A stretch of DNA of 64,000 nucleotides from a virus: the IMG/VR virus record IMGVR_UViG_3300002144_000477, positions 106,894 to 170,893 of that record; one strand, given 5' to 3'. Positions 1 to 64,000 of this stretch are shown here, in pieces. The position numbers and the translations under genes are program-made. The notes beneath the pieces were generated by a model that saw only the letters and a list, made by a program, of their open reading frames with translations, was not told the DNA's origin and ran no database searches. How positions within the stretch are numbered: position 1 is the stretch's first letter; each line of letters starts with the position of its first letter.

Positions 1-2
1 TG

Positions 3-194
3 AACTTACTTGAAAGTTTTGGTACAACTGAACCAGAAGCAGTATGGGATATTCTCGGCAAGCATTTAAATATTGTTCGAATTGAAACACAGCAAACATC
101 ATGTGACTTTAAGTACTCGTGGGCAGATGCAGACTACAAACAACAACAAATCGACATGCTGAAACCCGGATATGATTACAGTAGCAGGCGGTGA
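3..194 (+). CDS. 3' end of hypothetical protein (truncated by window edge)
   Basis: Open frame from nt 3 (NLLESFGTTEPEAVW...GYDYSSRR) to TGA 192-194; overlaps next start. Confidence 0.7.
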   Translation, partial: NLLESFGTTEPEAVWDILGKHLNIVRIETQQTSCDFKYSWADADYKQQQIDMLKPGYDYSSRR

Positions 195-960
195 TAGTTT
201 TGTCTACGGTAGCGAATTAGCAGACTGTAACAACACACCAAGCAACAACACATTTACAGCATTGCTAGCGCAAGAGCATACCTATCACTGTGCCGCGTAT
301 CCAGGAAACAGTAACGAAGCCATTGCTAGGCAAACCGTTAATGCTTGTCACCGATACAATCCAGATCGTGTTATAGTCAGTTGGACATTTCCTGGCAGGT
401 ATGAATTTAGATTTGGTTACAATACTGGACAACGTTTAAGTCCATGGTATAGTATTAACAGTTGGACCGTTGAACAAAATGTTTCTGCAATTGAACAAGA
501 GTTCATTACCAAAGACGAGCATATTCTCAAAGCACAAATCGACACAATAGAACGTGCAAAGAAAACAGGTGTTGCAGATTTTGCAAGAACTTTTTACCAA
601 CACGTGGGGTCCACTGAATACTGGGAAGTGTATAGTAGCCTTAAAGAAATTGTATACCTCCAAAACTATTTAAAATCGAGAAACATTGCTTATTTGTTCA
701 CGCTAGCAGATTATTCTATATTTGACAATTACACAATACAACATTGCGATGCTACTATTGCAAGTTTAGTCGACTCAATTGATATGTCACGATTTTACTT
801 TTTCCCGCCCGGAACACAAAACGGTGAAACAACCACACACAGAGGTTTCTACCAGTGGGCATTGGAAAATAAATACAAAGTGGGCACAACGCATCCACTA
901 GAGGAAGCGCACTACGCCGCTTACTTATTATTACAGGACTACTTCAATGCAATGGATTAA
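172..960 (+). CDS. SGNH/GDSL-like hydrolase or acyltransferase
   Basis: N-terminal GDSF motif, GNSN block, C-terminal HP..EAH; paralogous to 1045-1746 and 26492-27208. Confidence 0.65.
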   Translation: MITVAGGDSFVYGSELADCNNTPSNNTFTALLAQEHTYHCAAYPGNSNEAIARQTVNACHRYNPDRVIVSWTFPGRYEFRFGYNTGQRLSPWYSINSWTVEQNVSAIEQEFITKDEHILKAQIDTIERAKKTGVADFARTFYQHVGSTEYWEVYSSLKEIVYLQNYLKSRNIAYLFTLADYSIFDNYTIQHCDATIASLVDSIDMSRFYFFPPGTQNGETTTHRGFYQWALENKYKVGTTHPLEEAHYAAYLLLQDYFNAMD

Positions 961-1048
961 AAACATAATCAATCGAATCAAACTCGAAATTCAATATCGT
1001 AAGAAACTAAAAGAGTTAAGAAAACGTGATCCTTTTATTTACAAATGA
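947..1048 (+). CDS. 33-aa basic small protein (MQWIKNIINRIKLEIQYRKKLKELRKRDPFIYK)
   Basis: Fills gap between the two SGNH genes; ATGA overlap with next gene; not in ORF track. Confidence 0.65.
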   Translation: MQWIKNIINRIKLEIQYRKKLKELRKRDPFIYK

Positions 1049-1746
1049 CACGTAGACGAATTCTTACAGTAGGTGATAGTTTTACATTCGGGGAAGAACT
1101 CCCTGACAGAGAACAGCATGCATTCCCTTATCTATTACGAGATTACCTCGGAGTCAACGAAGTAATAAATTTAGGGTTAAGCGGTGCAAGTTCTGACTAT
1201 GTGTTCCGCACCACAATCGAAACATTAATCTCGGATCCTGATCCATTTGATTTAGTGCTAGTCTGCTGGCCAGAACAGAGTCGGTTTGAAGCAATACACA
1301 ACCATCCATCGTTTGTTCCAACTGAAAGTGCGCCTCATATTAAACCAATGGCGTGTTTGATACGCAAGCCAGGTAAAGCAACCCCCGGTTACGAACCAAA
1401 ATGGGTGCAAGAGTATTACAAATACAGTTACGATACAGCATGGGGCTACCGTAAACAATTTAATCAAATGATTGCATTGCAAGCATTTTTAAAACAGCGT
1501 AAACAACCGTATGCTATGTATAATGTAGCAGGACTACAGGGCGAGTACGGTAGATACAAAGTTTTTTTACAACATCAGTTTGCCGGGATAGATAGCAACA
1601 ACTTTATAGGATGGCCACTGGATGGATTATTAGAATGGCAAGGGGACTGCGTTAAAGCGCCAGGCGGACACCCTTTAGAATTAGGGCATCAACGAATAGC
1701 AAAGGTTATCTATGAACATATTAGGAATAGCGGCTGGTTTTCATGA
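1045..1746 (+). CDS. SGNH/GDSL-like hydrolase or acyltransferase
   Basis: GDSFTFG, NLGLSGAS, C-terminal GHPLELGH. Confidence 0.7.
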   Translation: MTRRRILTVGDSFTFGEELPDREQHAFPYLLRDYLGVNEVINLGLSGASSDYVFRTTIETLISDPDPFDLVLVCWPEQSRFEAIHNHPSFVPTESAPHIKPMACLIRKPGKATPGYEPKWVQEYYKYSYDTAWGYRKQFNQMIALQAFLKQRKQPYAMYNVAGLQGEYGRYKVFLQHQFAGIDSNNFIGWPLDGLLEWQGDCVKAPGGHPLELGHQRIAKVIYEHIRNSGWFS

Positions 1747-3211
1747 CGCCGCAGTCACGTTAATTAACGATCAGGGCGATATCCTGTTTGCAAGCTCAAG
1801 CGAAAGATACAGCGGAATAAAAAACGATCCTAAGTTAGCAAGAGATATGCTAGCTGAAATTGATCTCTCGGAAGTACACAACGTTGCGTATTACGAAAAC
1901 CCGCTGCAAAAGCAATTACGACAATTGTACGCAGGTCAATGTGTAGAGTTAAACAAACTAACTACTCGGCAGGTCCTTCGCTCAGTTGGATATCCTGCTA
2001 AAACCGGTTTGTTTGGCACTAGGTGTAACGTAAAGTCGTATCCTCATCATATGAGCCATGCTGCTGCCGGGTTTCAAACTAGCCCGTACGATGACGCTAC
2101 GGTGTTAGTAGTGGATGCAATCGGTGAATGGAATACCGCAACTATATGGGATGCCCGGTACGATAGCGAGGGCAAAGCAGTATACAAAAAGTTATGGAGC
2201 CAATCGTATCCGCATAGTATCGGATTATTCTACAGTGCATTTACTAAGCACATCAATCTTAAACCTCTAGACGAAGAATACATTTTCATGGGCATGGCAG
2301 CGTGGGGAGAAAATCGCTGGTTTGATCGTATCTATACTGACTTCATTGAGAATTCGAGCGAATTAACATTTAAGAAAAATTTACATATTGGTATAGATCC
2401 AAATTACTTACCCGACGCTCTTAATGTTGATATTGCCGCTAGTGTGCAAAGCATCACGGAACATCTATTAGATCGATTAGTAAATAAAGCAAAGCACATG
2501 AATACAAGTAAGAATCTTGTATTCATGGGGGGAGTCGCATTAAATTGTGTTGCCAATGCAAACATCGGAGCGCATTACGAGAATATTTGGATTATGCCAA
2601 ATCCGGGCGATGCCGGTAGTAGCTTAGGTGCCGCCGCACTGATGTACGGAAAAAAACTGAACTGGGATGGGCCATTTCTTGGTTATAATATTCCGGGCGA
2701 GTACCCAGTTAACCAAATGGTTGATCAGCTATTAGCAAATCAAATCGTTGGAGTTGCTACTGGTCGCGCAGAGTTTGGGCCTAGAGCGTTAGGACACCGC
2801 AGTCTGCTTGCTGATCCACGCGGCTCAGAAATTAAAGATAGAGTAAACGAAATTAAACGTCGACAAAAGTTTAGACCATTTGCTCCAATGATTTTAGAAG
2901 AAATGGCAGACCAATATTTTAACATGCCGAAAAATTGGAAAGCCAGCCCATATATGCAAACTGTTGCAGTAGTTAAAGACCCATCACAGTTTCCAGCTAT
3001 ATGCCATATCGACAATACTGCACGAGTACAAACAGTAGGCCGTGAACCTCAGTTTGCTGGAGTAAGAGAACTACTCGAAAAATGGTTCGTGTTAACTGGA
3101 TGCCCGATGCTGCTAAATACTTCGCTTAATATCAGGGGAGAGCCCATGGTTAATACTCGCTCGGATGCTGATAGATTCGAGGATCAATACGGTATAACAG
3201 TAATATCATGA
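1712..3211 (+). CDS. carbamoyltransferase, NodU/CmcH/TobZ family
   Basis: HDAA, HHMSHAA, GGVALN, EFGPRALGHRS, FRPFAP, LLNTSLN motifs. Confidence 0.92.
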   Translation: MNILGIAAGFHDAAVTLINDQGDILFASSSERYSGIKNDPKLARDMLAEIDLSEVHNVAYYENPLQKQLRQLYAGQCVELNKLTTRQVLRSVGYPAKTGLFGTRCNVKSYPHHMSHAAAGFQTSPYDDATVLVVDAIGEWNTATIWDARYDSEGKAVYKKLWSQSYPHSIGLFYSAFTKHINLKPLDEEYIFMGMAAWGENRWFDRIYTDFIENSSELTFKKNLHIGIDPNYLPDALNVDIAASVQSITEHLLDRLVNKAKHMNTSKNLVFMGGVALNCVANANIGAHYENIWIMPNPGDAGSSLGAAALMYGKKLNWDGPFLGYNIPGEYPVNQMVDQLLANQIVGVATGRAEFGPRALGHRSLLADPRGSEIKDRVNEIKRRQKFRPFAPMILEEMADQYFNMPKNWKASPYMQTVAVVKDPSQFPAICHIDNTARVQTVGREPQFAGVRELLEKWFVLTGCPMLLNTSLNIRGEPMVNTRSDADRFEDQYGITVIS

Positions 3212-3636
3212 AAATTTTAATATTTGGATTGCCAGGAAGCGGCAAGAGTACACTAGCAGAACCGTTTGCTAAATTAGTAGGCGGCATATGGCTTAATGCA
3301 GATGCAGTGCGTAAAGAATATGACGACTGGGACTTTACCCCCGAAGGTCGCATGAGGCAAGCACAGCGTATGAAATTTTTAGCAGATGGTGTAGTTAAAG
3401 CAGGCAAAGTTGCAATCGCAGACTTTGTTTGTCCCACTGTACAAGCTCGGGAGGAGTTTGGCGCAGACTTTGTTGTCTGGATGGATACTATCAAAGAGGG
3501 TAGATTCGAAGACACTAACAAGATGTTTCAAACACCTGCACATTATGACTATCACGTAAGTGCATGGTTTGATGATACGCATGAACAACTGGCAAAAGTA
3601 GTTTCGAAATATATGAAAGCTCAAAATGGAAAATGA
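3208..3636 (+). CDS. cysC: adenylylsulfate (APS) kinase-like P-loop kinase
   Basis: GLPGSGKST Walker A, NADAVR, DFTPEGR, FVCP resemble CysC. Confidence 0.75.
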   Translation: MKILIFGLPGSGKSTLAEPFAKLVGGIWLNADAVRKEYDDWDFTPEGRMRQAQRMKFLADGVVKAGKVAIADFVCPTVQAREEFGADFVVWMDTIKEGRFEDTNKMFQTPAHYDYHVSAWFDDTHEQLAKVVSKYMKAQNGK

Positions 3637-3850
3637 AAAAGTATCACCAAAACGCCACTTAGCCAAAGCGGTTACCTGGAGAATTGCTGCCAGCACAATA
3701 ACAGCACTAATCGCTTTTGGTTTCGGTTTGCCAGCATCTGCAATAGGCGGCGTGTTCTTTGTTGACTTGGTACTGAAGTTTGTGTTATACTATTACCATG
3801 AACGCTTATGGTATAAGCACATAACTTACGGAGTTAAAAAAGATGTTTGA
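3626..3850 (+). CDS. DUF2061-like small membrane protein
   Basis: KAVTWR ... YYYHERLW signature with two hydrophobic helices. Confidence 0.75.
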   Translation: MENEKVSPKRHLAKAVTWRIAASTITALIAFGFGLPASAIGGVFFVDLVLKFVLYYYHERLWYKHITYGVKKDV

Positions 3851-4253
3851 TAATCAACACCCCACAACACAGATGCTGGGAAGGTGGCAACCCTGGCATC
3901 CTGGACATACCGCATTGTTTAAAAAAGCACTGATGGAAACTGGACAAGTTTGTATTCAGATTAGAGATGTTGGAGGCATTGTTGGCGCAGATGCAGGCGC
4001 AGGAAGAACTGCTACACAAGCTGACAATCCTTTTAACTTTACCGAAGTTAAGAACAATATCATACAGGCATTGTTTGAAGAAGGTTTTACCTACAATGAG
4101 GAATACATTATTATGCAAGTTCCTAATATTGTAGACATCAGCTATGGTCGTGGTGTAGGATATACATTTACACAGCACGACCTAGGTGAAGAAATACATG
4201 CTATCAGTGCAACTGAAATCAGAGCTAAGTTGCGAGCAGATGGAAAACTATGA
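3843..4253 (+). CDS. HxGH nucleotidyltransferase (cytidylyltransferase-like)
   Basis: GRWQPWHPGH and ISATEIR motifs. Confidence 0.75.
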   Translation: MFDNQHPTTQMLGRWQPWHPGHTALFKKALMETGQVCIQIRDVGGIVGADAGAGRTATQADNPFNFTEVKNNIIQALFEEGFTYNEEYIIMQVPNIVDISYGRGVGYTFTQHDLGEEIHAISATEIRAKLRADGKL

Positions 4254-4369
4254 TTTTAGATTTAGCAGTAGGTATCGCACATTCACTATTTTGGTTCGCA
4301 GTAGTAATGCTAGAGCTGTTTGTTATTATACAAACATTGAAGTGGTTAACAGGCGATAAGTTAAACTAG
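4250..4369 (+). CDS. 39-aa single-pass membrane protein
   Basis: ATGA overlap with upstream gene; MILDLAVGIAHSLFWFAVVMLELFVIIQTLKWLTGDKLN. Confidence 0.5.
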   Translation: MILDLAVGIAHSLFWFAVVMLELFVIIQTLKWLTGDKLN

Positions 4370-5455
4370 TAAATTATCTGTAAGCTCTTGCCATGCGCTG
4401 TCTAGGAACGAAGATTGCTCAAACCATTTACGGTTATGAGTCAGCACTGGTTCCATTTGTTTAAGTAGTACTTCTAACTCGCTATTGCTACGAACACATA
4501 ATTTAGCAATAGCATCATTTAATACTAGTATACGCTGTATTGGATCTTCAATGTCATCGTAGCTTTCGTCAATCCAGTCACTGAATGTTAAAAATCCATA
4601 CGACCGTAGATACTTTAGGCTGTGTGCAGGACCTAATAACACAAATGGCATTTCACTAATTATAGGCTTAAACACTTTTTCAGTTAAGTGCTCTTTGCTA
4701 CTCCAGAATTCAGTTTCAGTGACAACAAACAGAAACGATTCCATGCATTGATCCACTGCACTTAATACCATACTGCCGTTTGGTATATGGTCCGACGAAC
4801 TAGTATCAACTCGCAGTTCGGGTAACCCAGCAAGCTCATCGATTGCCCATTGTAGGTCTAGACCCTTTGTGCGTTCTGCCCATTGTAGTTGTTCAATATT
4901 GTTACCGTGCTCTGGACAGTCAACACTATAGCTAACGTGTCCTTGTTCTAATAGATTTCGACGCTTTAAGTCAGCTACTGCAATACTACGATAGCACCTT
5001 GCATTTCCAGTAATTCGGTTAAAGCTAATAAACTTTTTGTTGACTTTACGGTCGGATGGCTGTATAATATGAGGACTGTACCGGTAGCCACGGAACCAGT
5101 CGTGTGCGGCAAATATATGGTAGAAATAGTAACAATCGTCGAACTGGAATTTGTCTAAAAAATATTTTTTAGACTCACTCTGGCGTTCGGTGTTAAGTAG
5201 TATTATGCGCCTGTTGTCTGTACCAAAAGTGTTTTTAACATGGTTAAACAGTGCATCGTTGTACCCAGGTATAAGCGGTTCTTGATCATAACAAAACAAT
5301 ACTGGTCCTTCATCGTCGCCACCGGAGTTTAACATTTCTAGACTGTCGATACTGCTTGCACCAAAAGGAAAAGGATAAATGACCATAACCCCATTGGGCC
5401 ACTTGTTGCAGGCCATGCGGAAAATGTTTTCATAATGCGAATGGATATTATACAT
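4361..5455 (-). CDS. putative GT-B glycosyltransferase (GT10/exostosin-like C-terminus)
   Basis: VVTET...LTEKVFKPI...GFLTFSDWIDESYD block shared with 20603-21619. Confidence 0.55.
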   Translation of the reverse strand: MYNIHSHYENIFRMACNKWPNGVMVIYPFPFGASSIDSLEMLNSGGDDEGPVLFCYDQEPLIPGYNDALFNHVKNTFGTDNRRIILLNTERQSESKKYFLDKFQFDDCYYFYHIFAAHDWFRGYRYSPHIIQPSDRKVNKKFISFNRITGNARCYRSIAVADLKRRNLLEQGHVSYSVDCPEHGNNIEQLQWAERTKGLDLQWAIDELAGLPELRVDTSSSDHIPNGSMVLSAVDQCMESFLFVVTETEFWSSKEHLTEKVFKPIISEMPFVLLGPAHSLKYLRSYGFLTFSDWIDESYDDIEDPIQRILVLNDAIAKLCVRSNSELEVLLKQMEPVLTHNRKWFEQSSFLDSAWQELTDNLLV

Positions 5456-8072
5456 GTTTGATGTTTTCTACTTTGGGCCTAAGCCAAATTTATTTGCGTT
5501 TGAACGCCCTGCAAGTTCTCTTCAGGAAGCATTGCACAAGTCAAGGACTCGTTACTGTTGGTATTTATACGGCGGCAACGACTATACTGACTTTAATTTT
5601 AATATTGTGCCCGAACCATGGATGTCGCAGTTTGTACATACATGGCCTAGTCAGTGGCAAGCCGACGGTGGGGTGTACTTAGCAAGCAAGCATATTGTAG
5701 GTACACAGTATCATTTTCGTGCTGACCAAACAGTAGTTCGGATGAGTGATCCGACTAAGTGGGAAAACACTAGCAATGTCACTGACTTTGATTATAGTTG
5801 GCATCCAAGCGTACACGAACCAGATTACGAATATCATTTCCCTACACAGCACCAAAGCGCAGGCGGCCCAATCTATCCGGGTACAGCAGGCATTAAGTTG
5901 TGCAGTGACCAACGAGCAACAGTAGGTAGCACCACCAAAAATTGGCACATACCAACTGGCATGACAGTTGATACTAGTTGGCACCCTAATCCGTTGGATC
6001 CAAGTTACACTTATCACTTTCCCACTAAGTGGCAGAGTGCCGGCGGAGTAATGTACATTTCGACGCACTCTAGTACAACTGCTATTAAGTTTGCAGATTT
6101 TGTAACTAGCGAAGAGCCTAGCAACGAGAATTGGACGGTACCAGACGACATTGACGAGTCCACCATTGACTTTACCTGGCGCCCAAATGTATTAGACCCT
6201 TCTTACATTTACCATTTCCCCATTGGTGATATACAAAGTTCTGGATTAGTCTATACAGCACCTGGCGCAACAGAAGTTAAACTGATGGATTACTTCCCTG
6301 GGCATGATATAGGCACGTTTAAAGAAGTTGATGTGTTTTACGTAGACAAAAGCAACACTTTATCACAAGCAAGGTACAAAAAACTACTAAAAACTTACCC
6401 TAAAATGCAACGAATTCGGTATGCTAACAGTATGCTGGAAACTATACGTCGATGCGTTAATAGGTCTAGTACTACGCGATTCTGGGTTATCAGCAGTGAA
6501 AATGTCTACGATGACTTTCAGTTTGATTGGCGCCCCGAGAGCTGGCAAAGTTATATGACTCATGTGTTTGGGTCGCAATGGAATAAGTGGTCCGATACTT
6601 TCTTAATTAATAAATGGGAATTTGAACGTTCAAGTAAGTGGGCAACCGGTTTAGAACATTTTCCTAATCTAAACTTTGTAACGGATCAGCAGGTGCTAGT
6701 GCCCGACGACCTACATGCAATAGTTTATGTAGATTGGGGGTATGATGACAACAATCAGTTTGCTAGCTTACAAACTGCTCACCCTAATATACAAAAGACA
6801 AGATTTGTTGACAACTATCTAGATACATTCAAGCGGATTATTAATAACCATCAAGGTCACGACTACATCTGGGTTATTAGCAGCCTCTGTGACTACAGTA
6901 AATTTGACTTTAGTTGGCAACCCGAGCCGTGGCAGGCCGAGATGATACATGTGTTTCCTAGTAGCACACAGCGCCGAGGTGACACCTTTTACATCCACGT
7001 GCCAAGTTTTGCAAAACAAATGCACGATCTAGAAATACTAGATTGGTTTAATGTTATTAACTATTGTAACGAACAACAGGTGTCCCGTTGGCCTGTTAAC
7101 ATTGTAACATACAATGGAGACAGTGCAGTTGATGTTGTTAACACTTTAGAGTTTAGTACCGGGCCATACGAATTAGTAATGCACCATACTACTCCGGAGC
7201 GGAATGCTATCAACTGGGCAACAACTCCTTGCTTATGGAGATCGAAAGATCGCATGGCAATAAGTTTGTCTACCAACAATGCAACAGTGCTAGTTCCACG
7301 AGATATAAAGTTACAGCAACCTATTAAACAGATTTATGATTACCCATTTGTTAGTAAAACGGAATCGAGAACAGTAGTAGCACCCCCATTGGATATTGTA
7401 TATATTAGTAACGGCGAACCCGATGCTGAACGCTGGTATGAACATCTAAAGTATCAAGTGCCTAACTACAGTAACAAATTACATCGTGTAAAAAACATCA
7501 ATGGCAGAATGGAAGCATACAAAGCGGCTGCAGAAGCAAGTACAACTGAATGGTTCTTTGCTGTATTTGCAAAACTTCAAGTAAGCGACACATTCGACTT
7601 TACATGGCAGCCTGACTACTTCCAGGAAGCAAAGCATTACATATTTCATGCACGTAACCCAGTTAACGGATTAGAGTATGGGCATCAAGCAATGATTGCA
7701 TATAACAAAAGATTAGTACTTGAAACAATGAACAGCGGGCTGGACTTTACACTAACTAAAGCGCACGAAGTAGTTCCTATACTAAGTGGTACAGCACACT
7801 TTAATCAAGACGAATGGACTACTTGGCGTACTGCATTCCGTGAAGTGCTTAAGCTAAAACAGTTCCACGACACTAAGCCCAGCATAGAGAACGAAAGTCG
7901 TCTTAATGTATGGCTTACAAAAGGAGCAGATGTAGAAAATGGAAAGTGGAGCATCCTTGGTGCAAAGGATGCTCTTGACTATTATGCTAGCGTTAACGGA
8001 AATCCAGAAATGCTACAGTTGAGCTTTGAATGGGAATGGTTAAGAAATAAGTTCAATGAACTGGCTAGCTAA
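5454..8072 (+). CDS. 872-aa repeat-containing protein, glycosyltransferase (GT-A)-like
   Basis: About 7 internal FD(F/Y)xWxP...H.F repeats; C-terminal DIVYISNGEPDA...AWRTAFRE-type domain. Confidence 0.5.
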   Translation: MFDVFYFGPKPNLFAFERPASSLQEALHKSRTRYCWYLYGGNDYTDFNFNIVPEPWMSQFVHTWPSQWQADGGVYLASKHIVGTQYHFRADQTVVRMSDPTKWENTSNVTDFDYSWHPSVHEPDYEYHFPTQHQSAGGPIYPGTAGIKLCSDQRATVGSTTKNWHIPTGMTVDTSWHPNPLDPSYTYHFPTKWQSAGGVMYISTHSSTTAIKFADFVTSEEPSNENWTVPDDIDESTIDFTWRPNVLDPSYIYHFPIGDIQSSGLVYTAPGATEVKLMDYFPGHDIGTFKEVDVFYVDKSNTLSQARYKKLLKTYPKMQRIRYANSMLETIRRCVNRSSTTRFWVISSENVYDDFQFDWRPESWQSYMTHVFGSQWNKWSDTFLINKWEFERSSKWATGLEHFPNLNFVTDQQVLVPDDLHAIVYVDWGYDDNNQFASLQTAHPNIQKTRFVDNYLDTFKRIINNHQGHDYIWVISSLCDYSKFDFSWQPEPWQAEMIHVFPSSTQRRGDTFYIHVPSFAKQMHDLEILDWFNVINYCNEQQVSRWPVNIVTYNGDSAVDVVNTLEFSTGPYELVMHHTTPERNAINWATTPCLWRSKDRMAISLSTNNATVLVPRDIKLQQPIKQIYDYPFVSKTESRTVVAPPLDIVYISNGEPDAERWYEHLKYQVPNYSNKLHRVKNINGRMEAYKAAAEASTTEWFFAVFAKLQVSDTFDFTWQPDYFQEAKHYIFHARNPVNGLEYGHQAMIAYNKRLVLETMNSGLDFTLTKAHEVVPILSGTAHFNQDEWTTWRTAFREVLKLKQFHDTKPSIENESRLNVWLTKGADVENGKWSILGAKDALDYYASVNGNPEMLQLSFEWEWLRNKFNELAS

Positions 8073-8078
8073 GTGTTA

Positions 8079-9221
8079 TCATTTAAAAAACTCTATTACA
8101 CTATTTACAATATACTCAACTTCGGGATCTGTTAGCTCGGGATATATAGGCAAACTCAATGTTTGTTGGCATAAGTTGCGCCCTGCTTCGCTAGCAAATC
8201 CATCGTAGTCTGCGTACTCCGGATTAAAGATGTTAGATGCCGCTGACGAATACAATGGGTAATCGGCCAGCGGAGTAGTGTAATGAACTTTAGTCTCGAT
8301 GCCCTGCTCTTTCAAGTGGTCAGCTAAACTATCTCTGTGAAACAAAAATATCGGAAACTTGTGCCATGCACATGTAACATTATCTTCAATTTCAAGTACA
8401 CGCACGTACGGTCTTAGTCTTTCTTGAAAGTATTTAGCAATTTCAGTTCTACGGGCTTGCCACGCATCGAAGTGATGTAGTTTAACTAACAACGATGCCG
8501 CATCAAGTTCGCTTAGTTTACTATTAGTTCCGCTTAGAACATGCCTTGATGTTTTACCGTTATCGCGTAACGACATAGCATTTAAGAACACTTCTTCGTT
8601 GTCGGTTAATAGCATTCCGCCTGACCCGTAGTTGTTTAAGTTCTTCATTGGATCAAAACTTAAACAACTAACATCGCCGAAGCTACCGCTTGGCATATCG
8701 TTGTAGGATGCACCTAAACTTTGTGCGGCATCTTCGATAATCGGCAAAGAATCAATGTTACCAAAAAATTTAGTTAGCAGGTTTATCTTATCGTAGTCTA
8801 CCATGTTACCGTACAGGTTAACGGGCATTAGTGCATTAGTTTGGTATACGCCCAATTGGTCGGGCAAACTAGCTAAATCCATTAGCCCATGCAAGTCGGT
8901 GTCTACAATATACGGTTTATGCCCTGTTTCGTATACGCAGTTAAGTGTAGCAACGAAGCTAACCGCAGGCACCATTATCCTGCTTTTATAAGGTAGTTTA
9001 AGGGCTCTTATTGCAAAAATAAGAGCCTGTGTGCCACTGTTTACAGCTACGGCATACTTACGCTTACAACGGAATGCTAATGCTTCTTCAAGCATTAAAG
9101 TGTAGGCACCATCTAAGTGCCTACCCGAACTCCAAACTTGATCTGCTGTTTCTAGCAGTTCACTTCGTAAGTTTTTGTATTGCCTTTTGGTTCCAGTAAA
9201 CGCTATTAGAGAGCCATTCAT
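8079..9221 (-). CDS. DegT/DnrJ/EryC1/StrS PLP-dependent sugar aminotransferase
   Basis: NSGTQAL, EDAAQSLG, SFDPMKNL (PLP Lys), LSLPIYP; start placed at MNGSLI. Confidence 0.9.
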   Translation of the reverse strand: MNGSLIAFTGTKRQYKNLRSELLETADQVWSSGRHLDGAYTLMLEEALAFRCKRKYAVAVNSGTQALIFAIRALKLPYKSRIMVPAVSFVATLNCVYETGHKPYIVDTDLHGLMDLASLPDQLGVYQTNALMPVNLYGNMVDYDKINLLTKFFGNIDSLPIIEDAAQSLGASYNDMPSGSFGDVSCLSFDPMKNLNNYGSGGMLLTDNEEVFLNAMSLRDNGKTSRHVLSGTNSKLSELDAASLLVKLHHFDAWQARRTEIAKYFQERLRPYVRVLEIEDNVTCAWHKFPIFLFHRDSLADHLKEQGIETKVHYTTPLADYPLYSSAASNIFNPEYADYDGFASEAGRNLCQQTLSLPIYPELTDPEVEYIVNSVIEFFK

Positions 9222-10170
9222 ATTGTTTTGCGAATCCTTCTTCAATGTCTACTTTAGGGTCAAATCCAAAATCTTCTTTTGCACGAGTAATATCTAATGC
9301 ACCGCGACTTGGGAAATCTGCATGTTTTTCTTTTACAGTAACAGCACCCTTGCCAACTAGTGTAATTGCTAAGTTTGCGGCTTCGAGCAATGTTTTACTA
9401 TGACTCTTAGTAATGTTGTAGGTCTTGTTGACAGCATTTGGGCTTAGTCCTGCAAGGACCATACCTTCAGCGGCATCTTCAACAAAGGTGAAATCTAGTG
9501 TTTCATTTTCTCCGTTGACAGTAAGTTCGCTATTGCCCATTGCAGTAAGCAGAAACTTGCTAATAACACGGTCACTGACATCAAGCGGTCCGTATACGGC
9601 ACTCGGGCGAATGATAGTATACTCTAGGCCATATTTGCGACAGTAGTCTTTAACTAGCATCTCGCCCGTTAGTTTAAGGATGCCGTACTCGCCTTGCGGG
9701 TTTAGATCTGCATCTTCGTTGACATGGTCGTCAAAGTCACCGTAGACCATGCTACTACTGATATAGACAAAACGTTTAACCTCATACTTAACAGACATTT
9801 CTAACAAGTTAAGTAGTCCACCAATCATAGTGTTACTTGAACCACCGGGGTCTGCACCTACTACTTTTTGCCTAGGAGGACTAGCCAGGTGAAATACAAT
9901 GTCTGGGCGCATGAATGCCATAGAGCTATCAACAAACTTTTTGTCAACAATGTCTTTATGTAGGTAGTTGGTGCTAACTAGATTAGGCGGCAATGACATG
10001 ATAACTTTCATACGTTCGCCCAACAGGTACCCAACTTCTTTCATGCTGACAGCACCGTTGTAGTTAGTAAGGTTATCGTAAATACTAACGGGAATTTGAT
10101 GGTCGTTAACTAATTTCTGTACCACGTGGTGACCAATTAATCCTAGTCCACCAGTAACAAGTGCTTTCAT
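9160..10170 (-). CDS. NAD-dependent nucleotide-sugar epimerase/dehydratase
   Basis: VTGGLGLIG, SSSMVYG, YGILK (YxxxK). Confidence 0.9.
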   Translation of the reverse strand: MKALVTGGLGLIGHHVVQKLVNDHQIPVSIYDNLTNYNGAVSMKEVGYLLGERMKVIMSLPPNLVSTNYLHKDIVDKKFVDSSMAFMRPDIVFHLASPPRQKVVGADPGGSSNTMIGGLLNLLEMSVKYEVKRFVYISSSMVYGDFDDHVNEDADLNPQGEYGILKLTGEMLVKDYCRKYGLEYTIIRPSAVYGPLDVSDRVISKFLLTAMGNSELTVNGENETLDFTFVEDAAEGMVLAGLSPNAVNKTYNITKSHSKTLLEAANLAITLVGKGAVTVKEKHADFPSRGALDITRAKEDFGFDPKVDIEEGFAKQYEWLSNSVYWNQKAIQKLTK

Positions 10171-10490
10171 TTTCTGTTTCCCCATTTTAGTTCGTGAAAT
10201 GTGTAATTGACGTCTTCAAGCTCGCCGACAATGGCTATAGTATAGCTATAATTATACGAGTCAACGTCGGTGTAAAAAGTTATCTCTCCAATGGCATTTT
10301 CCATGCACCATTTACCGTGCTCGGACTGTTGCCATTCGTAAATTGGGCCGGCAGCATACAATACCGGATCTTCGCAATCGCCAATTGAAAATTTATGCAT
10401 TATGAGCTTTCGTGTTAACCCATTGGCAAGTTTTGGCATTTGGCGATGACTCCAAATCTTAGACGGCCATTGGTGCTTTAATTGTGCCAT
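10167..10490 (-). CDS. hypothetical protein
   Basis: ORF overlapping neighbours in operon; start uncertain. Confidence 0.6.
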   Translation of the reverse strand: MAQLKHQWPSKIWSHRQMPKLANGLTRKLIMHKFSIGDCEDPVLYAAGPIYEWQQSEHGKWCMENAIGEITFYTDVDSYNYSYTIAIVGELEDVNYTFHELKWGNRK

Positions 10491-11370
10491 GGCTTTGGTA
10501 TCCTACTAGCTTAATATCGTCCATTGTGAACTTATTAATGTCTGTGATGTCTGGGTTTAACCAAAGAGTTGGTTCAGGTAATGGTTCACGTGTTAATTGT
10601 TCTTTTACCTGTTCAATATGATTTAAGTAGATGTGTGCATCGCCGAGAACGTGAACGAACTCACCGACCTTAAGGCCGCACACTTGAGCTATCATCGCCG
10701 TTAAGAGGGAGTAGCTAGCGATATTAAATGGGACTCCTAAAAACATATCACAACTTCTTTGATACATTTGGCAAGACAGTTTATTATCTTGACTAACGTA
10801 AAACTGTGCAAACATATGACAAGGCGGTAAAGCCATTTGGTCTAGTTCACCAGGGTTCCAAGCACTTAATATATGTCGACGTCCATATGGATCTATTTTA
10901 ATTCCGTTAATTAAGTCTGCTAGCTGATCAGTTTCTTTGATGTGTATAGAGCCACCGCGATTGTAGTAGTTGCCGAAATCGTCTCTAAAAATTTCTTTAC
11001 TGTGAATAATAGGAGTCTGCCACTTGCGCCATTGCACACCATACACACGACCTAGGTCGCCTTCAGACTTAGCGTTAGGTTTCCAGTATGGTGCTAGTGC
11101 ATTAGGAGTCCAGATAGTTACTGTGCCTTCGCTAGTACCGTGGGTAATCTCAGCAAGACGTCGTTCGTTACCACTGCCTTCGATGAACCACAATAGCTCA
11201 CCAGTGAGCGCCTTCCATGCTAGTTTTTTAGTTGTTACCGCAGGAAATGATTCTTCTAAATTATATCGTTGTTGCATACCGAACAGACTGATAGTACCAG
11301 TTCCTGTGCGGTCGCCGCGAACGGAACCTTTATCAAGTACTTCTTTTAATGCGTTTAAATAAGTTTTCAT
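10459..11370 (-). CDS. thyA: thymidylate synthase
   Basis: DRTGTGT, ALPPCH, YQRSCD.FLGVPFNIASY, DAHIY. Confidence 0.97.
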   Translation of the reverse strand: MKTYLNALKEVLDKGSVRGDRTGTGTISLFGMQQRYNLEESFPAVTTKKLAWKALTGELLWFIEGSGNERRLAEITHGTSEGTVTIWTPNALAPYWKPNAKSEGDLGRVYGVQWRKWQTPIIHSKEIFRDDFGNYYNRGGSIHIKETDQLADLINGIKIDPYGRRHILSAWNPGELDQMALPPCHMFAQFYVSQDNKLSCQMYQRSCDMFLGVPFNIASYSLLTAMIAQVCGLKVGEFVHVLGDAHIYLNHIEQVKEQLTREPLPEPTLWLNPDITDINKFTMDDIKLVGYQSHGTIKAPMAV

Positions 11371-11848
11371 ATTTTACAAATGTTGCCTTGGAGTCTGGAC
11401 TAGCACTGCATGTAACTGGATGCATTCCTAGTAGTAGTTCTTTTATATCAATTCTAACATCTATTTTATACGAACCCTTGACATGTGTCAAGTAACATCT
11501 GTCCAATACATCTTTAGCGGCAAGAACAATTTTAGGCCCACCGATAACAAATATCTGCTTAGTAGGATTAGCCTGTTCTAAAGTTAACAGTTCATCACCT
11601 AGGTTATCGCCGTAAAGTGGTCTAGCATATACTCCTAACGTAGAAACTCTGTTAGTAACTACGTAACAAGTGCGCCCGCTCAATGGCTTAGGAAACTTAT
11701 TGTCGTCCCATGTATTTCTACCCATAACAACAATGTTGTTCATGGTTAGTTTTTTAAAAAATTGTAGATCTTCGGGAAGGTGCCAAGGGAGGGAACCTTG
11801 GTATCCCATCCCTCCCCGGCTGTCTACTGCTAATAATGCAGAAATCAT
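11333..11848 (-). CDS. folA: dihydrofolate reductase
   Basis: LPWHLPEDL, MGRNTW, PLSGR, VIGG; adjacent to thyA. Confidence 0.95.
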   Translation of the reverse strand: MISALLAVDSRGGMGYQGSLPWHLPEDLQFFKKLTMNNIVVMGRNTWDDNKFPKPLSGRTCYVVTNRVSTLGVYARPLYGDNLGDELLTLEQANPTKQIFVIGGPKIVLAAKDVLDRCYLTHVKGSYKIDVRIDIKELLLGMHPVTCSASPDSKATFVKYENLFKRIKRST

Positions 11849-12225
11849 TTTAAATTTCTAAGTATTTCGTCGGTAAGTGGTTGAACTGTATCAGCTACAT
11901 AATCGAGGTTAATGTAAAAATCTACATCATCGATTATGTGATCAAGCGCTTCAAGTCTACTATTAATCATTAGCTCAACATCGTCTGGGTGAAGTCCTTG
12001 ATCTACTAACAATTCAATCACGTCAATACGTACAATGGTGCCATCCTTAAGATTAACATCTAACCCTTCCAGGCAATGTACCGGCACTTGCGACTTATCG
12101 ACGTCTCCTAAAATCTTCTCCCAGACTTCCTTCTTTGTTATCTTAAGCCGTTTGCCCCGCCTTGGTCCGGCCGGTTTTTTCGGTTCTTGTTTTTTTGCTG
12201 GCATTTGATAAACCTTTGGCTTCAT
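11845..12225 (-). CDS. hypothetical protein
   Basis: ORF with ATGA-type overlap; start uncertain. Confidence 0.6.
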   Translation of the reverse strand: MKPKVYQMPAKKQEPKKPAGPRRGKRLKITKKEVWEKILGDVDKSQVPVHCLEGLDVNLKDGTIVRIDVIELLVDQGLHPDDVELMINSRLEALDHIIDDVDFYINLDYVADTVQPLTDEILRNLK

Positions 12226-12808
12226 CTTTTAGTCGTTTTGCCTCAGCCAGTAGGCCCTTTGCTTGGGCTTCCATGTCAGTGGCTTGTTTAGTTAATCCTT
12301 GTGCGATATCTGAATCAGATAACACGCTGTCCTGTGGCGCCACTATAGCCTCAGTAACAACAGGTGGTTCTCCAACATCGCGCCCTCTAGTAAACGGGGT
12401 AGCTGACATGCCAGCGTTAGCATCCATATCGGCAGCACGTTTAGCGGCAGCATTACCAGCTGCCATGTCTTTAAGAATTTTATTAACTTCGTCTAGACGT
12501 TGCCTAGTTTTGCTATTAGGAGTTAGCAACACTTGATTGTTAGGCACTTTCTTAATTCGATGTTCGCTATGCAAGACATCTAAGATTCGACGACCATCGC
12601 TCATTGTAGTACGGTGCAATACATCGGCTAAGTCGATTGTATTTTGTGCCAGCACACCTTCAACAGTTCGCATTAACTCGTCATGCACCAATTGCGGGAG
12701 CTCGTCGCTGTATGTGATCAATGCCATCCAGTCCTCGTCTGGCACTTCTCGGAATAGTACAATACATCTACGTTGGTTATGTATTGCAACATGTTTTGTG
12801 AAACTCAT
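12143..12808 (-). CDS. hypothetical protein with C-terminal coiled coil
   Basis: AGGAG SD, 221-aa ORF. Confidence 0.75.
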   Translation of the reverse strand: MSFTKHVAIHNQRRCIVLFREVPDEDWMALITYSDELPQLVHDELMRTVEGVLAQNTIDLADVLHRTTMSDGRRILDVLHSEHRIKKVPNNQVLLTPNSKTRQRLDEVNKILKDMAAGNAAAKRAADMDANAGMSATPFTRGRDVGEPPVVTEAIVAPQDSVLSDSDIAQGLTKQATDMEAQAKGLLAEAKRLKDEAKGLSNASKKTRTEKTGRTKAGQTA

Positions 12809-12819
12809 TTTGCTCTCCT

Positions 12820-13080
12820 TTATGCTTCTAGCGAAGCAGTTTCTTCTGGTGTTTCGGCATTTGCTGTTTCGGCATTTGCTGTTTCGCGAGTGATAGCACC
12901 GCTTGCTTCCAGGAATGCTAATAGTCGATCGTGCAAGCCGCCAATGTTAACCATCTCGTCTGCACGGAACGCACCACGCTTTGCACATACTTGCACAGTT
13001 TGCAACATTAGCAACAAATCGGTAATACCCAATCCGACGGGTGCGGCTGCCGCTTCAGTTGTTTGTTCTACTTCACTCAT
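12820..13080 (-). CDS. small acidic hypothetical protein
   Basis: AAGGAG SD; ETANA repeats at C-terminus. Confidence 0.75.
   Translation of the reverse strand: MSEVEQTTEAAAAPVGLGITDLLLMLQTVQVCAKRGAFRADEMVNIGGLHDRLLAFLEASGAITRETANAETANAETPEETASLEA
12851..12886. repeat. 15-bp tandem repeat (gtttcggcatttgct x2.4) encoding ETANA
   Basis: Read directly. Confidence 0.85.
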
Positions 13081-13160
13081 TAATAAAAACTCCTTATTGG
13101 TGTTGTAATATATAGTTATATTTAAACTATAATACTCTGATTAAAAAATTATTTTTTGGA

Positions 13161-13460
13161 CTAAAACCATTCGTTAGATGGTTGATTTATTTGATTTAGC
13201 ATAAGCGAGAAGTAAGTAGCTTCGCTATGCTCTTCAAATGCAACAGTAGAAAGTATGTCAAGTTTACGCTCAACACCGGATCGTACTTGAGTATCTCCAA
13301 TCCAATAACGACCTTCTAAATTCTCATATACCCAATTACTGATGTCGAGTTCGGACGCATTTTTACTAAATGAAACAGGCATAAAGTGAGGAGGGCAATG
13401 CGTAACTACCCTCCTTGTACCCGATATGTTAAACCAATTTGGCTCAAGCAGTTTAAGCAT
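13161..13460 (-). CDS. hypothetical protein
   Basis: 99-aa ORF overlapping upstream gene. Confidence 0.7.
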   Translation of the reverse strand: MLKLLEPNWFNISGTRRVVTHCPPHFMPVSFSKNASELDISNWVYENLEGRYWIGDTQVRSGVERKLDILSTVAFEEHSEATYFSLMLNQINQPSNEWF

Positions 13461-13758
13461 TTACCGAATCTTGTTTGTTTGTTACCAGCACAATTTTAAT
13501 TGGATCCTTGTCAACTTGCACAGGCATAATCTTAGTCTTTAGCACTTGCTCGGCACTGTCTTTAAAACTGTTAATTAGGTTCAACTGATTCATAGCAACT
13601 GCAATTTCAATACTGCGAGCCAAATCTTCTAGTACATGCTCGAGTGCTTTAATACGATCCACTGCTTCTTCTAGCGTTGCAGGCAAGTTAAGCCACGCAT
13701 TATTATCTGAATCAATCTCTACATTCTCACTAGTAGCATTAACTACGATATCAGTCAT
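13453..13758 (-). CDS. hypothetical protein
   Basis: AAGGAG SD, overlap with upstream stop. Confidence 0.7.
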   Translation of the reverse strand: MTDIVVNATSENVEIDSDNNAWLNLPATLEEAVDRIKALEHVLEDLARSIEIAVAMNQLNLINSFKDSAEQVLKTKIMPVQVDKDPIKIVLVTNKQDSVNA

Positions 13759-14627
13759 TTAGTAACTCCTTGTTCTATAATTTTACGCATAAACTTTAGT
13801 GCGTCGTTGTAACTAGTTGCAGTAATTTCTTCGTCATAAATGTATGTTTCGCGCCCGTAGTATGTAGACTTCGAAAACCCGTTCAACCCACGACAGTCCC
13901 AGCAGTGTGATGCACCTTCGTAATCAATAAACTCGCTCAATGGCTGTTTAGATTTAATTTTGTTGTACAGCCGTGATACGCATCCAGTTCCGCGCTCAAC
14001 ATCGTTAGTGCCGCTCATCCAAATAATAGGGCGAGCAATGTCCGTTGACAACCAGGTATTATCAGTATATGAACACCCACCATAAAATGCAACTGCGGCA
14101 ACTGGAATGACATAGCCTTTTTCTTTAGCTTCTTCAATGATAAAATCTTGCAAGCCCATTGCAGATACCATTGCGCCAAGGCTTGTACCCGAAGTGAAAA
14201 TCATATTGGGATTAACACCTGGGACTTTGGCCAACTCAGTTGCGGCTACATACATATCCTTAACAAGGCGTTCTTCGCCTAGTGGCTTGTCCTTGCCGCA
14301 ATTTCTGCGAGGGCGACCTTGACCTGAAAAATCGGAAATAGCAACAGTATATCCTTCTTTTAGCATAGCCTTCACTAATCGCATAACATCAGTATCATTA
14401 CGCTGATGGATGCCTGCGCACGATGGCAAAAAGACTACCCCGGCACCATTCTGTTTTTCGGGCAAGTAAATCGGTGCACCATATGGCTCGCCGATTTCGG
14501 TAGTAGGTTGTTTAAACTTTAGATCTTCGTAGCCGTTGTCTTTAATGTAAGAGCGGCTCCATGCCATAGCAGAGCTAGCTACTAGAGACAAACTTACAAT
14601 AACGGTTGCAGTTCTTAAAAATTTCAT
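13755..14627 (-). CDS. secreted dienelactone hydrolase-like alpha/beta hydrolase
   Basis: Signal peptide MKFLRT...SSAMA; GTSLGA nucleophile elbow; YEGASH; start corrected to ATG after AGGAG. Confidence 0.75.
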   Translation of the reverse strand: MKFLRTATVIVSLSLVASSAMAWSRSYIKDNGYEDLKFKQPTTEIGEPYGAPIYLPEKQNGAGVVFLPSCAGIHQRNDTDVMRLVKAMLKEGYTVAISDFSGQGRPRRNCGKDKPLGEERLVKDMYVAATELAKVPGVNPNMIFTSGTSLGAMVSAMGLQDFIIEEAKEKGYVIPVAAVAFYGGCSYTDNTWLSTDIARPIIWMSGTNDVERGTGCVSRLYNKIKSKQPLSEFIDYEGASHCWDCRGLNGFSKSTYYGRETYIYDEEITATSYNDALKFMRKIIEQGVTK

Positions 14628-14646
14628 GATAACTCCTGTGTGTATG

Positions 14647-14686
14647 TGTTGCTGTCTATGTATACTATTATACAGATCACCAACCA
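14647..14686. repeat. 40-bp perfect direct repeat, copy 1 (promoter/leader cassette)
   Basis: tgttgctgtctatgtatactattatacagatcaccaacca identical to 18221-18260. Confidence 0.9.
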
Positions 14687-14695
14687 AAAGGTCAA
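14667..14695 (-). promoter_or_regulatory. sigma70-type promoter TTGACC-N17-TATAAT
   Basis: Near consensus with 17-bp spacer, upstream of 14627 start. Confidence 0.85.
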
Positions 14696-14705
14696 CCGAA
14701 ATATA

Positions 14706-14749
14706 ACACTTTTTCCAGAATTCTACAAAAAGATCACCGGAAAAAGTGT
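14706..14749. other. 11-bp inverted repeat (acactttttcc / ggaaaaagtgt) after vWA gene
   Basis: Read directly; hairpin or operator next to a promoter. Confidence 0.5.
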
Positions 14750-14765
14750 GGTTTTATTGCAACAA

Positions 14766-16028
14766 TTAGCGTTTAGCTACTTCTTCTTCGTAATGTGCCC
14801 AAATACCAAACGGTGGCTCAGCAGTTGGATTACCTTTAATAACAAACACTGTATCGCAGTAATTTGCGTCACCCCAGCTATTCCATGGATAACCATCTGT
14901 GAACATGATAAACTTCTTGGGTTCAATCCCATGCTCTTTCATGTATGTCCAGTTAGCGTCGAAGTCGGTGCCACCGCCGCCCTCAGGGTGATATTCAGTG
15001 ATGTCTTGCATATTGTCCGAAGTAAACTCTTGTTCGTTGTATACCTCGGTATCAAAGCTCCATACACGAATTTTATATTCGTCGTATTGTTGCATAATGC
15101 CCTGGATCTCGCCAAGGAAGTCTTTGATATCCTGTTCGCCAATTGACCCAGATGTGTCAACTGCAACGCAAACATCAATTTGAGTTCCCGGAATACTGCC
15201 CGGCATAATAGCATCGGTGTGCCATCCTTTACGACTTGGACGAGTCCAAGTAAAATCGTTTTTAACAGTACTTTGAATTTGTTGGTCAATCAAATCACGC
15301 CAGTTAATAACCGGGCGAGTCAGATCTTTAATAAGACGTCGGACTCCAGCTGGCAACTGCCCAGCTTCGGCACTCTTTGCGGCATTTAGCATAGCCTCTT
15401 TAATTTCGTCCCTCACTGCACGCCGCTCTTCTTCGGACATGGTAGGGCGTTTGCCTTTTCCGTCTTTGCTATCACCATCACCATCACCGTCACCATCACC
15501 ATCAAGGTGTTCGTCTAACAGTTGGTCAAGAAGCTCTGCAATTTCTTGCTGGTCGGCATTCTCTAATAAGTCGTCGTATACTTCTTCAGCGGACCAGCCG
15601 CGGTATTTTGGACTATACAGGATAGGTACTGAAACAATTCGATCGCCGATATTTTGATCTAGCAAGTCAGAGTTAACGCAGTAGTCTGCCGCAATGTTAA
15701 AAATCTTCGGGTCACGTTCAGCACGGCGCCCAACATGATCGTATACACAATGCAATACTTCGTGCCCAAACAAAAACTCAAGTTGTCGCAACGGCAACGA
15801 TGTTACAAATTTACTATTGTAATAGAATTTGCGTCCGTCTGTAGCGGCAGTTGGGCACCAATCGTCTGCATTAACTAATTGCAATCGTGTAGCCAAATTG
15901 CCAAAAAACGGCGCACGTAGTAGCAAGCCGACTCGAGCAGTAACAAGAGCTTCGACAGCCTTAGCGTCAACTACAGGATCTGTATTTGATGTATTTTTTG
16001 ATTTCTCAGCAAGAGTAGTATCAGTCAC
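14766..16028 (-). CDS. DUF2201-type metallopeptidase plus vWA domain protein
   Basis: TAATDG, HEVLH (HExxH), DG-rich linker, DTSGS MIDAS, GGGTDF, FTDG. Confidence 0.88.
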   Translation of the reverse strand: MTDTTLAEKSKNTSNTDPVVDAKAVEALVTARVGLLLRAPFFGNLATRLQLVNADDWCPTAATDGRKFYYNSKFVTSLPLRQLEFLFGHEVLHCVYDHVGRRAERDPKIFNIAADYCVNSDLLDQNIGDRIVSVPILYSPKYRGWSAEEVYDDLLENADQQEIAELLDQLLDEHLDGDGDGDGDGDSKDGKGKRPTMSEEERRAVRDEIKEAMLNAAKSAEAGQLPAGVRRLIKDLTRPVINWRDLIDQQIQSTVKNDFTWTRPSRKGWHTDAIMPGSIPGTQIDVCVAVDTSGSIGEQDIKDFLGEIQGIMQQYDEYKIRVWSFDTEVYNEQEFTSDNMQDITEYHPEGGGGTDFDANWTYMKEHGIEPKKFIMFTDGYPWNSWGDANYCDTVFVIKGNPTAEPPFGIWAHYEEEVAKR

Positions 16029-16057
16029 GGGCTTCTCCTTTTGTACAGTATTTAACT

Positions 16058-16086
16058 ATTATACAGTTAACATCTCAATTAGTCAA
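16058..16086 (-). promoter_or_regulatory. sigma70-type promoter TTGACT-N17-TATAAT
   Basis: Upstream of vWA gene. Confidence 0.8.
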
Positions 16087-16105
16087 CCTAAATTTAGCTA
16101 AAGTA

Positions 16106-16170
16106 TGCACGGGCAGTCTAATAAAGTTGGGGGACTTACGGAATAAATCCCGCCCCCATCGCCCGTGACA
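16106..16170 (-). ncRNA. candidate structured intergenic RNA element
   Basis: GC-rich nested stems CACGGGC/GCCCGUG and GGGAUUUA/UAAGUCCC. Confidence 0.4.
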
Positions 16171-16178
16171 GCGAACTA

Positions 16179-17282
16179 TTATCGAGCGTTAGCGGCAGTA
16201 ATGTACTTGCCGAATCGTTGATGAAACTCGTTGAAGTTTTTCAACTTACCTGGAATCAGTGGCAAGTTGTAAGTAGTTAAAGCAACCTTTGCGCCAACGA
16301 CTACTAGTTCGGTAGTGAAATTATCCATCATAAAGCGGATAAATCTATCGGCTTGCGTATGCCACTCACCGATATTAGCAGGACCGAGCTTTTTAAATTG
16401 CTCTTGAAGTTCGTAGCACATGCCTGTAACCAAAGAGTACATAGCACTAATTTCTTTAGTTTTAAGTTCAGTGACTTTGCCATTGAGCACGTCTTCGGGG
16501 TTAGGCATTTCGCCAGACACACGTCGGTGTGCCATAAACTTAACTGCAAGGCCCTCGCCTACAGTACCTGCGATCAAATCGGTTAGTTCGTCGTGACTAA
16601 TATCGCCTTCTTGCAAAAACTCGCTAACAAACGCCCATGTACGCGGAGTAGCAAAACTACGACTTGGGCTACGTGGGTCAAAGTCGAACAAATCAGCTTT
16701 GGCAAATGTCAAGTAACCGACTACATCTTTATGCAAACGATTATTAACAGCCCACGTCTGCCATGACTCGAAGTCGGGGCGGACTTCCAGGTGAACAAAT
16801 CGATTGGCTAGAGGAGTAGGCATACGGTAAGTAACACCTTTATCGCTTTCTCGATTACCAGCGGCAACTAGCACCACGTTATCAGGCAACACATACTTGC
16901 CAACCCGACGATTCAGGATGAGTTGGTATGCGGCAGCCTGTACAGCTGGCGCCGCAGAGTTTAGCTCGTCGAGGAACAAGATAATAACAGGGTACTGACT
17001 TGCCATTTCTTCATCGGGCAAGTCAATCGGTGGAGCCCAGTCCATCTTACCGCTATCGCGATTAAAAAACGGAATGCCTCGAATGTCAGTGGGCTCCATT
17101 TGGCCTAGGCGCAAGTCAATCATATGGCCACCAAGGTCTGTAGCCAAGCCAGCGACGAGGTCGGACTTGCCAATGCCTGGAGGACCCCACAAAAACACAG
17201 GGCGCTTAATGTTGAAACAGCGAAGTACACGCCCCCGGGCTTCGGAAGGGGTTACGGTACGGGTAGTAGTAATATCACTCAT
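16179..17282 (-). CDS. MoxR-like AAA+ ATPase
   Basis: GPPGIGKS, LFLDELN, AAGNR, LANRF; paired with vWA gene. Confidence 0.9.
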   Translation of the reverse strand: MSDITTTRTVTPSEARGRVLRCFNIKRPVFLWGPPGIGKSDLVAGLATDLGGHMIDLRLGQMEPTDIRGIPFFNRDSGKMDWAPPIDLPDEEMASQYPVIILFLDELNSAAPAVQAAAYQLILNRRVGKYVLPDNVVLVAAGNRESDKGVTYRMPTPLANRFVHLEVRPDFESWQTWAVNNRLHKDVVGYLTFAKADLFDFDPRSPSRSFATPRTWAFVSEFLQEGDISHDELTDLIAGTVGEGLAVKFMAHRRVSGEMPNPEDVLNGKVTELKTKEISAMYSLVTGMCYELQEQFKKLGPANIGEWHTQADRFIRFMMDNFTTELVVVGAKVALTTYNLPLIPGKLKNFNEFHQRFGKYITAANAR

Positions 17283-17314
17283 GTCACGGGTTCCTTAAAA
17301 GTTACTATGCTGTA

Positions 17315-17343
17315 AGTATATGACACTTTTTGGTTTGTGTCAA
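17315..17343 (-). promoter_or_regulatory. sigma70-type promoter TTGACA-N17-TATACT
   Basis: Upstream of AAA gene. Confidence 0.8.
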
Positions 17344-17354
17344 GCGATTTGTTA

Positions 17355-17699
17355 TTAATCTAAGCGTGAGCCAACATAAATGTCGATATCGTTAAACGAG
17401 TTTTTCATCACTGTGACAAATGCCTTTGCTCCTACTTCTTTGGCGTCAACGCTTTGGGTAAACGTCTTGTCCGGACTCCAAAACTTCAGTGACTTACTGT
17501 ACGAATCCTTGCGGAACCCATTTGCAATCAGCGCCTTGCCCAGTTTGCTGTTGGCACGAACACCGTAGATGTCAACCCAGGTAAAGCCACATCCGCCACG
17601 TTCGCCGTGCTGGGCAATATAGTTTTGCGTCTGACGAGTAGCTTCTACCACCGCTTGATTAACTGCGGCTTCTGCGAGAACATTGATGTCTGTAGTCAT
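17355..17699 (-). CDS. hypothetical phage protein
   Basis: AGGA SD; CGFTWV motif, ends GSRLD. Confidence 0.75.
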   Translation of the reverse strand: MTTDINVLAEAAVNQAVVEATRQTQNYIAQHGERGGCGFTWVDIYGVRANSKLGKALIANGFRKDSYSKSLKFWSPDKTFTQSVDAKEVGAKAFVTVMKNSFNDIDIYVGSRLD

Positions 17700-17711
17700 T
17701 TTTCAGGTTCC

Positions 17712-17918
17712 TTAAACAAAATCGTAAAATGTTGCTTCCATACCGGACTTGCCAAAGCAGATGCCAACTGTCTGATTGTTGACACTGAGCATACGGTAAA
17801 CTTCAGTAGCAATCGCTGAGTCCTGTGTCTCCAGGAACATGGTGCCGTTGAAGAAAGAAGCATCAACATCAGTAACTGACTCGGTGATTGCCAAACAACG
17901 TTCTTCGAAATTCATCAT
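17712..17918 (-). CDS. small hypothetical protein (paralog A)
   Basis: FFNGTMFLE...FYDFV; similar to 18004-18207. Confidence 0.7.
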   Translation of the reverse strand: MMNFEERCLAITESVTDVDASFFNGTMFLETQDSAIATEVYRMLSVNNQTVGICFGKSGMEATFYDFV

Positions 17919-17950
17919 CTTCAACTCCTGTTTTGCTTTGCTATGTATAT

Positions 17951-17979
17951 ATTATAACAAATTTGGTAATTATTGTCTA
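17951..17979 (-). promoter_or_regulatory. sigma70-type promoter TAGACA-N17-TATAAT
   Basis: Leader resembles those near 14647, 18221 and 19065. Confidence 0.75.
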
Positions 17980-18003
17980 CCAAAAACTTAGTTCTTGTTG
18001 TTT

Positions 18004-18207
18004 TTAAGCAACAAAATCGTAAACATATTCACCGCCTGCTTTGCTCTGTTGAACCTTACAGTTAGTGGATTCCTGCAACATTGTCAGCACCTGTTCAGCG
18101 GCATCAGAATCGCATTCAACGAACAGTGAACCGTTAAAGAAACATGCCTTACGCTCTTCCTGGATAACTTCTGCTACTTGATGTAAAACTACTGTTTCGA
18201 ATCCCAT
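18004..18207 (-). CDS. small hypothetical protein (paralog B)
   Basis: FFNGSLFVE...VYDFVA; start corrected to ATG after AGGAG. Confidence 0.7.
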   Translation of the reverse strand: MGFETVVLHQVAEVIQEERKACFFNGSLFVECDSDAAEQVLTMLQESTNCKVQQSKAGGEYVYDFVA

Positions 18208-18220
18208 ATCAACTCCTGTT

Positions 18221-18260
18221 TGTTGCTGTCTATGTATACTATTATACAGATCACCAACCA
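18221..18260. repeat. 40-bp perfect direct repeat, copy 2
   Basis: Identical to 14647-14686. Confidence 0.9.
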
Positions 18261-18269
18261 TAATGTCAA
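18241..18269 (-). promoter_or_regulatory. sigma70 consensus promoter TTGACA-N17-TATAAT
   Basis: Perfect consensus. Confidence 0.9.
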
Positions 18270-18306
18270 CCAAAATCTACAAAAATATTGTAAAAAATTG
18301 TTGTGT

Positions 18307-18726
18307 TTACACCACAGATTCAGGCAATGCGTCGATTAAATACTGCTCCGAAATGCCATGGGTATCGTATCCTTGCAATACCATATCGTAGTAACCGTTT
18401 GATGGGTCAGTTAATTGCGCACCTTCGGTCATGTAATACATAAGTGCTTCGATAGTATCTCCATTCTCGGTAGTTACTGTAACAAATTTGCGTAGATAAT
18501 AATCAGGAAACCCCTCGAATGCATCTAATGATTGCAAGCATTCATTACTAATTTGCCATAATACTCCGGGCGCTATATGTCCATTATATTGAATCATATC
18601 AGCATGATATTTAAATACCATTTTGTAATCTTTAATATATCCAACACCAATGGCACGAGCATTGGGGCACCTTTGAGACATTGAATCAAGATTGGTATTC
18701 ATTCCGTAGGCAAAATAGTATGTCAT
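18307..18726 (-). CDS. gamma-glutamylcyclotransferase (AIG2-like) family protein
   Basis: YFAYGMN, GVLWQI, LDAFEG, PS..Y. Confidence 0.85.
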   Translation of the reverse strand: MTYYFAYGMNTNLDSMSQRCPNARAIGVGYIKDYKMVFKYHADMIQYNGHIAPGVLWQISNECLQSLDAFEGFPDYYLRKFVTVTTENGDTIEALMYYMTEGAQLTDPSNGYYDMVLQGYDTHGISEQYLIDALPESVV

Positions 18727-18744
18727 TAATTGGTTTCCTTGCGG

Positions 18745-18933
18745 TTATTTAAATTTTACGTTGCGTAAATACTCAATTCGTTGTTTAATTTCAGCTACTC
18801 GTTCTGGAATTGTAACAGCAGATCTTACTGGCATATTAACTCTTTTAGGCTGTATTGGAGACTTAGGCCTAATAGGAAATATTGGTTTTACATCTTTTGC
18901 ATTACGAAACATAACTATCAGAAACATCGGCAA
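18745..18933 (-). CDS. small basic hypothetical protein
   Basis: ORF filling gap; start uncertain. Confidence 0.5.
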   Translation of the reverse strand: MPMFLIVMFRNAKDVKPIFPIRPKSPIQPKRVNMPVRSAVTIPERVAEIKQRIEYLRNVKFK

Positions 18934-19054
18934 GTTGGGTTACAATCTGATTTGTGATTACCACACCACCGTGTATTTGTTGGTATAACTCAGCAACCGA
19001 TTTTACGTAGAAAGTATAGACTTTTCCAGTGCTAGTAATCAATGAAAATGGCAT
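18902..19054 (-). CDS. small hypothetical protein (MPFSLITSTGKVYTFYV...)
   Basis: AAGGA SD and own promoter; start corrected. Confidence 0.65.
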   Translation of the reverse strand: MPFSLITSTGKVYTFYVKSVAELYQQIHGGVVITNQIVTQLADVSDSYVS

Positions 19055-19087
19055 GGTATTTCCTTGTTTGTTGCTGTCTATATATTT

Positions 19088-19116
19088 ATTATAGTGCCTG
19101 TGCCTTAAAAAGTCAA
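19088..19116 (-). promoter_or_regulatory. sigma70-type promoter TTGACT-N17-TATAAT
   Basis: Shares the leader atagacagcaacaaaca with the 18241 promoter. Confidence 0.8.
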
Positions 19117-19160
19117 CCAAAATCTGTGGGATTTACGCAACTCTTGTATCAGTACATTGA

Positions 19161-19166
19161 TAAATA
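19161..19166 (+). promoter_or_regulatory. T4-late-like TAAATA box
   Basis: Intergenic, upstream of DctP-like gene; motif recurs before many genes. Confidence 0.5.
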
Positions 19167-19245
19167 ACTACAGTACACAGTAGTAACAAGGGCCCACTAT
19201 CTACTACTGTTCGTGCAGATTTATAAATCATCAGGAGATAAACAA

Positions 19246-20214
19246 ATGGAAAAACGTACTTTACGTTGGGTTTTAGCCCATGAGCCAATCGAAATTTTTA
19301 TTCGTGCGGCAACCCGCTTTGCTAAAATTGTTACCGAAGCCACAGATGGCCAAGTTGATATCGAAATTCTTTCTACAGAAGAATACGCACAAAAATATCA
19401 CGGTGTAGCCCGTGCCGATACACAATATCGCTACGAACTAATTAAGCACCTCGAAGCAGGCGAGTTAGAAATGAGCCAAATGTATACAACTACATTAGGC
19501 ACTATGTTTGACAAAGACCTACTAGCACTAGATATGCCATTCTTGTTTAAGGATCACGATCACGTAGCTCGTGTACTAGATGGCGAAATTGGTACAGGTC
19601 TACGTGACGGCTTCGCAGCTAAGACAAATGCACAACCATTGGCATTTACATACAGCGGCGGATTCCGCGTACTACCATCTAGCAAAGAAGTTGCAACACT
19701 TGCAGATTTAGCTGGTGAAAAAGTTCGCACAGGTAGCGAAGTTTCTAAGGAAACATTCAAAGCCATCGGTTGTGAAGTAGTTGACGGTATTTTAATTGAA
19801 GAAGTTGGTGCCGCACTTGGCGACGGTCGCATCGTTGCTGGCGAAAGCACATACCCACGCTTATACGGCGGCGAGCAGTTTGTTAGCCCAAGTAAAACAG
19901 CTAAGGTTGTTGTAAACTCAGAGCACAGCTTGTTCCTAACAACTATCCTTATCAACAAGGATGTATGGGCTAGCTTTAGCGCAGAGCTACAGGAGATCAT
20001 GCTCCACGCCGCTAAAGAAGCAGCCATTGAAGAGCGCAAAGAAGCACTATTGGATATTGAGAAAAACCGTATCCGTTTAGCGCAAGACGGCGTTGAAGTG
20101 GTATATTTGTCCGATGCTGACATGGCTGAGTTCCGTGCCCGTACTGCACCAGTATACGAAACACTTGATTCAATGTTTAGCGAAGGCCTAGTAGGCAAGA
20201 TCAAGTCTGCTTAA
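19246..20214 (+). CDS. TRAP transporter substrate-binding protein (DctP-like) without signal peptide
   Basis: LDMPFLFKD, GGFR, DLAGEKVR, W..FS.ELQ; AGGAG SD before MEKRTL. Confidence 0.85.
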   Translation: MEKRTLRWVLAHEPIEIFIRAATRFAKIVTEATDGQVDIEILSTEEYAQKYHGVARADTQYRYELIKHLEAGELEMSQMYTTTLGTMFDKDLLALDMPFLFKDHDHVARVLDGEIGTGLRDGFAAKTNAQPLAFTYSGGFRVLPSSKEVATLADLAGEKVRTGSEVSKETFKAIGCEVVDGILIEEVGAALGDGRIVAGESTYPRLYGGEQFVSPSKTAKVVVNSEHSLFLTTILINKDVWASFSAELQEIMLHAAKEAAIEERKEALLDIEKNRIRLAQDGVEVVYLSDADMAEFRARTAPVYETLDSMFSEGLVGKIKSA

Positions 20215-20239
20215 TTTTTAATTAGCACACAAGAGTTAG

Positions 20240-20265
20240 AAAAAGGTACCAAACGGTACCTTTTT
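20240..20265 (+). terminator. rho-independent terminator (potentially bidirectional)
   Basis: aaaaaggtacc-aaac-ggtaccttttt. Confidence 0.85.
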
Positions 20266-20317
20266 CTTTGTCTACGATATGTTATGTGTAAATAATACTA
20301 AGGAGATTATTTAAATC

Positions 20318-20602
20318 ATGTTTAACTTTTTTGTAAAATTTATCGAGCGCTTTTTCGGATCACTGCCTAAGGTTGATTCCGTTGGAGAGTTAGCCCCGTA
20401 TAAAATTGAACCCCCAGCATCAGTTGAGGAACCGCCTGCAAAGGCAACTGCTACGCCGGCAATAAAAGTAGTCAAGCCAAAGAAGGCCAACGCACCAGCT
20501 ACGCCTAAAGCCAAAGCACCAGCTACGCCTAAAGCCAACGCACCTAAAGCATCTTCTACGCCTAAAGCCAAAGCACCTAAAGCACCTGCATCTAAAAAGT
20601 AA
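20318..20602 (+). CDS. Lys/Ala/Pro-rich histone-H1-like small protein
   Basis: AAGGAG SD, TAAATA at 20289; KA(N/K)APATP repeats. Confidence 0.7.
   Translation: MFNFFVKFIERFFGSLPKVDSVGELAPYKIEPPASVEEPPAKATATPAIKVVKPKKANAPATPKAKAPATPKANAPKASSTPKAKAPKAPASKK
20486..20590. repeat. 24-bp tandem repeat gccaa(c/a)gcaccagctacgcctaaa plus degenerate copies
   Basis: Read directly. Confidence 0.8.
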
Positions 20603-21619
20603 ATGATATACTGCTTTGACGAAGATGTTAGTTTTTTTAACTACATTCTAGAAAAAGATAGTATACCATACACTAGGTCTCAAAGTCCAACGAATTCGGT
20701 GGTATTACTACATACACCGTATCCTTGGACTTTGTCTTGGGCAAATAAAGTTGAAACAGTGTTGCAGTCTAACCCTAGACGAGTTATAGTATTTGTAACC
20801 GAACTACACGAACCAGTGTCGAACTGGATAATTCAGCATCCTAATTTAGAGTACTACAGTGCCGGAATTGTATATAGACGCTCAACTATCAAACAGCACT
20901 ACTACATGGATTGGTTTGCTATTACCAGGGACTTTTATCAAAATCGCGAGCACATATTATCAGACGTATGGTCTAGCAAGGTCTGCGATACAGTTACAGT
21001 AAATGCATTACTGGGTCGCAAAAAGCCGCACCGCGATATTGTTTATGCTGGACTAAAAGACAATCCTAATGTTGTTATGACCTACATGCATACGCAACAT
21101 AGCATTACTAGCAATGTGCAAGACCCTAATCAGTTTGTATGGGAGGGGAAGCCGCAGTCAGTTAACTGGACCATTGATAAAATTGATTACGACGGCGAAC
21201 AAGTAAGTTTGAGTCAGGTAATTCCGACATCTATATATAAAAATACCAGCTGGTGTCTCGTAGCAGAAACAAACTATCACAGCGGCTATATTTTCTTTAC
21301 TGAGAAAATAGCTAAACCTATATTAGCAAAAAAGCCGTTTATCATTGCTGGCAACCCGCATAGTTTACCGGTACTACACGCACTCGGGTTTAAAACATTT
21401 TCTAATCTAATAGACGAGTCGTATGATTCAATTGAGGACATGGATGTTAGGATGAGTACAGTGGTATCTGTAACTAACTACCTAACATCCATGCCGCCTG
21501 CTAAAGTTCGTGCCATGCACGACCATATTCAACACATAGTTGAGCACAACTATCGTGTGATGATGGATACTGATTGGCAACGAACTAACCTAGATAAACT
21601 TAGCAAAATGATCCTCTAA
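20603..21619 (+). CDS. putative GT-B glycosyltransferase (paralog of 4361-5455)
   Basis: LVAET...FTEKIAKPI...GFKTFSNLIDESYD. Confidence 0.55.
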   Translation: MIYCFDEDVSFFNYILEKDSIPYTRSQSPTNSVVLLHTPYPWTLSWANKVETVLQSNPRRVIVFVTELHEPVSNWIIQHPNLEYYSAGIVYRRSTIKQHYYMDWFAITRDFYQNREHILSDVWSSKVCDTVTVNALLGRKKPHRDIVYAGLKDNPNVVMTYMHTQHSITSNVQDPNQFVWEGKPQSVNWTIDKIDYDGEQVSLSQVIPTSIYKNTSWCLVAETNYHSGYIFFTEKIAKPILAKKPFIIAGNPHSLPVLHALGFKTFSNLIDESYDSIEDMDVRMSTVVSVTNYLTSMPPAKVRAMHDHIQHIVEHNYRVMMDTDWQRTNLDKLSKMIL

Positions 21620-22138
21620 GGTCATGTTGGTATCAACAGGGATACCATCCCAGGTTTCGAACGCCCCAATTATATTAAAGCAATACTCGTAACGTTTCCA
21701 AAAATTGTAAATGTCTGGAGTATTGTTGTTCCACCCTTTTGCTTTAAGTTCATTATCAAGGGTTACACTCAGCTTACAAGTAGGCATATTGCATGCTTGC
21801 TCAGCAGTGATAACTTCTTGCAGTAGCAAATCACGAATAGTACTATTAGGCACCATATGTTCGAAGATGCCTTTGCCCTCAACTCCTACTTCAACATAGT
21901 GTGAACCAAAGTTTTCTTTAATACAATAGCCGTGATATCTGCGAAGGGCATTATCAATATCGTCTCTAATTAAACGACTAGTCTGTTCGTCGTTTAATGT
22001 AGTTTTATATAGATTAACCAGTCGCGCTAAGTTATTAAACACATACTTGCTAGTCGCTTTATACGACTCGGTATTGCGCTTAGTACGTACATACACTGGC
22101 TGCCGGAACGCAGTAATTGCTTCTTGCAACGTTGTCAT
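21590..22138 (-). CDS. hypothetical protein with EHxxP motif (HNH/GmrD-like)
   Basis: FEHMVP; TAATG-coupled to upstream DGQQR gene. Confidence 0.5.
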   Translation of the reverse strand: MTTLQEAITAFRQPVYVRTKRNTESYKATSKYVFNNLARLVNLYKTTLNDEQTSRLIRDDIDNALRRYHGYCIKENFGSHYVEVGVEGKGIFEHMVPNSTIRDLLLQEVITAEQACNMPTCKLSVTLDNELKAKGWNNNTPDIYNFWKRYEYCFNIIGAFETWDGIPVDTNMTLEDHFAKFI

Positions 22139-23211
22139 TATGCTGCCTTACGCTTTGCTAACACCCCACGAGGCATCAGTCCACGAACGGGATTAGTAGC
22201 TACCTGCATCTTTGCACCTTCACCGTGGTATGGTAATACAATCTTGCCGTCAGCAATCATATAAACTTCTCGCAGAAAGTTGCTCATTGCACTCGGGGCA
22301 CTCCATGTTGCACCAGGGTTAATATGTGCCCATTGCAATTTTGCCTTTGCATGCACTAGATCACTGCTAGAGTAAATTGTACTAACTGCTTTTAACACTT
22401 TACGCATCCACCGTGCTGGCAGTTTCTGAGTTGAGCCAATACGAGCAAGTTCGTATAAGCCAATGAAAACACCTTGATCAATTTCTTCCTGGTCAGGGAA
22501 GGCATACAAGATAGCATCAAGTATTTCAAATAAAATGCGTCCAGAATTATCAAGGTCAATTCCTTTGTACGCATACTTGAAGTGACTAAAGAAGTGCTCG
22601 TTAATCCCACATTGAGTGGGACTCTTACGTGCATTTTTATCTTGCAAGTCAATGCCTAATGCATCAAATTGATCTTGCAAGGTCCTTGCCCGCGCATTTC
22701 TGATATCGTGACTACCTAGTTTCCAGCGAGTGAGTGCATTGCGGTGCAGATCGCCGGGAGTTAGTTTTTTAACACCAGTCTCGTTTAGCATTTCAAATGC
22801 GTAACTAGGAAATGCTGGGTCGTTCGTTACAACTACAGTACAGGGTCCTGCGGGATAGCCCAAAATTGCCATAGCAATGCTTCGTTGCTGTCCATCATAT
22901 ATTGTTGTGATATTGGGATCTACTATGGTAGGGTAGCCGTCAACCTGACACGAACTAGCAGGCCCACATAGCCGCGGGTCAAAGTTTCTCATAATGTTGA
23001 GAATGTGTTTCGGAATGGCAGCTCGTTGTACTTCGTAGTCTAGCCATTGAGTGTCAAAATCAACGAAGTGTGTGCCTGTGGGGAATTGATGGCCGTTACC
23101 GTCCACTCGTTTTCTGAGTACAGATATAGCCTTAGAATCTACTCCGAAATCACTTTGGAGAATTAAACGAACTTCGTTTACGACGTCTGAGAATTTACGA
23201 GTTAATCGCAT
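22138..23211 (-). CDS. ParB/Srx-fold DGQ(H/Q)R domain protein
   Basis: EVQR, YDGQQR, FEMLN motifs; start at MRLTRK after AAGGA. Confidence 0.65.
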   Translation of the reverse strand: MRLTRKFSDVVNEVRLILQSDFGVDSKAISVLRKRVDGNGHQFPTGTHFVDFDTQWLDYEVQRAAIPKHILNIMRNFDPRLCGPASSCQVDGYPTIVDPNITTIYDGQQRSIAMAILGYPAGPCTVVVTNDPAFPSYAFEMLNETGVKKLTPGDLHRNALTRWKLGSHDIRNARARTLQDQFDALGIDLQDKNARKSPTQCGINEHFFSHFKYAYKGIDLDNSGRILFEILDAILYAFPDQEEIDQGVFIGLYELARIGSTQKLPARWMRKVLKAVSTIYSSSDLVHAKAKLQWAHINPGATWSAPSAMSNFLREVYMIADGKIVLPYHGEGAKMQVATNPVRGLMPRGVLAKRKAA

Positions 23212-23268
23212 GATATGTTTCCTTTTAAAATAAAAATAGCCTTCGGGACAATCCCTCAGCATGTATCT

Positions 23269-23298
23269 ATTATACAATAAAAAAAGCCGGCATGTCAA
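23269..23298 (-). promoter_or_regulatory. sigma70-type promoter TTGACA-N18-TATAAT
   Basis: The -35 hexamer lies in the loop of the terminator hairpin. Confidence 0.75.
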
Positions 23299-23308
23299 CC
23301 GGCTTTTT
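23281..23308 (-). terminator. rho-independent terminator after cell-wall hydrolase gene
   Basis: aaaaagccgg-catgtcaa-ccggcttttt perfect inverted repeat. Confidence 0.8.
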
Positions 23309-23339
23309 AATCTTTTTAATGTAAGTAGTAAGTATTACT

Positions 23340-23999
23340 TTACCTTGACGCTACTTCATAGTAAAACAAATGACTATCAATTCTGCCTATGTAATGTATA
23401 CGTTTACTCCATGATGGGTTTACGTAATTAGCATGATAGTGTGTAGCGCCACTTACTAGGCCATCCCACCGGTTATGTAACACAATGTCGCTCGCAATTG
23501 ATTTTGCTTGACTATACGCATTAGTATCTCTAATTTCGTCTGGCAATCCATCGCAGTACCAACTAAATTGACATTTGTTTTTTACAGGAACCATTCTAGC
23601 ATCTATTGTGTCAGGTGTGCCTCGGGTTTTCCAACTTTCTGTATAAACAGCATCTTTAACTACTCCGCAGATTGTGTTAGGCCATCTATTATCTCTGAGA
23701 CGATTTATAACAACACGACCGACTGCAATCATACCGTCGGTGCTTTGGTTGCGTGCCTCAAAATAGATATTGTCAGCTAGACATTCTATAGCGGCAGTTG
23801 GGTCTTTACTAATTGGCGTAGCAGATAGGTACTGCTCTAGTAACAGATTTAATGTTGCAGCTTCGCTGTCGGATACAACTAAAATTGGGTGAGAATAGCT
23901 GTGTCTAATTGGGCTGGCATCGGTTGCACTAGATGTCACCATAGTTCCTCCGAACGAAAGTGCAGTCACGATAGCAACAATAGCAAATATTTTGCTCAT
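23340..23999 (-). CDS. SleB/Hydrolase_2 cell wall hydrolase
   Basis: CLADNIYFEAR, VVINR, CQFSWYCDG, GATHYHA; N-terminal signal/anchor. Confidence 0.92.
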   Translation of the reverse strand: MSKIFAIVAIVTALSFGGTMVTSSATDASPIRHSYSHPILVVSDSEAATLNLLLEQYLSATPISKDPTAAIECLADNIYFEARNQSTDGMIAVGRVVINRLRDNRWPNTICGVVKDAVYTESWKTRGTPDTIDARMVPVKNKCQFSWYCDGLPDEIRDTNAYSQAKSIASDIVLHNRWDGLVSGATHYHANYVNPSWSKRIHYIGRIDSHLFYYEVASR

Positions 24000-24074
24000 A
24001 GTTTCTTCCTTTTTTCAAGTGGGTTTACTATTTACTAACTGTATAACACCTAGTAAACAATATACTTTACAAGT

Positions 24075-24458
24075 TTAAGAATATTTCTCTAGATTGTCAA
24101 GATATTCGGCAATATTGCCAGCATGCAACTCTAGCATAAGATGGTCTTGTTCGTCGAGTATTGCCAGCCTGTGGCTTTGCTTGTATACGTAATACGGTCC
24201 GTTTAGATACCGCTCGAGCTGTAACAGTGTTTTGCCGTTTAAAGGTTTACTAAACTCGTACTTATAAACCTGCATCTTTAATTTAGCAACCAGTGCCCAA
24301 CCAGCCGTGGACAGGTGTAAGCTATTGGGGTTTGTTGGATTTTTCCATGCAAGTAGATGCAGTTCTCGTATGGTTATGTCAGTGGAGTCAGCAACAGAAA
24401 ACAGTATCTTTGTTAATTGTTGCTGACTATACTGCTTATGGGAAGATCTGATCACCAT
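24075..24458 (-). CDS. hypothetical phage protein
   Basis: ORF in operon. Confidence 0.7.
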   Translation of the reverse strand: MVIRSSHKQYSQQQLTKILFSVADSTDITIRELHLLAWKNPTNPNSLHLSTAGWALVAKLKMQVYKYEFSKPLNGKTLLQLERYLNGPYYVYKQSHRLAILDEQDHLMLELHAGNIAEYLDNLEKYS

Positions 24459-24723
24459 GCTTTAGTAATACAACCGAAAACTTGTTGGTCTTAAACAACA
24501 AATTGAGTTTTTTTGCTAAATTGATAGCATGCCCTGGGTTACTAAAGCTGACCTTTTTATATTTTGGCCCGGGGTAATGCACTAATATGTTATGCGTCTT
24601 AAGATTAATCGGCATGTTATCGTGATACACCGCCCATATACCGTCGCTAATTAGCACTTGGTCACTCTTAAATGTTTTTTTATCGATATGCTCAATAACA
24701 ATAGTTGGTTTAGGTCTTGACAT
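24436..24723 (-). CDS. hypothetical phage protein (MSRPKP...)
   Basis: TAAATA at 24754-24759; YKKVSFSNPGHA. Confidence 0.75.
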   Translation of the reverse strand: MSRPKPTIVIEHIDKKTFKSDQVLISDGIWAVYHDNMPINLKTHNILVHYPGPKYKKVSFSNPGHAINLAKKLNLLFKTNKFSVVLLKHGDQIFP

Positions 24724-24776
24724 GTGATCTCTTATTGAAAAATAATATACTATTATTTACCTTAAGTTATAACGGG

Positions 24777-25001
24777 TTAAAACTTTCCGCCATCTAAATC
24801 GACTTGGACGACTAACTGCTCTAAGTACAATTGATGCAACTCTACATTTAGCGACAGTAGTTTAACAATGTCACTTAGCATTGCTGTTGCTAGGTCAATG
24901 TCAATCACAAGGTCTTTGCGACGCCCTTGTTGAGCGATTTTAACTCTTTCGCTAAATGTTTGTAGGTGTTGAGTTAGTTTGATTGGCGTGTTAGATTCCA
25001 T
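24777..25001 (-). CDS. hypothetical protein
   Basis: ORF in operon. Confidence 0.65.
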   Translation of the reverse strand: MESNTPIKLTQHLQTFSERVKIAQQGRRKDLVIDIDLATAMLSDIVKLLSLNVELHQLYLEQLVVQVDLDGGKF

Positions 25002-25444
25002 GCATGTACCATTTCTTTTTCAGTTTTAAACGGTCCCATGTACGGGTATCGTTTAACAGTAATTAGTTTTGGGCAGTAATGACTAATCCAGTTGCCCGGA
25101 TCCAGTTCAATGCAGTAGTATCCTGCACAAAACATACTCTTGCTACCAGCACTTTTACTATAGATAGGTATGCCAGTTTGCACGTTGTACGTAATATTGT
25201 ATGCACGTGAATCTACCGGATATCCGTACAGCTCATTACTATTGCTAGACTTTGTCTGCTTACCCTTAACTACAAGATTGTAGTATTTTGTAATATCAGT
25301 GATGCTAGGAAATTTTGCACGTGATCCGTCATCGACATAGGTAAACCCGCCACCCTCAATTGCTTGAATAGTGCCCACTTTATTACCTTCTTCTTCTACG
25401 ATCCAGAATTTGTTCTTAACTACTGGAGTTGCTACTTTGGTCAT
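24974..25444 (-). CDS. hypothetical phage protein
   Basis: ATGA overlap with rnh-like gene. Confidence 0.75.
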   Translation of the reverse strand: MTKVATPVVKNKFWIVEEEGNKVGTIQAIEGGGFTYVDDGSRAKFPSITDITKYYNLVVKGKQTKSSNSNELYGYPVDSRAYNITYNVQTGIPIYSKSAGSKSMFCAGYYCIELDPGNWISHYCPKLITVKRYPYMGPFKTEKEMVHAWNLTRQSN

Positions 25445-26433
25445 GTTGGTTTATACTCCGATGATAAAATATCTGCAAATTGCTTTGCATTCTCGCTAAT
25501 GCGTGTGAGCTCGTATTTGCCGCAGAATTTTAAGAATTTACTTCCTATTTGCGATACTTGCTTTGGTACGCTATTATCAGCGATTGTTTGAGCAATCATT
25601 TCTTTGATATGGTCTGGTTGTGCAGTTAAGTCAACTAGTATTCGATTGCGTTCATAGTCGTCGAGTACACGATGCTCAACGTCATTGTGATCCACCCAGC
25701 GTTGTAACATCATGTTATTCCAGTTAAAGCCTTTAGTCAGGCGATCAGCAAATGCTTGCTCAAGCCCAATTTTATTCTTAGTACCTTTAGTTCTTACTCC
25801 CGGGTATGCACTAAACACATTGTCACTAGTGTCGCCGCGCATGCATTTCTCAAAAAGTAACCATGCAGGCTCCGGAATCTTTTTAGGTTCTTTTGTTTTC
25901 TTATCAAGCACTGGCTTACCTTTTTTATCAAATATGCCATTGATAGTATGCAGTTCTTCTGAAATTCCGTTATACTGCTGTACATTGTCTGATAGGAGTT
26001 GATAAAAATCGCTATCGCTACTAACAATAGTATGCTCGTCGGTTGGATGAGCTTGGATCCACCCTGCAATGAGATCGTCTGCTTCTAAGTTAGGATGTTG
26101 CAATACTGTGCAATTACTCTTGTTTGTAACAAAGTCCTTAAACTCATCAAAGGTTTCCCAAAAGAGTTTATCTTCTTCTTGCTCGGATACGGTTAATGCG
26201 GCACGAGCAACAGCACGATTCTTTTTGTAAGGCTCGTAAAAGTCTTTGCGCCAGCTTCGTCCTTCTAAGCAGAATACAACATGGTCTGCTTTTTGTTCGC
26301 GCCATACTTTAGCAATGCCGTTAAGCGTTACATGCATAGCAAAGCCTAGTTTAGTCCATGTATCTGCCGCACGGAATGCCGCGTGTCTTGCTCTAAAGAA
26401 TGTGTTTGCTGTATCGATTACCAAGTATTTCAT
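25441..26433 (-). CDS. rnh: T4 RNase H-like 5'-3' exonuclease (FEN/PIN fold)
   Basis: ID..N, SWRKDFY..YKKNR, EADDLIA, SSDSDFYQL, GDTSDNV. Confidence 0.9.
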   Translation of the reverse strand: MKYLVIDTANTFFRARHAAFRAADTWTKLGFAMHVTLNGIAKVWREQKADHVVFCLEGRSWRKDFYEPYKKNRAVARAALTVSEQEEDKLFWETFDEFKDFVTNKSNCTVLQHPNLEADDLIAGWIQAHPTDEHTIVSSDSDFYQLLSDNVQQYNGISEELHTINGIFDKKGKPVLDKKTKEPKKIPEPAWLLFEKCMRGDTSDNVFSAYPGVRTKGTKNKIGLEQAFADRLTKGFNWNNMMLQRWVDHNDVEHRVLDDYERNRILVDLTAQPDHIKEMIAQTIADNSVPKQVSQIGSKFLKFCGKYELTRISENAKQFADILSSEYKPT

Positions 26434-26466
26434 TAAAATGTCCAAACTTATTACTAATGTGTAACT

Positions 26467-26495
26467 ATTATAACAGAAACAACTGCGTCTGTCAA
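26467..26495 (-). promoter_or_regulatory. sigma70 consensus promoter TTGACA-N17-TATAAT
   Basis: The -35 overlaps the upstream gene's TGA stop. Confidence 0.85.
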
Positions 26496-27208
26496 CTGGT
26501 ATCTAGATTGTTTTTTAGTAATTCAGCCCATGCAACGTGACCATCTGCACCGAAATGATAACTATTTGGGTTTACCGTATTATAACCATTAGCTTTAAGC
26601 CATGTAAAATAGGTAGCAGATTCGTTGTATGGATTTATATAGGAGTTACCCCAATTGAATTTAGGAATGCTGTGCGCAACCACATTATTGAAATACAAAT
26701 AGGTATTAAAAAATAGATGCGGTATCTTACGTTGTTCTAACGAGAGATGCCACTCCCAAATTCTGTTATGCCAATAGAACTCAATGTCTCTATGACGTTC
26801 GGGCGACGATTGTTCTATTACCCAATGTTTATATTTATCTTTTAAATCTGCAGGTACACTGTCAACACCGCTTGCATTTACTTGGTAGTAGTTTTTATCT
26901 TGGCCGATCCATTCTTCACGCTCCCACGTACTCCACCCTATTAGTACTAAGTTAGGTGTAGGGTTAGTTGCTAACCAATCTTCGGTTGTTCGGATAATAC
27001 GATCGTTACTACTAGCACTTTCGCTATTGTTAACCACTTGCCATCCAAGGTGTTGAGCAAGTAAGTTGCCAAAACTTGCTATTACATTATCAGGATGAGG
27101 TCGTCGGTCCGGCGGCGGATAAGTCCATGGATCATCTTCTGCAAATGCAAACGGAACTACAGCTTCGGCTCCAGCAGAGTGACTATCGCCGTTAACGTAT
27201 AATACCAT
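26492..27208 (-). CDS. SGNH/GDSL-like protein (third paralog)
   Basis: NGDSH, SASSNDRI, HFGADGH. Confidence 0.65.
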   Translation of the reverse strand: MVLYVNGDSHSAGAEAVVPFAFAEDDPWTYPPPDRRPHPDNVIASFGNLLAQHLGWQVVNNSESASSNDRIIRTTEDWLATNPTPNLVLIGWSTWEREEWIGQDKNYYQVNASGVDSVPADLKDKYKHWVIEQSSPERHRDIEFYWHNRIWEWHLSLEQRKIPHLFFNTYLYFNNVVAHSIPKFNWGNSYINPYNESATYFTWLKANGYNTVNPNSYHFGADGHVAWAELLKNNLDTS

Positions 27209-27549
27209 TAGCTATCCTTATTATACTTGTTAGTGGCTTCCCATTGTTCGTGGTTTTCTTGCAGTATATTTCTGCAGATATCGTGAAACCAGCGATCAAC
27301 AATTACAGACTCATCTTCGTTTGGTTTTTGTTGATAGCCAGCTCGAACTAAGTTTGTTACAAACTTCTCATTCCAGTCTAGTTCAAACGCACCGTTGCTT
27401 GGGCTAGCTTCATCCAGTTCCACTGATAGTACAGCGATGTATGGCTCTCCATTTGCTGTTGCAATGTCCTTTGCAGACTTCTTTGGTTTAGGAGCCTCTT
27501 TTTTATCTTCGGGTTTGGGCTTTTTCTTGCCCCAATCAAATAGTCCCAT
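27208..27549 (-). CDS. hypothetical phage protein
   Basis: GGAGGA SD before MGLFDW; FELDWN motif. Confidence 0.75.
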   Translation of the reverse strand: MGLFDWGKKKPKPEDKKEAPKPKKSAKDIATANGEPYIAVLSVELDEASPSNGAFELDWNEKFVTNLVRAGYQQKPNEDESVIVDRWFHDICRNILQENHEQWEATNKYNKDS

Positions 27550-28241
27550 TAAATGTCCTCCATATCGCAAATGCATTTGGCAATTATTTTGCCATCCGAC
27601 TCAATAAAAATATCACCATCTTCGATAATACAAATGCTATCGTATGGTTTTATATTTCCAAGAAAATCTATGTTTTTAATCCGTACCTTTTTATGTACAT
27701 CGTCAGCATACTGGTAAACAAATTTTAAATAATTTGCACAATATAAAATGCCTGCCGCATTGAAGTCTATGCTTGGGTACGTTGGGTATCTGTATTTTGT
27801 GACGCCATCTTTGTAACGTGCGCCGCGTGACTGTTTGTGACTATCCCAAAATTCTCTGTTTCGAATTCCCGACGAGTTAGCTCGAAATATTTTCCCGTGG
27901 TCGACATGAATTCCGATACTGAAAAGTTCGGCGGAGTTTCCGCCCCAAACATGTTTGGTTTTAAAGATGTAGTCATCGATGTAATTTCCTGTTGTTGTAA
28001 TGTTCAATTCGTTATCTTCCCTATTAGGTTCATTTAATGAATAGTTGGTTCTGAGAAAACTTTGATACACTCTCATGCCGTTTACTTTTACTTTGCTAGG
28101 CTCTTCGCTCATATAATGCCAGTGCAAATCTCCTAGAATTTTGCTGACTTGATTTAGATTCAATGATCCATCAGCCAAAAGGTGCGGCATCCCCAATACG
28201 ATTTTTGTTTCAACGCTTTCTGTCATTCTGTCATATTCCAC
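27549..28241 (-). CDS. double-hotdog protein, LnmK/Pnap_2097-like
   Basis: LGMPHL...LGDLHW and DFNAAGILYCANY resemble LnmK-family motifs. Confidence 0.55.
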   Translation of the reverse strand: MEYDRMTESVETKIVLGMPHLLADGSLNLNQVSKILGDLHWHYMSEEPSKVKVNGMRVYQSFLRTNYSLNEPNREDNELNITTTGNYIDDYIFKTKHVWGGNSAELFSIGIHVDHGKIFRANSSGIRNREFWDSHKQSRGARYKDGVTKYRYPTYPSIDFNAAGILYCANYLKFVYQYADDVHKKVRIKNIDFLGNIKPYDSICIIEDGDIFIESDGKIIAKCICDMEDI

Positions 28242-28335
28242 TGCTTCTAATCTTGTTCATTGTTTCTTCGTCCCAAACTTTAGCCTTCATCGCACGTTCA
28301 TGTTGGGCATTCTTATACTCAGGTTCCCCAGGCAT
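28231..28335 (-). CDS. 34-aa small protein (MPGEPEYKNAQHER...)
   Basis: Bridges queE stop and next start, overlapping both. Confidence 0.45.
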   Translation of the reverse strand: MPGEPEYKNAQHERAMKAKVWDEETMNKIRSSGI

Positions 28336-29191
28336 TGCCGAATATGTCCACATGTAGTCGGGGTGTGTACCTCCAACCTCGCTCCATTGCCAAAGCGGCA
28401 ACTCGTTGTGCGTTTTGTTTATATTCGTCGTACCTGCCTCCGAGTGGCATAGTATAGACTGGGCAGTAGACTCCTGCCTTGGTGTACTCTGTAACTGCCT
28501 TTGCAACCTCGTCCACGTCATCCACATGAGCAACCACAAATTTAAGATACAAGTCAGCACCAGGAATGTCGTAATAACTACGAACAATTTCAGGCTTAAT
28601 AGCATCATCCCAAGACTCTCCCGAAACAGAGAGCTTTGGACTGCAACTGAATGTAACGGTAATTTGGTCTTGATTTGCGAGATAATCAGCAAGCTCCGGT
28701 CTAATAACTTGGGTAGCATTTGTTTCAATAGTGACATTTTTTAAATCCTTCATGCGTGGATGGTTGAATAGTTCAACGTAATTACGTTGCCATCCCAGCA
28801 TCGGTTCACCACCAGTGATAATAAAATGAATGTCCTGCCCACTTGGTAATGTCCAGCTACCAGTTGGTGTCAGTGCAAGCAATTGCTCTACTATTTCGTC
28901 AGTTGTGACATCCTGCATAAAGTGCTTAAACTCAGGGTAGATACTTGCATAGGTATCGCACCCGGTATGCACAATTGGCAAATCATTGAACTCTTTATAG
29001 TTATCAATGTTTTGGATAATAATTGCAACTTCTGGATTTGGAGTCTTGCTGTCATATGCCTCAGACTTGTCTCTACCAAATTTTTTGCATCTAAAGTTGC
29101 ATCCGTACATGCGAAGGAATACGCTTGGCACACCTACGTATTTTCCCTCGCCTTGAATGCTATAGAATGCTTCTGAAAAACGCCATTTCAT
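28319..29191 (-). CDS. queE: 7-carboxy-7-deazaguanine synthase (radical SAM)
   Basis: EAFYSIQGEG, FLR.YGCNFRC...GCDT, ITGGEP, IETN, SPKL, RLH. Confidence 0.92.
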   Translation of the reverse strand: MKWRFSEAFYSIQGEGKYVGVPSVFLRMYGCNFRCKKFGRDKSEAYDSKTPNPEVAIIIQNIDNYKEFNDLPIVHTGCDTYASIYPEFKHFMQDVTTDEIVEQLLALTPTGSWTLPSGQDIHFIITGGEPMLGWQRNYVELFNHPRMKDLKNVTIETNATQVIRPELADYLANQDQITVTFSCSPKLSVSGESWDDAIKPEIVRSYYDIPGADLYLKFVVAHVDDVDEVAKAVTEYTKAGVYCPVYTMPLGGRYDEYKQNAQRVAALAMERGWRYTPRLHVDIFGNAWGT

Positions 29192-29195
29192 ATTT

Positions 29196-29762
29196 TTATC
29201 CTTCGTATGTTGCAGAGTTGGCGTCGTGCTCAAACACTTCAACACTGGTTAATTTAACATTAGCACCAACACGATACCTCTGTTCAAACACTCTACCGTC
29301 AGGATGCGTCCACCCACGGCCTTCTTGGTATGCTGTTAAGATTTCCAACATTGTTCTATATGCAAGTTCTGCAAATTTTTCACAGCCAACACCTTCTACA
29401 ATACGCAAATCAATTACGCCACCACGTTCATGTGGGCGAAGTTTACTAATCTCGCCAGTCCCGCTAGGCATCATTGTGCCTAGATTTGCTAGACGTTTAA
29501 ACTCATCTAAAAACGGATCGTCTTGTGCAACAATCGTAGTATGATCAAATTGCCAGTCAAGCCACTCTTTAAATGCTTTTAGTCCACCAAAGTCCATAAC
29601 CCAGTGGCGATCGTCAAGTGTGGGACTTTCAAACACCAGCTTAACACCGATTGAATAACCGTGTAGCGTCGAGCAGTGACTATGACTAGAACGCCATTGC
29701 CTGAATGTACAACTCAGACCTCTGTCGTTGCCATACTTTTTAGTACTATAATATTTTGTCAT
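29196..29762 (-). CDS. queD: 6-carboxy-5,6,7,8-tetrahydropterin synthase
   Basis: HCSTLHGY, WVMDFGGLK, FDHT, GCEKFA, VFEH; directly upstream of queE. Confidence 0.88.
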   Translation of the reverse strand: MTKYYSTKKYGNDRGLSCTFRQWRSSHSHCSTLHGYSIGVKLVFESPTLDDRHWVMDFGGLKAFKEWLDWQFDHTTIVAQDDPFLDEFKRLANLGTMMPSGTGEISKLRPHERGGVIDLRIVEGVGCEKFAELAYRTMLEILTAYQEGRGWTHPDGRVFEQRYRVGANVKLTSVEVFEHDANSATYEG

Positions 29763-29790
29763 TGTTTCGTTTTCCCTATGTATGTTATAG

Positions 29791-29830
29791 GTGGCGGAAT
29801 GTTTTAAGAGGGACGACACTAAGGCCTCTA
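29791..29830 (-). ncRNA. candidate preQ1-I-like riboswitch in queD leader
   Basis: AGAGG-CCUUAGUGUCGUC-CCUCU-UAAAACAUUCCGCC: 5-bp stem, 13-nt loop, A-rich tail complementary to loop. Confidence 0.45.
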
Positions 29831-29834
29831 ATAT

Positions 29835-30416
29835 CTATTCTATAGTATACTGGTATTTAGGCAAGTTGTCAAATACTTTTTTAACTTTTTCGATATCCTC
29901 GTGCATGTGTATACTAAACCAAATCCTTGGATCGGTAATTTTTACTTCATGCTCTTTAGTAATATTAATAATTATCGGAGTATCAGCCTGTGTCTCATAA
30001 GTGTACACTTGGTTACTGTCTGGTTCGTAGACTACGCCTGTCCCGCTGTTATCGTGCATTGGGTAGACAAAACTACATTGCCCGTTTTTAATACTGTCAC
30101 GATGTCGTGGCACGTTACTACTACTCCAGCATATGGTTGCTGGTGTGAACGTTAACTCGGGAAACGTATGATTAAAAAATTTATCAAGCAGTTCAGTTTC
30201 GGGGATGCCACCTAGTACAAAAAAATCAACGCTAGGACCGCTTTTACTAATCCACCCACCGCTGGGTATTTCACAAACTACACTAGCACCACTTTCGTAT
30301 ATTAAGTGATTTAAGTATTTTCCGGTGTGTACAAAATCAGTCGCTACTGTTCTAACCATCGTAGTTAGTGCATCCCAATTGTGTGCAATTTTAAATTCTG
30401 GCTGGAACCCTAACAT
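29835..30416 (-). CDS. putative cupin/2OG-Fe(II) oxygenase-fold protein
   Basis: HRD ... H ... R pattern (PRHRDS, KEHEV, RIWFSI). Confidence 0.5.
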   Translation of the reverse strand: MLGFQPEFKIAHNWDALTTMVRTVATDFVHTGKYLNHLIYESGASVVCEIPSGGWISKSGPSVDFFVLGGIPETELLDKFFNHTFPELTFTPATICWSSSNVPRHRDSIKNGQCSFVYPMHDNSGTGVVYEPDSNQVYTYETQADTPIIINITKEHEVKITDPRIWFSIHMHEDIEKVKKVFDNLPKYQYTIE

Positions 30417-30420
30417 TGCA

Positions 30421-30963
30421 TTAATGCTCCCACGGGAACACTACCCAGACATCATTTTCTGCTTTATTAATTTCTTTTACTGAATAGTCGGTATCAAACG
30501 CACTGGCTTGGTTATCAACTATACTTGCAAAGCGAACATTCTTATGCCAAACTGTATTCCACGTTTCTTCATTGGGCAAACAACTGCTTTGCCAATCTTG
30601 TTTAATCCAGTTAAATGTAGCACCGGTATCATTGATATCATCTAGAATAAGGATATTTTTGCGTAACGAAATATCCCATCGAGCCCCAGTGATTCCTGTC
30701 TCTTCACTTCGGTTATAACCAAATGCATCTTCGGCCATCCATAGATTGCTCTCTAAGCCAGTAATAGACCGGTCTCGCAAACTAACATCAAGTGTGTACA
30801 TAGGGATGCCGAGACAGTGACTCATTGTAACTGCTGGTATTAGTCCTCCTCTGGTCAGTCCAACAATGTAGTCAGGCCGCCAACTGTCCTTATACATATC
30901 GAATGCAATCCGGTGAACTGCATCTTTAACAGCGATATCACTGATATATAATTTATTATCCAT
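30421..30963 (-). CDS. type I phosphoribosyltransferase (xanthine/guanine PRT-like)
   Basis: GLTRGGLIPA, ILILDDINDTGAT PRPP loop, WVVFPWE. Confidence 0.9.
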   Translation of the reverse strand: MDNKLYISDIAVKDAVHRIAFDMYKDSWRPDYIVGLTRGGLIPAVTMSHCLGIPMYTLDVSLRDRSITGLESNLWMAEDAFGYNRSEETGITGARWDISLRKNILILDDINDTGATFNWIKQDWQSSCLPNEETWNTVWHKNVRFASIVDNQASAFDTDYSVKEINKAENDVWVVFPWEH

Positions 30964-30964
30964 G

Positions 30965-31423
30965 TTAATTTCCTAATTTAGTTGATAGGTATTGCTCCCA
31001 TTGCACCCACTTATCTTTAACCATAAACCCCCACTCACGCTGTTGTGGTCCAGGCATAAACAGTGTCCAGCAAGTTACGTCCGGATCAAGTTCGATGCGA
31101 TGAAAGCTGTTAGCACTAGATACCCGAAAGTGTCCGGGCTTACGCCAAACAGCCACTTCGCAAAGTCTTTTACCATTTTTGTCATAATTTGGAATCCATT
31201 CATAGTATCCGCCCTTTAAAATAATTGTTGCATATGGCCAGGGATGATCGTGCAGATCGTCTGGGTCTGATTTTAGAAACTTGTGCAAAAATATATTTAA
31301 CGGGAAACTCTTCCTGTCTTTTAAAAACAAGTAGTAACGTTCTAGGTACGGTTCGTTACTAGCACGGTCTAGTACAATGCGCTTACGACCTACTTTATCT
31401 AAAACTTTTAGAAACCATTTCAT
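30965..31423 (-). CDS. cupin-fold protein
   Basis: LHDHPW...GGYYE, FHRIEL, WTLF. Confidence 0.7.
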   Translation of the reverse strand: MKWFLKVLDKVGRKRIVLDRASNEPYLERYYLFLKDRKSFPLNIFLHKFLKSDPDDLHDHPWPYATIILKGGYYEWIPNYDKNGKRLCEVAVWRKPGHFRVSSANSFHRIELDPDVTCWTLFMPGPQQREWGFMVKDKWVQWEQYLSTKLGN

Positions 31424-31478
31424 AGTATTGTCCTCTTAGAAGTTAAGTTTGTATCCTACTGTTGCACGTACATTAAGT

Positions 31479-32702
31479 TCATCCATTACATTCTTCCTTT
31501 AATTTTTGCGAGACATCACTCCACAACTCGTTAAATGTTGTTGTCTTTTTTAATTCTTGTTCAATTCGATTATTAAAACTTAAAATTCTCATTGCTCGTT
31601 GTTTATTTGAAACTTTTTCAACATTCACAACATCGTTAGAAATTGGTATGCCAGTATAGCACATTTCTTTATATTTTGCTAAAGTGTCGAGAGATAAATT
31701 TTTATAATTTTCGTATTTTGTTAAAACTTTATCTATTTCTTTTGCAGCCATTAATCGTATACTTTCAGGTGCGAATCTAATGTCTAATTCATAAGGATTA
31801 ATTAAATCACACCAAAATATATCTAAATTTTTGGATAGGCAAAAATCATAAAAATCTAATAGATCAAATGCACTATATAAACAGTACGCCGGATGAGCAA
31901 TAATGTGTTGATTATGTTGTTTTAGAATATCGATGTTGTTAACAAAGGTTTTCCATTCAGCTTTATGTCTGACGTATTCAAATCGTTTTTCTAAACAATC
32001 AAAACTTATCATCCAATGTACATTGATATTTTTATTAGAAATAATAGATTTGAACATCGGGTTATTTGTCAAATCAACACTTAAATTAGTTGTTATATGA
32101 ACATTTACATATTTAGATAAATTGTTAAACAATTTATATATCGATTTCTGTAATAGAGGTTCACCGCCACCTACGGTAATACTAGATAAATGTTCTTGAT
32201 TATCTAATAGATAATTTACGGCGTTCTCTTCATCTACTTTTCCAAGTTCAATGATTTTACCTTTGACTTTTTGCCATTCTGTACTACAATCTGGACCACA
32301 ATAAAGACAAGTCAGATTACACAAATTATTCCAATTAATGCTACAACTGGTTAATACATTTTGATCGTTATTGTCTATTAGGGCACGAACGTCGGCATCT
32401 AAACTATTAACGTGCATCAATCGTTCACTACGTCCACCGTATGTTTCTGAGTCTTTACAATAACTACAATGATCGTGCCATTCTTCGTTTTTAATACTAG
32501 TTTTGATTTCGGATAATAGTTTATTTTGTAAAATTTTATCCACTGGATCTTGCAAATTATTGCCTACATTTTCGCTATAAGAACAGATCCCAGTTCCTCC
32601 ATTTACTCCTAATCTCAGAGAAGTCCACGGACAGGGGCAAAATGTTTTACTTTGACTGGTTTCTATGATGATTTGTATGATGATTTGTATCCTGTTTGCC
32701 AC
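31479..32702 (-). CDS. radical SAM protein with twitch/SPASM-like N-terminal domain
   Basis: FCPCPW, CSYC, CNLTCLYC, GGGEP; start uncertain because a promoter lies inside the predicted 5' end. Confidence 0.8.
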   Translation of the reverse strand: MANRIQIIIQIIIETSQSKTFCPCPWTSLRLGVNGGTGICSYSENVGNNLQDPVDKILQNKLLSEIKTSIKNEEWHDHCSYCKDSETYGGRSERLMHVNSLDADVRALIDNNDQNVLTSCSINWNNLCNLTCLYCGPDCSTEWQKVKGKIIELGKVDEENAVNYLLDNQEHLSSITVGGGEPLLQKSIYKLFNNLSKYVNVHITTNLSVDLTNNPMFKSIISNKNINVHWMISFDCLEKRFEYVRHKAEWKTFVNNIDILKQHNQHIIAHPAYCLYSAFDLLDFYDFCLSKNLDIFWCDLINPYELDIRFAPESIRLMAAKEIDKVLTKYENYKNLSLDTLAKYKEMCYTGIPISNDVVNVEKVSNKQRAMRILSFNNRIEQELKKTTTFNELWSDVSQKLKEECNG

Positions 32703-32712
32703 TGCATAATAC

Positions 32713-32741
32713 ATTATACGACAAAAGAGATCAAATGTCAA
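32713..32741 (-). promoter_or_regulatory. sigma70 consensus promoter TTGACA-N17-TATAAT
   Basis: Perfect consensus. Confidence 0.85.
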
Positions 32742-32763
32742 CCGCAGTGTGTAGGATAATGTG

Positions 32764-32794
32764 GTATTAATACAACGGTTGTATTAATACAACG
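32764..32794. repeat. nested palindrome/direct repeat gtattaatacaac-g-gttgtattaatac
   Basis: 13-bp perfect arms; the same 13-mer recurs at 55278-55290. Confidence 0.75.
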
Positions 32795-32805
32795 CCGTAG
32801 TTTAA

Positions 32806-33345
32806 TTACTTGGCTTCGTGTCTATTCAAGTATTCCAACACAGTTTCAGGACTTGAAACGCCGTATGGGTCCACTGTAGAATTGTCACAGCGGCCTGGCT
32901 CTTCAAAGAACTGTTCAATCACACCATTATACACAATCATAGCATAACGCCAACTACGCATGCCAAAGCCTAGATTGTCTTTGTCCACCAACATACCCAA
33001 TTGACGAGTAAATGTACCAGAACCATCTGGGATGAACTTTAGTTTTTCAACCTGTTGATCCAACATCCATTTACGCATGACAAATGTGTCGTTTACACTC
33101 AACACGTAAATGTCGTCTACTGCTTTAGCACAAATTTCTTCGTGATGCTGTTCAAAGCCAGGCACTTGGTATGTTGAGCAAGTTGGTGTAAATGCTCCCG
33201 GCAAACTGAACACCACAACACGACGGTTCTTAAAGATTTCGTCTGTGGTCAAATCTTGCCACTTGAATGGATTGTCGCCGCCGATGCTGTCATCGCGGAC
33301 TCGTGTTTTGAATGTCACACTTGGGACTGTGATTCCTTGCTTCAT
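32806..33345 (-). CDS. peroxiredoxin (Prx5/redoxin family)
   Basis: LPGAFTPTCS, SVNDTFVM, GMRSWRY; AAGGAG SD before MKQG. Confidence 0.93.
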   Translation of the reverse strand: MKQGITVPSVTFKTRVRDDSIGGDNPFKWQDLTTDEIFKNRRVVVFSLPGAFTPTCSTYQVPGFEQHHEEICAKAVDDIYVLSVNDTFVMRKWMLDQQVEKLKFIPDGSGTFTRQLGMLVDKDNLGFGMRSWRYAMIVYNGVIEQFFEEPGRCDNSTVDPYGVSSPETVLEYLNRHEAK

Positions 33346-33483
33346 TATTTTACTCCTTGAAATGATCAAACTCAGTGTTTCCACTGATATGTTATTGTAA
33401 CAGTATTTACTATAGAAATCTACTATTATTTCATTGTTTTTTATTGTATTTTCCTATGGCATCAATTGGTATTTCCATTGGCC

Positions 33484-33506
33484 AAAAGAAACCCGCCGAA
33501 GCGGGT
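33484..33506 (-). terminator. rho-independent terminator (UUCG loop)
   Basis: acccgc-ttcg-gcgggt-ttctttt on minus strand. Confidence 0.85.
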
Positions 33507-33524
33507 ATATCTAATTGGTATAGA

Positions 33525-35195
33525 TTAAAACTTGACGTTAAATCCAGCAGTTATAGTGGTGTTATCACCTAATGCTGATGTTGACTTGCTCAATCTAGCT
33601 TCCCAATTCACTTTCTCGTCTTCTTTAACTAAACCTATACTAGCTTGATTTACGCCATCAGAATGATGTAACATAGTAAAGTCCACTAGACCTAAATCTA
33701 CTTTGGCACCAACCGTGGCGTAATCATACATGGTGTTTGTGTTAGCAACAGCACGAGCAGTAATAATGTCACCAGTTTCAGTGTAAGCATCAGTTTTACG
33801 TTGTCCACTGGTGTAACCAATCACAGAAGTAACTTTATCATTTAATTTTAATTCATATGATATTCTCGCGCTAGTATCTGTACCGCTGGTGGCTCCAGCA
33901 TTTGCCCAAGAACCAATGGTACGAGATAACAAGTAGTCTGATGTGACATGTGTTAGTCCTACTTCGACGGTGCCTTTTTCCAGTTCTTTGCCAATCGAAC
34001 CATTAAATATACGTGTGTCAGCACTGGCACTGTTGCCTTGATTGTTAACATTAGTTGATAATTCTGCAATGCCGCCACCGATGATAATTCCATTTTCGAT
34101 ACGTCTCTTGCCACCTACAGTGATGCCTTTTGTGCGTCCTTCAAGACCATTTTTATAAACATGTGAAATGCCAATGGCTTTAATACCATCAAACTCTATA
34201 CCTCTAGCCACGGAGTTTGTGATGTCTTGTGCTGTAGCAAGTTGATCAATGCGCCCAACTGCTTGTGCAGTTGCTATACTAGTTTGTACCAGATCAACAG
34301 TTGAACTTGAAGTTGTTACTGTGTTAGTAGTTGAAACAGAGCAAGATTGTGTTCCGTTTGCTGTAGTAGTCGAATTATCACTGTATGTAGTAACTGTTGT
34401 AGGAGTTGTACAAGTTGTAGTTGTCACTGGCGTTGTATTAGTTACAATAGTTGTTACTGGAGTTGTGTCTACAGTAGTAACAGTAGTGTCAACTGTTTGT
34501 GTTATGGTATCTTCGCTTACTGCGTGTGCTGTAGTAACTGCTCTTACAGTTGTGCCGTTAGTTACTGTATTTGTTATCACAGTTGCGCCTGTTGAACTAG
34601 AAGAAGTAACAGTCGGGGTTCCTGCTGTTGTGCTTACTACAGTTGGTGTACCACTATATGTTTGACCTGCTGCCAATGGCGTTGTGTTTGTGTATGTATA
34701 GTTGGATAACTTGGTTGCATCAACGCTTCTATCCATGGTGGTAAATGACGCACTATCGTTTTTGGAATAGCCTCCTTCAATAGTAATAACAGTTCCCCAG
34801 CTACCATTACCTAGATAGAATATAGCGCCGTCGCCTAACGCTGTAAATGTACCAGTATGGTTAATAACTTTGTAAAGTGTACCGTCTGACTCGTACAAGG
34901 CTAAACCATATGTGCCGGGGTTAGTAGTACTGTCAAAGAAAGCAAAGTATCTTCCATTGGCAGATGCATCAGCAATTTGCGCATCTGTTAGTCGTGAGGC
35001 ACTGGATGCTTGTGTAGCATAATTAACGCTGGCATACAAGTTTTGAAACCAGCTGGCATTCAGTGTTGTGCCATTCCAGCTGTATTGTACATCCCAAATT
35101 TGTGCGGTACTGAATCGACCGTCTGTAATGGCAGCAAATGCGCTGGCCATTGTTAACATTGCGGCAGCGGCCGCAGTCACGAGTTTTTTTAACAT
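33525..35195 (-). CDS. autotransporter-like outer membrane protein with Thr-rich stalk
   Basis: Signal peptide, Thr/Val-rich region, C-terminal beta-barrel ending GFNVKF, YTETG motif. Confidence 0.7.
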   Translation of the reverse strand: MLKKLVTAAAAAMLTMASAFAAITDGRFSTAQIWDVQYSWNGTTLNASWFQNLYASVNYATQASSASRLTDAQIADASANGRYFAFFDSTTNPGTYGLALYESDGTLYKVINHTGTFTALGDGAIFYLGNGSWGTVITIEGGYSKNDSASFTTMDRSVDATKLSNYTYTNTTPLAAGQTYSGTPTVVSTTAGTPTVTSSSSTGATVITNTVTNGTTVRAVTTAHAVSEDTITQTVDTTVTTVDTTPVTTIVTNTTPVTTTTCTTPTTVTTYSDNSTTTANGTQSCSVSTTNTVTTSSSTVDLVQTSIATAQAVGRIDQLATAQDITNSVARGIEFDGIKAIGISHVYKNGLEGRTKGITVGGKRRIENGIIIGGGIAELSTNVNNQGNSASADTRIFNGSIGKELEKGTVEVGLTHVTSDYLLSRTIGSWANAGATSGTDTSARISYELKLNDKVTSVIGYTSGQRKTDAYTETGDIITARAVANTNTMYDYATVGAKVDLGLVDFTMLHHSDGVNQASIGLVKEDEKVNWEARLSKSTSALGDNTTITAGFNVKF

Positions 35196-35249
35196 TTTCA
35201 CAACTCCTTATTATTGTTATTATTGTGTGAATCTGTGTATTTATCAGTC

Positions 35250-35274
35250 AAAAGAAAACCCGCCTAAGCGGGTT
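35250..35274 (-). terminator. rho-independent terminator
   Basis: aacccgc-ttag-gcgggtt-ttctttt; near-identical to 33484-33506. Confidence 0.85.
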
Positions 35275-35294
35275 ATCGTGTGCGTATGGTTGAG

Positions 35295-35594
35295 TTAAAA
35301 TTTAAGTGATTCCATGGTGATAATTTTACTAATCTCTTCACCTAAATCAACATCATCGGTAATAATGTAATTGTCACCTGTGGATCTGTCAGTTCTATTA
35401 TCGTAGCGTCTAGTGCTGACAATAAACCCACCATTGGCCTTGGTCAGTGTAAAACGCATGGGCTCGCCAAAGGTTTCAACATCGTCGCAAGATACTAAAC
35501 TGCCCCTCGACAATTTCGATTGGTAGGCATCTGCATCTGGTTTTTCATTGGGATCACGAACCCAATCGCGTAGTTTTCTTTTAAGCCATTTCAT
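35295..35594 (-). CDS. hypothetical protein
   Basis: ATGA-coupled ORF. Confidence 0.7.
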   Translation of the reverse strand: MKWLKRKLRDWVRDPNEKPDADAYQSKLSRGSLVSCDDVETFGEPMRFTLTKANGGFIVSTRRYDNRTDRSTGDNYIITDDVDLGEEISKIITMESLKF

Positions 35595-35983
35595 GTTTTA
35601 ATCTCCGTGATTAACAACGGGCCATACATAGTTGTTTCGCACTCCTCGAATGACCAGCCTGCTTCCTCGAATGCCGCAAACCCGTCGTTGTCCCACATTT
35701 CATCTACTTCTGCAAGCAATAATTGATCACCGTCTGTATTAAAATCCAGTGAAATGCCATCATCCATTTCTTGGTCTTGGATAGCGTAGTCGTCTAGATC
35801 GAATCCAAACTCATTGGTTGAATTATATTCAACGTCGAACTCTTGATCGTCTTCAACTTCGATGATCGCATGTCCCCGCCGCCAAAGTTGATCTACATAA
35901 AAAATGCGACCGTCAGGGTGTGTCCATGTTTCGACTTGCTTAATACTTTTTTTATCTTTAGGTTCAATTTTGTATAATTTCAT
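35591..35983 (-). CDS. acidic hypothetical protein
   Basis: ATGA-coupled to folE. Confidence 0.7.
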   Translation of the reverse strand: MKLYKIEPKDKKSIKQVETWTHPDGRIFYVDQLWRRGHAIIEVEDDQEFDVEYNSTNEFGFDLDDYAIQDQEMDDGISLDFNTDGDQLLLAEVDEMWDNDGFAAFEEAGWSFEECETTMYGPLLITEIKT

Positions 35984-36666
35984 CGTGGTGCAAACTCTTG
36001 TTGTAGTTTGATGTTGTCAAAGAACTCTTTCTTTGTATTGCCGTCTGTATTAAATGCCCCTTTTAGTACAGTAGTCTGTGTTAACGAACTATGCGCCATA
36101 ATGCCACGATTTTCACAACAACCATGTGTTGCTTGAATGTAGACTGCTACGTTTTCACTGTCGGTTGCCTTCATAATCTCACGAGCAATGTCGTTACAAA
36201 GTTCTTCTTGTAGTGTGCCGCGACGAGCACACCACTGTGCAATACGTGTATACTTCGAAAGGCCGATTAGTTTTTCTGCCGCAATAATGCCAATATAAGC
36301 AACCCCAGTAACGGGTTGGTGATGATGACTACACATACTACGAAGTTCACTGCGAACCACGAGCATGCCTTCGTAACGGTCTGCCGAATCATTTGGAAAT
36401 GCTGTTGCGTCTGGTGCTGGTTCATATCTTCCTGCCATTATTTCGTTAAAGTACATTTTAGCAAGACGTCTTGCAGTGCCTTGACTGTTAGGATCATTGT
36501 AACGATCAATTACTAGTGCATCTAGTACACTGTTAAATGCTAATGTAGCTTCGTCAATAAGTTGTTCTTTATCGCCTTCTTGTAATACTGTACTGATGTT
36601 ATCACCAGCCCAGTGACGAATGCCATATTTTTCTAGTTTTGTTTTAATTTCTTGTGCTTTACTCAT
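35980..36666 (-). CDS. folE: GTP cyclohydrolase I
   Basis: SMCSHH, GLSKYTR, LQE, HGCCENRG. Confidence 0.95.
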   Translation of the reverse strand: MSKAQEIKTKLEKYGIRHWAGDNISTVLQEGDKEQLIDEATLAFNSVLDALVIDRYNDPNSQGTARRLAKMYFNEIMAGRYEPAPDATAFPNDSADRYEGMLVVRSELRSMCSHHHQPVTGVAYIGIIAAEKLIGLSKYTRIAQWCARRGTLQEELCNDIAREIMKATDSENVAVYIQATHGCCENRGIMAHSSLTQTTVLKGAFNTDGNTKKEFFDNIKLQQEFAPR

Positions 36667-36672
36667 TTATAT

Positions 36673-36700
36673 CTCCGATGTTAAGGCAGTGGATTGCCGT
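36673..36700 (-). ncRNA. candidate minimal pseudoknot/riboswitch in folE leader
   Basis: GGCA-AUCCAC-UGCC-UUAACAUC-GGAG; loop UCC is complementary to SD GGA. Confidence 0.4.
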
Positions 36701-36707
36701 ATTGTTT

Positions 36708-36736
36708 ATTATACAATCAACTAAGTCGATTGTCAA
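36708..36736 (-). promoter_or_regulatory. sigma70 consensus promoter TTGACA-N17-TATAAT for folE
   Basis: Perfect consensus. Confidence 0.88.
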
Positions 36737-36752
36737 TTCTATTTAGACAGCA

Positions 36753-37337
36753 TCAGCTATCAATCCAAATAAGTTCTTTCCCATTTGGGTATGTTTTATA
36801 TTCAGGAATAGGATTCACATAGGGTAGTTTATCTAGACCCAACTTAGCTAGTTCAGGTGTGGGCCGCATGTGGTACGCAATTTTAGGGATAGGATGATTC
36901 TGCCAGGGATTAACTGATAAATCTCTTCCGTCATACCGTTGCTTAATAACAGTACTATAAAACTGTTCGTCGTCGGTTAGTATAGCGCCACCCCAACCAA
37001 GCTCAAGGGGCTTACCGAATCCAAAACTTAAACATTGTAGGGTCCCGGCACGATACATGTTAGGTGCAAGTAGCCTAGCACTATCCCATATCCTGGTATT
37101 GTTAAATTGATATTCACCGACCCATTCGTCGTCAGTTAACTCGTATACAATGCCTAGACGATGCATTAGTTGGTGTATGCTAAGGTAGGTATACTTAGAA
37201 TAACTAGTCATACTAACTCCGTCGTAGCGCAAACACAACTCTAGTGCATTAGTGCAACAATCAGTCATAATTGCATACGGAGCACCAGTATGCTTTGCGA
37301 GAGTGTCTTCAAACGCTTTAATTAATTCAAATGCCAT
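36753..37337 (-). CDS. short DegT-like PLP enzyme
   Basis: CCTNALEL, WDSA, CLSFGFGKPL, GGAILTDD; about 194 aa. Confidence 0.7.
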   Translation of the reverse strand: MAFELIKAFEDTLAKHTGAPYAIMTDCCTNALELCLRYDGVSMTSYSKYTYLSIHQLMHRLGIVYELTDDEWVGEYQFNNTRIWDSARLLAPNMYRAGTLQCLSFGFGKPLELGWGGAILTDDEQFYSTVIKQRYDGRDLSVNPWQNHPIPKIAYHMRPTPELAKLGLDKLPYVNPIPEYKTYPNGKELIWIDS

Positions 37338-38313
37338 TTTGTACAGATTCTTCTGCAGAGATGTTATACCAATCCCACGCACTTGAAACAATTTGATCAA
37401 CTGAGCTGTGCATTGGCATCCAACCTAACATTTTCATTGCTTTGCTACTGTCTGCAATTAGTAAGTCGGGGTCGCCTTCTCTACGTGGGCCGGCTTTGAT
37501 GTTAACTGGCCCAATGTTGTTAACTACATAATCAATGATTTGTTGATTACTAATACCGGTATTAGTACCTAAGTTAAACGCCTCTGCACCATTTGCACTA
37601 TACTTAGTAGTGGCAAGTAAGTATGCACTAGCAATATCGTTGACGCTAATGTAGTCGCGAATACAAGTCCCGTCCGGCGTATTGTAATCGTTGCCGTTTA
37701 ATGTGAAGACACTGTCTTTTATTTTTGATTCTAGGATTCTAGCAATGATATGGGTAGCACCATGCGCTTGTCCTAAATCCTTACTAGCGCCTGCCGCATT
37801 AAAATACCTAAAGCTAATACTATTCAATCCGTATGCACTATAATAGTCTTGCAAAATGCGTTCAATTATAGCCTTAGTTGATCCATATGGACTCATTGGG
37901 TTAATAGGCGAGTCTTCTGTAATAGGAGTTACTTTAGGATTTCCGTATACACTTGCGCTACTACTAAACATAAATGTCGGCAGTTGCCCTTTACATTGCT
38001 CAACGATAGCACGTAAGAAGTTGATGGTTCCACGTACATTATTAGTATAGTATTCGTCGGGATTCATGACACTCGGACCTACTAAACTAGTACCCGCACA
38101 ATGCACAACAACATCTGGTTTTACCTGTGCTATGTATTTGGACACTAATGTATAATCACCGTAGTCTGCCTTCAATATCTCATCATGGTATTGCCTTGCA
38201 TTGGTGTTAGTAGTTTCGCGGTCGATGCCATACACTTTCCAACTAATGCTATTAAATGCTTTAGCAATATTGCTACCAATGTAGCCGTTGCTTCCGGTGA
38301 TTAGTACGTTCAT
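37327..38313 (-). CDS. galE: UDP-glucose 4-epimerase-like
   Basis: ITGSNGYIGS, FSSSASVYG, YGSTK, RYFNAAGA, DGTCIRDY, RREGD. Confidence 0.88.
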   Translation of the reverse strand: MNVLITGSNGYIGSNIAKAFNSISWKVYGIDRETTNTNARQYHDEILKADYGDYTLVSKYIAQVKPDVVVHCAGTSLVGPSVMNPDEYYTNNVRGTINFLRAIVEQCKGQLPTFMFSSSASVYGNPKVTPITEDSPINPMSPYGSTKAIIERILQDYYSAYGLNSISFRYFNAAGASKDLGQAHGATHIIARILESKIKDSVFTLNGNDYNTPDGTCIRDYISVNDIASAYLLATTKYSANGAEAFNLGTNTGISNQQIIDYVVNNIGPVNIKAGPRREGDPDLLIADSSKAMKMLGWMPMHSSVDQIVSSAWDWYNISAEESVQNGI

Positions 38314-38315
38314 AA

Positions 38316-39491
38316 TTAGTATTTCTCTTCTGACACAAAGTCTCTATATCGATTACCTGCACGATTCCACTGCTCGCCGTTGCCTTGCATAATATCAACC
38401 ATACGGTTAATAGTACCATCGGTCCAGTTACTAATTTTGCCTATGTTGGCATGAGGCTCGCTCAACAACTTTTCTAGTTTCGTTTCTGCATCTGACAGGC
38501 TCCATGGAATATAAAGTCGTTCTGCGTCATTTGCAAAAGTTTCCGGGAAACTGCGGTACGCAGGATATAACACGTTACAGCCAAGGGTGTCTGCTTCACT
38601 TACCGTATTTGACACCCAGTCTTGTAATGCACAGTTAAACAACACCTTACTATCGTTGACGATATTATAGTAATCATTTTTTTGCAAGTCTTTATATATC
38701 TTTAACTTACCGTCGGCTTCCATCTTTAAAGCACGGTCCAAGTACTTTTGATTATTACTGCGTAACGGGCCACCACTTAGCACTGCAAATTCAACATCTG
38801 GACGAGCTTGCTTGAATCGTTCTATTAGATCCATAAAAAAGTCTGGTTGCTTTTCTTGATCAAACCGTGCGGCAAATACAACCCTATCGCTACGTTGATC
38901 CCACGGCTTAATCTTATTATCAACCCGACCTCGGACTTCTTCTTTACTAAAGCTCAGACCGCTAATGTTGTAAATCGGAGCAGTCCAGTTTGCAATTTTC
39001 ATATGTGCTACCATTTCTTCGTTAGTAGCAAGAATATTAACATTAGGAATTTCGTTGCACATTTGCTCGTACAAACTCATCCACTTGCCCATACCCCATA
39101 CGTGAACAAAGTCGTCGGGATCGACTGCTTGTGCTAGACATCGCAAGTAAATAGTTGGGCGTTGTTCTTCGGGAATCTGGCACATGATGTACGGCAAAGA
39201 TTCGATTCCCGGTTGAAACATATCCTCGAAGAATACCACATCGCCACCGCCGCATTCGCCGCTTCGCATCATCTGCACTAAATTCATTAACTGACTCATA
39301 CCAAAGTAGCTACGTCCGTGTGCATCTAATACTTGACCGACACTAATTGCCTTAGTGTTGTCGATAGTGCTTCCGGGCACTACAACATAGTCGATTCCGC
39401 GTTGCTTAAACACACGCTCGCTCCACTCTTGTAGTTGCAAAGTGTATCGACCTTCGTACGGCTCAAGGCCCATATAAAAAAGTTTTTTCAT
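38316..39491 (-). CDS. GT-B (GT4-like) glycosyltransferase
   Basis: FAARFDQEKQP, EA..LGC..LYP..RSFPE C-terminal GT-B motif. Confidence 0.75.
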   Translation of the reverse strand: MKKLFYMGLEPYEGRYTLQLQEWSERVFKQRGIDYVVVPGSTIDNTKAISVGQVLDAHGRSYFGMSQLMNLVQMMRSGECGGGDVVFFEDMFQPGIESLPYIMCQIPEEQRPTIYLRCLAQAVDPDDFVHVWGMGKWMSLYEQMCNEIPNVNILATNEEMVAHMKIANWTAPIYNISGLSFSKEEVRGRVDNKIKPWDQRSDRVVFAARFDQEKQPDFFMDLIERFKQARPDVEFAVLSGGPLRSNNQKYLDRALKMEADGKLKIYKDLQKNDYYNIVNDSKVLFNCALQDWVSNTVSEADTLGCNVLYPAYRSFPETFANDAERLYIPWSLSDAETKLEKLLSEPHANIGKISNWTDGTINRMVDIMQGNGEQWNRAGNRYRDFVSEEKY

Positions 39492-39751
39492 TATTGTGAT
39501 TTCCTAACGTTGCTATTGTGGTTTTTAGTAGCGTATCTAAAATTAGCAGATTTTTTTCGGGCGGGATCAAACGGTGGACGTTGGAACCAGTGATTGCGAA
39601 TTTGCCGACCTTCTTTCATTGCGGTATAATCTTGGTAGTGGGGGCTACGCATGTTATACAGATCTTTTTCTCTAAACGGACGGCCAAACTCAACACAGAA
39701 CTCTTGATATTCTTCGAGATCTTTAAAAATTTGTGCAACTTGGGGTTTCAT
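39491..39751 (-). CDS. hypothetical protein
   Basis: AGGA SD, TAATG coupling. Confidence 0.7.
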   Translation of the reverse strand: MKPQVAQIFKDLEEYQEFCVEFGRPFREKDLYNMRSPHYQDYTAMKEGRQIRNHWFQRPPFDPARKKSANFRYATKNHNSNVRKSQ

Positions 39752-39800
39752 AAATCATTTTCCTGTTACAGAGATTAATATACAAAGTTATTTAGATTTA

Positions 39801-40247
39801 TTATACTACCGCGTAAACATTTTCGCAACCATTTTCGTTGTCTTCGCTTACACTAATTTTTACAACACGGCCCGGATACTTTGTTGCAATTTTACGATAC
39901 AAATCGTCTGCAATCATTTCGCAGGACTTGTGATTCAAATTAAGCACCGAAGTACCACCGTCGAGCTGTTGATATAGTCTTTCCATCCATCGCTTGAACT
40001 GGATGAATTCGATGTCTCTATCGTTGTGGAACACTTCGATACACACCCGGAAATGAAAGATATGGCGGTGAGGAATACCAAGGAACGAAACGTCGTCCCA
40101 GCCGCCTGTTGCCAGTTTTGGATCACTGTCTGCTCCTGGATACATATGTACACCTTCTTTTTGAAAGGTAACCCAGATCATTTTTGATGCTTTGTTGATT
40201 GATTGATCAATAGCAGTTCGTTCGGAATTAGTTATTGGATGCGTCAT
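39801..40247 (-). CDS. second QueD/PTPS-like T-fold protein
   Basis: HRHIFHFRV, DIEFIQFKR, SCEMIA, VSEDNENG parallel QueD motifs; start corrected. Confidence 0.6.
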   Translation of the reverse strand: MTHPITNSERTAIDQSINKASKMIWVTFQKEGVHMYPGADSDPKLATGGWDDVSFLGIPHRHIFHFRVCIEVFHNDRDIEFIQFKRWMERLYQQLDGGTSVLNLNHKSCEMIADDLYRKIATKYPGRVVKISVSEDNENGCENVYAVV

Positions 40248-40785
40248 TATTTGGTATGCTCGTTGTTCGTGGTTGAAGTTTGGCCATTTTATCTCTGCCG
40301 TAGTCGTGCCAGCTAGTGTACGACTCCTTAGTGCGCAAGTCGTGCAACGTGTGAACCCACACGCCACCATTTACTCCGCCGACACCGACGTCGTCTAGTT
40401 TTAAACAAGCGTTGTAACCTGCTTGTTGAATAGATGGAAGCTCAATACTTAACATCATAATAAAGTTTGGGTGTTTAACTAATGAAGTTTCCATTAGGTC
40501 GTTATATTGACTTAATGGTATGTCTAGTGTACACTGAAATCCTTGATGCAAAAACACCGTAATAGTATTAACCCACTTATTCCATTCCGCGGCACTTAAT
40601 TTCTCCTTAGGGAAACTTTTATTAGCACCAAAATAAAGATGTGTGCAAAACTCCGGTCGAATCTTGCTGATAGTAACAGGATTAATCCATTTTGCAAGAA
40701 ACAGCGTTTGCTTACCTTTTGCAGGAGTGTTTTCGATTTCTCTGCCGATCATGTAGTCGGCATCTTCGCGAGTAATTTTAGTCAA
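40228..40785 (-). CDS. hypothetical phage protein
   Basis: GREIENTPA, HLYFGAN, LKLDD, GVWVH; has own promoter. Confidence 0.7.
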   Translation of the reverse strand: MTKITREDADYMIGREIENTPAKGKQTLFLAKWINPVTISKIRPEFCTHLYFGANKSFPKEKLSAAEWNKWVNTITVFLHQGFQCTLDIPLSQYNDLMETSLVKHPNFIMMLSIELPSIQQAGYNACLKLDDVGVGGVNGGVWVHTLHDLRTKESYTSWHDYGRDKMAKLQPRTTSIPNNDASNN

Positions 40786-40821
40786 TGTAAAGCCTTGATG
40801 TTTAAATGGTTCTATACAGTA

Positions 40822-40850
40822 AGTATACTATATTTTATAAGTGTGGTCAA
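40822..40850 (-). promoter_or_regulatory. sigma70-type promoter TTGACC-N17-TATACT
   Basis: Heads the hypothetical-queD2-GT-galE-degT gene run. Confidence 0.7.
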
Positions 40851-40858
40851 TGACTTTA

Positions 40859-41053
40859 TTAACCATTATGTCCTAGGTTCGATTCGAGTCGTCGAATTTC
40901 GTTTTTAACTTGTAGTTTTTTCTGCTTTAGCGCACCAGCTCTTGCAATATCTTCTGGGATGTGGGATTTGTTGAGTTGATCTACTTCGTCATTAAGTACT
41001 TTGTGTGCTTGCTTTAAGCTCTCTAAGTGTGCTGTAGTTTTGGTATTATTCAT
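40859..41053 (-). CDS. YdcH/DUF465-like coiled-coil protein
   Basis: H..L...V...LKQKKLQVKNEI. Confidence 0.65.
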   Translation of the reverse strand: MNNTKTTAHLESLKQAHKVLNDEVDQLNKSHIPEDIARAGALKQKKLQVKNEIRRLESNLGHNG

Positions 41054-41055
41054 TG

Positions 41056-42591
41056 TTATGCTTCCTCAAAAAGTGAATTGAACATAGTGTTCGCGTTTTT
41101 AGTTTTCTTACCTTTGAATCCGCGAGTACCAATAATGTCCATCCAGTAATCATCATATTGTTCAATGATTGCTAGACTTTCTTCTTTAGTAGGTGCGGCA
41201 AAGATAGTTTCTACAATATCTTCAAAAAATGCAAAGTCGCCATTACTGTATCGCATCATTGCAGGATGCTCGCCTGCATCGAATCGTCGATTGGCTTCTT
41301 GCACAGCGGTTAAGTGCATCCATACATTATGGCCCATTAGCAATGCGTAACTAAAACTATCCCAGGAAGTTTTGCCCCACTTACCGTTCTTGTTTAAGTC
41401 TGGCATTACGTCGTAGTTTTCTTCAATTAACCTATTTTCAAGAGTATCAGCAACTCCGGCTTTCAGTACACCCGGTTTGTAGATACAGATGTCTTTCATT
41501 GTTAACATATCGCTAATAGGGCTGTCTTCCCAACGTGGGTAAATGCCATCAGCAACAACACCGTCTGCCCACTTGCGTGTATCTAGTGCATACTTCTTGT
41601 CGTCTGCACTTGGAGCCATCCTATATGACCACTTACCATCTTGTGGGAACGCATTTTCAAAATACACTTGTCCGTTTGCAGTGGCAAGGAATGGGCTAGC
41701 ACAATCAAAAGAGATAGTAAACGCAGGATTTACATACTTGCGTATTGCTCTTTGGATCACGGTGAGTAGTACTGCCCATTCCAACTTACTTGTTCCTAGG
41801 AAGTGCATCCAGTCATGAACACCTTCTTGCAACAAATTATCGTAGCGCAATGCAACCAAACGCTTGAGTACCAAGTGTACATCACACATGTTCTGACCGC
41901 CCATTGACCAACCATCGAAGTGCGTGTCTGGGTATACAGCAGGATCACAAAATGATTTCATTTCCTGGTACCATGCTTCGGCACTTGAATGATTGTCGCC
42001 TTGTAACACGTTTAAGTACTTGGCACCGCCATTCTTTTTACCTTTGCGGTTAGCCATAAAGTATTCGTTGTTGTACTTGGTGGCGTCAACTGCTTCTTGC
42101 AATGTTTTGATCCCACACTTGTCACTGGCGTTTTTGTCGTGTATAACCCAAGTTGGAATATCAAGAATCATGCCATAGTCGGCAATGTTATCTAACCATG
42201 TCAATATTTGACTGCGTTTCTTTTGTGCTTTAGGGCACCCTGAATTAGCCTTCCAATCGCCTTCCCACAAGCCTTTGGCAATCTGGAAACCGCCCGAGTC
42301 GCCTAACATAAACGTATCCTCTGCACGATTACGAACCATGTCCTCGGACCAATCTTCTTTATTGAGATCTAGATTAGCATGTCCGCCGGAATATAGACTC
42401 CACCGATATGGAAATAGCCCTTTTTGACTATTAAGCCAATTCATTTGTTCCATATCAACTAACCCTTGCGGAAATCTAGATGGGTCTACGTATTCTTCGT
42501 TACGTTGCTTGCCTACGAATGTAGCATAGAACCCGCTGATGGCTGGCAAAAATACTGCGTAGTCTTTTTGTTTTTCTGTTAAGTTATCCAT
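41056..42591 (-). CDS. TGT-fold transglycosylase (DpdA-like DNA guanine transglycosylase candidate)
   Basis: DSGGFQ, MILDIP, NVLQG, GWSMGG, HFLG, SFD motifs of the TGT family; Que gene context. Confidence 0.75.
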   Translation of the reverse strand: MDNLTEKQKDYAVFLPAISGFYATFVGKQRNEEYVDPSRFPQGLVDMEQMNWLNSQKGLFPYRWSLYSGGHANLDLNKEDWSEDMVRNRAEDTFMLGDSGGFQIAKGLWEGDWKANSGCPKAQKKRSQILTWLDNIADYGMILDIPTWVIHDKNASDKCGIKTLQEAVDATKYNNEYFMANRKGKKNGGAKYLNVLQGDNHSSAEAWYQEMKSFCDPAVYPDTHFDGWSMGGQNMCDVHLVLKRLVALRYDNLLQEGVHDWMHFLGTSKLEWAVLLTVIQRAIRKYVNPAFTISFDCASPFLATANGQVYFENAFPQDGKWSYRMAPSADDKKYALDTRKWADGVVADGIYPRWEDSPISDMLTMKDICIYKPGVLKAGVADTLENRLIEENYDVMPDLNKNGKWGKTSWDSFSYALLMGHNVWMHLTAVQEANRRFDAGEHPAMMRYSNGDFAFFEDIVETIFAAPTKEESLAIIEQYDDYWMDIIGTRGFKGKKTKNANTMFNSLFEEA

Positions 42592-43411
42592 ATTTGTATA
42601 ATGCTTCTGATGCTACTTGTTGATTTGCGAATTGTATAGACTGCATAAAGGAAATATCTTCCCATAAGTACTCTAATAGCCGTTCTTTTAAAATTATAGA
42701 GTTTTCTAGCATGTGTAGTATAACTGCATGCAGTTGAGCCTTCATTAAATTGCTTCGTGCCCGTCCTTCCCCGTCGCCGTTACTATCACTATTTAGATTA
42801 GCAACATTTTCGTGTTCTAGTGTAACTTCTGGAAAGCCGTACATGTTTAAAAAAGTATTTAGATTAGTTTCCAGGTGCTTATCAATAAAAATAAAATGGC
42901 ATTGATCTACATTGTACCCGTTTAAGAAACTTGTTTGATTATCAGTATGATCGTCAAACACAAAACGATCAAAAATTATAGACAATGCTAATTCCTGACC
43001 ATACAGCCCATTCATACCGTGTGTAAATCTGGTATCACCTATCCTGCTAATAATATCAGTGTGATACATGGTTAAGTATTCGCAGATTCCACTGATCCAC
43101 CTAGTTGCTGGATCTCTTAATAAGACTAAATGGTGTTTTTCAGCTAACGACCCTATATTGTTAATGTTATGTACTTGCCATCCAAGCCTTCCGCCTAATG
43201 CATTTTTTACACTAGTGCTGGCATTTTTGGGGATGTTAACGTAGGTACAAGTACGACCTGGATCCACAAAACATTCATTAATATCGTGCCCTTTCATTAA
43301 CCATTGACGTTCTGGTCTTCTGACTACTCGCCGGGTCTCGTCTATAATGTTGTTACGACAATTGTCTAGTATGTCGCGAGTATTATTAGAATATCTTTTA
43401 AAATCTAGCAT
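42584..43411 (-). CDS. sulfotransferase family 2 protein
   Basis: IPKNASTS (5'-PSB) and RDP..RWISG (3'-PB) motifs. Confidence 0.7.
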   Translation of the reverse strand: MLDFKRYSNNTRDILDNCRNNIIDETRRVVRRPERQWLMKGHDINECFVDPGRTCTYVNIPKNASTSVKNALGGRLGWQVHNINNIGSLAEKHHLVLLRDPATRWISGICEYLTMYHTDIISRIGDTRFTHGMNGLYGQELALSIIFDRFVFDDHTDNQTSFLNGYNVDQCHFIFIDKHLETNLNTFLNMYGFPEVTLEHENVANLNSDSNGDGEGRARSNLMKAQLHAVILHMLENSIILKERLLEYLWEDISFMQSIQFANQQVASEALYKYG

Positions 43412-43413
43412 AA

Positions 43414-44427
43414 TTATAACAACCTCTTTATAAACGACCCAATTGAAATGTGCGACATGGTGCTTACAATTCTCAGTTGGTCTAGTGCAAGTGTATATTC
43501 TGGCCCAGTTGTTGCCATAATATCCTGTTCGCTGAAATTATCAAACGTGCCCCAGTCTTCTACTTTAGTAATTTCTCCCAGAAATCCAAATTTACTACAT
43601 AAGTTAGCAAAGTTTAGTATATCGGTATGATTGCTTTTACTTAGGCAAAACATTAGTCTAACAGTAGAATGAGCAGGACGGTTATCTGCTAGCCACTGTA
43701 GGTTATCTTGCAATATACTAAACTTGCCTGGACGTCTAACTACTTCGTATACTTCTTGAGTTCCGGCATCCACACTAATTTGAAATTCACTTATGTTATG
43801 AAGTATCGGACTGTTGGGCAACAGTTTCTTAATTAGTAAACCATTGGTAAGCAATTTAATTGTTTGATTACTTTTAGGTTCCCAATTAAGCACTAGCGGA
43901 CGCATAATCAAACTAGCCAATGGGTCTCCGTTTCCGCTCATAGTTAAGTGCAACGGCTTGTCAAATTGGTTAATTAAATTAACTAAGTGTAAGACCATGG
44001 CCGATTTCTGATCGAACACCTCACCATTGCTATGAGATATCTGTTCACGCCGGCATGACGGACATGCTAAGTTGCAACTTTCATCTATGTTAATAGACAA
44101 ATAGTAAGAGGACGATTTTAGATCTTGATCTAAAATACCGCAGAGTTCGACCGCGCAATATTTGTATGTGCGATCAGTAATTGTTTTCTGTAGCTCAATT
44201 GCAGTTGAGTTATTCCAAACTTCGTTTAAGTCAGCGAAGTCTAATATATTGCCCACGCTTATTGGTAAATGCGCTTCGCACTTGCATAGAAAACAATTAC
44301 CTGATAAGTCTACAGTCAGAACAGTAAACGGGCTATCGCAATGATTTGTTATAGTGCCAGACCAATCTTGGCCACGAGGATTCGGATGCCAAGCCAGAAT
44401 CTGAGTTATGTTGTCAGGCGATAGCAT
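43414..44427 (-). CDS. radical SAM protein (twitch-like N-terminus)
   Basis: CDSPF, CNLACPSC, GNGDP, ISVDAGT. Confidence 0.8.
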   Translation of the reverse strand: MLSPDNITQILAWHPNPRGQDWSGTITNHCDSPFTVLTVDLSGNCFLCKCEAHLPISVGNILDFADLNEVWNNSTAIELQKTITDRTYKYCAVELCGILDQDLKSSSYYLSINIDESCNLACPSCRREQISHSNGEVFDQKSAMVLHLVNLINQFDKPLHLTMSGNGDPLASLIMRPLVLNWEPKSNQTIKLLTNGLLIKKLLPNSPILHNISEFQISVDAGTQEVYEVVRRPGKFSILQDNLQWLADNRPAHSTVRLMFCLSKSNHTDILNFANLCSKFGFLGEITKVEDWGTFDNFSEQDIMATTGPEYTLALDQLRIVSTMSHISIGSFIKRLL

Positions 44428-44434
44428 TCTAAGA

Positions 44435-45154
44435 TTACTTAGTTTGTGCAGGCAAAATGTAGTTGTACTCAATTAACCCGCTGTCAACGGTAATCATAGT
44501 AGCACCTTCATCGCTGATTTTAAGAGTCTTATCTCCTGTTAGGCTCAGAATGTTAGTGATAGCTGTAACTGGCCAACTCCAGGCTTTAGTTAGTTTACCA
44601 CTTACTCCGCTTTCGAATACAAATTCACCGCTGTGGCTACTTGGGTTGCCGAAGAAGAATTTGAGGTCGGATCCGTCAGTCTTAGCACTAAACGTGGTTT
44701 CATCGTTGTGTGCCTGGCTTTGGAATTTTAAACGTTGAATACCAATTACTGAAGGAACAATATCAATGTTCCAGTTAACTGCTTTAAATTTAAAATTCTT
44801 AAGAATAGCAGTAACTACATCGGCTTTCATGAAACGATAGTCGTTTTTAAAGTCGCCTTCTTTGTTTTCAAAGTGGATGTTAGTTGGTGCTTCTCCGTCT
44901 CGTGAAACATCAATTTTAGCATTTTCTTTATATACTGGAAGATTTAAAATAGTGTTTAGCTTGCTTAAGTTAGGCATACCGAATGTGCCTACAAAATCAG
45001 CAACGGGACCTTTAAACTTGCCTTCAACGATAACACTACGGTCTTCGCTAATACAGTTAATAGTTGTGCCATTTTCGTCTCCGGTAATCTTAATCAAATC
45101 AATGTTACCAAGACCGTACGTGTGTTGAACGATGTCTAATAGATAGTCGCGCAT
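44435..45154 (-). CDS. DNA polymerase sliding clamp (gp45/PCNA-like)
   Basis: 239 aa beta-rich, ends YNYILPA, near the polymerase gene. Confidence 0.65.
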   Translation of the reverse strand: MRDYLLDIVQHTYGLGNIDLIKITGDENGTTINCISEDRSVIVEGKFKGPVADFVGTFGMPNLSKLNTILNLPVYKENAKIDVSRDGEAPTNIHFENKEGDFKNDYRFMKADVVTAILKNFKFKAVNWNIDIVPSVIGIQRLKFQSQAHNDETTFSAKTDGSDLKFFFGNPSSHSGEFVFESGVSGKLTKAWSWPVTAITNILSLTGDKTLKISDEGATMITVDSGLIEYNYILPAQTK

Positions 45155-45186
45155 GTGTTATTCCTTTAATTAAAGTTTATATTGAT

Positions 45187-45215
45187 ATTATAGCATCAAT
45201 AGTGCTGTGTGTCAA
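45187..45215 (-). promoter_or_regulatory. sigma70 consensus promoter TTGACA-N17-TATAAT
   Basis: Upstream of clamp gene. Confidence 0.85.
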
Positions 45216-46159
45216 GCTGATCGTTTATCCATATCGAGCACTCTGGCTAATGCCTGGTGTGCTTTAATGCTGTACAGGTCGCCCGGTTTCCGAATCTCTA
45301 ACCAGCTAAATGCAGGATTGAAGTCAAAGTCGGTAATGATATCGTAGCCGAGACTACGAACCAATGGTATAAGTACGCTTTTGGGCATATAGCTCATAAA
45401 GTAACTTTCGGCATACGCAGCCGCCGGTGCCAAATCTGCATTGTTATATGTAAACATCATCACGCCACCGGGACGCAATAATGTAAATATCTCTCGCAAA
45501 TAATCCTTAATGCTTTGCATGCTACGATAGTTAAAGTAGTTAAAGCTAAAAACAAATCCAAATTGATCTTTAGGTAACTCATCAAAGTTGATTGTTTCGT
45601 CGTCGATTAAATATGGCCGAACTCTGTGCTTATAGTCATCGTTAAATTGATTAACGGTAACATCAAGAAACTCGTTAAAGTTGTCTACTACATACAACGG
45701 ATCGCCAGCTACCAAATGCTTAGTCATGTCGCCATCGCGACAACCCATTTCTAGCATTGGATATTTCCAATCAACATATTTCCCGATTCGCGTGATGAAT
45801 GTATCAACGGCTCTCTCCGGGATATACAACTTACGAACTTCTCTAATACTCTGAGCGTCGGAGTACGCTAGTTCTAAATCGTAGTTTCTTACATAGAATT
45901 CACGGCTCATTCCTTCAATTTCTTCATTGGCTAGTCGTGTTTGATTAGCCAATGAAGATTGCAGTTGCTCAAGCTCGTCTCTAACTGCAACTAATCTGTG
46001 CATAATTTGTTGCACATATTCGTTGTGATGCATTTCTACATCACCAGTTATGACATTCCTTAAATCTTCATTTAAGTGATCAATCGCTTGCTGAATACCG
46101 TAAACTGACAGTGTTTCGTTTAGACGATTTTTAAACTGTACTAAATCACTTAATTTCAT
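45212..46159 (-). CDS. class I SAM-dependent methyltransferase with N-terminal coiled coil
   Basis: LEMGCRDG motif I, LLRPGGVMMF. Confidence 0.75.
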   Translation of the reverse strand: MKLSDLVQFKNRLNETLSVYGIQQAIDHLNEDLRNVITGDVEMHHNEYVQQIMHRLVAVRDELEQLQSSLANQTRLANEEIEGMSREFYVRNYDLELAYSDAQSIREVRKLYIPERAVDTFITRIGKYVDWKYPMLEMGCRDGDMTKHLVAGDPLYVVDNFNEFLDVTVNQFNDDYKHRVRPYLIDDETINFDELPKDQFGFVFSFNYFNYRSMQSIKDYLREIFTLLRPGGVMMFTYNNADLAPAAAYAESYFMSYMPKSVLIPLVRSLGYDIITDFDFNPAFSWLEIRKPGDLYSIKAHQALARVLDMDKRSA

Positions 46160-46192
46160 ATATGAGCATCCATAATATACGTATATTTCTAT

Positions 46193-48859
46193 TTAGTCGT
46201 CCCAAGTGAACAGACTATCAAAAGTTGTTTTGATATCAGTTGCCTCAGGAATCCCCCATTCTAATACACCTAATAAGTTGTCTACCTTTTGATCAACAAT
46301 AGTCGATTCCATTAAGTTATCGTCAAACGGCAACTCTTTGTACCATGCAGGGATATGACTTTCGTCTGTGGGATATGCAACACTTGTATATCCCAGTGGG
46401 TTATCTTTTAGTTTACAGACGATGACTTTCATACCATCCATAATTTCAGTACTGTACCTATCTCCGTGCATTGCTTTTAACTTATTCCAGTTCATAGCTG
46501 CACGTACATGTCCTGGCATATTAGCTCTACCGAGTCGGGCTTCTTCGGCGGTATACTTAGTTAAGTTGTTAACTCGCTTAGGTGTACCTTTTTCCCATGC
46601 CGGGCGATCAGCAAACGCCAATTTAAAATCACGCACTTTACGAATTACTTCGTCTCTAGGCAACTGTTCTGTCAATGTTGTTAACAGAATTTCGCTTAGA
46701 AAGTCCTGCACTACCCGTGGCGTGTCACTGCGCTTCAAATCTAAGCCCATAGCCTTAACTTTACCCAAGCTACCGTGGGTGTCAAGTCTGGTACCTTCGT
46801 TGTCATAGATCAATACCGCATACCGCTTCTTTTTAATAAAGAGACCCTTGCTTGCTACAAGTTCACGTCCAGCTTGGATAATAGAACCCATCGATCTTGG
46901 GCAGTGACACGCCCGTTCCATAAACGCAGGAAACGATTCGTTTACTTGTTCAGCAATTGTATCATACAACTGTACACAAATATCGTTGTTCCATTCCATG
47001 CGTCCTGCCTCAACTTCATCCTTAATTGCCGGCCAAGCAGTAAAGTACACTGAGTCAGTATCACCGTAAATTATCGATTCACCCACGTGATCGTATTTGC
47101 CCATGATACATTCGTTAACAAACGCATCCATGTGTTTAGCAATAATACGACCTGTAAGCGTTGTACTCTGACCAATACGATGATCAAAGAATCTACAATG
47201 AGGATTAAGAATAGCACCATACAAACTGTTCAAATTAATCTTCTTAACTAACTGTCGTTTGTCCCAGAATGCTTTTTCTTCTGGCGTAGTTGCAGATTTC
47301 TTCTTTGCCTGCAATTCTTTACGTTCAGCATACCAGCGTTCAAGCAGGCCCGGGATAATACCTTTATGAGCAGTAGTAAAGATAGTTCCGTTAGCACTTA
47401 CCGTCCAAGGTTGATTACTGTCGAAAATCAACCGCCATACATTGGCAGCACTAGTAACGTCAGACTCACCATTTTCCCAGTCAATGGTCAGTTCAGTACC
47501 AATGTCCATATTCATCATTGCTTGATACTCAAGTGTACCAAACATATTTTCCCAAGCATCAGCAAAACTACTTCCCTTAGCCATTTTGTCACGGATGTAG
47601 TTATCTGTCATTATTGGTCGGATTTGTCCAACGACGGTTTCTGGACCCATGTTGAGGGCGCGAAGAGCCGAGGGGTACAGCGAGTTAAGGTCGATCGCGC
47701 CAATGTAGTCGTGCATGCCTTTTTTGGGGAAAGCAACATAGGCACCTGCCGCTTGCGTGTTATCGTCGTCATTTTTTCTAATCCTTGAAGGAACAACCAT
47801 TCCGCGCAGATGCGCTTCGTTAATAATAGCCTGCTCAGTAACAGCCACTGCGCCCATTGTGGTAGGCAACAGCACAGTATTATCGTGTGCCAGCTCGTTT
47901 GCTAAATCAATGAATCGTAGTTTTTTATCCATTTTAACTAACAACATAACGTCTTGTCTGTTGTAGTCTAAGAATGTTTCAAAGTTTTTATTGTAAAGTT
48001 GGTCAAGACTTCCTTCATACTGAGTCTTGCGCTCGCCTAGTTCATACTCACCAATTGCATCTAAGCTGTAACTGTGGCGTTCTTCGTAAGTATACTTGCG
48101 GTACAACTGCATGTAGTCTAAGTGTACACGACCAATCAAGTCAAACGTAACGTTCTCTGCGCCAAAGCGCTCGAACATACGTTGTTTAGGGAGTTGATCC
48201 CACAAGCAAAATCTACGAGTATCATTTTTGCTTAGTACACGAATAACACGGTTGACAGTATAGGGAATATCATATCCCTCACTGTTCCAGCCTGATAAAA
48301 TATCAGCGTCGTCAATTAAATCTAAAAATACAACAAGCATTTCTGCTTCAGTGCGAAACATAAATGTGTTGTCAAACTTAGCGGCATGCTCCTCGGCCGT
48401 TTCCCAGCTCATGCTCTTAGGCGGGACCGCCAACGTAATAAGTTTGTCTAGCCAATCAAGGTATACGGTGATACTTGTAATTTTGTTAAACGGATCACCA
48501 GGTGAACTGTAGCCGCGCTCTGGGTCAAAGTCTACCTCAATGTCAAAAAAGCATGTATGCAGTTTGGGCGAATCTACACCAAGGTAGTTGTCTGCAAGAC
48601 ACCGTAGCACTGGATTGATATCACTTTCGTGTACCTGCTTACTTGAGTTAACTCGTAGTTCTTTATGGAACTCTTTACTATTTCGTGTGCTGAATTTACT
48701 AACAGGCGCTCCGTGAATAGTACGATATTTTCCCTTAGGGTCTTCGTAGTAAAACACATAGTTAGCCGGATATGTTTTAAACTCTCTACGCCCATTAACC
48801 CTCTCCACGACGTGGATAGTGTCTTTTTCTTTTTCAAATCTTGCGTCAATATAGCTCAT
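46193..48859 (-). CDS. DNA polymerase family B (gp43-like)
   Basis: DIE exonuclease motif, DLNSLYPS, K...NSLYG, YGDTDS, KKRY. Confidence 0.97.
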   Translation of the reverse strand: MSYIDARFEKEKDTIHVVERVNGRREFKTYPANYVFYYEDPKGKYRTIHGAPVSKFSTRNSKEFHKELRVNSSKQVHESDINPVLRCLADNYLGVDSPKLHTCFFDIEVDFDPERGYSSPGDPFNKITSITVYLDWLDKLITLAVPPKSMSWETAEEHAAKFDNTFMFRTEAEMLVVFLDLIDDADILSGWNSEGYDIPYTVNRVIRVLSKNDTRRFCLWDQLPKQRMFERFGAENVTFDLIGRVHLDYMQLYRKYTYEERHSYSLDAIGEYELGERKTQYEGSLDQLYNKNFETFLDYNRQDVMLLVKMDKKLRFIDLANELAHDNTVLLPTTMGAVAVTEQAIINEAHLRGMVVPSRIRKNDDDNTQAAGAYVAFPKKGMHDYIGAIDLNSLYPSALRALNMGPETVVGQIRPIMTDNYIRDKMAKGSSFADAWENMFGTLEYQAMMNMDIGTELTIDWENGESDVTSAANVWRLIFDSNQPWTVSANGTIFTTAHKGIIPGLLERWYAERKELQAKKKSATTPEEKAFWDKRQLVKKINLNSLYGAILNPHCRFFDHRIGQSTTLTGRIIAKHMDAFVNECIMGKYDHVGESIIYGDTDSVYFTAWPAIKDEVEAGRMEWNNDICVQLYDTIAEQVNESFPAFMERACHCPRSMGSIIQAGRELVASKGLFIKKKRYAVLIYDNEGTRLDTHGSLGKVKAMGLDLKRSDTPRVVQDFLSEILLTTLTEQLPRDEVIRKVRDFKLAFADRPAWEKGTPKRVNNLTKYTAEEARLGRANMPGHVRAAMNWNKLKAMHGDRYSTEIMDGMKVIVCKLKDNPLGYTSVAYPTDESHIPAWYKELPFDDNLMESTIVDQKVDNLLGVLEWGIPEATDIKTTFDSLFTWDD

Positions 48860-49086
48860 GTATTGTAAATTAATCCTAGTATATAGACTATTGTAAGGCT
48901 TGTATTAAGAAAGATCAATGATCGTTCTTTCCATAATACACCGGTTGCCGCCCAAATGGCATTGCTTAGTATAAAAAATGCATGATGTAATAGCAACTGG
49001 GGCACGAAGCTAGCCAAACAAGCGGCAAGCACGACCCCAGTGGTTCCTACCCAGGCAAGCCATTGGTATGGCTTGTTTTCTGACAT
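48856..49086 (-). CDS. small membrane protein
   Basis: Three hydrophobic segments; coupled on both sides. Confidence 0.7.
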   Translation of the reverse strand: MSENKPYQWLAWVGTTGVVLAACLASFVPQLLLHHAFFILSNAIWAATGVLWKERSLIFLNTSLTIVYILGLIYNT

Positions 49087-49340
49087 TACAGGGTGCGACC
49101 AACAGTCTCTAGAATATCGTTTAGCAATTCGTGATCGGCATTGTAGTCTGTTAACTTACTCTTGTGTGCAACATTGATTGCTTTTTTAAGAACAGCTGGT
49201 TTAATTTCTAGTTCTTCTGCTACTGCTTTGATGGTGTCATTTAGTCCAGCATTTAGATCTTCAATCTCTTGCTTTACTTGAATGCCCTCATTCATAATCT
49301 GTGTTAGTTTCGATTTCTGCTCGCCTGTAAACATAGCCAT
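49086..49340 (-). CDS. T4 DsbA-like dsDNA-binding protein
   Basis: EIEDL...I KAVAEELEIKPAVLKKAI pattern; AAGGAG SD. Confidence 0.6.
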   Translation of the reverse strand: MAMFTGEQKSKLTQIMNEGIQVKQEIEDLNAGLNDTIKAVAEELEIKPAVLKKAINVAHKSKLTDYNADHELLNDILETVGRTL

Positions 49341-49370
49341 AATGCTATTCTCCTTAGTATAATATATAGT

Positions 49371-49399
49371 ATTGTACTATAAGTGTGACGTAATGTCAA
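49371..49399 (-). promoter_or_regulatory. sigma70-type promoter TTGACA-N17-TACAAT
   Basis: Heads the dsbA-like to polymerase run. Confidence 0.8.
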
Positions 49400-50577
49400 C
49401 CCTTATAATTTTCCAAATAGTAGGTAACAGCTTCAGTTACATTTGGTTCCCACGGAAAGTGTCCAACATTGTTATTGTCAAAGTAAAATGGACTAATTTC
49501 AACGGTACGACGGTCTCGGTCAGTTGCAGTACTTGCTATTTTAACTTTGTGGTTATAATAACGTGCATTGTTATCGAACTTATACAAATACTCACGTGCC
49601 TGCCATTTTGTACCAGTTACACCTTGATCAATCTTAGCATAGAATGTTTGTAAATTGCTATAACTCCAGAACTGGAATCGCTCACTATGGAAGAATACCT
49701 CACTCATGAATCGATCGTAACGATCCTGTGTAATACCTTTCTTGTAGTCTGCAACAGCGTGTTGCAACGGACGTTGCATAGAAAACTGGTACTTTAAATT
49801 AAAGTAATGCCACCACCAGTAATCAGCAATGGAGTATGCATTTTCTAAATTTGCTTCTGCGAAGTTATCAGCTACTTTGTCAACATACCATTTGCTAAAG
49901 TCTGGGTGGCTCCACGGATTAGTTTGCTTATCGTAGAATACTTTAATAAGATCACGATTCTCGTTAGCAGGCAACATATGTCTTCCATCGGGAATTAGGT
50001 GTGCAAATGCTCCGATGCTAGGTCCGTATATGCAATCGCCGGGATCACCGTGTAATAGCATAACTTTATCCAAGAACTCGTTGGTAACATCAATATCATT
50101 GATATGTACAATTTTTAACTTGCCACTAATGTGCCGCTGATAGAAGTCCATATTTTCTAATAGACTATCAGTGTTCAACACTACAGTTAATATCTTTCTA
50201 TCTGCTTCGCTTAAATTCTTAATAAAGCTAACTAGCACGCCGGAACTGTCGATACCACCAGACCACATGATATAAATTTCGCGATTAGTTTCGCTAGCAA
50301 TTTTAAATAACTCTAGCGCACGTTCGTCTAATATATCGTCGAGTGAGTCTGGTATATAACGTAGACTGGGCATACCCCATATAGCATTATCGTTCGGACT
50401 GTCCCACGGGGTAGTAAAAGTTCCAGAACGAGGCCTTACATCTTTAACTCCAATGTTTAATTTACTGTACCTCTGCCAGTGTTGTCCCACTGGGTTCTTA
50501 ATGTCAAGGTATTCGATTAACTGGTTATCGACCATGTTACCGTGTTTTATTTGATTAATGTGTTTTTCAATTGACAT
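49396..50577 (-). CDS. asparagine-synthetase-like PP-loop ATP pyrophosphatase (copy 2)
   Basis: MWSGGIDSS, HGDPGDCIYG, DYWWWHYFNLK. Confidence 0.7.
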   Translation of the reverse strand: MSIEKHINQIKHGNMVDNQLIEYLDIKNPVGQHWQRYSKLNIGVKDVRPRSGTFTTPWDSPNDNAIWGMPSLRYIPDSLDDILDERALELFKIASETNREIYIMWSGGIDSSGVLVSFIKNLSEADRKILTVVLNTDSLLENMDFYQRHISGKLKIVHINDIDVTNEFLDKVMLLHGDPGDCIYGPSIGAFAHLIPDGRHMLPANENRDLIKVFYDKQTNPWSHPDFSKWYVDKVADNFAEANLENAYSIADYWWWHYFNLKYQFSMQRPLQHAVADYKKGITQDRYDRFMSEVFFHSERFQFWSYSNLQTFYAKIDQGVTGTKWQAREYLYKFDNNARYYNHKVKIASTATDRDRRTVEISPFYFDNNNVGHFPWEPNVTEAVTYYLENYKG

Positions 50578-51250
50578 TTAGCCACTCCGAAATCTTAGGA
50601 TGTATATACCGTTGCAAATGACATTTAATTGGAATCTTATTAAACTCAACTCCAATTTGCTGTCTAATATCATCAACACTTTGTTCAATGTCAATATTGT
50701 TGTATAGCATTTGAAAAACTTCGCCTTTGTATGAACGCAAATATTTCATTATACTAAACTTATAATCGGTTTCCCATTTAATAAGATCTAGTAATGCCTG
50801 ATCGTCGGGCATTACTAATTTAGAAAACTCAGCTAATTGTTCAAGATGCATTTTTTGATTGCGACTCTTTGTACGCATAGTATCTTGGAAATATCCATAC
50901 TCTTTATTAAACACTTTGATAAACTGATGAAAACAACTAACAACATCAACTAAATGCGTGTGGTATGAATCAATTGGGTCAGTGTTTGGTATAAGGCGAA
51001 TGTACGGTTCGCTTTTTGGGTGAATATCGACCGCTATGTTGATTCGGTTTGAATCAGCTAATCCGATGTTTATTAATCGACCGCGATCAAGAATACCTTC
51101 GCGATAATTTTCAATGTCGCTTACTCGCACACAGTACAACAGTATCTTGTGTGTTAATACGAACTGAATGCTTTTAAGCATTTCGTAACTTCTATCCGCG
51201 ATTACAAATCTGTTTGATCGCGGATTATATAATGCATATAATTCTTTCAA
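50567..51250 (-). CDS. hypothetical partner protein (copy 2)
   Basis: N-terminus resembles 52421-53164. Confidence 0.7.
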   Translation of the reverse strand: MKELYALYNPRSNRFVIADRSYEMLKSIQFVLTHKILLYCVRVSDIENYREGILDRGRLINIGLADSNRINIAVDIHPKSEPYIRLIPNTDPIDSYHTHLVDVVSCFHQFIKVFNKEYGYFQDTMRTKSRNQKMHLEQLAEFSKLVMPDDQALLDLIKWETDYKFSIMKYLRSYKGEVFQMLYNNIDIEQSVDDIRQQIGVEFNKIPIKCHLQRYIHPKISEWLNVN

Positions 51251-52452
51251 TTGAAATCCTCTAATAACTGTACAACACTTTCGCGTACACCTGGGTCAGA
51301 CAAATTGCGTCCTTGCCAACTATCAGTAAAGTATACGGGTTGTACTCGAGACTGTCTGTCTAATACATTAGCCGGAGCACCGGGCGTTTTTACTTTAGTT
51401 TCGAAGTAAAGATCATTGCGATCTAACTCAAATATATAGCTACGTGCATCATGTTTGTGCATCTTTCGTACATCCCACCCTGTGCCTGCTGGCAATAGAG
51501 TTTGCAAATTACTGTAGCTCCACTGTTGCCAATTTGGTGAATTAAAGTAGGTATTAGTTGCATAATCTACTAGTTCTTCTTTAGTGAACGATGTATTAAA
51601 GTCTGACCTACTAAAGAAAAAAGGTCGCTGGCAACTAAACTCCCACTTAAAGTTGTAGTAAGTCCACCACCACCAATCAGCTACAGTAATTACATTTTCA
51701 GGATTAATCTCTTCTAAATTAGCACTTACTGCGTTAACAAACCATTTGCCAAACCCTTCAGAATAATGAGGATGACTTGGGTGCGGCTGGACTGAATCAA
51801 TGATTCCGCTAATATGATTACGCCAAGGATCCTTATGTGTTCCTTGTTGTATAAATTTAGCATACGCCGGTATACTAGGGCCTTGTAAACAATCGCCTGG
51901 GTCGCCGTGTATCACAATATATTTTTTAAGCAACTCAGGTGTAAGATCAAAATTTGAATAATGTAAACAATCAAGTTTGTTACTGATATGGTTAACGTAA
52001 AAATGACTATTTTCTAATATGCTTCTAGAGCTTAATGTTATAGTTAAAATGTCTCTGTCAGCAGGTTCTAGATTTTTAATAAAGCTACTTAAGACCGCAG
52101 TGCTGTCAATTCCGCCGGACCATAAAATAAGTATCCGTCGATTAGTAGCCTTGGCAATACTAAACAGTTCGATTGCACGTTGGTCTGCAACATCGCTAAA
52201 CGATAAATTAGTAAAGGTAAAAGCAGGCGGCAAGTATTCAGACTTGCAACTAGCCCCCCAGGGGTTTTTAAATTCACCCAGTCTACTGCGCCAATCACTT
52301 ACACCGATTAACAATCGATTCATTTGAGTCCAATGGTTTGCATTAGGATTCTTGTAAGCAGTTAAGTTAGTAAAGTAGTCTGCCGCTACAAGTCTGGAAC
52401 TTTGTAACTCAGTTGCAGTTTTATTGTGCAGGTAGTCTTCTAAGCCATTCAT
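51247..52452 (-). CDS. asparagine-synthetase-like PP-loop ATP pyrophosphatase (copy 1)
   Basis: LWSGGIDST, HGDPGDCLQG, DWWWWTYYNFK. Confidence 0.7.
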   Translation of the reverse strand: MNGLEDYLHNKTATELQSSRLVAADYFTNLTAYKNPNANHWTQMNRLLIGVSDWRSRLGEFKNPWGASCKSEYLPPAFTFTNLSFSDVADQRAIELFSIAKATNRRILILWSGGIDSTAVLSSFIKNLEPADRDILTITLSSRSILENSHFYVNHISNKLDCLHYSNFDLTPELLKKYIVIHGDPGDCLQGPSIPAYAKFIQQGTHKDPWRNHISGIIDSVQPHPSHPHYSEGFGKWFVNAVSANLEEINPENVITVADWWWWTYYNFKWEFSCQRPFFFSRSDFNTSFTKEELVDYATNTYFNSPNWQQWSYSNLQTLLPAGTGWDVRKMHKHDARSYIFELDRNDLYFETKVKTPGAPANVLDRQSRVQPVYFTDSWQGRNLSDPGVRESVVQLLEDFN

Positions 52453-53164
52453 TGGTAAGGTTCTCCGATAGCGCCGCTATCATAATTGATTTTAAATATG
52501 CAGTTGCACCTGGACCGCCAAAGAGTGCATGGATTGTGTTAATTTCGTTCTTTAATAATGCTACTAACTTACTACGTCCGATTGATTTAATATCAGTTGT
52601 GCTAAAGAATGTATACAAACTCTTTTTAATTAACGCAGTTGAATCTTGAGTATTATGTAACTCATTACGCTCAGTCCTAACGGCCTCATCAACAAATGCA
52701 TCAGGCCCTGTTAATACTTTAATATAGTTTTCAAATTCTGTAATGCCATTTAACCTCTGTTTTATTGCATTCTTTTTATTTTGTTCTGCAATTGCTAGTA
52801 ATCTATTAAATCGGCTAAAAAAGTCGTACATTGTTTGGATATTTACAATTAGGTCCGGGCTAGCACTAAAGTCAGCTGGGCCCAGACCGTAATCAGGACG
52901 CAGTGAGTATGCATAGTCGTGCTTAATGGTAATTGGGCTAGCATCAAAATCTAAAAATTTATGTAGACGAAAGCTGCCTGCAAAATCTAATTTATTTTCT
53001 GTATTGATTTCAATGTCGGATTTTTTATCAATCAGACTAAAGTCTACACACAAAGTAGTTAACTGAACGGTTAGACAAAATTGCACAGTCTTCATTGCAC
53101 TATAGTCGTCGCCTACTAGCACAAATGTATTGTGGCGTTGCGATAACAAACCAAATTTTGGCAT
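52421..53164 (-). CDS. hypothetical partner protein (copy 1)
   Basis: GGAGGT SD; N-terminus similar to 50567-51250. Confidence 0.7.
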   Translation of the reverse strand: MPKFGLLSQRHNTFVLVGDDYSAMKTVQFCLTVQLTTLCVDFSLIDKKSDIEINTENKLDFAGSFRLHKFLDFDASPITIKHDYAYSLRPDYGLGPADFSASPDLIVNIQTMYDFFSRFNRLLAIAEQNKKNAIKQRLNGITEFENYIKVLTGPDAFVDEAVRTERNELHNTQDSTALIKKSLYTFFSTTDIKSIGRSKLVALLKNEINTIHALFGGPGATAYLKSIMIAALSENLTNEWLRRLPAQ

Positions 53165-53244
53165 TAAAACCTACCTCCAAATTGAAGCAATGTATATCCC
53201 GGCGGCTTGTCTTGGTCACCTGGTGGAAGAATGCCGGAAAACAT
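53164..53244 (-). CDS. 26-aa leader/precursor-like peptide MFSGILPPGDQDKPPGYTLLQFGGRF
   Basis: ATG just downstream of promoter; TAATG stop/start coupling. Confidence 0.35.
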   Translation of the reverse strand: MFSGILPPGDQDKPPGYTLLQFGGRF

Positions 53245-53254
53245 TACTCCATAT

Positions 53255-53283
53255 ATTATAACAATTATTAATATAATTGTCAA
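53255..53283 (-). promoter_or_regulatory. sigma70 consensus promoter with palindromic spacer (acaattat-taat-ataattgt)
   Basis: TTGACA-N17-TATAAT; 8-bp inverted repeat at 53261-53280. Confidence 0.85.
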
Positions 53284-53371
53284 GACTAATTTGCACGTAT
53301 CTTGGGGCTTCATAACGATATATCCATAATGGTAGTACTACTATTTAATAAATGCTTGACCGTGCGCTCAA

Positions 53372-53399
53372 AAAAATAGACCCGGGTGGGTCTATTTTT
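53372..53399 (-). terminator. rho-independent terminator (bidirectional)
   Basis: aaaaatagaccc-gggt-gggtctattttt. Confidence 0.85.
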
Positions 53400-53414
53400 A
53401 GCAGTTAATGAATA

Positions 53415-54320
53415 TTACTTTGCTGAGGTAAAGTACCCGGCTGTTTCGTATTCTTTTAATATTGACTCGTCAATGCTTTCTTTCTCGGCCTGGCGCTGTC
53501 TGTAATTGTCAAGTCCGCCTGCCTCTGCTAACGGAACGTGTACTTCAACAGTTTCCTCACCGCGGCGATTTTTACCACCTTTTTTTACGTGTTCTTTGCC
53601 ATACTTCTCAACAGCCTGCTCATAACCCATGCTAGTTTGTTTCCAAACTAGTTCACTATCATCTTGCTTCTTGCCGTTGATCCAACTTGCCTCTGCCACA
53701 CCTTGCTCTGGCTTGGATAGTTTACGCTCATTAATACCAAGTTCACGCATTACTTCTTTAACCATACCGCTAACATCGCTTGTGCCTAGTTCTTGTGCGC
53801 CTACATGAAATTCAGCAACACTGTCAATGGCCTGTGTTAATGCACCGATATCACTGTCTTTTAAAACTTTGTTTAACAAATCCCTGTCATTCATAAAGCG
53901 GTTAGCAATTGCACTAGCAACTTCGTCTTGTGTAGCACCATCTTCTTGCTCTGATTCTTTAAACTCATTATCTTCTTCATCTTGATCAACAAAGCTGCCA
54001 ATGGCGTCTTTATATTGTTGTACGATACCAGCTTGCTCAGCTGCTTTGTATACGTCCATTACTTGTTGCATCTGTTGCTGAGTTGGTTTACCGCGCTCAA
54101 TCGCTTCAATGGCTCGCATAACATCCAATGTCAGTTGATCATCTCTAATACGTGGCAAAAGATCGATTACAACATGCATGATCATTTTGCCATCGCTTGC
54201 ATAACCAGCTGGGTATGTTTCTTTACCAGTTTCTGGTCCAAATGTGATACCCGACTCGGTTACTTCAATGGACTCAACAACTCGAGTCTTCTTTTTAATA
54301 TTAAATTGCGATATAAGCAC
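53415..54320 (-). CDS. acidic hypothetical protein, possible virion internal protein
   Basis: AAGGA SD with GTG start; many [VIL]-x-E motifs. Confidence 0.7.
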   Translation of the reverse strand: MLISQFNIKKKTRVVESIEVTESGITFGPETGKETYPAGYASDGKMIMHVVIDLLPRIRDDQLTLDVMRAIEAIERGKPTQQQMQQVMDVYKAAEQAGIVQQYKDAIGSFVDQDEEDNEFKESEQEDGATQDEVASAIANRFMNDRDLLNKVLKDSDIGALTQAIDSVAEFHVGAQELGTSDVSGMVKEVMRELGINERKLSKPEQGVAEASWINGKKQDDSELVWKQTSMGYEQAVEKYGKEHVKKGGKNRRGEETVEVHVPLAEAGGLDNYRQRQAEKESIDESILKEYETAGYFTSAK

Positions 54321-54332
54321 AGTCAGTATCCT

Positions 54333-54800
54333 TTATTGTGTTTTAATTTTCTGCAAGACACTTTTAACTTGATTAGCCATTGCAGGATCAGCCATTGCTG
54401 CCTGTACCTTAGACCCAATCGCCGCTGCATTTTGTGGATCATCGGCACCTTTAGTTGGGTCAATGTCGACTCCGGCTGTCTTAAGTTGATTTAAGTTGGA
54501 CTTGATTGTATTCTGTTGTCTAATGTCGTCTGGGGAAGGCTGACCGCCAGTTGGTGCTGGACCATTATCTGCACCAAATTCTTTTAAATATGTATCTTTA
54601 AACTGCGACAATTTTTCTCTTAGTGCATGAACACGGTCTTCTAAATCAGTTGACTCGACTGCTTCTTCGTCGGTTGCAAATTCGTCGAACTCATTTGCTT
54701 CATCATCAGAAGTGTTGTAGCTACCGTCTGAGTTAAAGCCGCCCTCTTCGATAGCTTCAAGGCTGCGTAAATGTTCAATTAGTTTGGAAAAATCATTCAT
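54333..54800 (-). CDS. acidic hypothetical protein
   Basis: ORF in late-like operon. Confidence 0.7.
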   Translation of the reverse strand: MNDFSKLIEHLRSLEAIEEGGFNSDGSYNTSDDEANEFDEFATDEEAVESTDLEDRVHALREKLSQFKDTYLKEFGADNGPAPTGGQPSPDDIRQQNTIKSNLNQLKTAGVDIDPTKGADDPQNAAAIGSKVQAAMADPAMANQVKSVLQKIKTQ

Positions 54801-54801
54801 T

Positions 54802-55257
54802 TTATTTCGCTACTTTCTTCGTTTTAACACGCTTGATGGTACCTGGTCCGCCATTTGCAAAACCATTTCCGCCATTTATACTAGTAGCAACACCGCCGGT
54901 GCTAGTAGTTTCGTCTAATAGACTATTGTACAGTTCTTCGGCCCGACCTTCGCTGAATGCATCAACGGGAGTGTCCGGTACGGCTACTGTACTATCCTGT
55001 TGTTTTTCAATTGCATTGTATTCTAAGCCCTCGGCAACTGCGCTTAGGTAGTCTGCGGCTTTGGATAGCTTAGATTGCATCCATGCTTCTAATCCTTCCA
55101 TTTCGCTTACGGACTTTAGAAGGCTATGAATGCGAATAGCGTCCTTGGCAGCAAAATAGCATTGCTGGCGTGCCATTTGCACTTCGTGATCTAAGTCCAT
55201 CTCTAACGCTTTTTCAGCGATATCAGAACGTTCTGTTATAAAATCTTGTGGTTTCAT
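54802..55257 (-). CDS. hypothetical protein
   Basis: DHEVQMAR...WMQSKLSKAADYL; TAAATA at 55291-55296. Confidence 0.7.
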   Translation of the reverse strand: MKPQDFITERSDIAEKALEMDLDHEVQMARQQCYFAAKDAIRIHSLLKSVSEMEGLEAWMQSKLSKAADYLSAVAEGLEYNAIEKQQDSTVAVPDTPVDAFSEGRAEELYNSLLDETTSTGGVATSINGGNGFANGGPGTIKRVKTKKVAK

Positions 55258-55301
55258 GTTGTCTTAGCCCAAAAATTGTTGTATTAATACTATTTATGCT
55301 A

Positions 55302-55589
55302 TTAAAAAAATACACGAAAGTTAGTTTTTAAGTCTCGCTTGCGCTCATCGCGAACATCAATTTTTTCTACTTTGAATTCGCCAATGCCTTTTACTTTTTC
55401 AATTTTAATATCGTAAGTCTGACGTTCGTCAAACTCTACTGTTAAGTTTTCACGAAGGTACTTTTCTTGGGTATTCCAACGAAACACTCGCTCAGTGAAC
55501 AACGTATTATTAACCCAAACCCGATAAACCGGAGCTGAATCATTGGGCTTAATGCATAGTAAATCAAATTCTACTGTTACTGTACTCAT
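55302..55589 (-). CDS. hypothetical beta-rich protein
   Basis: ATGA coupling. Confidence 0.7.
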   Translation of the reverse strand: MSTVTVEFDLLCIKPNDSAPVYRVWVNNTLFTERVFRWNTQEKYLRENLTVEFDERQTYDIKIEKVKGIGEFKVEKIDVRDERKRDLKTNFRVFF

Positions 55590-56980
55590 AGTGCGATTCC
55601 TCTGCTGCCGACTCCGCCTTTTTTGCGTTTTGCTTTTAGGTCTTGGTAGGCTTGATCTAGTGCTGTTAACATAGCAGGTAATGCAGATTTTGTCAACAAG
55701 TATTTTGCCTGCTGTGCTTGCTCCGGATCCATTGATGCAATACGTTCTGCTAAGTCTTTAAATTTTTCTGTTAAGTTACGATGTAACGATGCAATAGTGT
55801 AGACTCCGACTCCTGGCACATGCACTTCACTTTGTGTCATTGGGTCATTTTTATTGATATTATACAAACTTTCTGCAATGCCTAAGTTGTATGCTTTAAT
55901 TACACCATTGGTCTTTGCTTCAGGTGGGCGACCGTCTTTGGTAACACGGTTACCAAACTTTTTAGCTTGTTTAATAAGTTCAGTTGGTCCTACATCTGCG
56001 GTAGTATTAACTCCGGGTACTATACGGCCAACTCCTTCGCTTACTCGAGGAGGTTGGTTGCCCAATCGTTGTTTAGAAAAATCTAAATGTGGTGCTGTTG
56101 GACTAGATTGCTTACGCTTACCTTGCCAAGTACTGTTTTGACTACTAGAATCTGTGCGTAGTTGGTTATCAATTTCTTGGCCAATCTCTGCTTTAATTCC
56201 GTCTTTGCTAATTCGACTTATACTGTCGGCACTGCGCATTAATGTAATTAATGCACTTAAATCATTTGCTTGCGCGGGCCCAGCGGCAGTACTTAATGCA
56301 AGAGCCGCTGATGCTAGTTTGCCCTTCCACCCCTCAGTTACTGACTCGGTTACGGGCCCAGATGCTAATTTGTTGTCCATGGTTGCTTTAACTTCGTTAT
56401 TGTATCCGCCGAACAGATCTTTAATGATGGCTTTTCGCTTTTCGTCGTCGGCTTGTGCATAATCTGCACGTACTTGGGTAGCACTACGCATTGGAGCACC
56501 CAGTACTGTGAAATCTAGTGTAGGCACAGTAGTGATGTATCCGTGCGTATCCATGGAATCAGCATCGGCAACAGATGCTGGTAGAGGTTGTAAGTAGCCG
56601 GCAGATCCGTCTTTTTTCGGCTTAAAACTAAACCGAGGATCTTCGTCCATATCTTTATTACTAACAGCAAAAATTAACACAGTAGATGCTGGATTAAAGT
56701 GTTGTGTTAGCTCAGGTACTGCATAAGGGTTTTTAGTTTCGATGACACGGTCAGCAGGGATACCAGCGAGTTGCATCATTTGCAGTTTTTCGCTGAAGGT
56801 AAATGGACTTTTTGGTAATTCGACTTTGTTACTAGTAGCAATCCATACGTTGTCTCTGCCGTACTGACTCACTAACGCATTGTACATGCTAGCATGCCCT
56901 TTGTGAAAGGGGTGGAACCTGCCGGGTAAAATTGCTACTACCCGGCGTTGCTCCTCTTCGAATAAATCTGCAACAAACAT
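55586..56980 (-). CDS. HxGH nucleotidyltransferase-like domain fused to modular C-terminal segments
   Basis: PGRFHPFHKGH, SPFTFSEK, SATQVR; TAAATA at 57006-57011. Confidence 0.7.
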   Translation of the reverse strand: MFVADLFEEEQRRVVAILPGRFHPFHKGHASMYNALVSQYGRDNVWIATSNKVELPKSPFTFSEKLQMMQLAGIPADRVIETKNPYAVPELTQHFNPASTVLIFAVSNKDMDEDPRFSFKPKKDGSAGYLQPLPASVADADSMDTHGYITTVPTLDFTVLGAPMRSATQVRADYAQADDEKRKAIIKDLFGGYNNEVKATMDNKLASGPVTESVTEGWKGKLASAALALSTAAGPAQANDLSALITLMRSADSISRISKDGIKAEIGQEIDNQLRTDSSSQNSTWQGKRKQSSPTAPHLDFSKQRLGNQPPRVSEGVGRIVPGVNTTADVGPTELIKQAKKFGNRVTKDGRPPEAKTNGVIKAYNLGIAESLYNINKNDPMTQSEVHVPGVGVYTIASLHRNLTEKFKDLAERIASMDPEQAQQAKYLLTKSALPAMLTALDQAYQDLKAKRKKGGVGSRGIAL

Positions 56981-57019
56981 GTATTAGTCCTTATATCTAT
57001 TGCAGTATTTATGACAGGT

Positions 57020-57544
57020 CTATTTGAACTGATCTAAGATCCAGACATAGATCGGAGTTTTAAAATTGAAGCAATACGCCCCGTTCCACCCCATAACATT
57101 GCATCCTGGGATTGTTTTAACATCGGATTCGCCTTGATAAGTAACAGGCTCCTCAAGCTCATAGTAACCAACATCTTCAGATAAGCTAAAGTCAGACCCA
57201 ACTGGTAATACAATACCATCAATTTCTAATCCAGTAACGGTCAGTAGCATGTCTGCTACTATTTCAAATTTATCAGGGTTATCGTACTGGTCTTTTTTTG
57301 TATCGCTAGGCTCTTTGTTTAGAAAATGGACTCGTAATACACCGGGGATAGCGCCGGAATTAGTGTTCACTGGAAATGCCTTACTAACTTTAACTTCCTT
57401 GATTTGGCCAGATGCAAGGTTGAACTCAGTTGGCGGGTATACTTCATCGCCGTCGATTGTTATTTTATACATAGGGCGTTTATCCCAAAACTCTCCCTTG
57501 ATTCCAACGATAAAATCTACGTTTTCCATATCACTCATTTTCAT
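57020..57544 (-). CDS. hypothetical protein
   Basis: MGWNG...TPIYVWIL; start 57538 or 57544. Confidence 0.7.
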   Translation of the reverse strand: MKMSDMENVDFIVGIKGEFWDKRPMYKITIDGDEVYPPTEFNLASGQIKEVKVSKAFPVNTNSGAIPGVLRVHFLNKEPSDTKKDQYDNPDKFEIVADMLLTVTGLEIDGIVLPVGSDFSLSEDVGYYELEEPVTYQGESDVKTIPGCNVMGWNGAYCFNFKTPIYVWILDQFK

Positions 57545-58346
57545 TTTCCTTTTTAGGTAACTTCATTTTTAATGTATCTAACAATGCAGGTGGAACGTCT
57601 TGATTTCCTGCATATCCTGACACGTCGCCTTGCGGTTGTGCAAACGCTGGCATCTTAGATAAATCGCCGGTAAATTCGAAGTGCCCGAGATGATTTAACA
57701 ATACTCCGCCGTGTGCCCATATTTCACCGCCTAGCTTTTTCCATCTCTTACAGAATGCCCAGTCTTCACTTAAGTATCTGCCAGTGTGATCAATGTACGT
57801 ATCAAAAATAGCATACATGTGTGGTTCAAATTCTTTACCGTAATTTACATCGTCGATGTATTTTGTTTCAGGATACGACTTAATCATACGCTCGTAAACA
57901 TGACGCTTAAACATTAAGAATCCGTTACCGAGAGTCTCTACAGTAAACAATTGCCCTTGAATTTGGGTTTCTTCTGCTAGGTTTAAGTTGTAGTCAATGG
58001 GCAATCCTTTTTTAGGATAAATTCCGCCAATCACATCTTTGTCAGCTACTAGCATTCCAACGATAGCCATTGGCTCAAACCTAATGTCTGCGTCAATGAA
58101 CATGAAATGCGTAGCATCTGGATTTGCCATCATTTTAGCACATAAGTTATTACGGGCTCTGGTTACTAACGACTCATTGGAAATAGTGTCAAACGACCAC
58201 TCTAGTCCAATTGCCTTAGCTACTAGTATAAATTTAAACATACTAGTCATAGTAGCTTCGCTAACCATGCCGCCATAGCAAGGCATAGATATATGAAGAT
58301 GGAACTTTGTAAAGTCCACTCCTTGTTGTTCAGTTTGTTCTGTCAT
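57531..58346 (-). CDS. GT-A glycosyltransferase-like protein
   Basis: MPCYGG, ESLVTRARN, FIDAD (DxD), YLSEDWAFC, LNHLG. Confidence 0.75.
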   Translation of the reverse strand: MTEQTEQQGVDFTKFHLHISMPCYGGMVSEATMTSMFKFILVAKAIGLEWSFDTISNESLVTRARNNLCAKMMANPDATHFMFIDADIRFEPMAIVGMLVADKDVIGGIYPKKGLPIDYNLNLAEETQIQGQLFTVETLGNGFLMFKRHVYERMIKSYPETKYIDDVNYGKEFEPHMYAIFDTYIDHTGRYLSEDWAFCKRWKKLGGEIWAHGGVLLNHLGHFEFTGDLSKMPAFAQPQGDVSGYAGNQDVPPALLDTLKMKLPKKENENE

Positions 58347-58352
58347 TTAACT

Positions 58353-58520
58353 TTATGCTTTTTCTGCTTCGACGATGATACCATCGCCTACTAGTTGAGA
58401 TACAACTTCTTCTAAACTTGATACCACATCGTCCGAGATTAGGTCGGACTCGGTTCCGTCGTTTTTAATTAATTTACTTACTTTAATAACGATAATTTGT
58501 TCTTGGACTTTTGCCATCAT
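58353..58520 (-). CDS. 55-aa hypothetical protein (MMAKVQEQIIVIKVSKL...)
   Basis: AAGGAG SD, TAAATA at 58545-58550; absent from ORF track. Confidence 0.7.
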   Translation of the reverse strand: MMAKVQEQIIVIKVSKLIKNDGTESDLISDDVVSSLEEVVSQLVGDGIIVEAEKA

Positions 58521-58547
58521 GGACTCCTTGATTTAATATACAAATAT

Positions 58548-59276
58548 TTATTTGCTAACTTCGACCGTGTTTATTTTCAATACTGCGTTTGGTAAAATTA
58601 AATCTAGAAATGTAAGAAAATCTAAATCGTTTGCGTAAAACCATATATTGTATAACCACCGTGTTCGTGTTAACATTTCTTCAACTGTCTTGCTGAGTAA
58701 TACATTATCGCCTTGATTTACCAGCAGTGTGTAAACACTGTTAACTAGCTCGTCGCTTGCTCGTCTATTTTCACGTAGTACAATTTTATAGCGGTACCCG
58801 TTTGATTGCTTTCTTAAGATAGCACCATTGGTAAGTGCAGTTAGATCGTACGAACTATGCGGCGCCATAACTTCCCGGATCGCTTCAGTAAATCCAAGAT
58901 AAGCCAAATCTCGTTTTAAGTCATCTTCGGACCTGGCATAGACCGTTACAAACGGTTCTTCTATTCTGATCTTAATGTTGTCTTTATTATTGCCACCGAG
59001 ATGAGCTTTAAAATGGTCCAATTGAACCGGGTCCATTGTACCAGTTTTGTGAAACGGCACAAACCAACTACCAGCTACACTGTTGTAGTTGCGAGCACTA
59101 GTAATACGCCAGTCCACGTATTCATTAGCAGTCTTCCATCTAGACCCACTGGCTCTTAAGTAGCCACAGCCCGGAACATGATATTTTGCTGAAGCAACAA
59201 ACTCCCCAAACTTAATGGCAGTTGTTGCTTGTAACTTAATCTTTGGATTTAATGTTGTCCAGTATGATGTATCCAT
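58548..59276 (-). CDS. hypothetical protein
   Basis: 242-aa ORF overlapping clpA end. Confidence 0.7.
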   Translation of the reverse strand: MDTSYWTTLNPKIKLQATTAIKFGEFVASAKYHVPGCGYLRASGSRWKTANEYVDWRITSARNYNSVAGSWFVPFHKTGTMDPVQLDHFKAHLGGNNKDNIKIRIEEPFVTVYARSEDDLKRDLAYLGFTEAIREVMAPHSSYDLTALTNGAILRKQSNGYRYKIVLRENRRASDELVNSVYTLLVNQGDNVLLSKTVEEMLTRTRWLYNIWFYANDLDFLTFLDLILPNAVLKINTVEVSK

Positions 59277-61548
59277 CTTCGTCCACAGTTGGTTGTAATA
59301 GGTCCACTTGATGTTGAGTAATATCGAATGTCATTACTCCGTCATTAACGTCAACAATAATTATACTATTTGCAGGAACTGGATCAAATATCAATTTCTT
59401 GGATAGTGGAATTTTAATAAGTTCGTTAATTTTTCGTCCCAGTGGACGAGCACCCATCTTAACGTCGTATCCTACTTCGGCTAAATGATCAACAGCTTGT
59501 TCCGTTAGACGAAGTTTTAAATTCTTCTCACTGAGCAAGTCATTAAGTTCATTGATAAACTTACCAACAATCTTTTTAATGCTCATTTGATCTAATTTGT
59601 TAAACTTACAAATACCGTCTAATCTATTTCTAAATTCCGGTTTAAAGAAGTTCTTAACTGCTTTATCATCTTCACCTGTTTTCTGGAAATCTCGGCCTAG
59701 TCCAATTGCATTTTGATCGCTTGCTGAGGCGCCTAAGTTACTAGTCAGGATAATAATAGCATTACGTGCATCGGCTTTTTTACCGTTGCTACTAGTAACT
59801 GCACCTTCGTCTAATAGCGATAACAATACATTGCTTACATCTGGGTGTGCTTTTTCAATTTCGTCAAACAGTATAATACAGTTAGGATTCTTTTCGATAT
59901 CACTTACTAGTAAGCCGCCACCGAGATTAGCATCGTCGTAGCCTACATATCCTGGGGGCGCACCGATTAACTTAGCTGCCGCATGCTTTTCTTGATACTC
60001 ACTCATGTCGTAGCGCAACATTTTCATACCAGTATGTTCTGAAATTAGTTTTGCAAGTTCGGTCTTACCAGTACCAGTTGGGCCAAGGAACAGGAAGCTA
60101 CCAATTGGTTTGTTAACTGCTTTTAATCCAGCTTTGCTTACGTAAATACTTTCCATTAGCGTATCTACTACTTGATCTTGTCCAAATAGCTTATCTTTAA
60201 TGTGATGTTCTAGCCCAGTGATATTTTCAGTTGGTCCGTCGGCGCCTAATTGCTCAACTGGAATCTTTGTAGCTTTACTTAACGCTTCAACGATATCTTT
60301 TTTAGTTAGTGTCCAATTAACTCGTTTAAGTTTAACCTTAGCGCATGCTGTATCAACAAGATCTAGTGCCTTGTCTGGTAACCGTTTGTCAGCCATATAC
60401 CGCACACTCAAATTAACTGCTGCTTCTAGTGCTGATGGGTCAATGGTGCCGTTGTGGAATTTTTCATAGTACGGTTTAACGCCGTTTAGAATTTTCTTAG
60501 CAACATCAGGCGTTGGCTCTTCTACTGTCAGACGGTAGAAACGACGCATTAATGCACGATCCTTTTCAAATGACTGCGTGTACTCTTCCCAGGTAGTGCT
60601 TGCAATAATTTTAACTTCGCCTTTGCTAATTGCAGGCTTAATCATATTAGCGAAGTCTACGCTAGAGCTTGACCCGGCGCCTGCACCTTTCATTTGATGT
60701 GCTTCATCAATGAATAAAATGCAATTCTTTTTAGATTTAAGCGCTTTAATAATACCTTGCAAGCGCTCTTCGAACTCTCCGCGATACTTTGCCCCAGCGA
60801 GTAGCGAGCCGATGTCTAAATTCCATACAACAAAGTTTTTAAGGTAGTCCGGTACTAATCCGTCTACAATACTTTTTGCAAGGCCTTCGGCGATTGCAGT
60901 TTTGCCAACGCCGGGGTCACCTACTAACAAAATATTACTTTTTGTACGTTTAGCAAGTACTTGGCTAATCTCCTCGATTTCAAATTCTCTGCCAAATACT
61001 GTATCAATTTGATTATCTTCAGCTAGGGCGTTAAGGTTTGTACAATACTGTGCTAGGATTTCGTCTGCCTGCTTACTAGTTCGTATATCTGCGTTAGTTG
61101 TTGCTGGCCACGATTCGTTGTACGCTTGCACTAAATCTCCTCGGTCAATTCCATACTTAAGCATAAAATATACTGCATGGCTATTGTTTTCCTGCGATAA
61201 ACTTAGATACAAATCAATGATCTGAACATGACTTCTATTGCTGAATAGCACCTGTGTAAATGCTCGATTAAACACTCGCTCTAGGGCATGTGTTTTGCGT
61301 GGCACTGAATCTACACCTTCTACTGTATTTTTAATAATAAGGTGTGTTTGTTTTTTAATGTATCCATCAACATCAGCAATCATACCTTCGCTGTCGATGC
61401 CTAGTGATGAGAGAATCTCGTAAAACGGTTTATACGATATAATAGCCTTAAGTAAGTGCTCAAGCGTGACGTACTCGTGCTTGTTGTCTCTGGCACAGTC
61501 CATTGCGCTTTGCACAATGTTTTCAATGTCCGGGTTAGTATGAATCAT
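59236..61548 (-). CDS. clpA: ATP-dependent Clp protease ATP-binding subunit
   Basis: HEYVTLEHLL N-domain, GDPGVGKT, GPTGTGKT, DMSEYQE, IGL loop, PEFRNRLD, GARPL. Confidence 0.93.
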   Translation of the reverse strand: MIHTNPDIENIVQSAMDCARDNKHEYVTLEHLLKAIISYKPFYEILSSLGIDSEGMIADVDGYIKKQTHLIIKNTVEGVDSVPRKTHALERVFNRAFTQVLFSNRSHVQIIDLYLSLSQENNSHAVYFMLKYGIDRGDLVQAYNESWPATTNADIRTSKQADEILAQYCTNLNALAEDNQIDTVFGREFEIEEISQVLAKRTKSNILLVGDPGVGKTAIAEGLAKSIVDGLVPDYLKNFVVWNLDIGSLLAGAKYRGEFEERLQGIIKALKSKKNCILFIDEAHQMKGAGAGSSSSVDFANMIKPAISKGEVKIIASTTWEEYTQSFEKDRALMRRFYRLTVEEPTPDVAKKILNGVKPYYEKFHNGTIDPSALEAAVNLSVRYMADKRLPDKALDLVDTACAKVKLKRVNWTLTKKDIVEALSKATKIPVEQLGADGPTENITGLEHHIKDKLFGQDQVVDTLMESIYVSKAGLKAVNKPIGSFLFLGPTGTGKTELAKLISEHTGMKMLRYDMSEYQEKHAAAKLIGAPPGYVGYDDANLGGGLLVSDIEKNPNCIILFDEIEKAHPDVSNVLLSLLDEGAVTSSNGKKADARNAIIILTSNLGASASDQNAIGLGRDFQKTGEDDKAVKNFFKPEFRNRLDGICKFNKLDQMSIKKIVGKFINELNDLLSEKNLKLRLTEQAVDHLAEVGYDVKMGARPLGRKINELIKIPLSKKLIFDPVPANSIIIVDVNDGVMTFDITQHQVDLLQPTVDEDGYIILDNIKSKD

Positions 61549-61551
61549 TTG

Positions 61552-62526
61552 TTATCCTTCGTTATCTTTAAGTGCTAACGTATTTAAGTAAGCGTCTAAT
61601 CTTTTTCGATGTTTTATCATCCACTCGTCGTTTACTGTTGCAGTTGGATCGAGTAATTCTTTTAGTTGTTTTACTAACTCTGTCTGTGTATCTGTTAAAT
61701 TTTTAGGTACCTTTACAACAATCGTAACATACAAGTGTCCTCTAACATCAGTACCCTGATGATATAGACCTTGGTTAGCTATTCTCATTTTTATGTTTGG
61801 TTGTGTGCCTGGCGGGATAGTAAGTGAAAATAGTTTATTATCTAATCCCCGAATTTCGGTTTCGCCGCCTAGTATAGCATCAAACGGTGATATCTCTACA
61901 ATTGTGTATAAGTCTGTGTTATTATAACTGAAACGCGGATCATCGTCAACTACTATGTTTACATAAAGGTCGCCTCTGGGCAAACTTTTAAACATATCGT
62001 CGCCGAGTCCGGGATATTTTATTCTGGTACCGGTGCTAGCACCTTTTGGTATAGTTACGTATAATGTTTCGCCTAATCCAGTATCAGTTGTTACATTAAT
62101 AGTCTTGCTTTGAAGTACTAGAGTTTCGTGTAGCGGAATGTGCAAGGTAACTCTGACATCTCGATTCCGCTTTTCTTGTTGAGCATGTTGGTTACCGTTG
62201 TGAGAAAATCCACGAGCAGTAAAACTCCTAAACAAGTCACCAATGTCGTCAGGGAAACTGCCGTCGTCTCCGAAATGAAAGCTAGCAGAATTGCCAAATG
62301 GGCTTCTGCTATTACCGGTATTACCAAACGGAGAGCGTCCCCGTTGATCATACTGTTGTCTGGCAGCAGGGTCTTTTAGTGTGTTATACGCTTCTAGTAT
62401 TGTTTTGAATTTTTCTGCATCGCCACCTTTGTCTGGGTGGTGTTTAGCCGCCAGCCGACGAAAAGCTGATTTAATATCAGCTTCCGTTGCAGTAGTTGAA
62501 ATTCCTAGCGTAGTATAATAAGACAT
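61552..62526 (-). CDS. DnaJ class B/CbpA-like chaperone
   Basis: J-domain HPD, G/F region, C-terminal GDLYV, no zinc finger. Confidence 0.92.
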   Translation of the reverse strand: MSYYTTLGISTTATEADIKSAFRRLAAKHHPDKGGDAEKFKTILEAYNTLKDPAARQQYDQRGRSPFGNTGNSRSPFGNSASFHFGDDGSFPDDIGDLFRSFTARGFSHNGNQHAQQEKRNRDVRVTLHIPLHETLVLQSKTINVTTDTGLGETLYVTIPKGASTGTRIKYPGLGDDMFKSLPRGDLYVNIVVDDDPRFSYNNTDLYTIVEISPFDAILGGETEIRGLDNKLFSLTIPPGTQPNIKMRIANQGLYHQGTDVRGHLYVTIVVKVPKNLTDTQTELVKQLKELLDPTATVNDEWMIKHRKRLDAYLNTLALKDNEG

Positions 62527-62550
62527 TGTACACGTATTTAAACGTGTTGC

Positions 62551-62913
62551 TTACTTGATATCAAATTTAGTTGATTTAGCTGGTTTCGGTGTACTAGTAA
62601 CTTCAGGCTTAACCGGGTCAGGATTATTCATAGCATTTGCATGCTCGACTCTGACTGCCGGGCTTTCTACGCCTTTGCCGCTACTGCTTACACTATTAAC
62701 ATATAAGCCAAACCATGCCGCACCTGCGCCAACTACAACAGATACTAATCCTGCTTGATTCATGTTAGGCTCAGGTAAAGCCATAAACCACTCTACTACA
62801 CGGTAAAGCAAGTAAATGTACATGCTAATAAATGCCCGCGGAAATAGTCTCCAACGGCTAAAGTACTCTGGTGCATACCACCACCAATCGATTTTATTTT
62901 TATGATTATCCAT
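62551..62913 (-). CDS. two-TM membrane protein, holin-like
   Basis: WRLFPR, two TMs, adjacent to spanins. Confidence 0.5.
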   Translation of the reverse strand: MDNHKNKIDWWWYAPEYFSRWRLFPRAFISMYIYLLYRVVEWFMALPEPNMNQAGLVSVVVGAGAAWFGLYVNSVSSSGKGVESPAVRVEHANAMNNPDPVKPEVTSTPKPAKSTKFDIK

Positions 62914-62966
62914 AATGTTGCTCCTAGGCTTGATGCTTGTCCTAGTAGTATTTATGGATTGAATGG

Positions 62967-63320
62967 TTATTTTTTAGGAGTGGCTGGCTCGTAGTAGTCT
63001 TTATAGGCTTTAACTACTGCATTCTGCTGTTGGATGTAACGACGTAGGTCAGCAACGGATAAACTTAATGCTTTATAGCCGTCATCAGTTAATGCAAAAA
63101 ATACTGCATCTTTACCCTCTGCTTCGAGTCTCTTCATTTGCTCCTCGAAGTTCTCGCGAGTTATAATGATAAACTCAACTGGGTATCCAGCGGCGGGTCT
63201 TGGTTGTTCAACATTTAGAGGTGGGCGCTCAATGATTTCAGGTTTAGCGACAATGAGTTCTTTAACGCTGGAACAACCAGTTAATACAACTAGCAGGGTC
63301 ATTAATAGAATTTGTTTCAT
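62967..63320 (-). CDS. o-spanin-like lipoprotein
   Basis: Lipobox LTGC, Pro-rich segment, follows i-spanin-like gene. Confidence 0.65.
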   Translation of the reverse strand: MKQILLMTLLVVLTGCSSVKELIVAKPEIIERPPLNVEQPRPAAGYPVEFIIITRENFEEQMKRLEAEGKDAVFFALTDDGYKALSLSVADLRRYIQQQNAVVKAYKDYYEPATPKK

Positions 63321-63838
63321 TTTATAGTACTCCTGATATCAAGAGTTGCTTTATCGTTTGTCGTACCTGAGGTAACACCAGTAAGTTTTCCACCAGGGAC
63401 TAAGTCCGGACATTGACTGTTTGTTTCATCTGGCTTTGGTTGTGCGCCAGTTACCAGTTCGCCGCAACGAATAGCATCTTTTGTTGCTCGATTGATTACT
63501 TTTTCAACCGCCGTAGGACTAGCAACTGCATCTTTGCCAACGTCCCGGGCTTGACCACTGCTAGTTGTATCAAACTTGTTAGATAACGAAACTACATTCT
63601 TTTCTGCTTGAGCAAGTTTTTTGTTTAAATCGCTAGTGATAGTCTGGATACGTTTGATATCTTTTTGCAATTGGACCATTACTACCTGTTGGCTGGTAAC
63701 TACTTCCATTGCTTTAGTAGTATTAGCCTGTGCAAGTTCAAGGTCCGACTTAAGAGTTTGAACATAGAAGTAGCCGCTAACAACAATGCCTGCGGCTCCT
63801 AGTGCTAATCCAATCTTTATTCCGATTCCTGCTAACAT
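63317..63838 (-). CDS. i-spanin-like protein
   Basis: N-terminal TM plus coiled coil, downstream of endolysin. Confidence 0.6.
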   Translation of the reverse strand: MLAGIGIKIGLALGAAGIVVSGYFYVQTLKSDLELAQANTTKAMEVVTSQQVVMVQLQKDIKRIQTITSDLNKKLAQAEKNVVSLSNKFDTTSSGQARDVGKDAVASPTAVEKVINRATKDAIRCGELVTGAQPKPDETNSQCPDLVPGGKLTGVTSGTTNDKATLDIRSTIK

Positions 63839-63842
63839 AGTA

Positions 63843-64000
63843 TTAGCCTAATAACACACCTAAATTACGCACTAAGCGCTCTTTACGATCATCAATTCCA
63901 TGGGTACCACCATTGATACGTTTAGTCATCTTAGTGTTATCGCGATCGTCAGCCATTTCGTTTAGACCGTTCTTAGTCCAGAACCACGCCGCGCTTTCTA
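63843..64000 (-). CDS. 3' end of GH19 (chitinase-like) endolysin
   Basis: ESAAWFW...MTKRINGG.HG..DR translated by hand; truncated by window edge. Confidence 0.85.
   Translation of the reverse strand, partial: ESAAWFWTKNGLNEMADDRDNTKMTKRINGGTHGIDDRKERLVRNLGVLLG

Follow-up and report, generated by a model that had tools for sequence, protein, structure and literature searches.

The locus studied here lies in an uncultured jumbo phage, represented by a contig of 170,893 bp with a CheckV completeness of about 49%, of which a window of 64,000 nucleotides was analysed. All genes of the cluster are on the minus strand (Table 1) and include those for FolE, QueD, a QueE-like radical-SAM protein, a purine phosphoribosyltransferase (PRTase), GalE, a GT4-like glycosyltransferase and a short DegT-like protein. 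The same list had been proposed in the original prediction, made from the DNA letters alone, and was confirmed by profile matches, homology and fold.

Table 1. Features of the phage locus, with their positions in the window and the evidence for each assignment
Feature	Position	Strand	Evidence
QueE-like radical SAM protein (CDG synthase)	28319..29245	-	NCBIfam QueE models and homology
QueD (6-carboxytetrahydropterin synthase)	29196..29819	-	PF01242 (PTPS), 54.6 bits vs cut-off 22.4
Purine phosphoribosyltransferase (PRTase)	30421..30963	-	PF00156
FolE (GTP cyclohydrolase I)	35980..36666	-	PF01227, E 1e-39
Miniature DegT-like protein, 215 aa, role uncertain	36753..37400	-	PF01041, E 4.5e-11
UDP-glucose 4-epimerase GalE	37327..38313	-	TIGR01179, 282.8 bits vs cut-off 262.3
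GT4-like glycosyltransferase (GT-B, retaining-type)	38316..39491	-	PF00534, 28.2 bits vs cut-off 26.4
Small conserved ORF, 86 aa, between DpdL and glycosyltransferase	39491..39751	-	Conservation
DpdL homologue (QueD paralogue, proposed CDG decarboxylase)	39801..40247	-	Motif and homology
Conserved protein, 185 aa, between transglycosylase and DpdL	40228..40785	-	Conservation
DpdA-like guanine transglycosylase, 511 aa, proposed DNA base-exchange enzyme	41056..42591	-	Predicted TGT/DpdA fold
Sliding-clamp-like protein	44435..45154	-	30% identity to Phosso gene annotated as sliding clamp
Family-B DNA polymerase (genomic context)	46193..48859	-	PF00136 and PF03104

Together, FolE, QueD and QueE convert GTP into 7-carboxy-7-deazaguanine (CDG), a chemistry that is well established. 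The QueD protein scored below the cut-off of TIGR03367. For the QueE-like protein, the five top NCBIfam matches were all QueE models, each below its cut-off, and identity to QueE of PA5oct, Vibrio phage 2.275.O and lineage L106 ranged from 32 to 53%. Homologues of the PRTase adjoin the cluster in L100, PA5oct, L108 and BUCT-ZZ01, and one lies about 17 kb away in phage phiST.

The 511-aa protein gave no match in sequence searches against Pfam, PHROG, NCBIfam and PDB. Its AF2 model (pLDDT 89.9, pTM 0.90) exhibited a TGT fold: at least the best 50 of 177 Foldseek matches (E ≤ 0.001) were TGTs, and VIA Z was 19.5 with ArcTGT, 17.3 with bacterial TGT and 16.1 with the bacterial DpdA 7ui4, versus at most 11.8 with generic TIM barrels. 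The TGT-fold gene with a DSGGFQ motif, as originally predicted, is present, with MLGDSGGFQ in its product. Within the family, the DSGGFQ...SFDCASP motifs were invariant, as were residues D98, S99, G101, H263 and D296 among 50 diverse members, and the C-terminal motifs (LNVLQG to SFDCASP) were aligned with bacterial TGT by hhalign. The protein shares with bacterial DpdA and phage DpdA1 and DpdA2, which are preQ0/preQ1 DNA transglycosylases, the TIM-barrel TGT fold, the DSGG motif, a second catalytic-type aspartate and linkage to deazaguanine synthesis genes. However, it is about 100-150 residues longer, lacks a Pfam TGT (PF01702) match and the CxCxxC zinc motif, and is likely to use 7-deazaguanine, or a sugar derivative, in place of preQ0. 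It is a member of a large, abundant and new DpdA-like subfamily, which published work does not cover.

The TGT fold and the gene context suggest that this enzyme exchanges guanine for a deazaguanine in phage DNA, and we regard DNA as its probable substrate. Homologues of the enzyme are also encoded amid deazaguanine genes in independent settings, namely in Vibrio phage 2.275.O, L102 and PA5oct. Polymerase and clamp genes adjoin the transglycosylase gene in all relatives, with the clamp-like gene located between the other two in 73 out of 73. An LF dipeptide was found within the C-terminal 30 residues in about 38% of the family, although only some of these ends resemble a clamp-binding peptide. 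Alternatively, the PRTase could make a deazaguanine nucleotide that is incorporated by the polymerase, with the TGT-fold protein acting elsewhere (on tRNA or in proofreading). The recurrence of the PRTase beside deazaguanine clusters would fit such a route, as would the P-loop kinase-like protein and the annotated MazG-like pyrophosphatase added in phiST-type clusters, and ADG nucleoside in CP220-infected cells, from an earlier report as cited in PMC10516641. Nevertheless, a DpdA-type enzyme is present in every phage known to have deazaguanine DNA, and base exchange has been demonstrated for several DpdA subfamilies (PMC10516641). These data, the constant tie to clamp and polymerase and, to some extent, the LF dipeptides make entry before replication improbable.

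The gene between the 185-aa and 86-aa proteins had been described as a second QueD, an assignment that we revise. Its product, which probably starts at 40181 or 40247, carries the motif FLGIPHRHIFHF, corresponding to the LxxxHRHxF signature, and is a homologue of phiST DpdL (34% identity, E 2e-15; hhalign 98.6%). It also showed 53% identity to ACP17 gp125 and matched phrog_17812. DpdL is the proposed CDG decarboxylase of the 2'-deoxy-7-deazaguanosine (dDG) route in Cellulophaga phage phiST (PMC10516641). Since the supposed second QueD is a DpdL, the base made and inserted is most likely 7-deazaguanine, rather than CDG as first suggested. The decarboxylase role of DpdL is a proposal from the literature, and no dDG was formed when dpdL and dpdA of phiST and ACP17 were expressed in E. 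coli, which counts against this reading.

The DpdL/DpdA3 system of phiST (Nucleic Acids Res 2023; PMC10516641) and the cluster described here both contain FolE, QueD, QueE and a DpdL with the LxxxHRHxF signature, a remote TGT-fold transglycosylase and a PRTase in the same genome, and both lack QueC. They differ in that phiST DpdA3 is 259 aa long, versus 511 aa, with a relation detectable at the profile level only (hhalign 88.5%, 87 columns), and in that phiST has no glycosyltransferase, GalE or 185-aa protein, with the kinase-like protein and MazG instead. The cluster is thus of the published DpdL/dDG type; the transglycosylase subfamily and the glycosyltransferase as a near-constant neighbour of DpdL go beyond published work. 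In its core part, it is very probably a 7-deazaguanine DNA-modification system.

The original prediction also held that the cluster lacks QueC, which was found to be correct. QueC, QueF and Pfam TGT had no match anywhere in the contig, including its remaining part; the complete PA5oct and Phosso genomes, both with a DpdL and glycosyltransferase module, also lacked QueC, and a 335-kb relative contig contained only a partial PP-loop match. This absence is not new in itself and is explained by the DpdL-type route, as decarboxylation to 7-deazaguanine, as proposed, would make QueC unnecessary. As the contig covers half a genome, QueC or another tailoring gene could sit in the missing part, and a host QueC could also process CDG, which counts against the DpdL-type explanation. 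In either case preQ0 or a derivative would be inserted, presumably as in Vibrio phage 2.275.O, where the transglycosylase homologue is found with QueF, YhhQ, QueC, Gat and FolE; in L102 a homologue likewise adjoins QueC, and PA5oct has one with QueE. Relatives also encode a PP-loop ATPase whose N-terminus resembles that of QueC, but these proteins match positions 3-69 of the QueC profile only and show no similarity past that N-terminal stretch. With DpdL and QueC mutually exclusive in the loci examined, and with the two complete genomes lacking QueC, an external source of QueC appears highly improbable.

The AF2 model of the glycosyltransferase (pLDDT 77) showed a GT-B fold, closest to GT4 enzymes (VIA Z 20-21.7; Foldseek E 2e-11 to BshA). 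T4 AGT gave a VIA Z of 18.6, inside the general GT4 range, so that DNA glycosyltransferases were not singled out, and no sequence similarity to the T4 alpha- and beta-glucosyltransferases was detected. Using a family HMM, we found the glycosyltransferase gene adjacent to DpdL or at most about 4 kb from it in nine lineages, across three different transglycosylase families: the phage studied here, L100 and L106, and the cultured phages PA5oct, Phosso, ACP17, BUCT-ZZ01, BUDD and BCSR5. It was also beside DpdL in all further MAG-binned loci with room for it (13 out of 13). Co-occurrence of the glycosyltransferase with the deazaguanine genes across distant phages, which had been set beforehand as a test of the original prediction, was found in at least nine lineages.

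A close parallel in gene order is the Pseudomonas jumbo phage PA5oct (Wroclawvirus), in which gp162-gp170 follow the same order: polymerase, clamp-like protein, DpdA-like gp168 (37% identity), glycosyltransferase gp167, DpdL gp166 (59% identity), PRTase gp163, QueE gp162 and exonuclease. FolE and QueD are 55 kb distant from the PA5oct cluster, which contains a 172-aa Rossmann fragment rather than a full GalE or a DegT-like gene. The modification of PA5oct DNA is known from resistance to restriction enzymes with G sites, not from base chemistry.

The sugar genes could instead act on a protein or on a surface glycan of the virion or host, being clustered for regulation only, with plain dDG in the DNA. 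Full replacement by dDG occurs in phiST, which lacks the glycosyltransferase, as do six DpdL lineages; the structural neighbours of the enzyme are ordinary GT4 proteins, and 7-deazaguanine has no obvious hydroxyl or amine acceptor at C7. These points all count against a sugar on the base. On the other hand, this glycosyltransferase subfamily occurs almost exclusively with DpdL, which was present in 18 of the 23 phage records carrying the family (the remaining five form a weaker group that resembles BshA and has another context) and in 28 of 50,697 records overall. Given this association, its recurrence in nine lineages and its location within the block of replication genes rather than with structural ones, we consider plain dDG rather unlikely.

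The cluster was also considered as the source of a metabolite instead of a DNA base, namely a soluble glycoside of a pterin or deazapurine. FolE, PTPS-fold enzymes and a glycosyltransferase do resemble pteridine glycoside synthesis, and the tetrahydrobiopterin glucosyltransferase 5zer was among the top structural matches (Z 20.0); however, the top 25 GT4 matches were tied in Z, so that 5zer was not singled out. QueE and the TGT-fold enzyme are constant in the set, the cluster is embedded amid replisome genes and PA5oct DNA is modified at G, which leaves such a product extremely improbable.

The genes around DpdL differed in their conservation. The 185-aa protein was found in 68 of 68 close relatives, as well as in L100 and ACP17 (gp122), and had no match in Pfam, PHROG, PDB or Atlas; the 86-aa ORF, which 60 of 61 close relatives share, had no Pfam or PHROG family match. 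GalE, which probably provides the donor sugar, occurred in 48 of 50 close relatives and in only 5 of 16 more distant loci, and the DegT-like gene in 43 of 45 and 3 of 16, respectively. The latter protein matches PF01041 in two stretches, the best of which spans no more than profile positions 15-62 out of 360, and keeps the SFxxGK motif (SFGFGK). The run of 185-aa protein, DpdL, glycosyltransferase, GalE and miniature DegT was kept in 43-68 close relatives. Sugar-nucleotide genes vary by lineage, with GalE here and PMM and a ManC-like gene in L106.

The cluster is best explained, with moderate confidence, as a 7-deazaguanine DNA-modification system of the DpdL type that includes an additional sugar step. 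FolE, QueD and QueE would make CDG from GTP, and the DpdL homologue would strip its carboxyl group, as the literature proposes. The TGT-fold protein would then swap DNA guanine for 7-deazaguanine, judging from fold and gene context, and the freed guanine would most likely be recycled by the PRTase. Finally, the glycosyltransferase, fed with UDP-hexose by GalE, may add a sugar to the deazaguanine, either once it is in DNA or earlier, on the free base. The phage DNA would be expected to resist restriction at G-containing sites. Of the original interpretation, the 7-deazaguanine cluster and its DpdA-like enzyme stand, CDG as the inserted base does not, and an amino sugar is weakly indicated, as the DegT-like protein is a miniature conserved among close relatives only.

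That the final base carries a sugar is plausible but tentative, being suggested by gene linkage. A phage GT-B enzyme decorating a modified base via a host-type UDP-sugar, as proposed here, would recall the T4 glucosyltransferases, which act on 5-hydroxymethylcytosine DNA; their acceptor is a pyrimidine hydroxymethyl, whereas a purine analogue without such a handle would be used here. Derivatives of 7-deazaguanine are able to bear sugars, as in mannosyl- and galactosyl-queuosine of eukaryotic tRNA and in the N2-glycosylated preQ0 antibiotics huimycin and dapiramicin. Such compounds are small molecules or constituents of tRNA rather than of DNA, and their enzymes are not known to be related to those of the cluster. 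We found no description of a sugar-bearing deazaguanine in DNA in the literature; if the proposed step is correct, this phage DNA would carry a sugar-bearing purine new to the literature found.

Of two cupins noted in the original prediction, the one at 30965-31423 matched phrog_4786 'cysteine dioxygenase' and the second had no family match; nor did family searches support an 'LnmK-like hotdog' gene. The cupin and 'hotdog' genes lie over 10 kb away from the anchor gene, outside the tally of relatives, and no conservation with the cluster was observed for radical-SAM genes, a redoxin gene and a sulfotransferase-like gene. The promoter proposed at 40850-40822 exists as a site (10 of 12 positions), but such sites were no more common in the region than in shuffled sequence (26 versus 22.2 ± 5.2). 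A perfect site (12/12) was observed at 36736-36708, near the FolE gene.

The window is the final 64 kb of a linear IMG/VR phage contig of 170,893 bp (CheckV completeness ~49%). Contigs encoding near-identical proteins reach 350-365 kb, which points to an uncultured jumbo phage as the source; a megablast search with 8 kb of the window against the phage collection returned no match. The FolE, QueD, PRTase, GalE and glycosyltransferase (GT) genes of the original prediction were all recovered by family searches, and all genes of the cluster are located on the minus strand. For the predicted QueE, the best-scoring models were indeed those of QueE, all under their cut-offs; the protein shares 32-53% identity with the QueE of relatives. 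The predicted short DegT gene keeps its motif, but its best match to the DegT/DnrJ/EryC1 profile covers positions 15-62 of 360 only. A perfect sigma-70 consensus (12/12) was observed upstream of folE (36736-36708). Two leaders resembling preQ1 riboswitches (29763-29872 and 36667-36736) found no support, Rfam giving none at E <= 1 over 25-46 kb.

Genes of the cluster and its surroundings. Coordinates are those of the window; conservation refers to the 80 closest loci, as loci with the gene/loci with room for it (cupins left out)
Feature	Coordinates	Strand	Basis of assignment	Close loci
QueE-like, divergent	28319-29245	-	top five NCBIfam matches are QueE models, each below cut-off	
QueD	29196-29819	-	family search	
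PRTase	30421-30963	-	family search	
FolE	35980-36666	-	family search	35/40
DegT-like miniature	36753-37400	-	215 aa, SFxxGK motif retained (SFGFGK)	43/45
GalE	37327-38313	-	TIGR01179 equivalog, 282.8 bits vs cut-off 262.3	48/50
Group-1 glycosyltransferase (GT)	38316-39491	-	PF00534 (Glycos_transf_1), 28.2 bits vs 26.4, barely over cut-off	53/53
86-aa ORF	39491-39751	-		60/61
DpdL homologue	39801-40247	-	LxxxHRHxF signature	63/63
185-aa protein	40228-40785	-		68/68
511-aa transglycosylase	41056-42591	-	fold search	
Clamp-like protein	44435-45154			
Family-B polymerase	46193-48859			

The gene predicted to encode a second QueD encodes a QueD paralogue with the identity of DpdL. Its sequence, FLGIPHRHIFHF, carries the LxxxHRHxF signature that separates DpdL from QueD (PMC10516641), in the form L34-G-I-P-H38-R-H40-I-F42, replacing the CxxxHGH of QueD. 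Across 23 sequences, L34, H38, H40 and F42 were invariant and R39 almost so. The window protein is 34% identical to the DpdL of Cellulophaga phage phiST (E 2e-15; hhalign 98.6%) and 53% identical to ACP17 gp125, the dpdL product of PMC10516641. DpdL is the proposed decarboxylase of 7-carboxy-7-deazaguanine (CDG) in phages that possess FolE, QueD, QueE and DpdA without QueC, among them phiST, in which dG is wholly replaced by 2'-deoxy-7-deazaguanosine (dDG); expression of dpdL and dpdA from phiST or ACP17 in E. coli yielded no dDG, and further enzymes are perhaps required (PMC10516641). The window encodes this same set, with a DpdA-like protein and without QueC (contig ~49% complete).

The lack of QueC had been taken as a sign of novelty. 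The lack itself held: no match to QueC, QueF or the Pfam TGT family was found across the whole contig (~49% complete), and QueC was also absent from the complete genomes of phages PA5oct and Phosso, both of which carry the same module together with FolE and PTPS genes. In a 335-kb relative contig, only a PP-loop protein was detected, with a match restricted to the opening third of the QueC profile. We considered whether such PP-loop ATPases of relatives (L081:1366-2235; L139 G006:C57:157015-160212; 290-320 aa) might be a hidden QueC, and rejected this: they match PF06508 with 28 bits over profile positions 3-69 of 210, so that the N-terminal loop alone is shared, and blastp gave no QueC similarity further on. 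Their gene is missing from the window's contig, though its neighbour is present (window 12206-12868). Given the DpdL identity, the QueC-less complete genomes and this partial match, the absence of QueC is, as judged from sequence, real, and it denotes an already published pathway type rather than a new one.

A search of the prokaryote genome collection for DpdL gave 16 matches, all 16 on MAG contigs (L121-L136) assigned to discordant taxa, including Neomarinimicrobiota, Rickettsiales, Methanobacteriota and Nitrosarchaeum; one of these, L122, is PBPT01000016.1 (335 kb). Clamp/transglycosylase synteny was observed in 9 of the 16 and a transglycosylase in 11, several others being too short to show synteny. 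Because of the discordant taxa, and of the phage polymerase/clamp synteny in most, we rejected bacterial islands as an explanation and read these contigs as probable mis-binned phage DNA. In Vibrio phage Bakedbeans, gp176 (383 aa; L116:9212-10363) has DpdL as its C-terminal third and matches no family in its N-terminal part; this is a possible fusion, which may hint at a partner of DpdL.

Sequence searches failed to place the 511-aa transglycosylase: neither the protein nor a profile of 50 family members matched anything in Pfam, PHROGs, NCBIfam or the PDB sequences, and its affiliation was answered only by fold. A model built from the family alignment with AlphaFold (AF2; pLDDT 89.9, pTM 0.90) was used in a Foldseek search, in which the best 50 of 177 matches at E <= 0.001 were tRNA-guanine transglycosylases (E 5e-7, probability 1.0). 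In an independent all-against-all structural search, the VIA Z scores were 19.5 for ArcTGT, 18.1 for QTRT2, 17.3 for bacterial TGT, 16.1 for the DNA preQ0 insertase DpdA (7ui4) and 15.2 for Cap10, and no higher than 11.8 for other TIM barrels. Two aspartates, D98 (DSGGFQ) and D296 (SFDCASP), are invariant among the 50 family members; from what is known of TGTs, we take these to be the catalytic residue of the DSGG motif and the FDC-type nucleophile, respectively. In hhalign, LNVLQG, GG, HFLG and SFDC paired with IVQG, IGGL, LMGVG and MFDC of bacterial TGT, with an overall probability of only 26%.

The original prediction called for a comparison of this protein with DpdA subfamilies and tRNA TGTs. 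The TGT/DpdA fold was borne out. PF01702 (Pfam TGT) matched neither the protein nor the contig, and one of the 50 family members reached E 0.088; the zinc motif CxCxxC...H is absent, C297 and C369 being the only cysteines after D296. PF20314 (DUF6610, DpdA4) gave no match to the protein at E <= 0.01 and was absent from the matches of the 50 members at E <= 1. A possible kinship with DpdA3 (phiST CGPG_00065) was seen in a profile comparison (hhalign 88.5%, E 2.7e-6) restricted to 87 columns between proteins of 511 and 259 aa; by BLASTP, the PA5oct homologue matched DpdA3 at E 4 and the window protein had no match at E <= 10, and the family HMM found nothing in phiST or CP220. On the basis of the fold, the missing zinc motif and a possible DpdA3 kinship confined to profile level, we treat the protein as a putative new DpdA-like subfamily. 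The family is very large: clustering at 90% identity gives >7,000 clusters, and 922 representatives are left at 50%. In the 335-kb relative contig, the open frame matching the transglycosylase (L146, G006:C57:133331-134833) contains one in-frame TAG.

Among cultured phages, homologues were found in the PA5oct group, Sinorhizobium phage Phosso and Vibrio phage 2.275.O. The transglycosylase was linked to 7-deazaguanine synthesis genes in the window, PA5oct, Vibrio phage 2.275.O, the metagenomic loci L100, L102 and L106, and 11 MAG-binned loci. In Vibrio phage 2.275.O, the genes after it encode QueF, a YhhQ-type transporter, QueC, a Gat domain and FolE; in L102, QueC comes after it. In PA5oct, Vibrio phage 2.275.O and those metagenomic relatives that were examined, the gene lies downstream of a clamp-like gene and the family-B polymerase gene. 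In Phosso, the clamp-like gene follows the polymerase at ~170 kb from the transglycosylase gene. An LF dipeptide occurred within the C-terminal 30 residues of 19 of the 50 family members (~10% expected by chance, as a rough estimate), and only some of these tails look like a clamp-binding peptide, which gives a hint rather than a rule for the family. A peptide of the F..SLF type ends both the transglycosylase (41056-41100) and the polymerase (46193-46240) of the window; PA5oct gp168 lacks the LF dipeptide in its tail. In PA5oct and L102, a homing endonuclease or intein interrupts the polymerase gene, which is continuous in the window.

The GT model (pLDDT 77) exhibited a GT-B fold with two Rossmann domains. 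Its nearest structures were retaining GT4 enzymes (VIA Z 20-21.7 over 305-331 residues), with tied scores and diverse acceptors; T4 alpha-glucosyltransferase and a pterin glucosyltransferase score inside the same range. Relatives of the window GT additionally have PF13692. The predicted synteny of the GT with deazaguanine genes was confirmed: by family HMM, it lies beside DpdL in nine lineages (the window phage, L100, PA5oct, L106, Phosso, ACP17, Synechococcus phage BUCT-ZZ01, Xanthomonas phage BUDD and Burkholderia phage BCSR5) and was present in 13 of the 13 MAG-binned phage contigs with room for it, while GalE was retained in 48 of 50 close loci. In PA5oct, the stop of the DpdA-like gene and the start of the GT gene (gp167) overlap. 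Overall, 18 of the 23 phage records with the GT family also have DpdL, which occurs in just 28 of 50,697 records, and the module is carried by six cultured phage groups. Five Xanthomonas and Erwinia phages with a weaker, BshA-like GT match, in a GlmS/BshB-type context, were left out of this association.

Since the GT was found alongside three mutually remote transglycosylase families, its constant partner is DpdL or what DpdL makes. Where the same transglycosylase family is combined with QueC or QueF (Vibrio phage 2.275.O and L102), both DpdL and the GT were absent. The GT was absent from six DpdL lineages, including phiST, so that the sugar step looks like an optional extension of the dDG route. 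Lineages differed in their sugar-nucleotide genes: the window and L100 have GalE, L106 has a phosphomannomutase and a ManC-like gene, and BUCT-ZZ01 has a second GT. In this cultured cyanophage, two GTs (L118:7361-8704 and 10352-11518), one of them 71% identical to the window GT, flank the transglycosylase and DpdL, and may make a disaccharide. In the GT-less DpdA3-type clusters of phiST (L086:46381-46860) and Chryseobacterium phage MA9V-3 (L119:10279-10749), a P-loop kinase-like protein (AAA_18) is encoded between DpdA3 and DpdL, the spot occupied by the GT module in other lineages.

The gene content, the folds, the identity of DpdL, the statistics of linkage and, in complete relatives, the missing QueC are observations. 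The pathway proposed with them is one in which DpdL would make 7-deazaguanine, the 511-aa enzyme would insert it into DNA, the GT would add a sugar to it and the PRTase would recycle the guanine set free. Of these steps, the addition of a sugar is the least secure, since 7-deazaguanine offers no evident acceptor. Conceivable solutions are an N2 glycoside, a C-glycoside at the electron-rich pyrrole, or transfer of the sugar to the free base ahead of its insertion. We tentatively propose, at somewhat short of even chances, that these phages have DNA with a glycosylated 7-deazaguanine, made by DpdL and a dedicated GT4 and installed at the replication fork by an unnamed DpdA subfamily, the sugar differing by lineage: a hexose via GalE in the window phage, a mannose-type sugar in L106 and perhaps a disaccharide in BUCT-ZZ01.

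No description of a glycosylated deazaguanine in DNA was found in the literature searched (full text, limited library). To our knowledge, eight 7-deazaguanine DNA bases have been reported so far, none with a sugar, and this would be the first purine analogue in DNA for which a sugar is described. If true, it would constitute a new class of DNA hypermodification and would account for the failure of DpdL and DpdA alone to yield dDG in E. coli. A transglycosylase family that counts thousands of metagenomic members, in aquatic jumbo phages of very high abundance, would also gain a name and a role, and the G modification of the therapy candidate PA5oct, the target of END nucleases, would be revealed. 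The authors of the PA5oct study inferred a modified G and pointed out QueE and a PTPS gene, not the transglycosylase, DpdL or the GT (PMC12191111).

Among the most conserved genes of the close loci, the 185-aa protein was also found upstream of the ACP17 transglycosylase; it had no match in Pfam, PDB or Atlas, and no relative with known function was detectable. The radical-SAM/SPASM genes, the sulfotransferase-like gene, the DUF465 gene, the redoxin gene and a 558-aa ORF were mostly missing from the close loci and are regarded as passengers; the first four had been considered as pathway parts and were set aside, being present in 0-27% of loci only. The product of the sulfotransferase-like gene (42584-43411; 275 aa) matches Sulfotransfer_2 weakly, at E 0.011 and under the cut-off, and the gene was found in only 20 of 75 relatives. 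Finally, in both radical-SAM proteins (31479-32741 and 43414-44472) a SPASM/twitch domain lies on the N-terminal side of the radical-SAM core, the former protein scoring above the cut-off of NF033640, 'N-terminal twitch' (176.8 vs 170 bits), and they were next to the cluster in 5 of 28 and 9 of 74 relatives, respectively.

Follow-up and report, generated by a model that had tools for sequence, protein, structure and literature searches.

A covarying H-type pseudoknot in the folE leader of uncultured T4-related phages, predicted to tie up the ribosome-binding site

Introduction

Can a leader of about 30 bases control the gene that follows it, and if so, in response to what? The question is raised by the folE gene of an uncultured virus, in which the short stretch between promoter and start codon can be drawn as a hairpin whose loop pairs with the Shine-Dalgarno (SD) sequence. 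The window, that is, the whole stretch of DNA that was analysed, is the final 64 kb of a 170,893-bp IMG/VR virus record with a completeness of 49% (CheckV). The DNA polymerase of this phage is T4-type (phrog_262 match) and shares ~45% identity with the polymerases of giant phages, namely Sinorhizobium phage Phosso, Agrobacterium phage Atu_ph07 and Vibrio phage 2.275.O (jumbo T4-like). A preliminary description, made from the single sequence, proposed that the leader folds into an H-type pseudoknot that blocks translation and that, with an element in front of queD, the first two enzymes of the pathway may be controlled by tiny RNA switches or by FolE binding its own mRNA. The underlying observation is accurate and its structural interpretation is supported by the comparative analysis reported here; the single sequence alone is not above chance.

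Results

Promoter and leader of folE

The folE gene lies on the minus strand of the window (35980-36666) and encodes a GTP cyclohydrolase I of 228 aa (Pfam PF01227, 1.1e-39; phrog_2197; NCBIfam FolE). It is preceded on the same strand by a sigma70-type promoter at 36708-36736, with TTGACA at 36736-36731, a 17-nt spacer and TATAAT at 36713-36708. The promoter, which had been called perfect, indeed scores 12/12, and its position predicts a transcription start site (TSS) at about 36700-36702. A 9-nt stretch between TATAAT and the first helix (P1) forms the start of the leader. It is followed by the P1 5' strand GGCA (36695-36698), the hairpin loop AUCCAC (36694-36689), the P1 3' strand UGCC (36685-36688), the tail L3, UUAACAUC (36677-36684; NN, AAC, an optional A, and UC), the SD sequence GGAG (36673-36676), the spacer AUAUAA and the folE start codon AUG (36666-36664), all on the minus strand and in the order originally read, namely hairpin, tail, GGAG, AUAUAA and AUG. 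Specifically, the loop comprises L1, a single A (36694); UCC (36691-36693), an anti-SD sequence that forms the 5' strand of the second helix (P2) and is complementary to GGA at 36676-36674, the P2 3' strand; and L2, AC (36689-36690), whose C lies directly 5' of the P1 3' strand.

The rest of the folE transcription unit (35257-35983, minus strand) contains two overlapping ORFs and then, at its 3' end, a terminator-like hairpin (35274-35257) identified by a terminator scan. The ORF of 130 aa (35591-35983) overlaps both of its neighbours, folE and the ORF of 99 aa (35295-35594). The functions of both ORFs are not known, family searches (Pfam, PHROG, NCBIfam) returned no matches for either, and they are not consistently found downstream of folE among relatives. 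The terminator scan also called a terminator-like hairpin on the plus strand at 36685-36698, which is the same hairpin as that of the folE leader. We take this call as an artefact, because no plus-strand gene ends there and the SD sequence and start codon are specific to the minus strand.

The arrangement of promoter and hairpin is maintained in relatives. A promoter scoring at least 9/12 is present in 158 of 188 related folE leaders, and the end of the −10 box is mostly located 7-12 nt 5' of P1, indicating that transcripts start at or just before the stem. In most relatives, the predicted TSS precedes the stem by 0-5 nt and does not fall within the inner stem; for these, a start inside the hairpin, which would have refuted the original proposal, is not predicted. 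The spacer from GGAG to the start codon is 5-10 nt long in relatives, and about half of the related folE genes use a TTG start codon.

A CTAAATA box (36740-36746, minus strand) shortly precedes the −35 box. Its sequence is similar to the T4 late-promoter TATAAATA, and its function is only inferred. CTAAATA is present no more than 60 nt 5' of the element in 134 of the 188 related leaders, often between the −35 and −10 boxes, so that early and late promoters may overlap at folE.

The element is exclusively linked to folE

Close relatives of FolE are encoded on more than 596 viral contigs. The search pattern for the element specified just the loop, AAC and UCGGAG, and placed no condition on the stem or the downstream gene. 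Nearly all matches with a paired stem immediately precede the start codon of a folE gene (ATG or TTG, 5-10 nt past GGAG), including those of FolE proteins only 37-41% identical to the window FolE, and none of the matches without a paired stem is located at folE. Among 215 distinct FolE proteins from uncultured viral contigs, the element is directly 5' of folE in 167 and missing in 48. The element-less lineages have the same promoter followed by a short plain leader, and the tree of the 215 proteins requires at least 15 gains or losses of the element. Many members of a second FolE clade, ~40% identical to the window FolE and searched with its own protein, carry the same element. In a few contigs, the element heads an unrelated ORF of 129-132 aa with no known function, and folE comes next.

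The element is a single-copy feature of the 171-kb genome. Its covariance-model score is 41 bits (E = 3.5e-11), the next match reaches 11.6 bits, and no second copy was found in the genome by regular expression or covariance model. Likewise, a complete relative, G001 (346,856 bp, with terminal repeats), has one strong covariance-model match of 42.2 bits. A second match of 17.5 bits in G001 was taken as chance, since it is inside a coding sequence and no start codon follows it.

The search was extended to cellular genomes and cultured phages. When 185,579 bacterial and archaeal genomes were searched, none of the 120 pattern matches listed is located at folE, and the inner 3 bp are paired in 8 of these 120, which is the chance level. 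The cultured phages of the INPHARED set contain no carrier of the element, and it is absent from Phosso, RHph_I1_18 and Vibrio phage 2.275.O as judged by covariance model and BLAST. Literature searches returned no description of this folE motif. Together, these data establish an exclusive link of the element to folE.

The N-terminal extensions of FolE are highly variable in the family (0 to ~60 extra residues). The pseudoknot element is always 5' of the true folE start codon, regardless of the extension. The ORF of 129-132 aa mentioned above (L133:548-937, L141 and L161) ends in the C-terminal sequence F(D/S)SLFEE and has no homologue in the window genome.

Covariation of both helices

Folding of the single sequence is uninformative. 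The hairpin in the window has a minimum free energy of −5.3 kcal/mol (z = −0.38), and 59 of 200 shuffled sequences fold equally well. The case for a structure therefore cannot rest on folding and is carried by comparative evidence.

P1 is supported by the stem-blind search, in which the inner 3 bp are paired in all 107 distinct folE-linked instances with seven different inner triplets, while the outer pair is mismatched in 14 of the 107. P1 occurs in 20 stem variants, and its two strands (36695-36698 and 36685-36688 in the window) covary at all four positions. In an alignment of 59 sequences with both helices marked, 96.9% of the cells of the two helices are paired, compared with 73.7% in shuffled alignments. 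The covariation score of both helices is 0.533 compared with 0.111 in shuffles, and none of 500 shuffles reaches 0.533. Pairing registers slid along the same alignment are only 26-52% paired. Because the 59-sequence alignment was pre-filtered for the inner stem, the stem-blind set of 107 is the cleaner evidence for P1. A conserved AUCCAC loop on a covarying stem had been named as the pattern to expect among orthologous leaders; it is what they show, with AUCC(A/U)C essentially invariant and covariation at the four stem positions.

P2 is mostly invariant, with UCC paired with GGA. Since near-invariance alone says nothing about pairing, the informative evidence comes from natural variants. Loops with ACCC(A/U)C are accompanied by GGGAG in 10 of 11 folE-linked loci, while AUCC loops are accompanied by GGGAG in 0 of 158. 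The CCC:GGG loci cover three backgrounds, i.e., a CGCA stem, an AGAC/GUCA stem and the second FolE clade. A third pairing, CCU:AGG, is found in L675, L682 and L683 (loop GCCUCC, tail ...CUAGGAG), and also in two variants with an 8-nt loop, L644 and L652. The pairing of loop UCC with the GGA of the SD sequence, as proposed in the preliminary description, is thus matched by the compensatory versions CCC:GGG and CCU:AGG. The loop changed four times independently on the FolE tree; in three of these cases the SD sequence changed with it, and it never changed in the opposite direction. With so few independent events, this co-change is not significant (sign test, p = 0.25).

These data give good support to the H-type pseudoknot, and the element and both of its helices are real. 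Judging from the positions of its strands, the ~30-base folE leader is a pseudoknot that would tie up the ribosome-binding site. Across relatives, the computed stability of P1 ranges from −1.9 to −6.2 kcal/mol at 37 °C, and that of the 3-bp P2 duplex from −0.8 to −2.5 kcal/mol. By this calculation, both helices are marginal and the pseudoknot looks too weak to hold unaided. The computed stability is markedly higher at 15 °C, and many of the source samples are from lakes or seawater.

Invariant unpaired bases and two subtypes

The element spans 24-25 nt and consists of P1 (3-4 bp), L1 (A), P2 (UCC), L2 ((A/U)C), L3 (NNAAC(A)UC) and the GGA of the SD sequence. Its unpaired bases are nearly fixed in the 59 distinct sequences. 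L1 is A in 58 and G once; the final C of L2 is invariant (59/59) and the base before it is A or U, once C; and the AAC and UC of L3 are invariant.

The element occurs in two versions. In type A, the loop is closed by an A-U pair and the tail always contains an extra A (42/42); in type B, the closing pair is C-G or, rarely, G-C and the extra A is never present (65/65). This three-site correlation corresponds to columns 7, 14 and 23 of alignment A2. Members of both types are intermixed on the FolE tree, which implies at least 31 switches between them. The correlation suggests either a tertiary contact of the tail with the top of P1, possibly a base triple, or recombination between two old leader cassettes; the two explanations cannot be separated.

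Comparison with preQ1-I and other leader RNAs

The closest known system is preQ1-I, above all its type III. As in preQ1-I (RF00522), the folE element is an H-type pseudoknot with P2 formed by the loop and a 3' tail overlapping the SD sequence. In preQ1-I, the specificity C is the last base of L2 and is preceded by A (types II and III) or U (type I) (PMC11625349). The folE element has C at this position in all 59 sequences, after A or U (once C). It also shares the association with genes for queuosine or 7-deazaguanine synthesis or transport, since it is located 5' of folE and the locus additionally encodes QueD, QueE and a DpdL-like protein. Other hallmarks are absent. The L1 uridines of preQ1-I (UU motif), which read the minor-groove edge of the ligand (PMC10622847), are missing, L1 of the folE element being a single A. 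The ~4-5 conserved adenines of L3 just before P2, including one that contacts the ligand (PMC10622847, PMC11625349), are also missing; the folE element conserves only AA and an optional A, with U and C before P2. In addition, there is no match to the RF00522 covariance model: Rfam scanning of 91 bases of the folE leader gave no PreQ1 match at E ≤ 10, and the same is true of the larger-loop variants. The Rfam scans, which covered a 12-kb region, the 91 bases, the queD leader and the larger-loop variants, gave no relevant match; their E-values were multiplied by 4227 families, and only the short-range scans are informative. Because the L1 uridines, the oligo-A L3 and the RF00522 match are all missing, we do not file the element as a member of preQ1-I.

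In type III preQ1-I, the loop is short and rich in pyrimidines, the P1 3' strand is preceded by AC with a specificity C that is 97% conserved, and P2 consists of three Watson-Crick pairs to the SD sequence, C9-G30, C10-G29 and U11-A28; the smallest construct described in the two papers, an engineered 30-mer, still binds preQ1 (52 nM) (PMC10622847, PMC11625349). The folE element resembles type III (E. coli, 8FZA) in that the pseudoknot makes up most of a short leader and L3 crosses P1, and in the small pyrimidine-rich loop, the AC before the P1 3' strand and the three Watson-Crick pairs between loop and SD sequence. The CCU:AGG variants (L644, L652 and L675) use the very pairing of type III. 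However, the loop and P1 of the folE element are shorter (6 nt against ~9, and 3-4 bp against 5), L1 is a single A in place of UU, and the base just 5' of P2 is C where type III has the ligand-contacting A27. Moreover, uncultured phages are the only known carriers of the folE element and folE the only gene with which it is known to be linked, and preQ1 is inferred not to be a product of the phage pathway, which lacks QueC and QueF.

Type II preQ1-I (T. tengcongensis and the B. subtilis queC leader) shares with the element the order of AC, P1 3' strand and UUAACA, an A-containing tail in the P1 groove, and partial capture of the SD sequence. The T. tengcongensis aptamer sequence is ...CCCCAGUUAACAAAAC..., i.e., ...AAC-CCCAG-UUAACA... 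(PMC7641330), which confirms the earlier remark that UUAACA follows P1 in both RNAs. In contrast to the folE element, the T. tengcongensis aptamer has a 10-nt loop, non-canonical P2 pairs mediated by purines and a 12-nt A-rich L3, and it captures only the first two bases of the SD sequence. By analogy, the folE element may work like preQ1-I, its regulatory function being inferred, and may descend from it; from their sequences, the 8-nt-loop CCU:AGG variants look like intermediates.

The known folE-associated RNA is the THF-II riboswitch (folE motif), a larger hairpin from bacteria (PMC6800512). Both are cis-regulatory RNAs 5' of folE, the phage element by inference, yet THF-II is a simple hairpin of ~50-60 nt with internal loops that serves bacterial folate synthesis, while the folE element is a 25-nt pseudoknot. 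The THF-II model of Rfam has no match in the 12-kb region or the 91 bases. The folE element also resembles the gene 32 leader pseudoknot of T4 and the operators of gp43 and RegA, being a structured 5' end of a T4-type phage mRNA where translation initiation would be controlled. Those sites, however, bind protein, whereas here the SD sequence is itself a strand of the pseudoknot, the gene is metabolic and no protein partner is known.

A predicted 7-deazaguanine pathway and a second pseudoknot, in front of queD

The window encodes a QueD-like protein (29196-29762) and a QueE-like protein (28319-29245; phrog_2076, 3e-52). A second protein with a QueD fold (39801-40370, minus strand) carries LGIPHRHIF. 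The motif LxxxHRHxF has been proposed as the signature of DpdL, a 7-carboxy-7-deazaguanine (CDG) decarboxylase of phages that have DpdA, FolE, QueD and QueE and no QueC (bioRxiv 10.1101/2023.04.13.536721), and LGIPHRHIF fits it. Each of the five large relatives tested has a DpdL-like homologue, with identities of 66-71%. The Pfam models of QueC and TGT have no match in the window genome. The complete relative G001 (100% complete) carries the element, QueE, the DpdL-like gene and a 511-aa protein that has no family or PDB relative by sequence, and it has no QueC and no QueF. A convincing QueC is absent from all ten large relatives examined, so that presence of QueC cannot be contrasted with presence of the element. 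We infer that the pathway products are CDG and probably 7-deazaguanine, not preQ0 or preQ1; such products may account for the substitution, in the folE element, of the bases that recognise the 7-aminomethyl side of preQ1. A DpdL-like gene without QueC or QueF predicts a DNA modification of the 7-deazaguanine type.

The element suspected in front of queD also proved real. The leader of the queD-queE operon contains a larger conserved H-type pseudoknot on the minus strand at about 29791-29835 (within 29762-29850). In ~45 distinct related leaders, its 5-bp P1 (AGNGG/CCNCU) covaries at two pairs, and the pairing of loop and tail occurs in compensating versions, GGCAU:AUGCC, GACGC:GCGU(G)UC (ACGC:GCGU) and GGCG:CGCC. 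UC is located 5' of the P1 3' strand and UUAAA after it, and the SD sequence is 20-35 nt downstream. An Rfam scan of this leader gave no match. The queD pseudoknot fits the idea of RNA switches on both early genes of the pathway, for which binding of a ligand or protein and translational regulation are inferred.

Discussion

The structure suggests how folE could be switched off at the level of translation. The folE mRNA would open with a 24-25-nt H-type pseudoknot that has the SD sequence as one strand, and P1 and P2 would each be only marginally stable without ligand. A guanine-like metabolite of the pathway would stack between P1 and P2, paired to the invariant cytosine of L2. The bound metabolite would lock P2, the 30S subunit could then not reach the SD sequence, and synthesis of FolE, which catalyses the first step from GTP to 7-deazaguanines, would drop. 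A translational OFF riboswitch is the most economical reading of a weak SD pseudoknot with invariant unpaired bases and a link to the first enzyme of a pathway. We put its probability at roughly 0.5; ligand binding, ligand identity, regulation and its direction are inferred, and there are no binding or expression data. The presence of FolE, QueD, QueE and a DpdL-like protein in the absence of QueC and QueF makes CDG or 7-deazaguanine the more likely effector than preQ1, again by inference.

Several points speak against a riboswitch. The aptamer would undercut every validated natural one in size, a protein or tertiary contacts could account just as well for the invariant unpaired bases, and 48 of the 215 FolE lineages manage without the element. 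L1 lacks the ligand-reading uridines and L3 the run of adenines of preQ1-I, the PreQ1 model of Rfam is not matched, and few independent events underlie the P2 covariation. The broader claim remains possible but doubtful, namely that the element represents a natural riboswitch class smaller than all others so far, found in no phages but uncultured giant T4-related ones, and that it senses 7-deazaguanine or CDG from a QueC-less FolE-QueD-QueE-DpdL DNA-modification pathway, with the queD pseudoknot as a further part of a metabolite control of the phage's own.

That the hairpin is a functionless accident beside an ordinary promoter and SD sequence would suit the unremarkable single-sequence fold (z = −0.38), but it is refuted by conservation and covariation in relatives, and the cellular pattern matches listed show what chance yields, i.e., stems at the background level (8/120) and no link to folE; we regard it as practically ruled out. 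A protein-bound translational operator, in which FolE or another phage protein reads the loop and tail and blocks the SD sequence, has to be taken more seriously. T4 gp32, gp43 and RegA act as protein repressors on translational operators, the phage is itself related to T4 (polymerase phrog_262, 45% identity), and a small hairpin whose stem covaries, whose loop is invariant and which embeds the SD sequence has the classic anatomy of a phage operator. Confinement to one gene is what an autoregulatory site would show, and the aptamer is extremely small for a metabolite sensor. However, a protein that reads the loop leaves unexplained both the compensation between loop and SD sequence and the link between tail insertion and closing pair, which indicate an RNA-RNA tertiary fold. 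The element is unchanged before FolE proteins that are only 37-41% identical and have very different N-termini, and it also heads the unrelated ORF of 129-132 aa, which argues against FolE co-evolving with its own site. In addition, another pseudoknot, distinct but built along the same lines, is present in the queD leader. That two operons of one pathway each carry their own version of this architecture speaks for metabolite sensing rather than FolE autoregulation, and an operator appears unlikely.

The structure could also act without any ligand, as a constant throttle on folE, as a response to temperature or Mg2+, or as a protection of the mRNA 5' end. Stems at the 5' terminus stabilise mRNAs, and the hairpin lies within a few nucleotides of the predicted TSS. 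Half of the genes have the weak TTG start, fitting deliberately low expression; the rise in computed stability at 15 °C and the many lake and seawater samples would agree with a thermal response; and tertiary contacts alone could fix the unpaired bases. Yet any hairpin masking the SD sequence would serve as a throttle, which leaves unexplained why seven unpaired bases are invariant across FolE proteins down to 40% identity. The match to the specificity-C position of preQ1-I, the restriction to the first enzyme of the pathway and the related pseudoknot on the second operon are likewise unaccounted for. We consider a ligand-independent role rather unlikely, and retain the translational OFF riboswitch as the working interpretation.

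If the folE riboswitch does bind a metabolite, it would push the known size limit of natural aptamers downward, with the preQ1-I fold pared down to a 6-nt loop, a 3-bp P2 and a P1 of 3-4 bp. It would also be a riboswitch variant known so far only in viruses, controlling an anti-restriction DNA-modification pathway, and its ligand, 7-deazaguanine or CDG, may be new to riboswitches. The element is abundant, with more than 600 IMG/VR instances on hundreds of contigs from lakes and oceans, and so bears on the annotation of environmental phage genomes. The RNA is accessible as a synthetic oligonucleotide of ~40 nt, and compensatory mutants are already present in nature.

Vibrio phage 2.275.O offers a culturable system in which a possible riboswitch control of folE is open to study. 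Its folE leader has a sub-threshold match to PreQ1 (RF00522) in the same place before folE, with 12.5 bits compared with a gathering score of 39. In the deposited genome (Vibrio phage 2.275.O._10N.286.54.E11, MG592671.1), this leader (L614:1241-1271) reads UGCGGUAAGUAAUCCCGCAUUAAAAAAACUA, and the folE gene of L614 adjoins genes annotated as a queuosine biosynthesis protein and an amidohydrolase.
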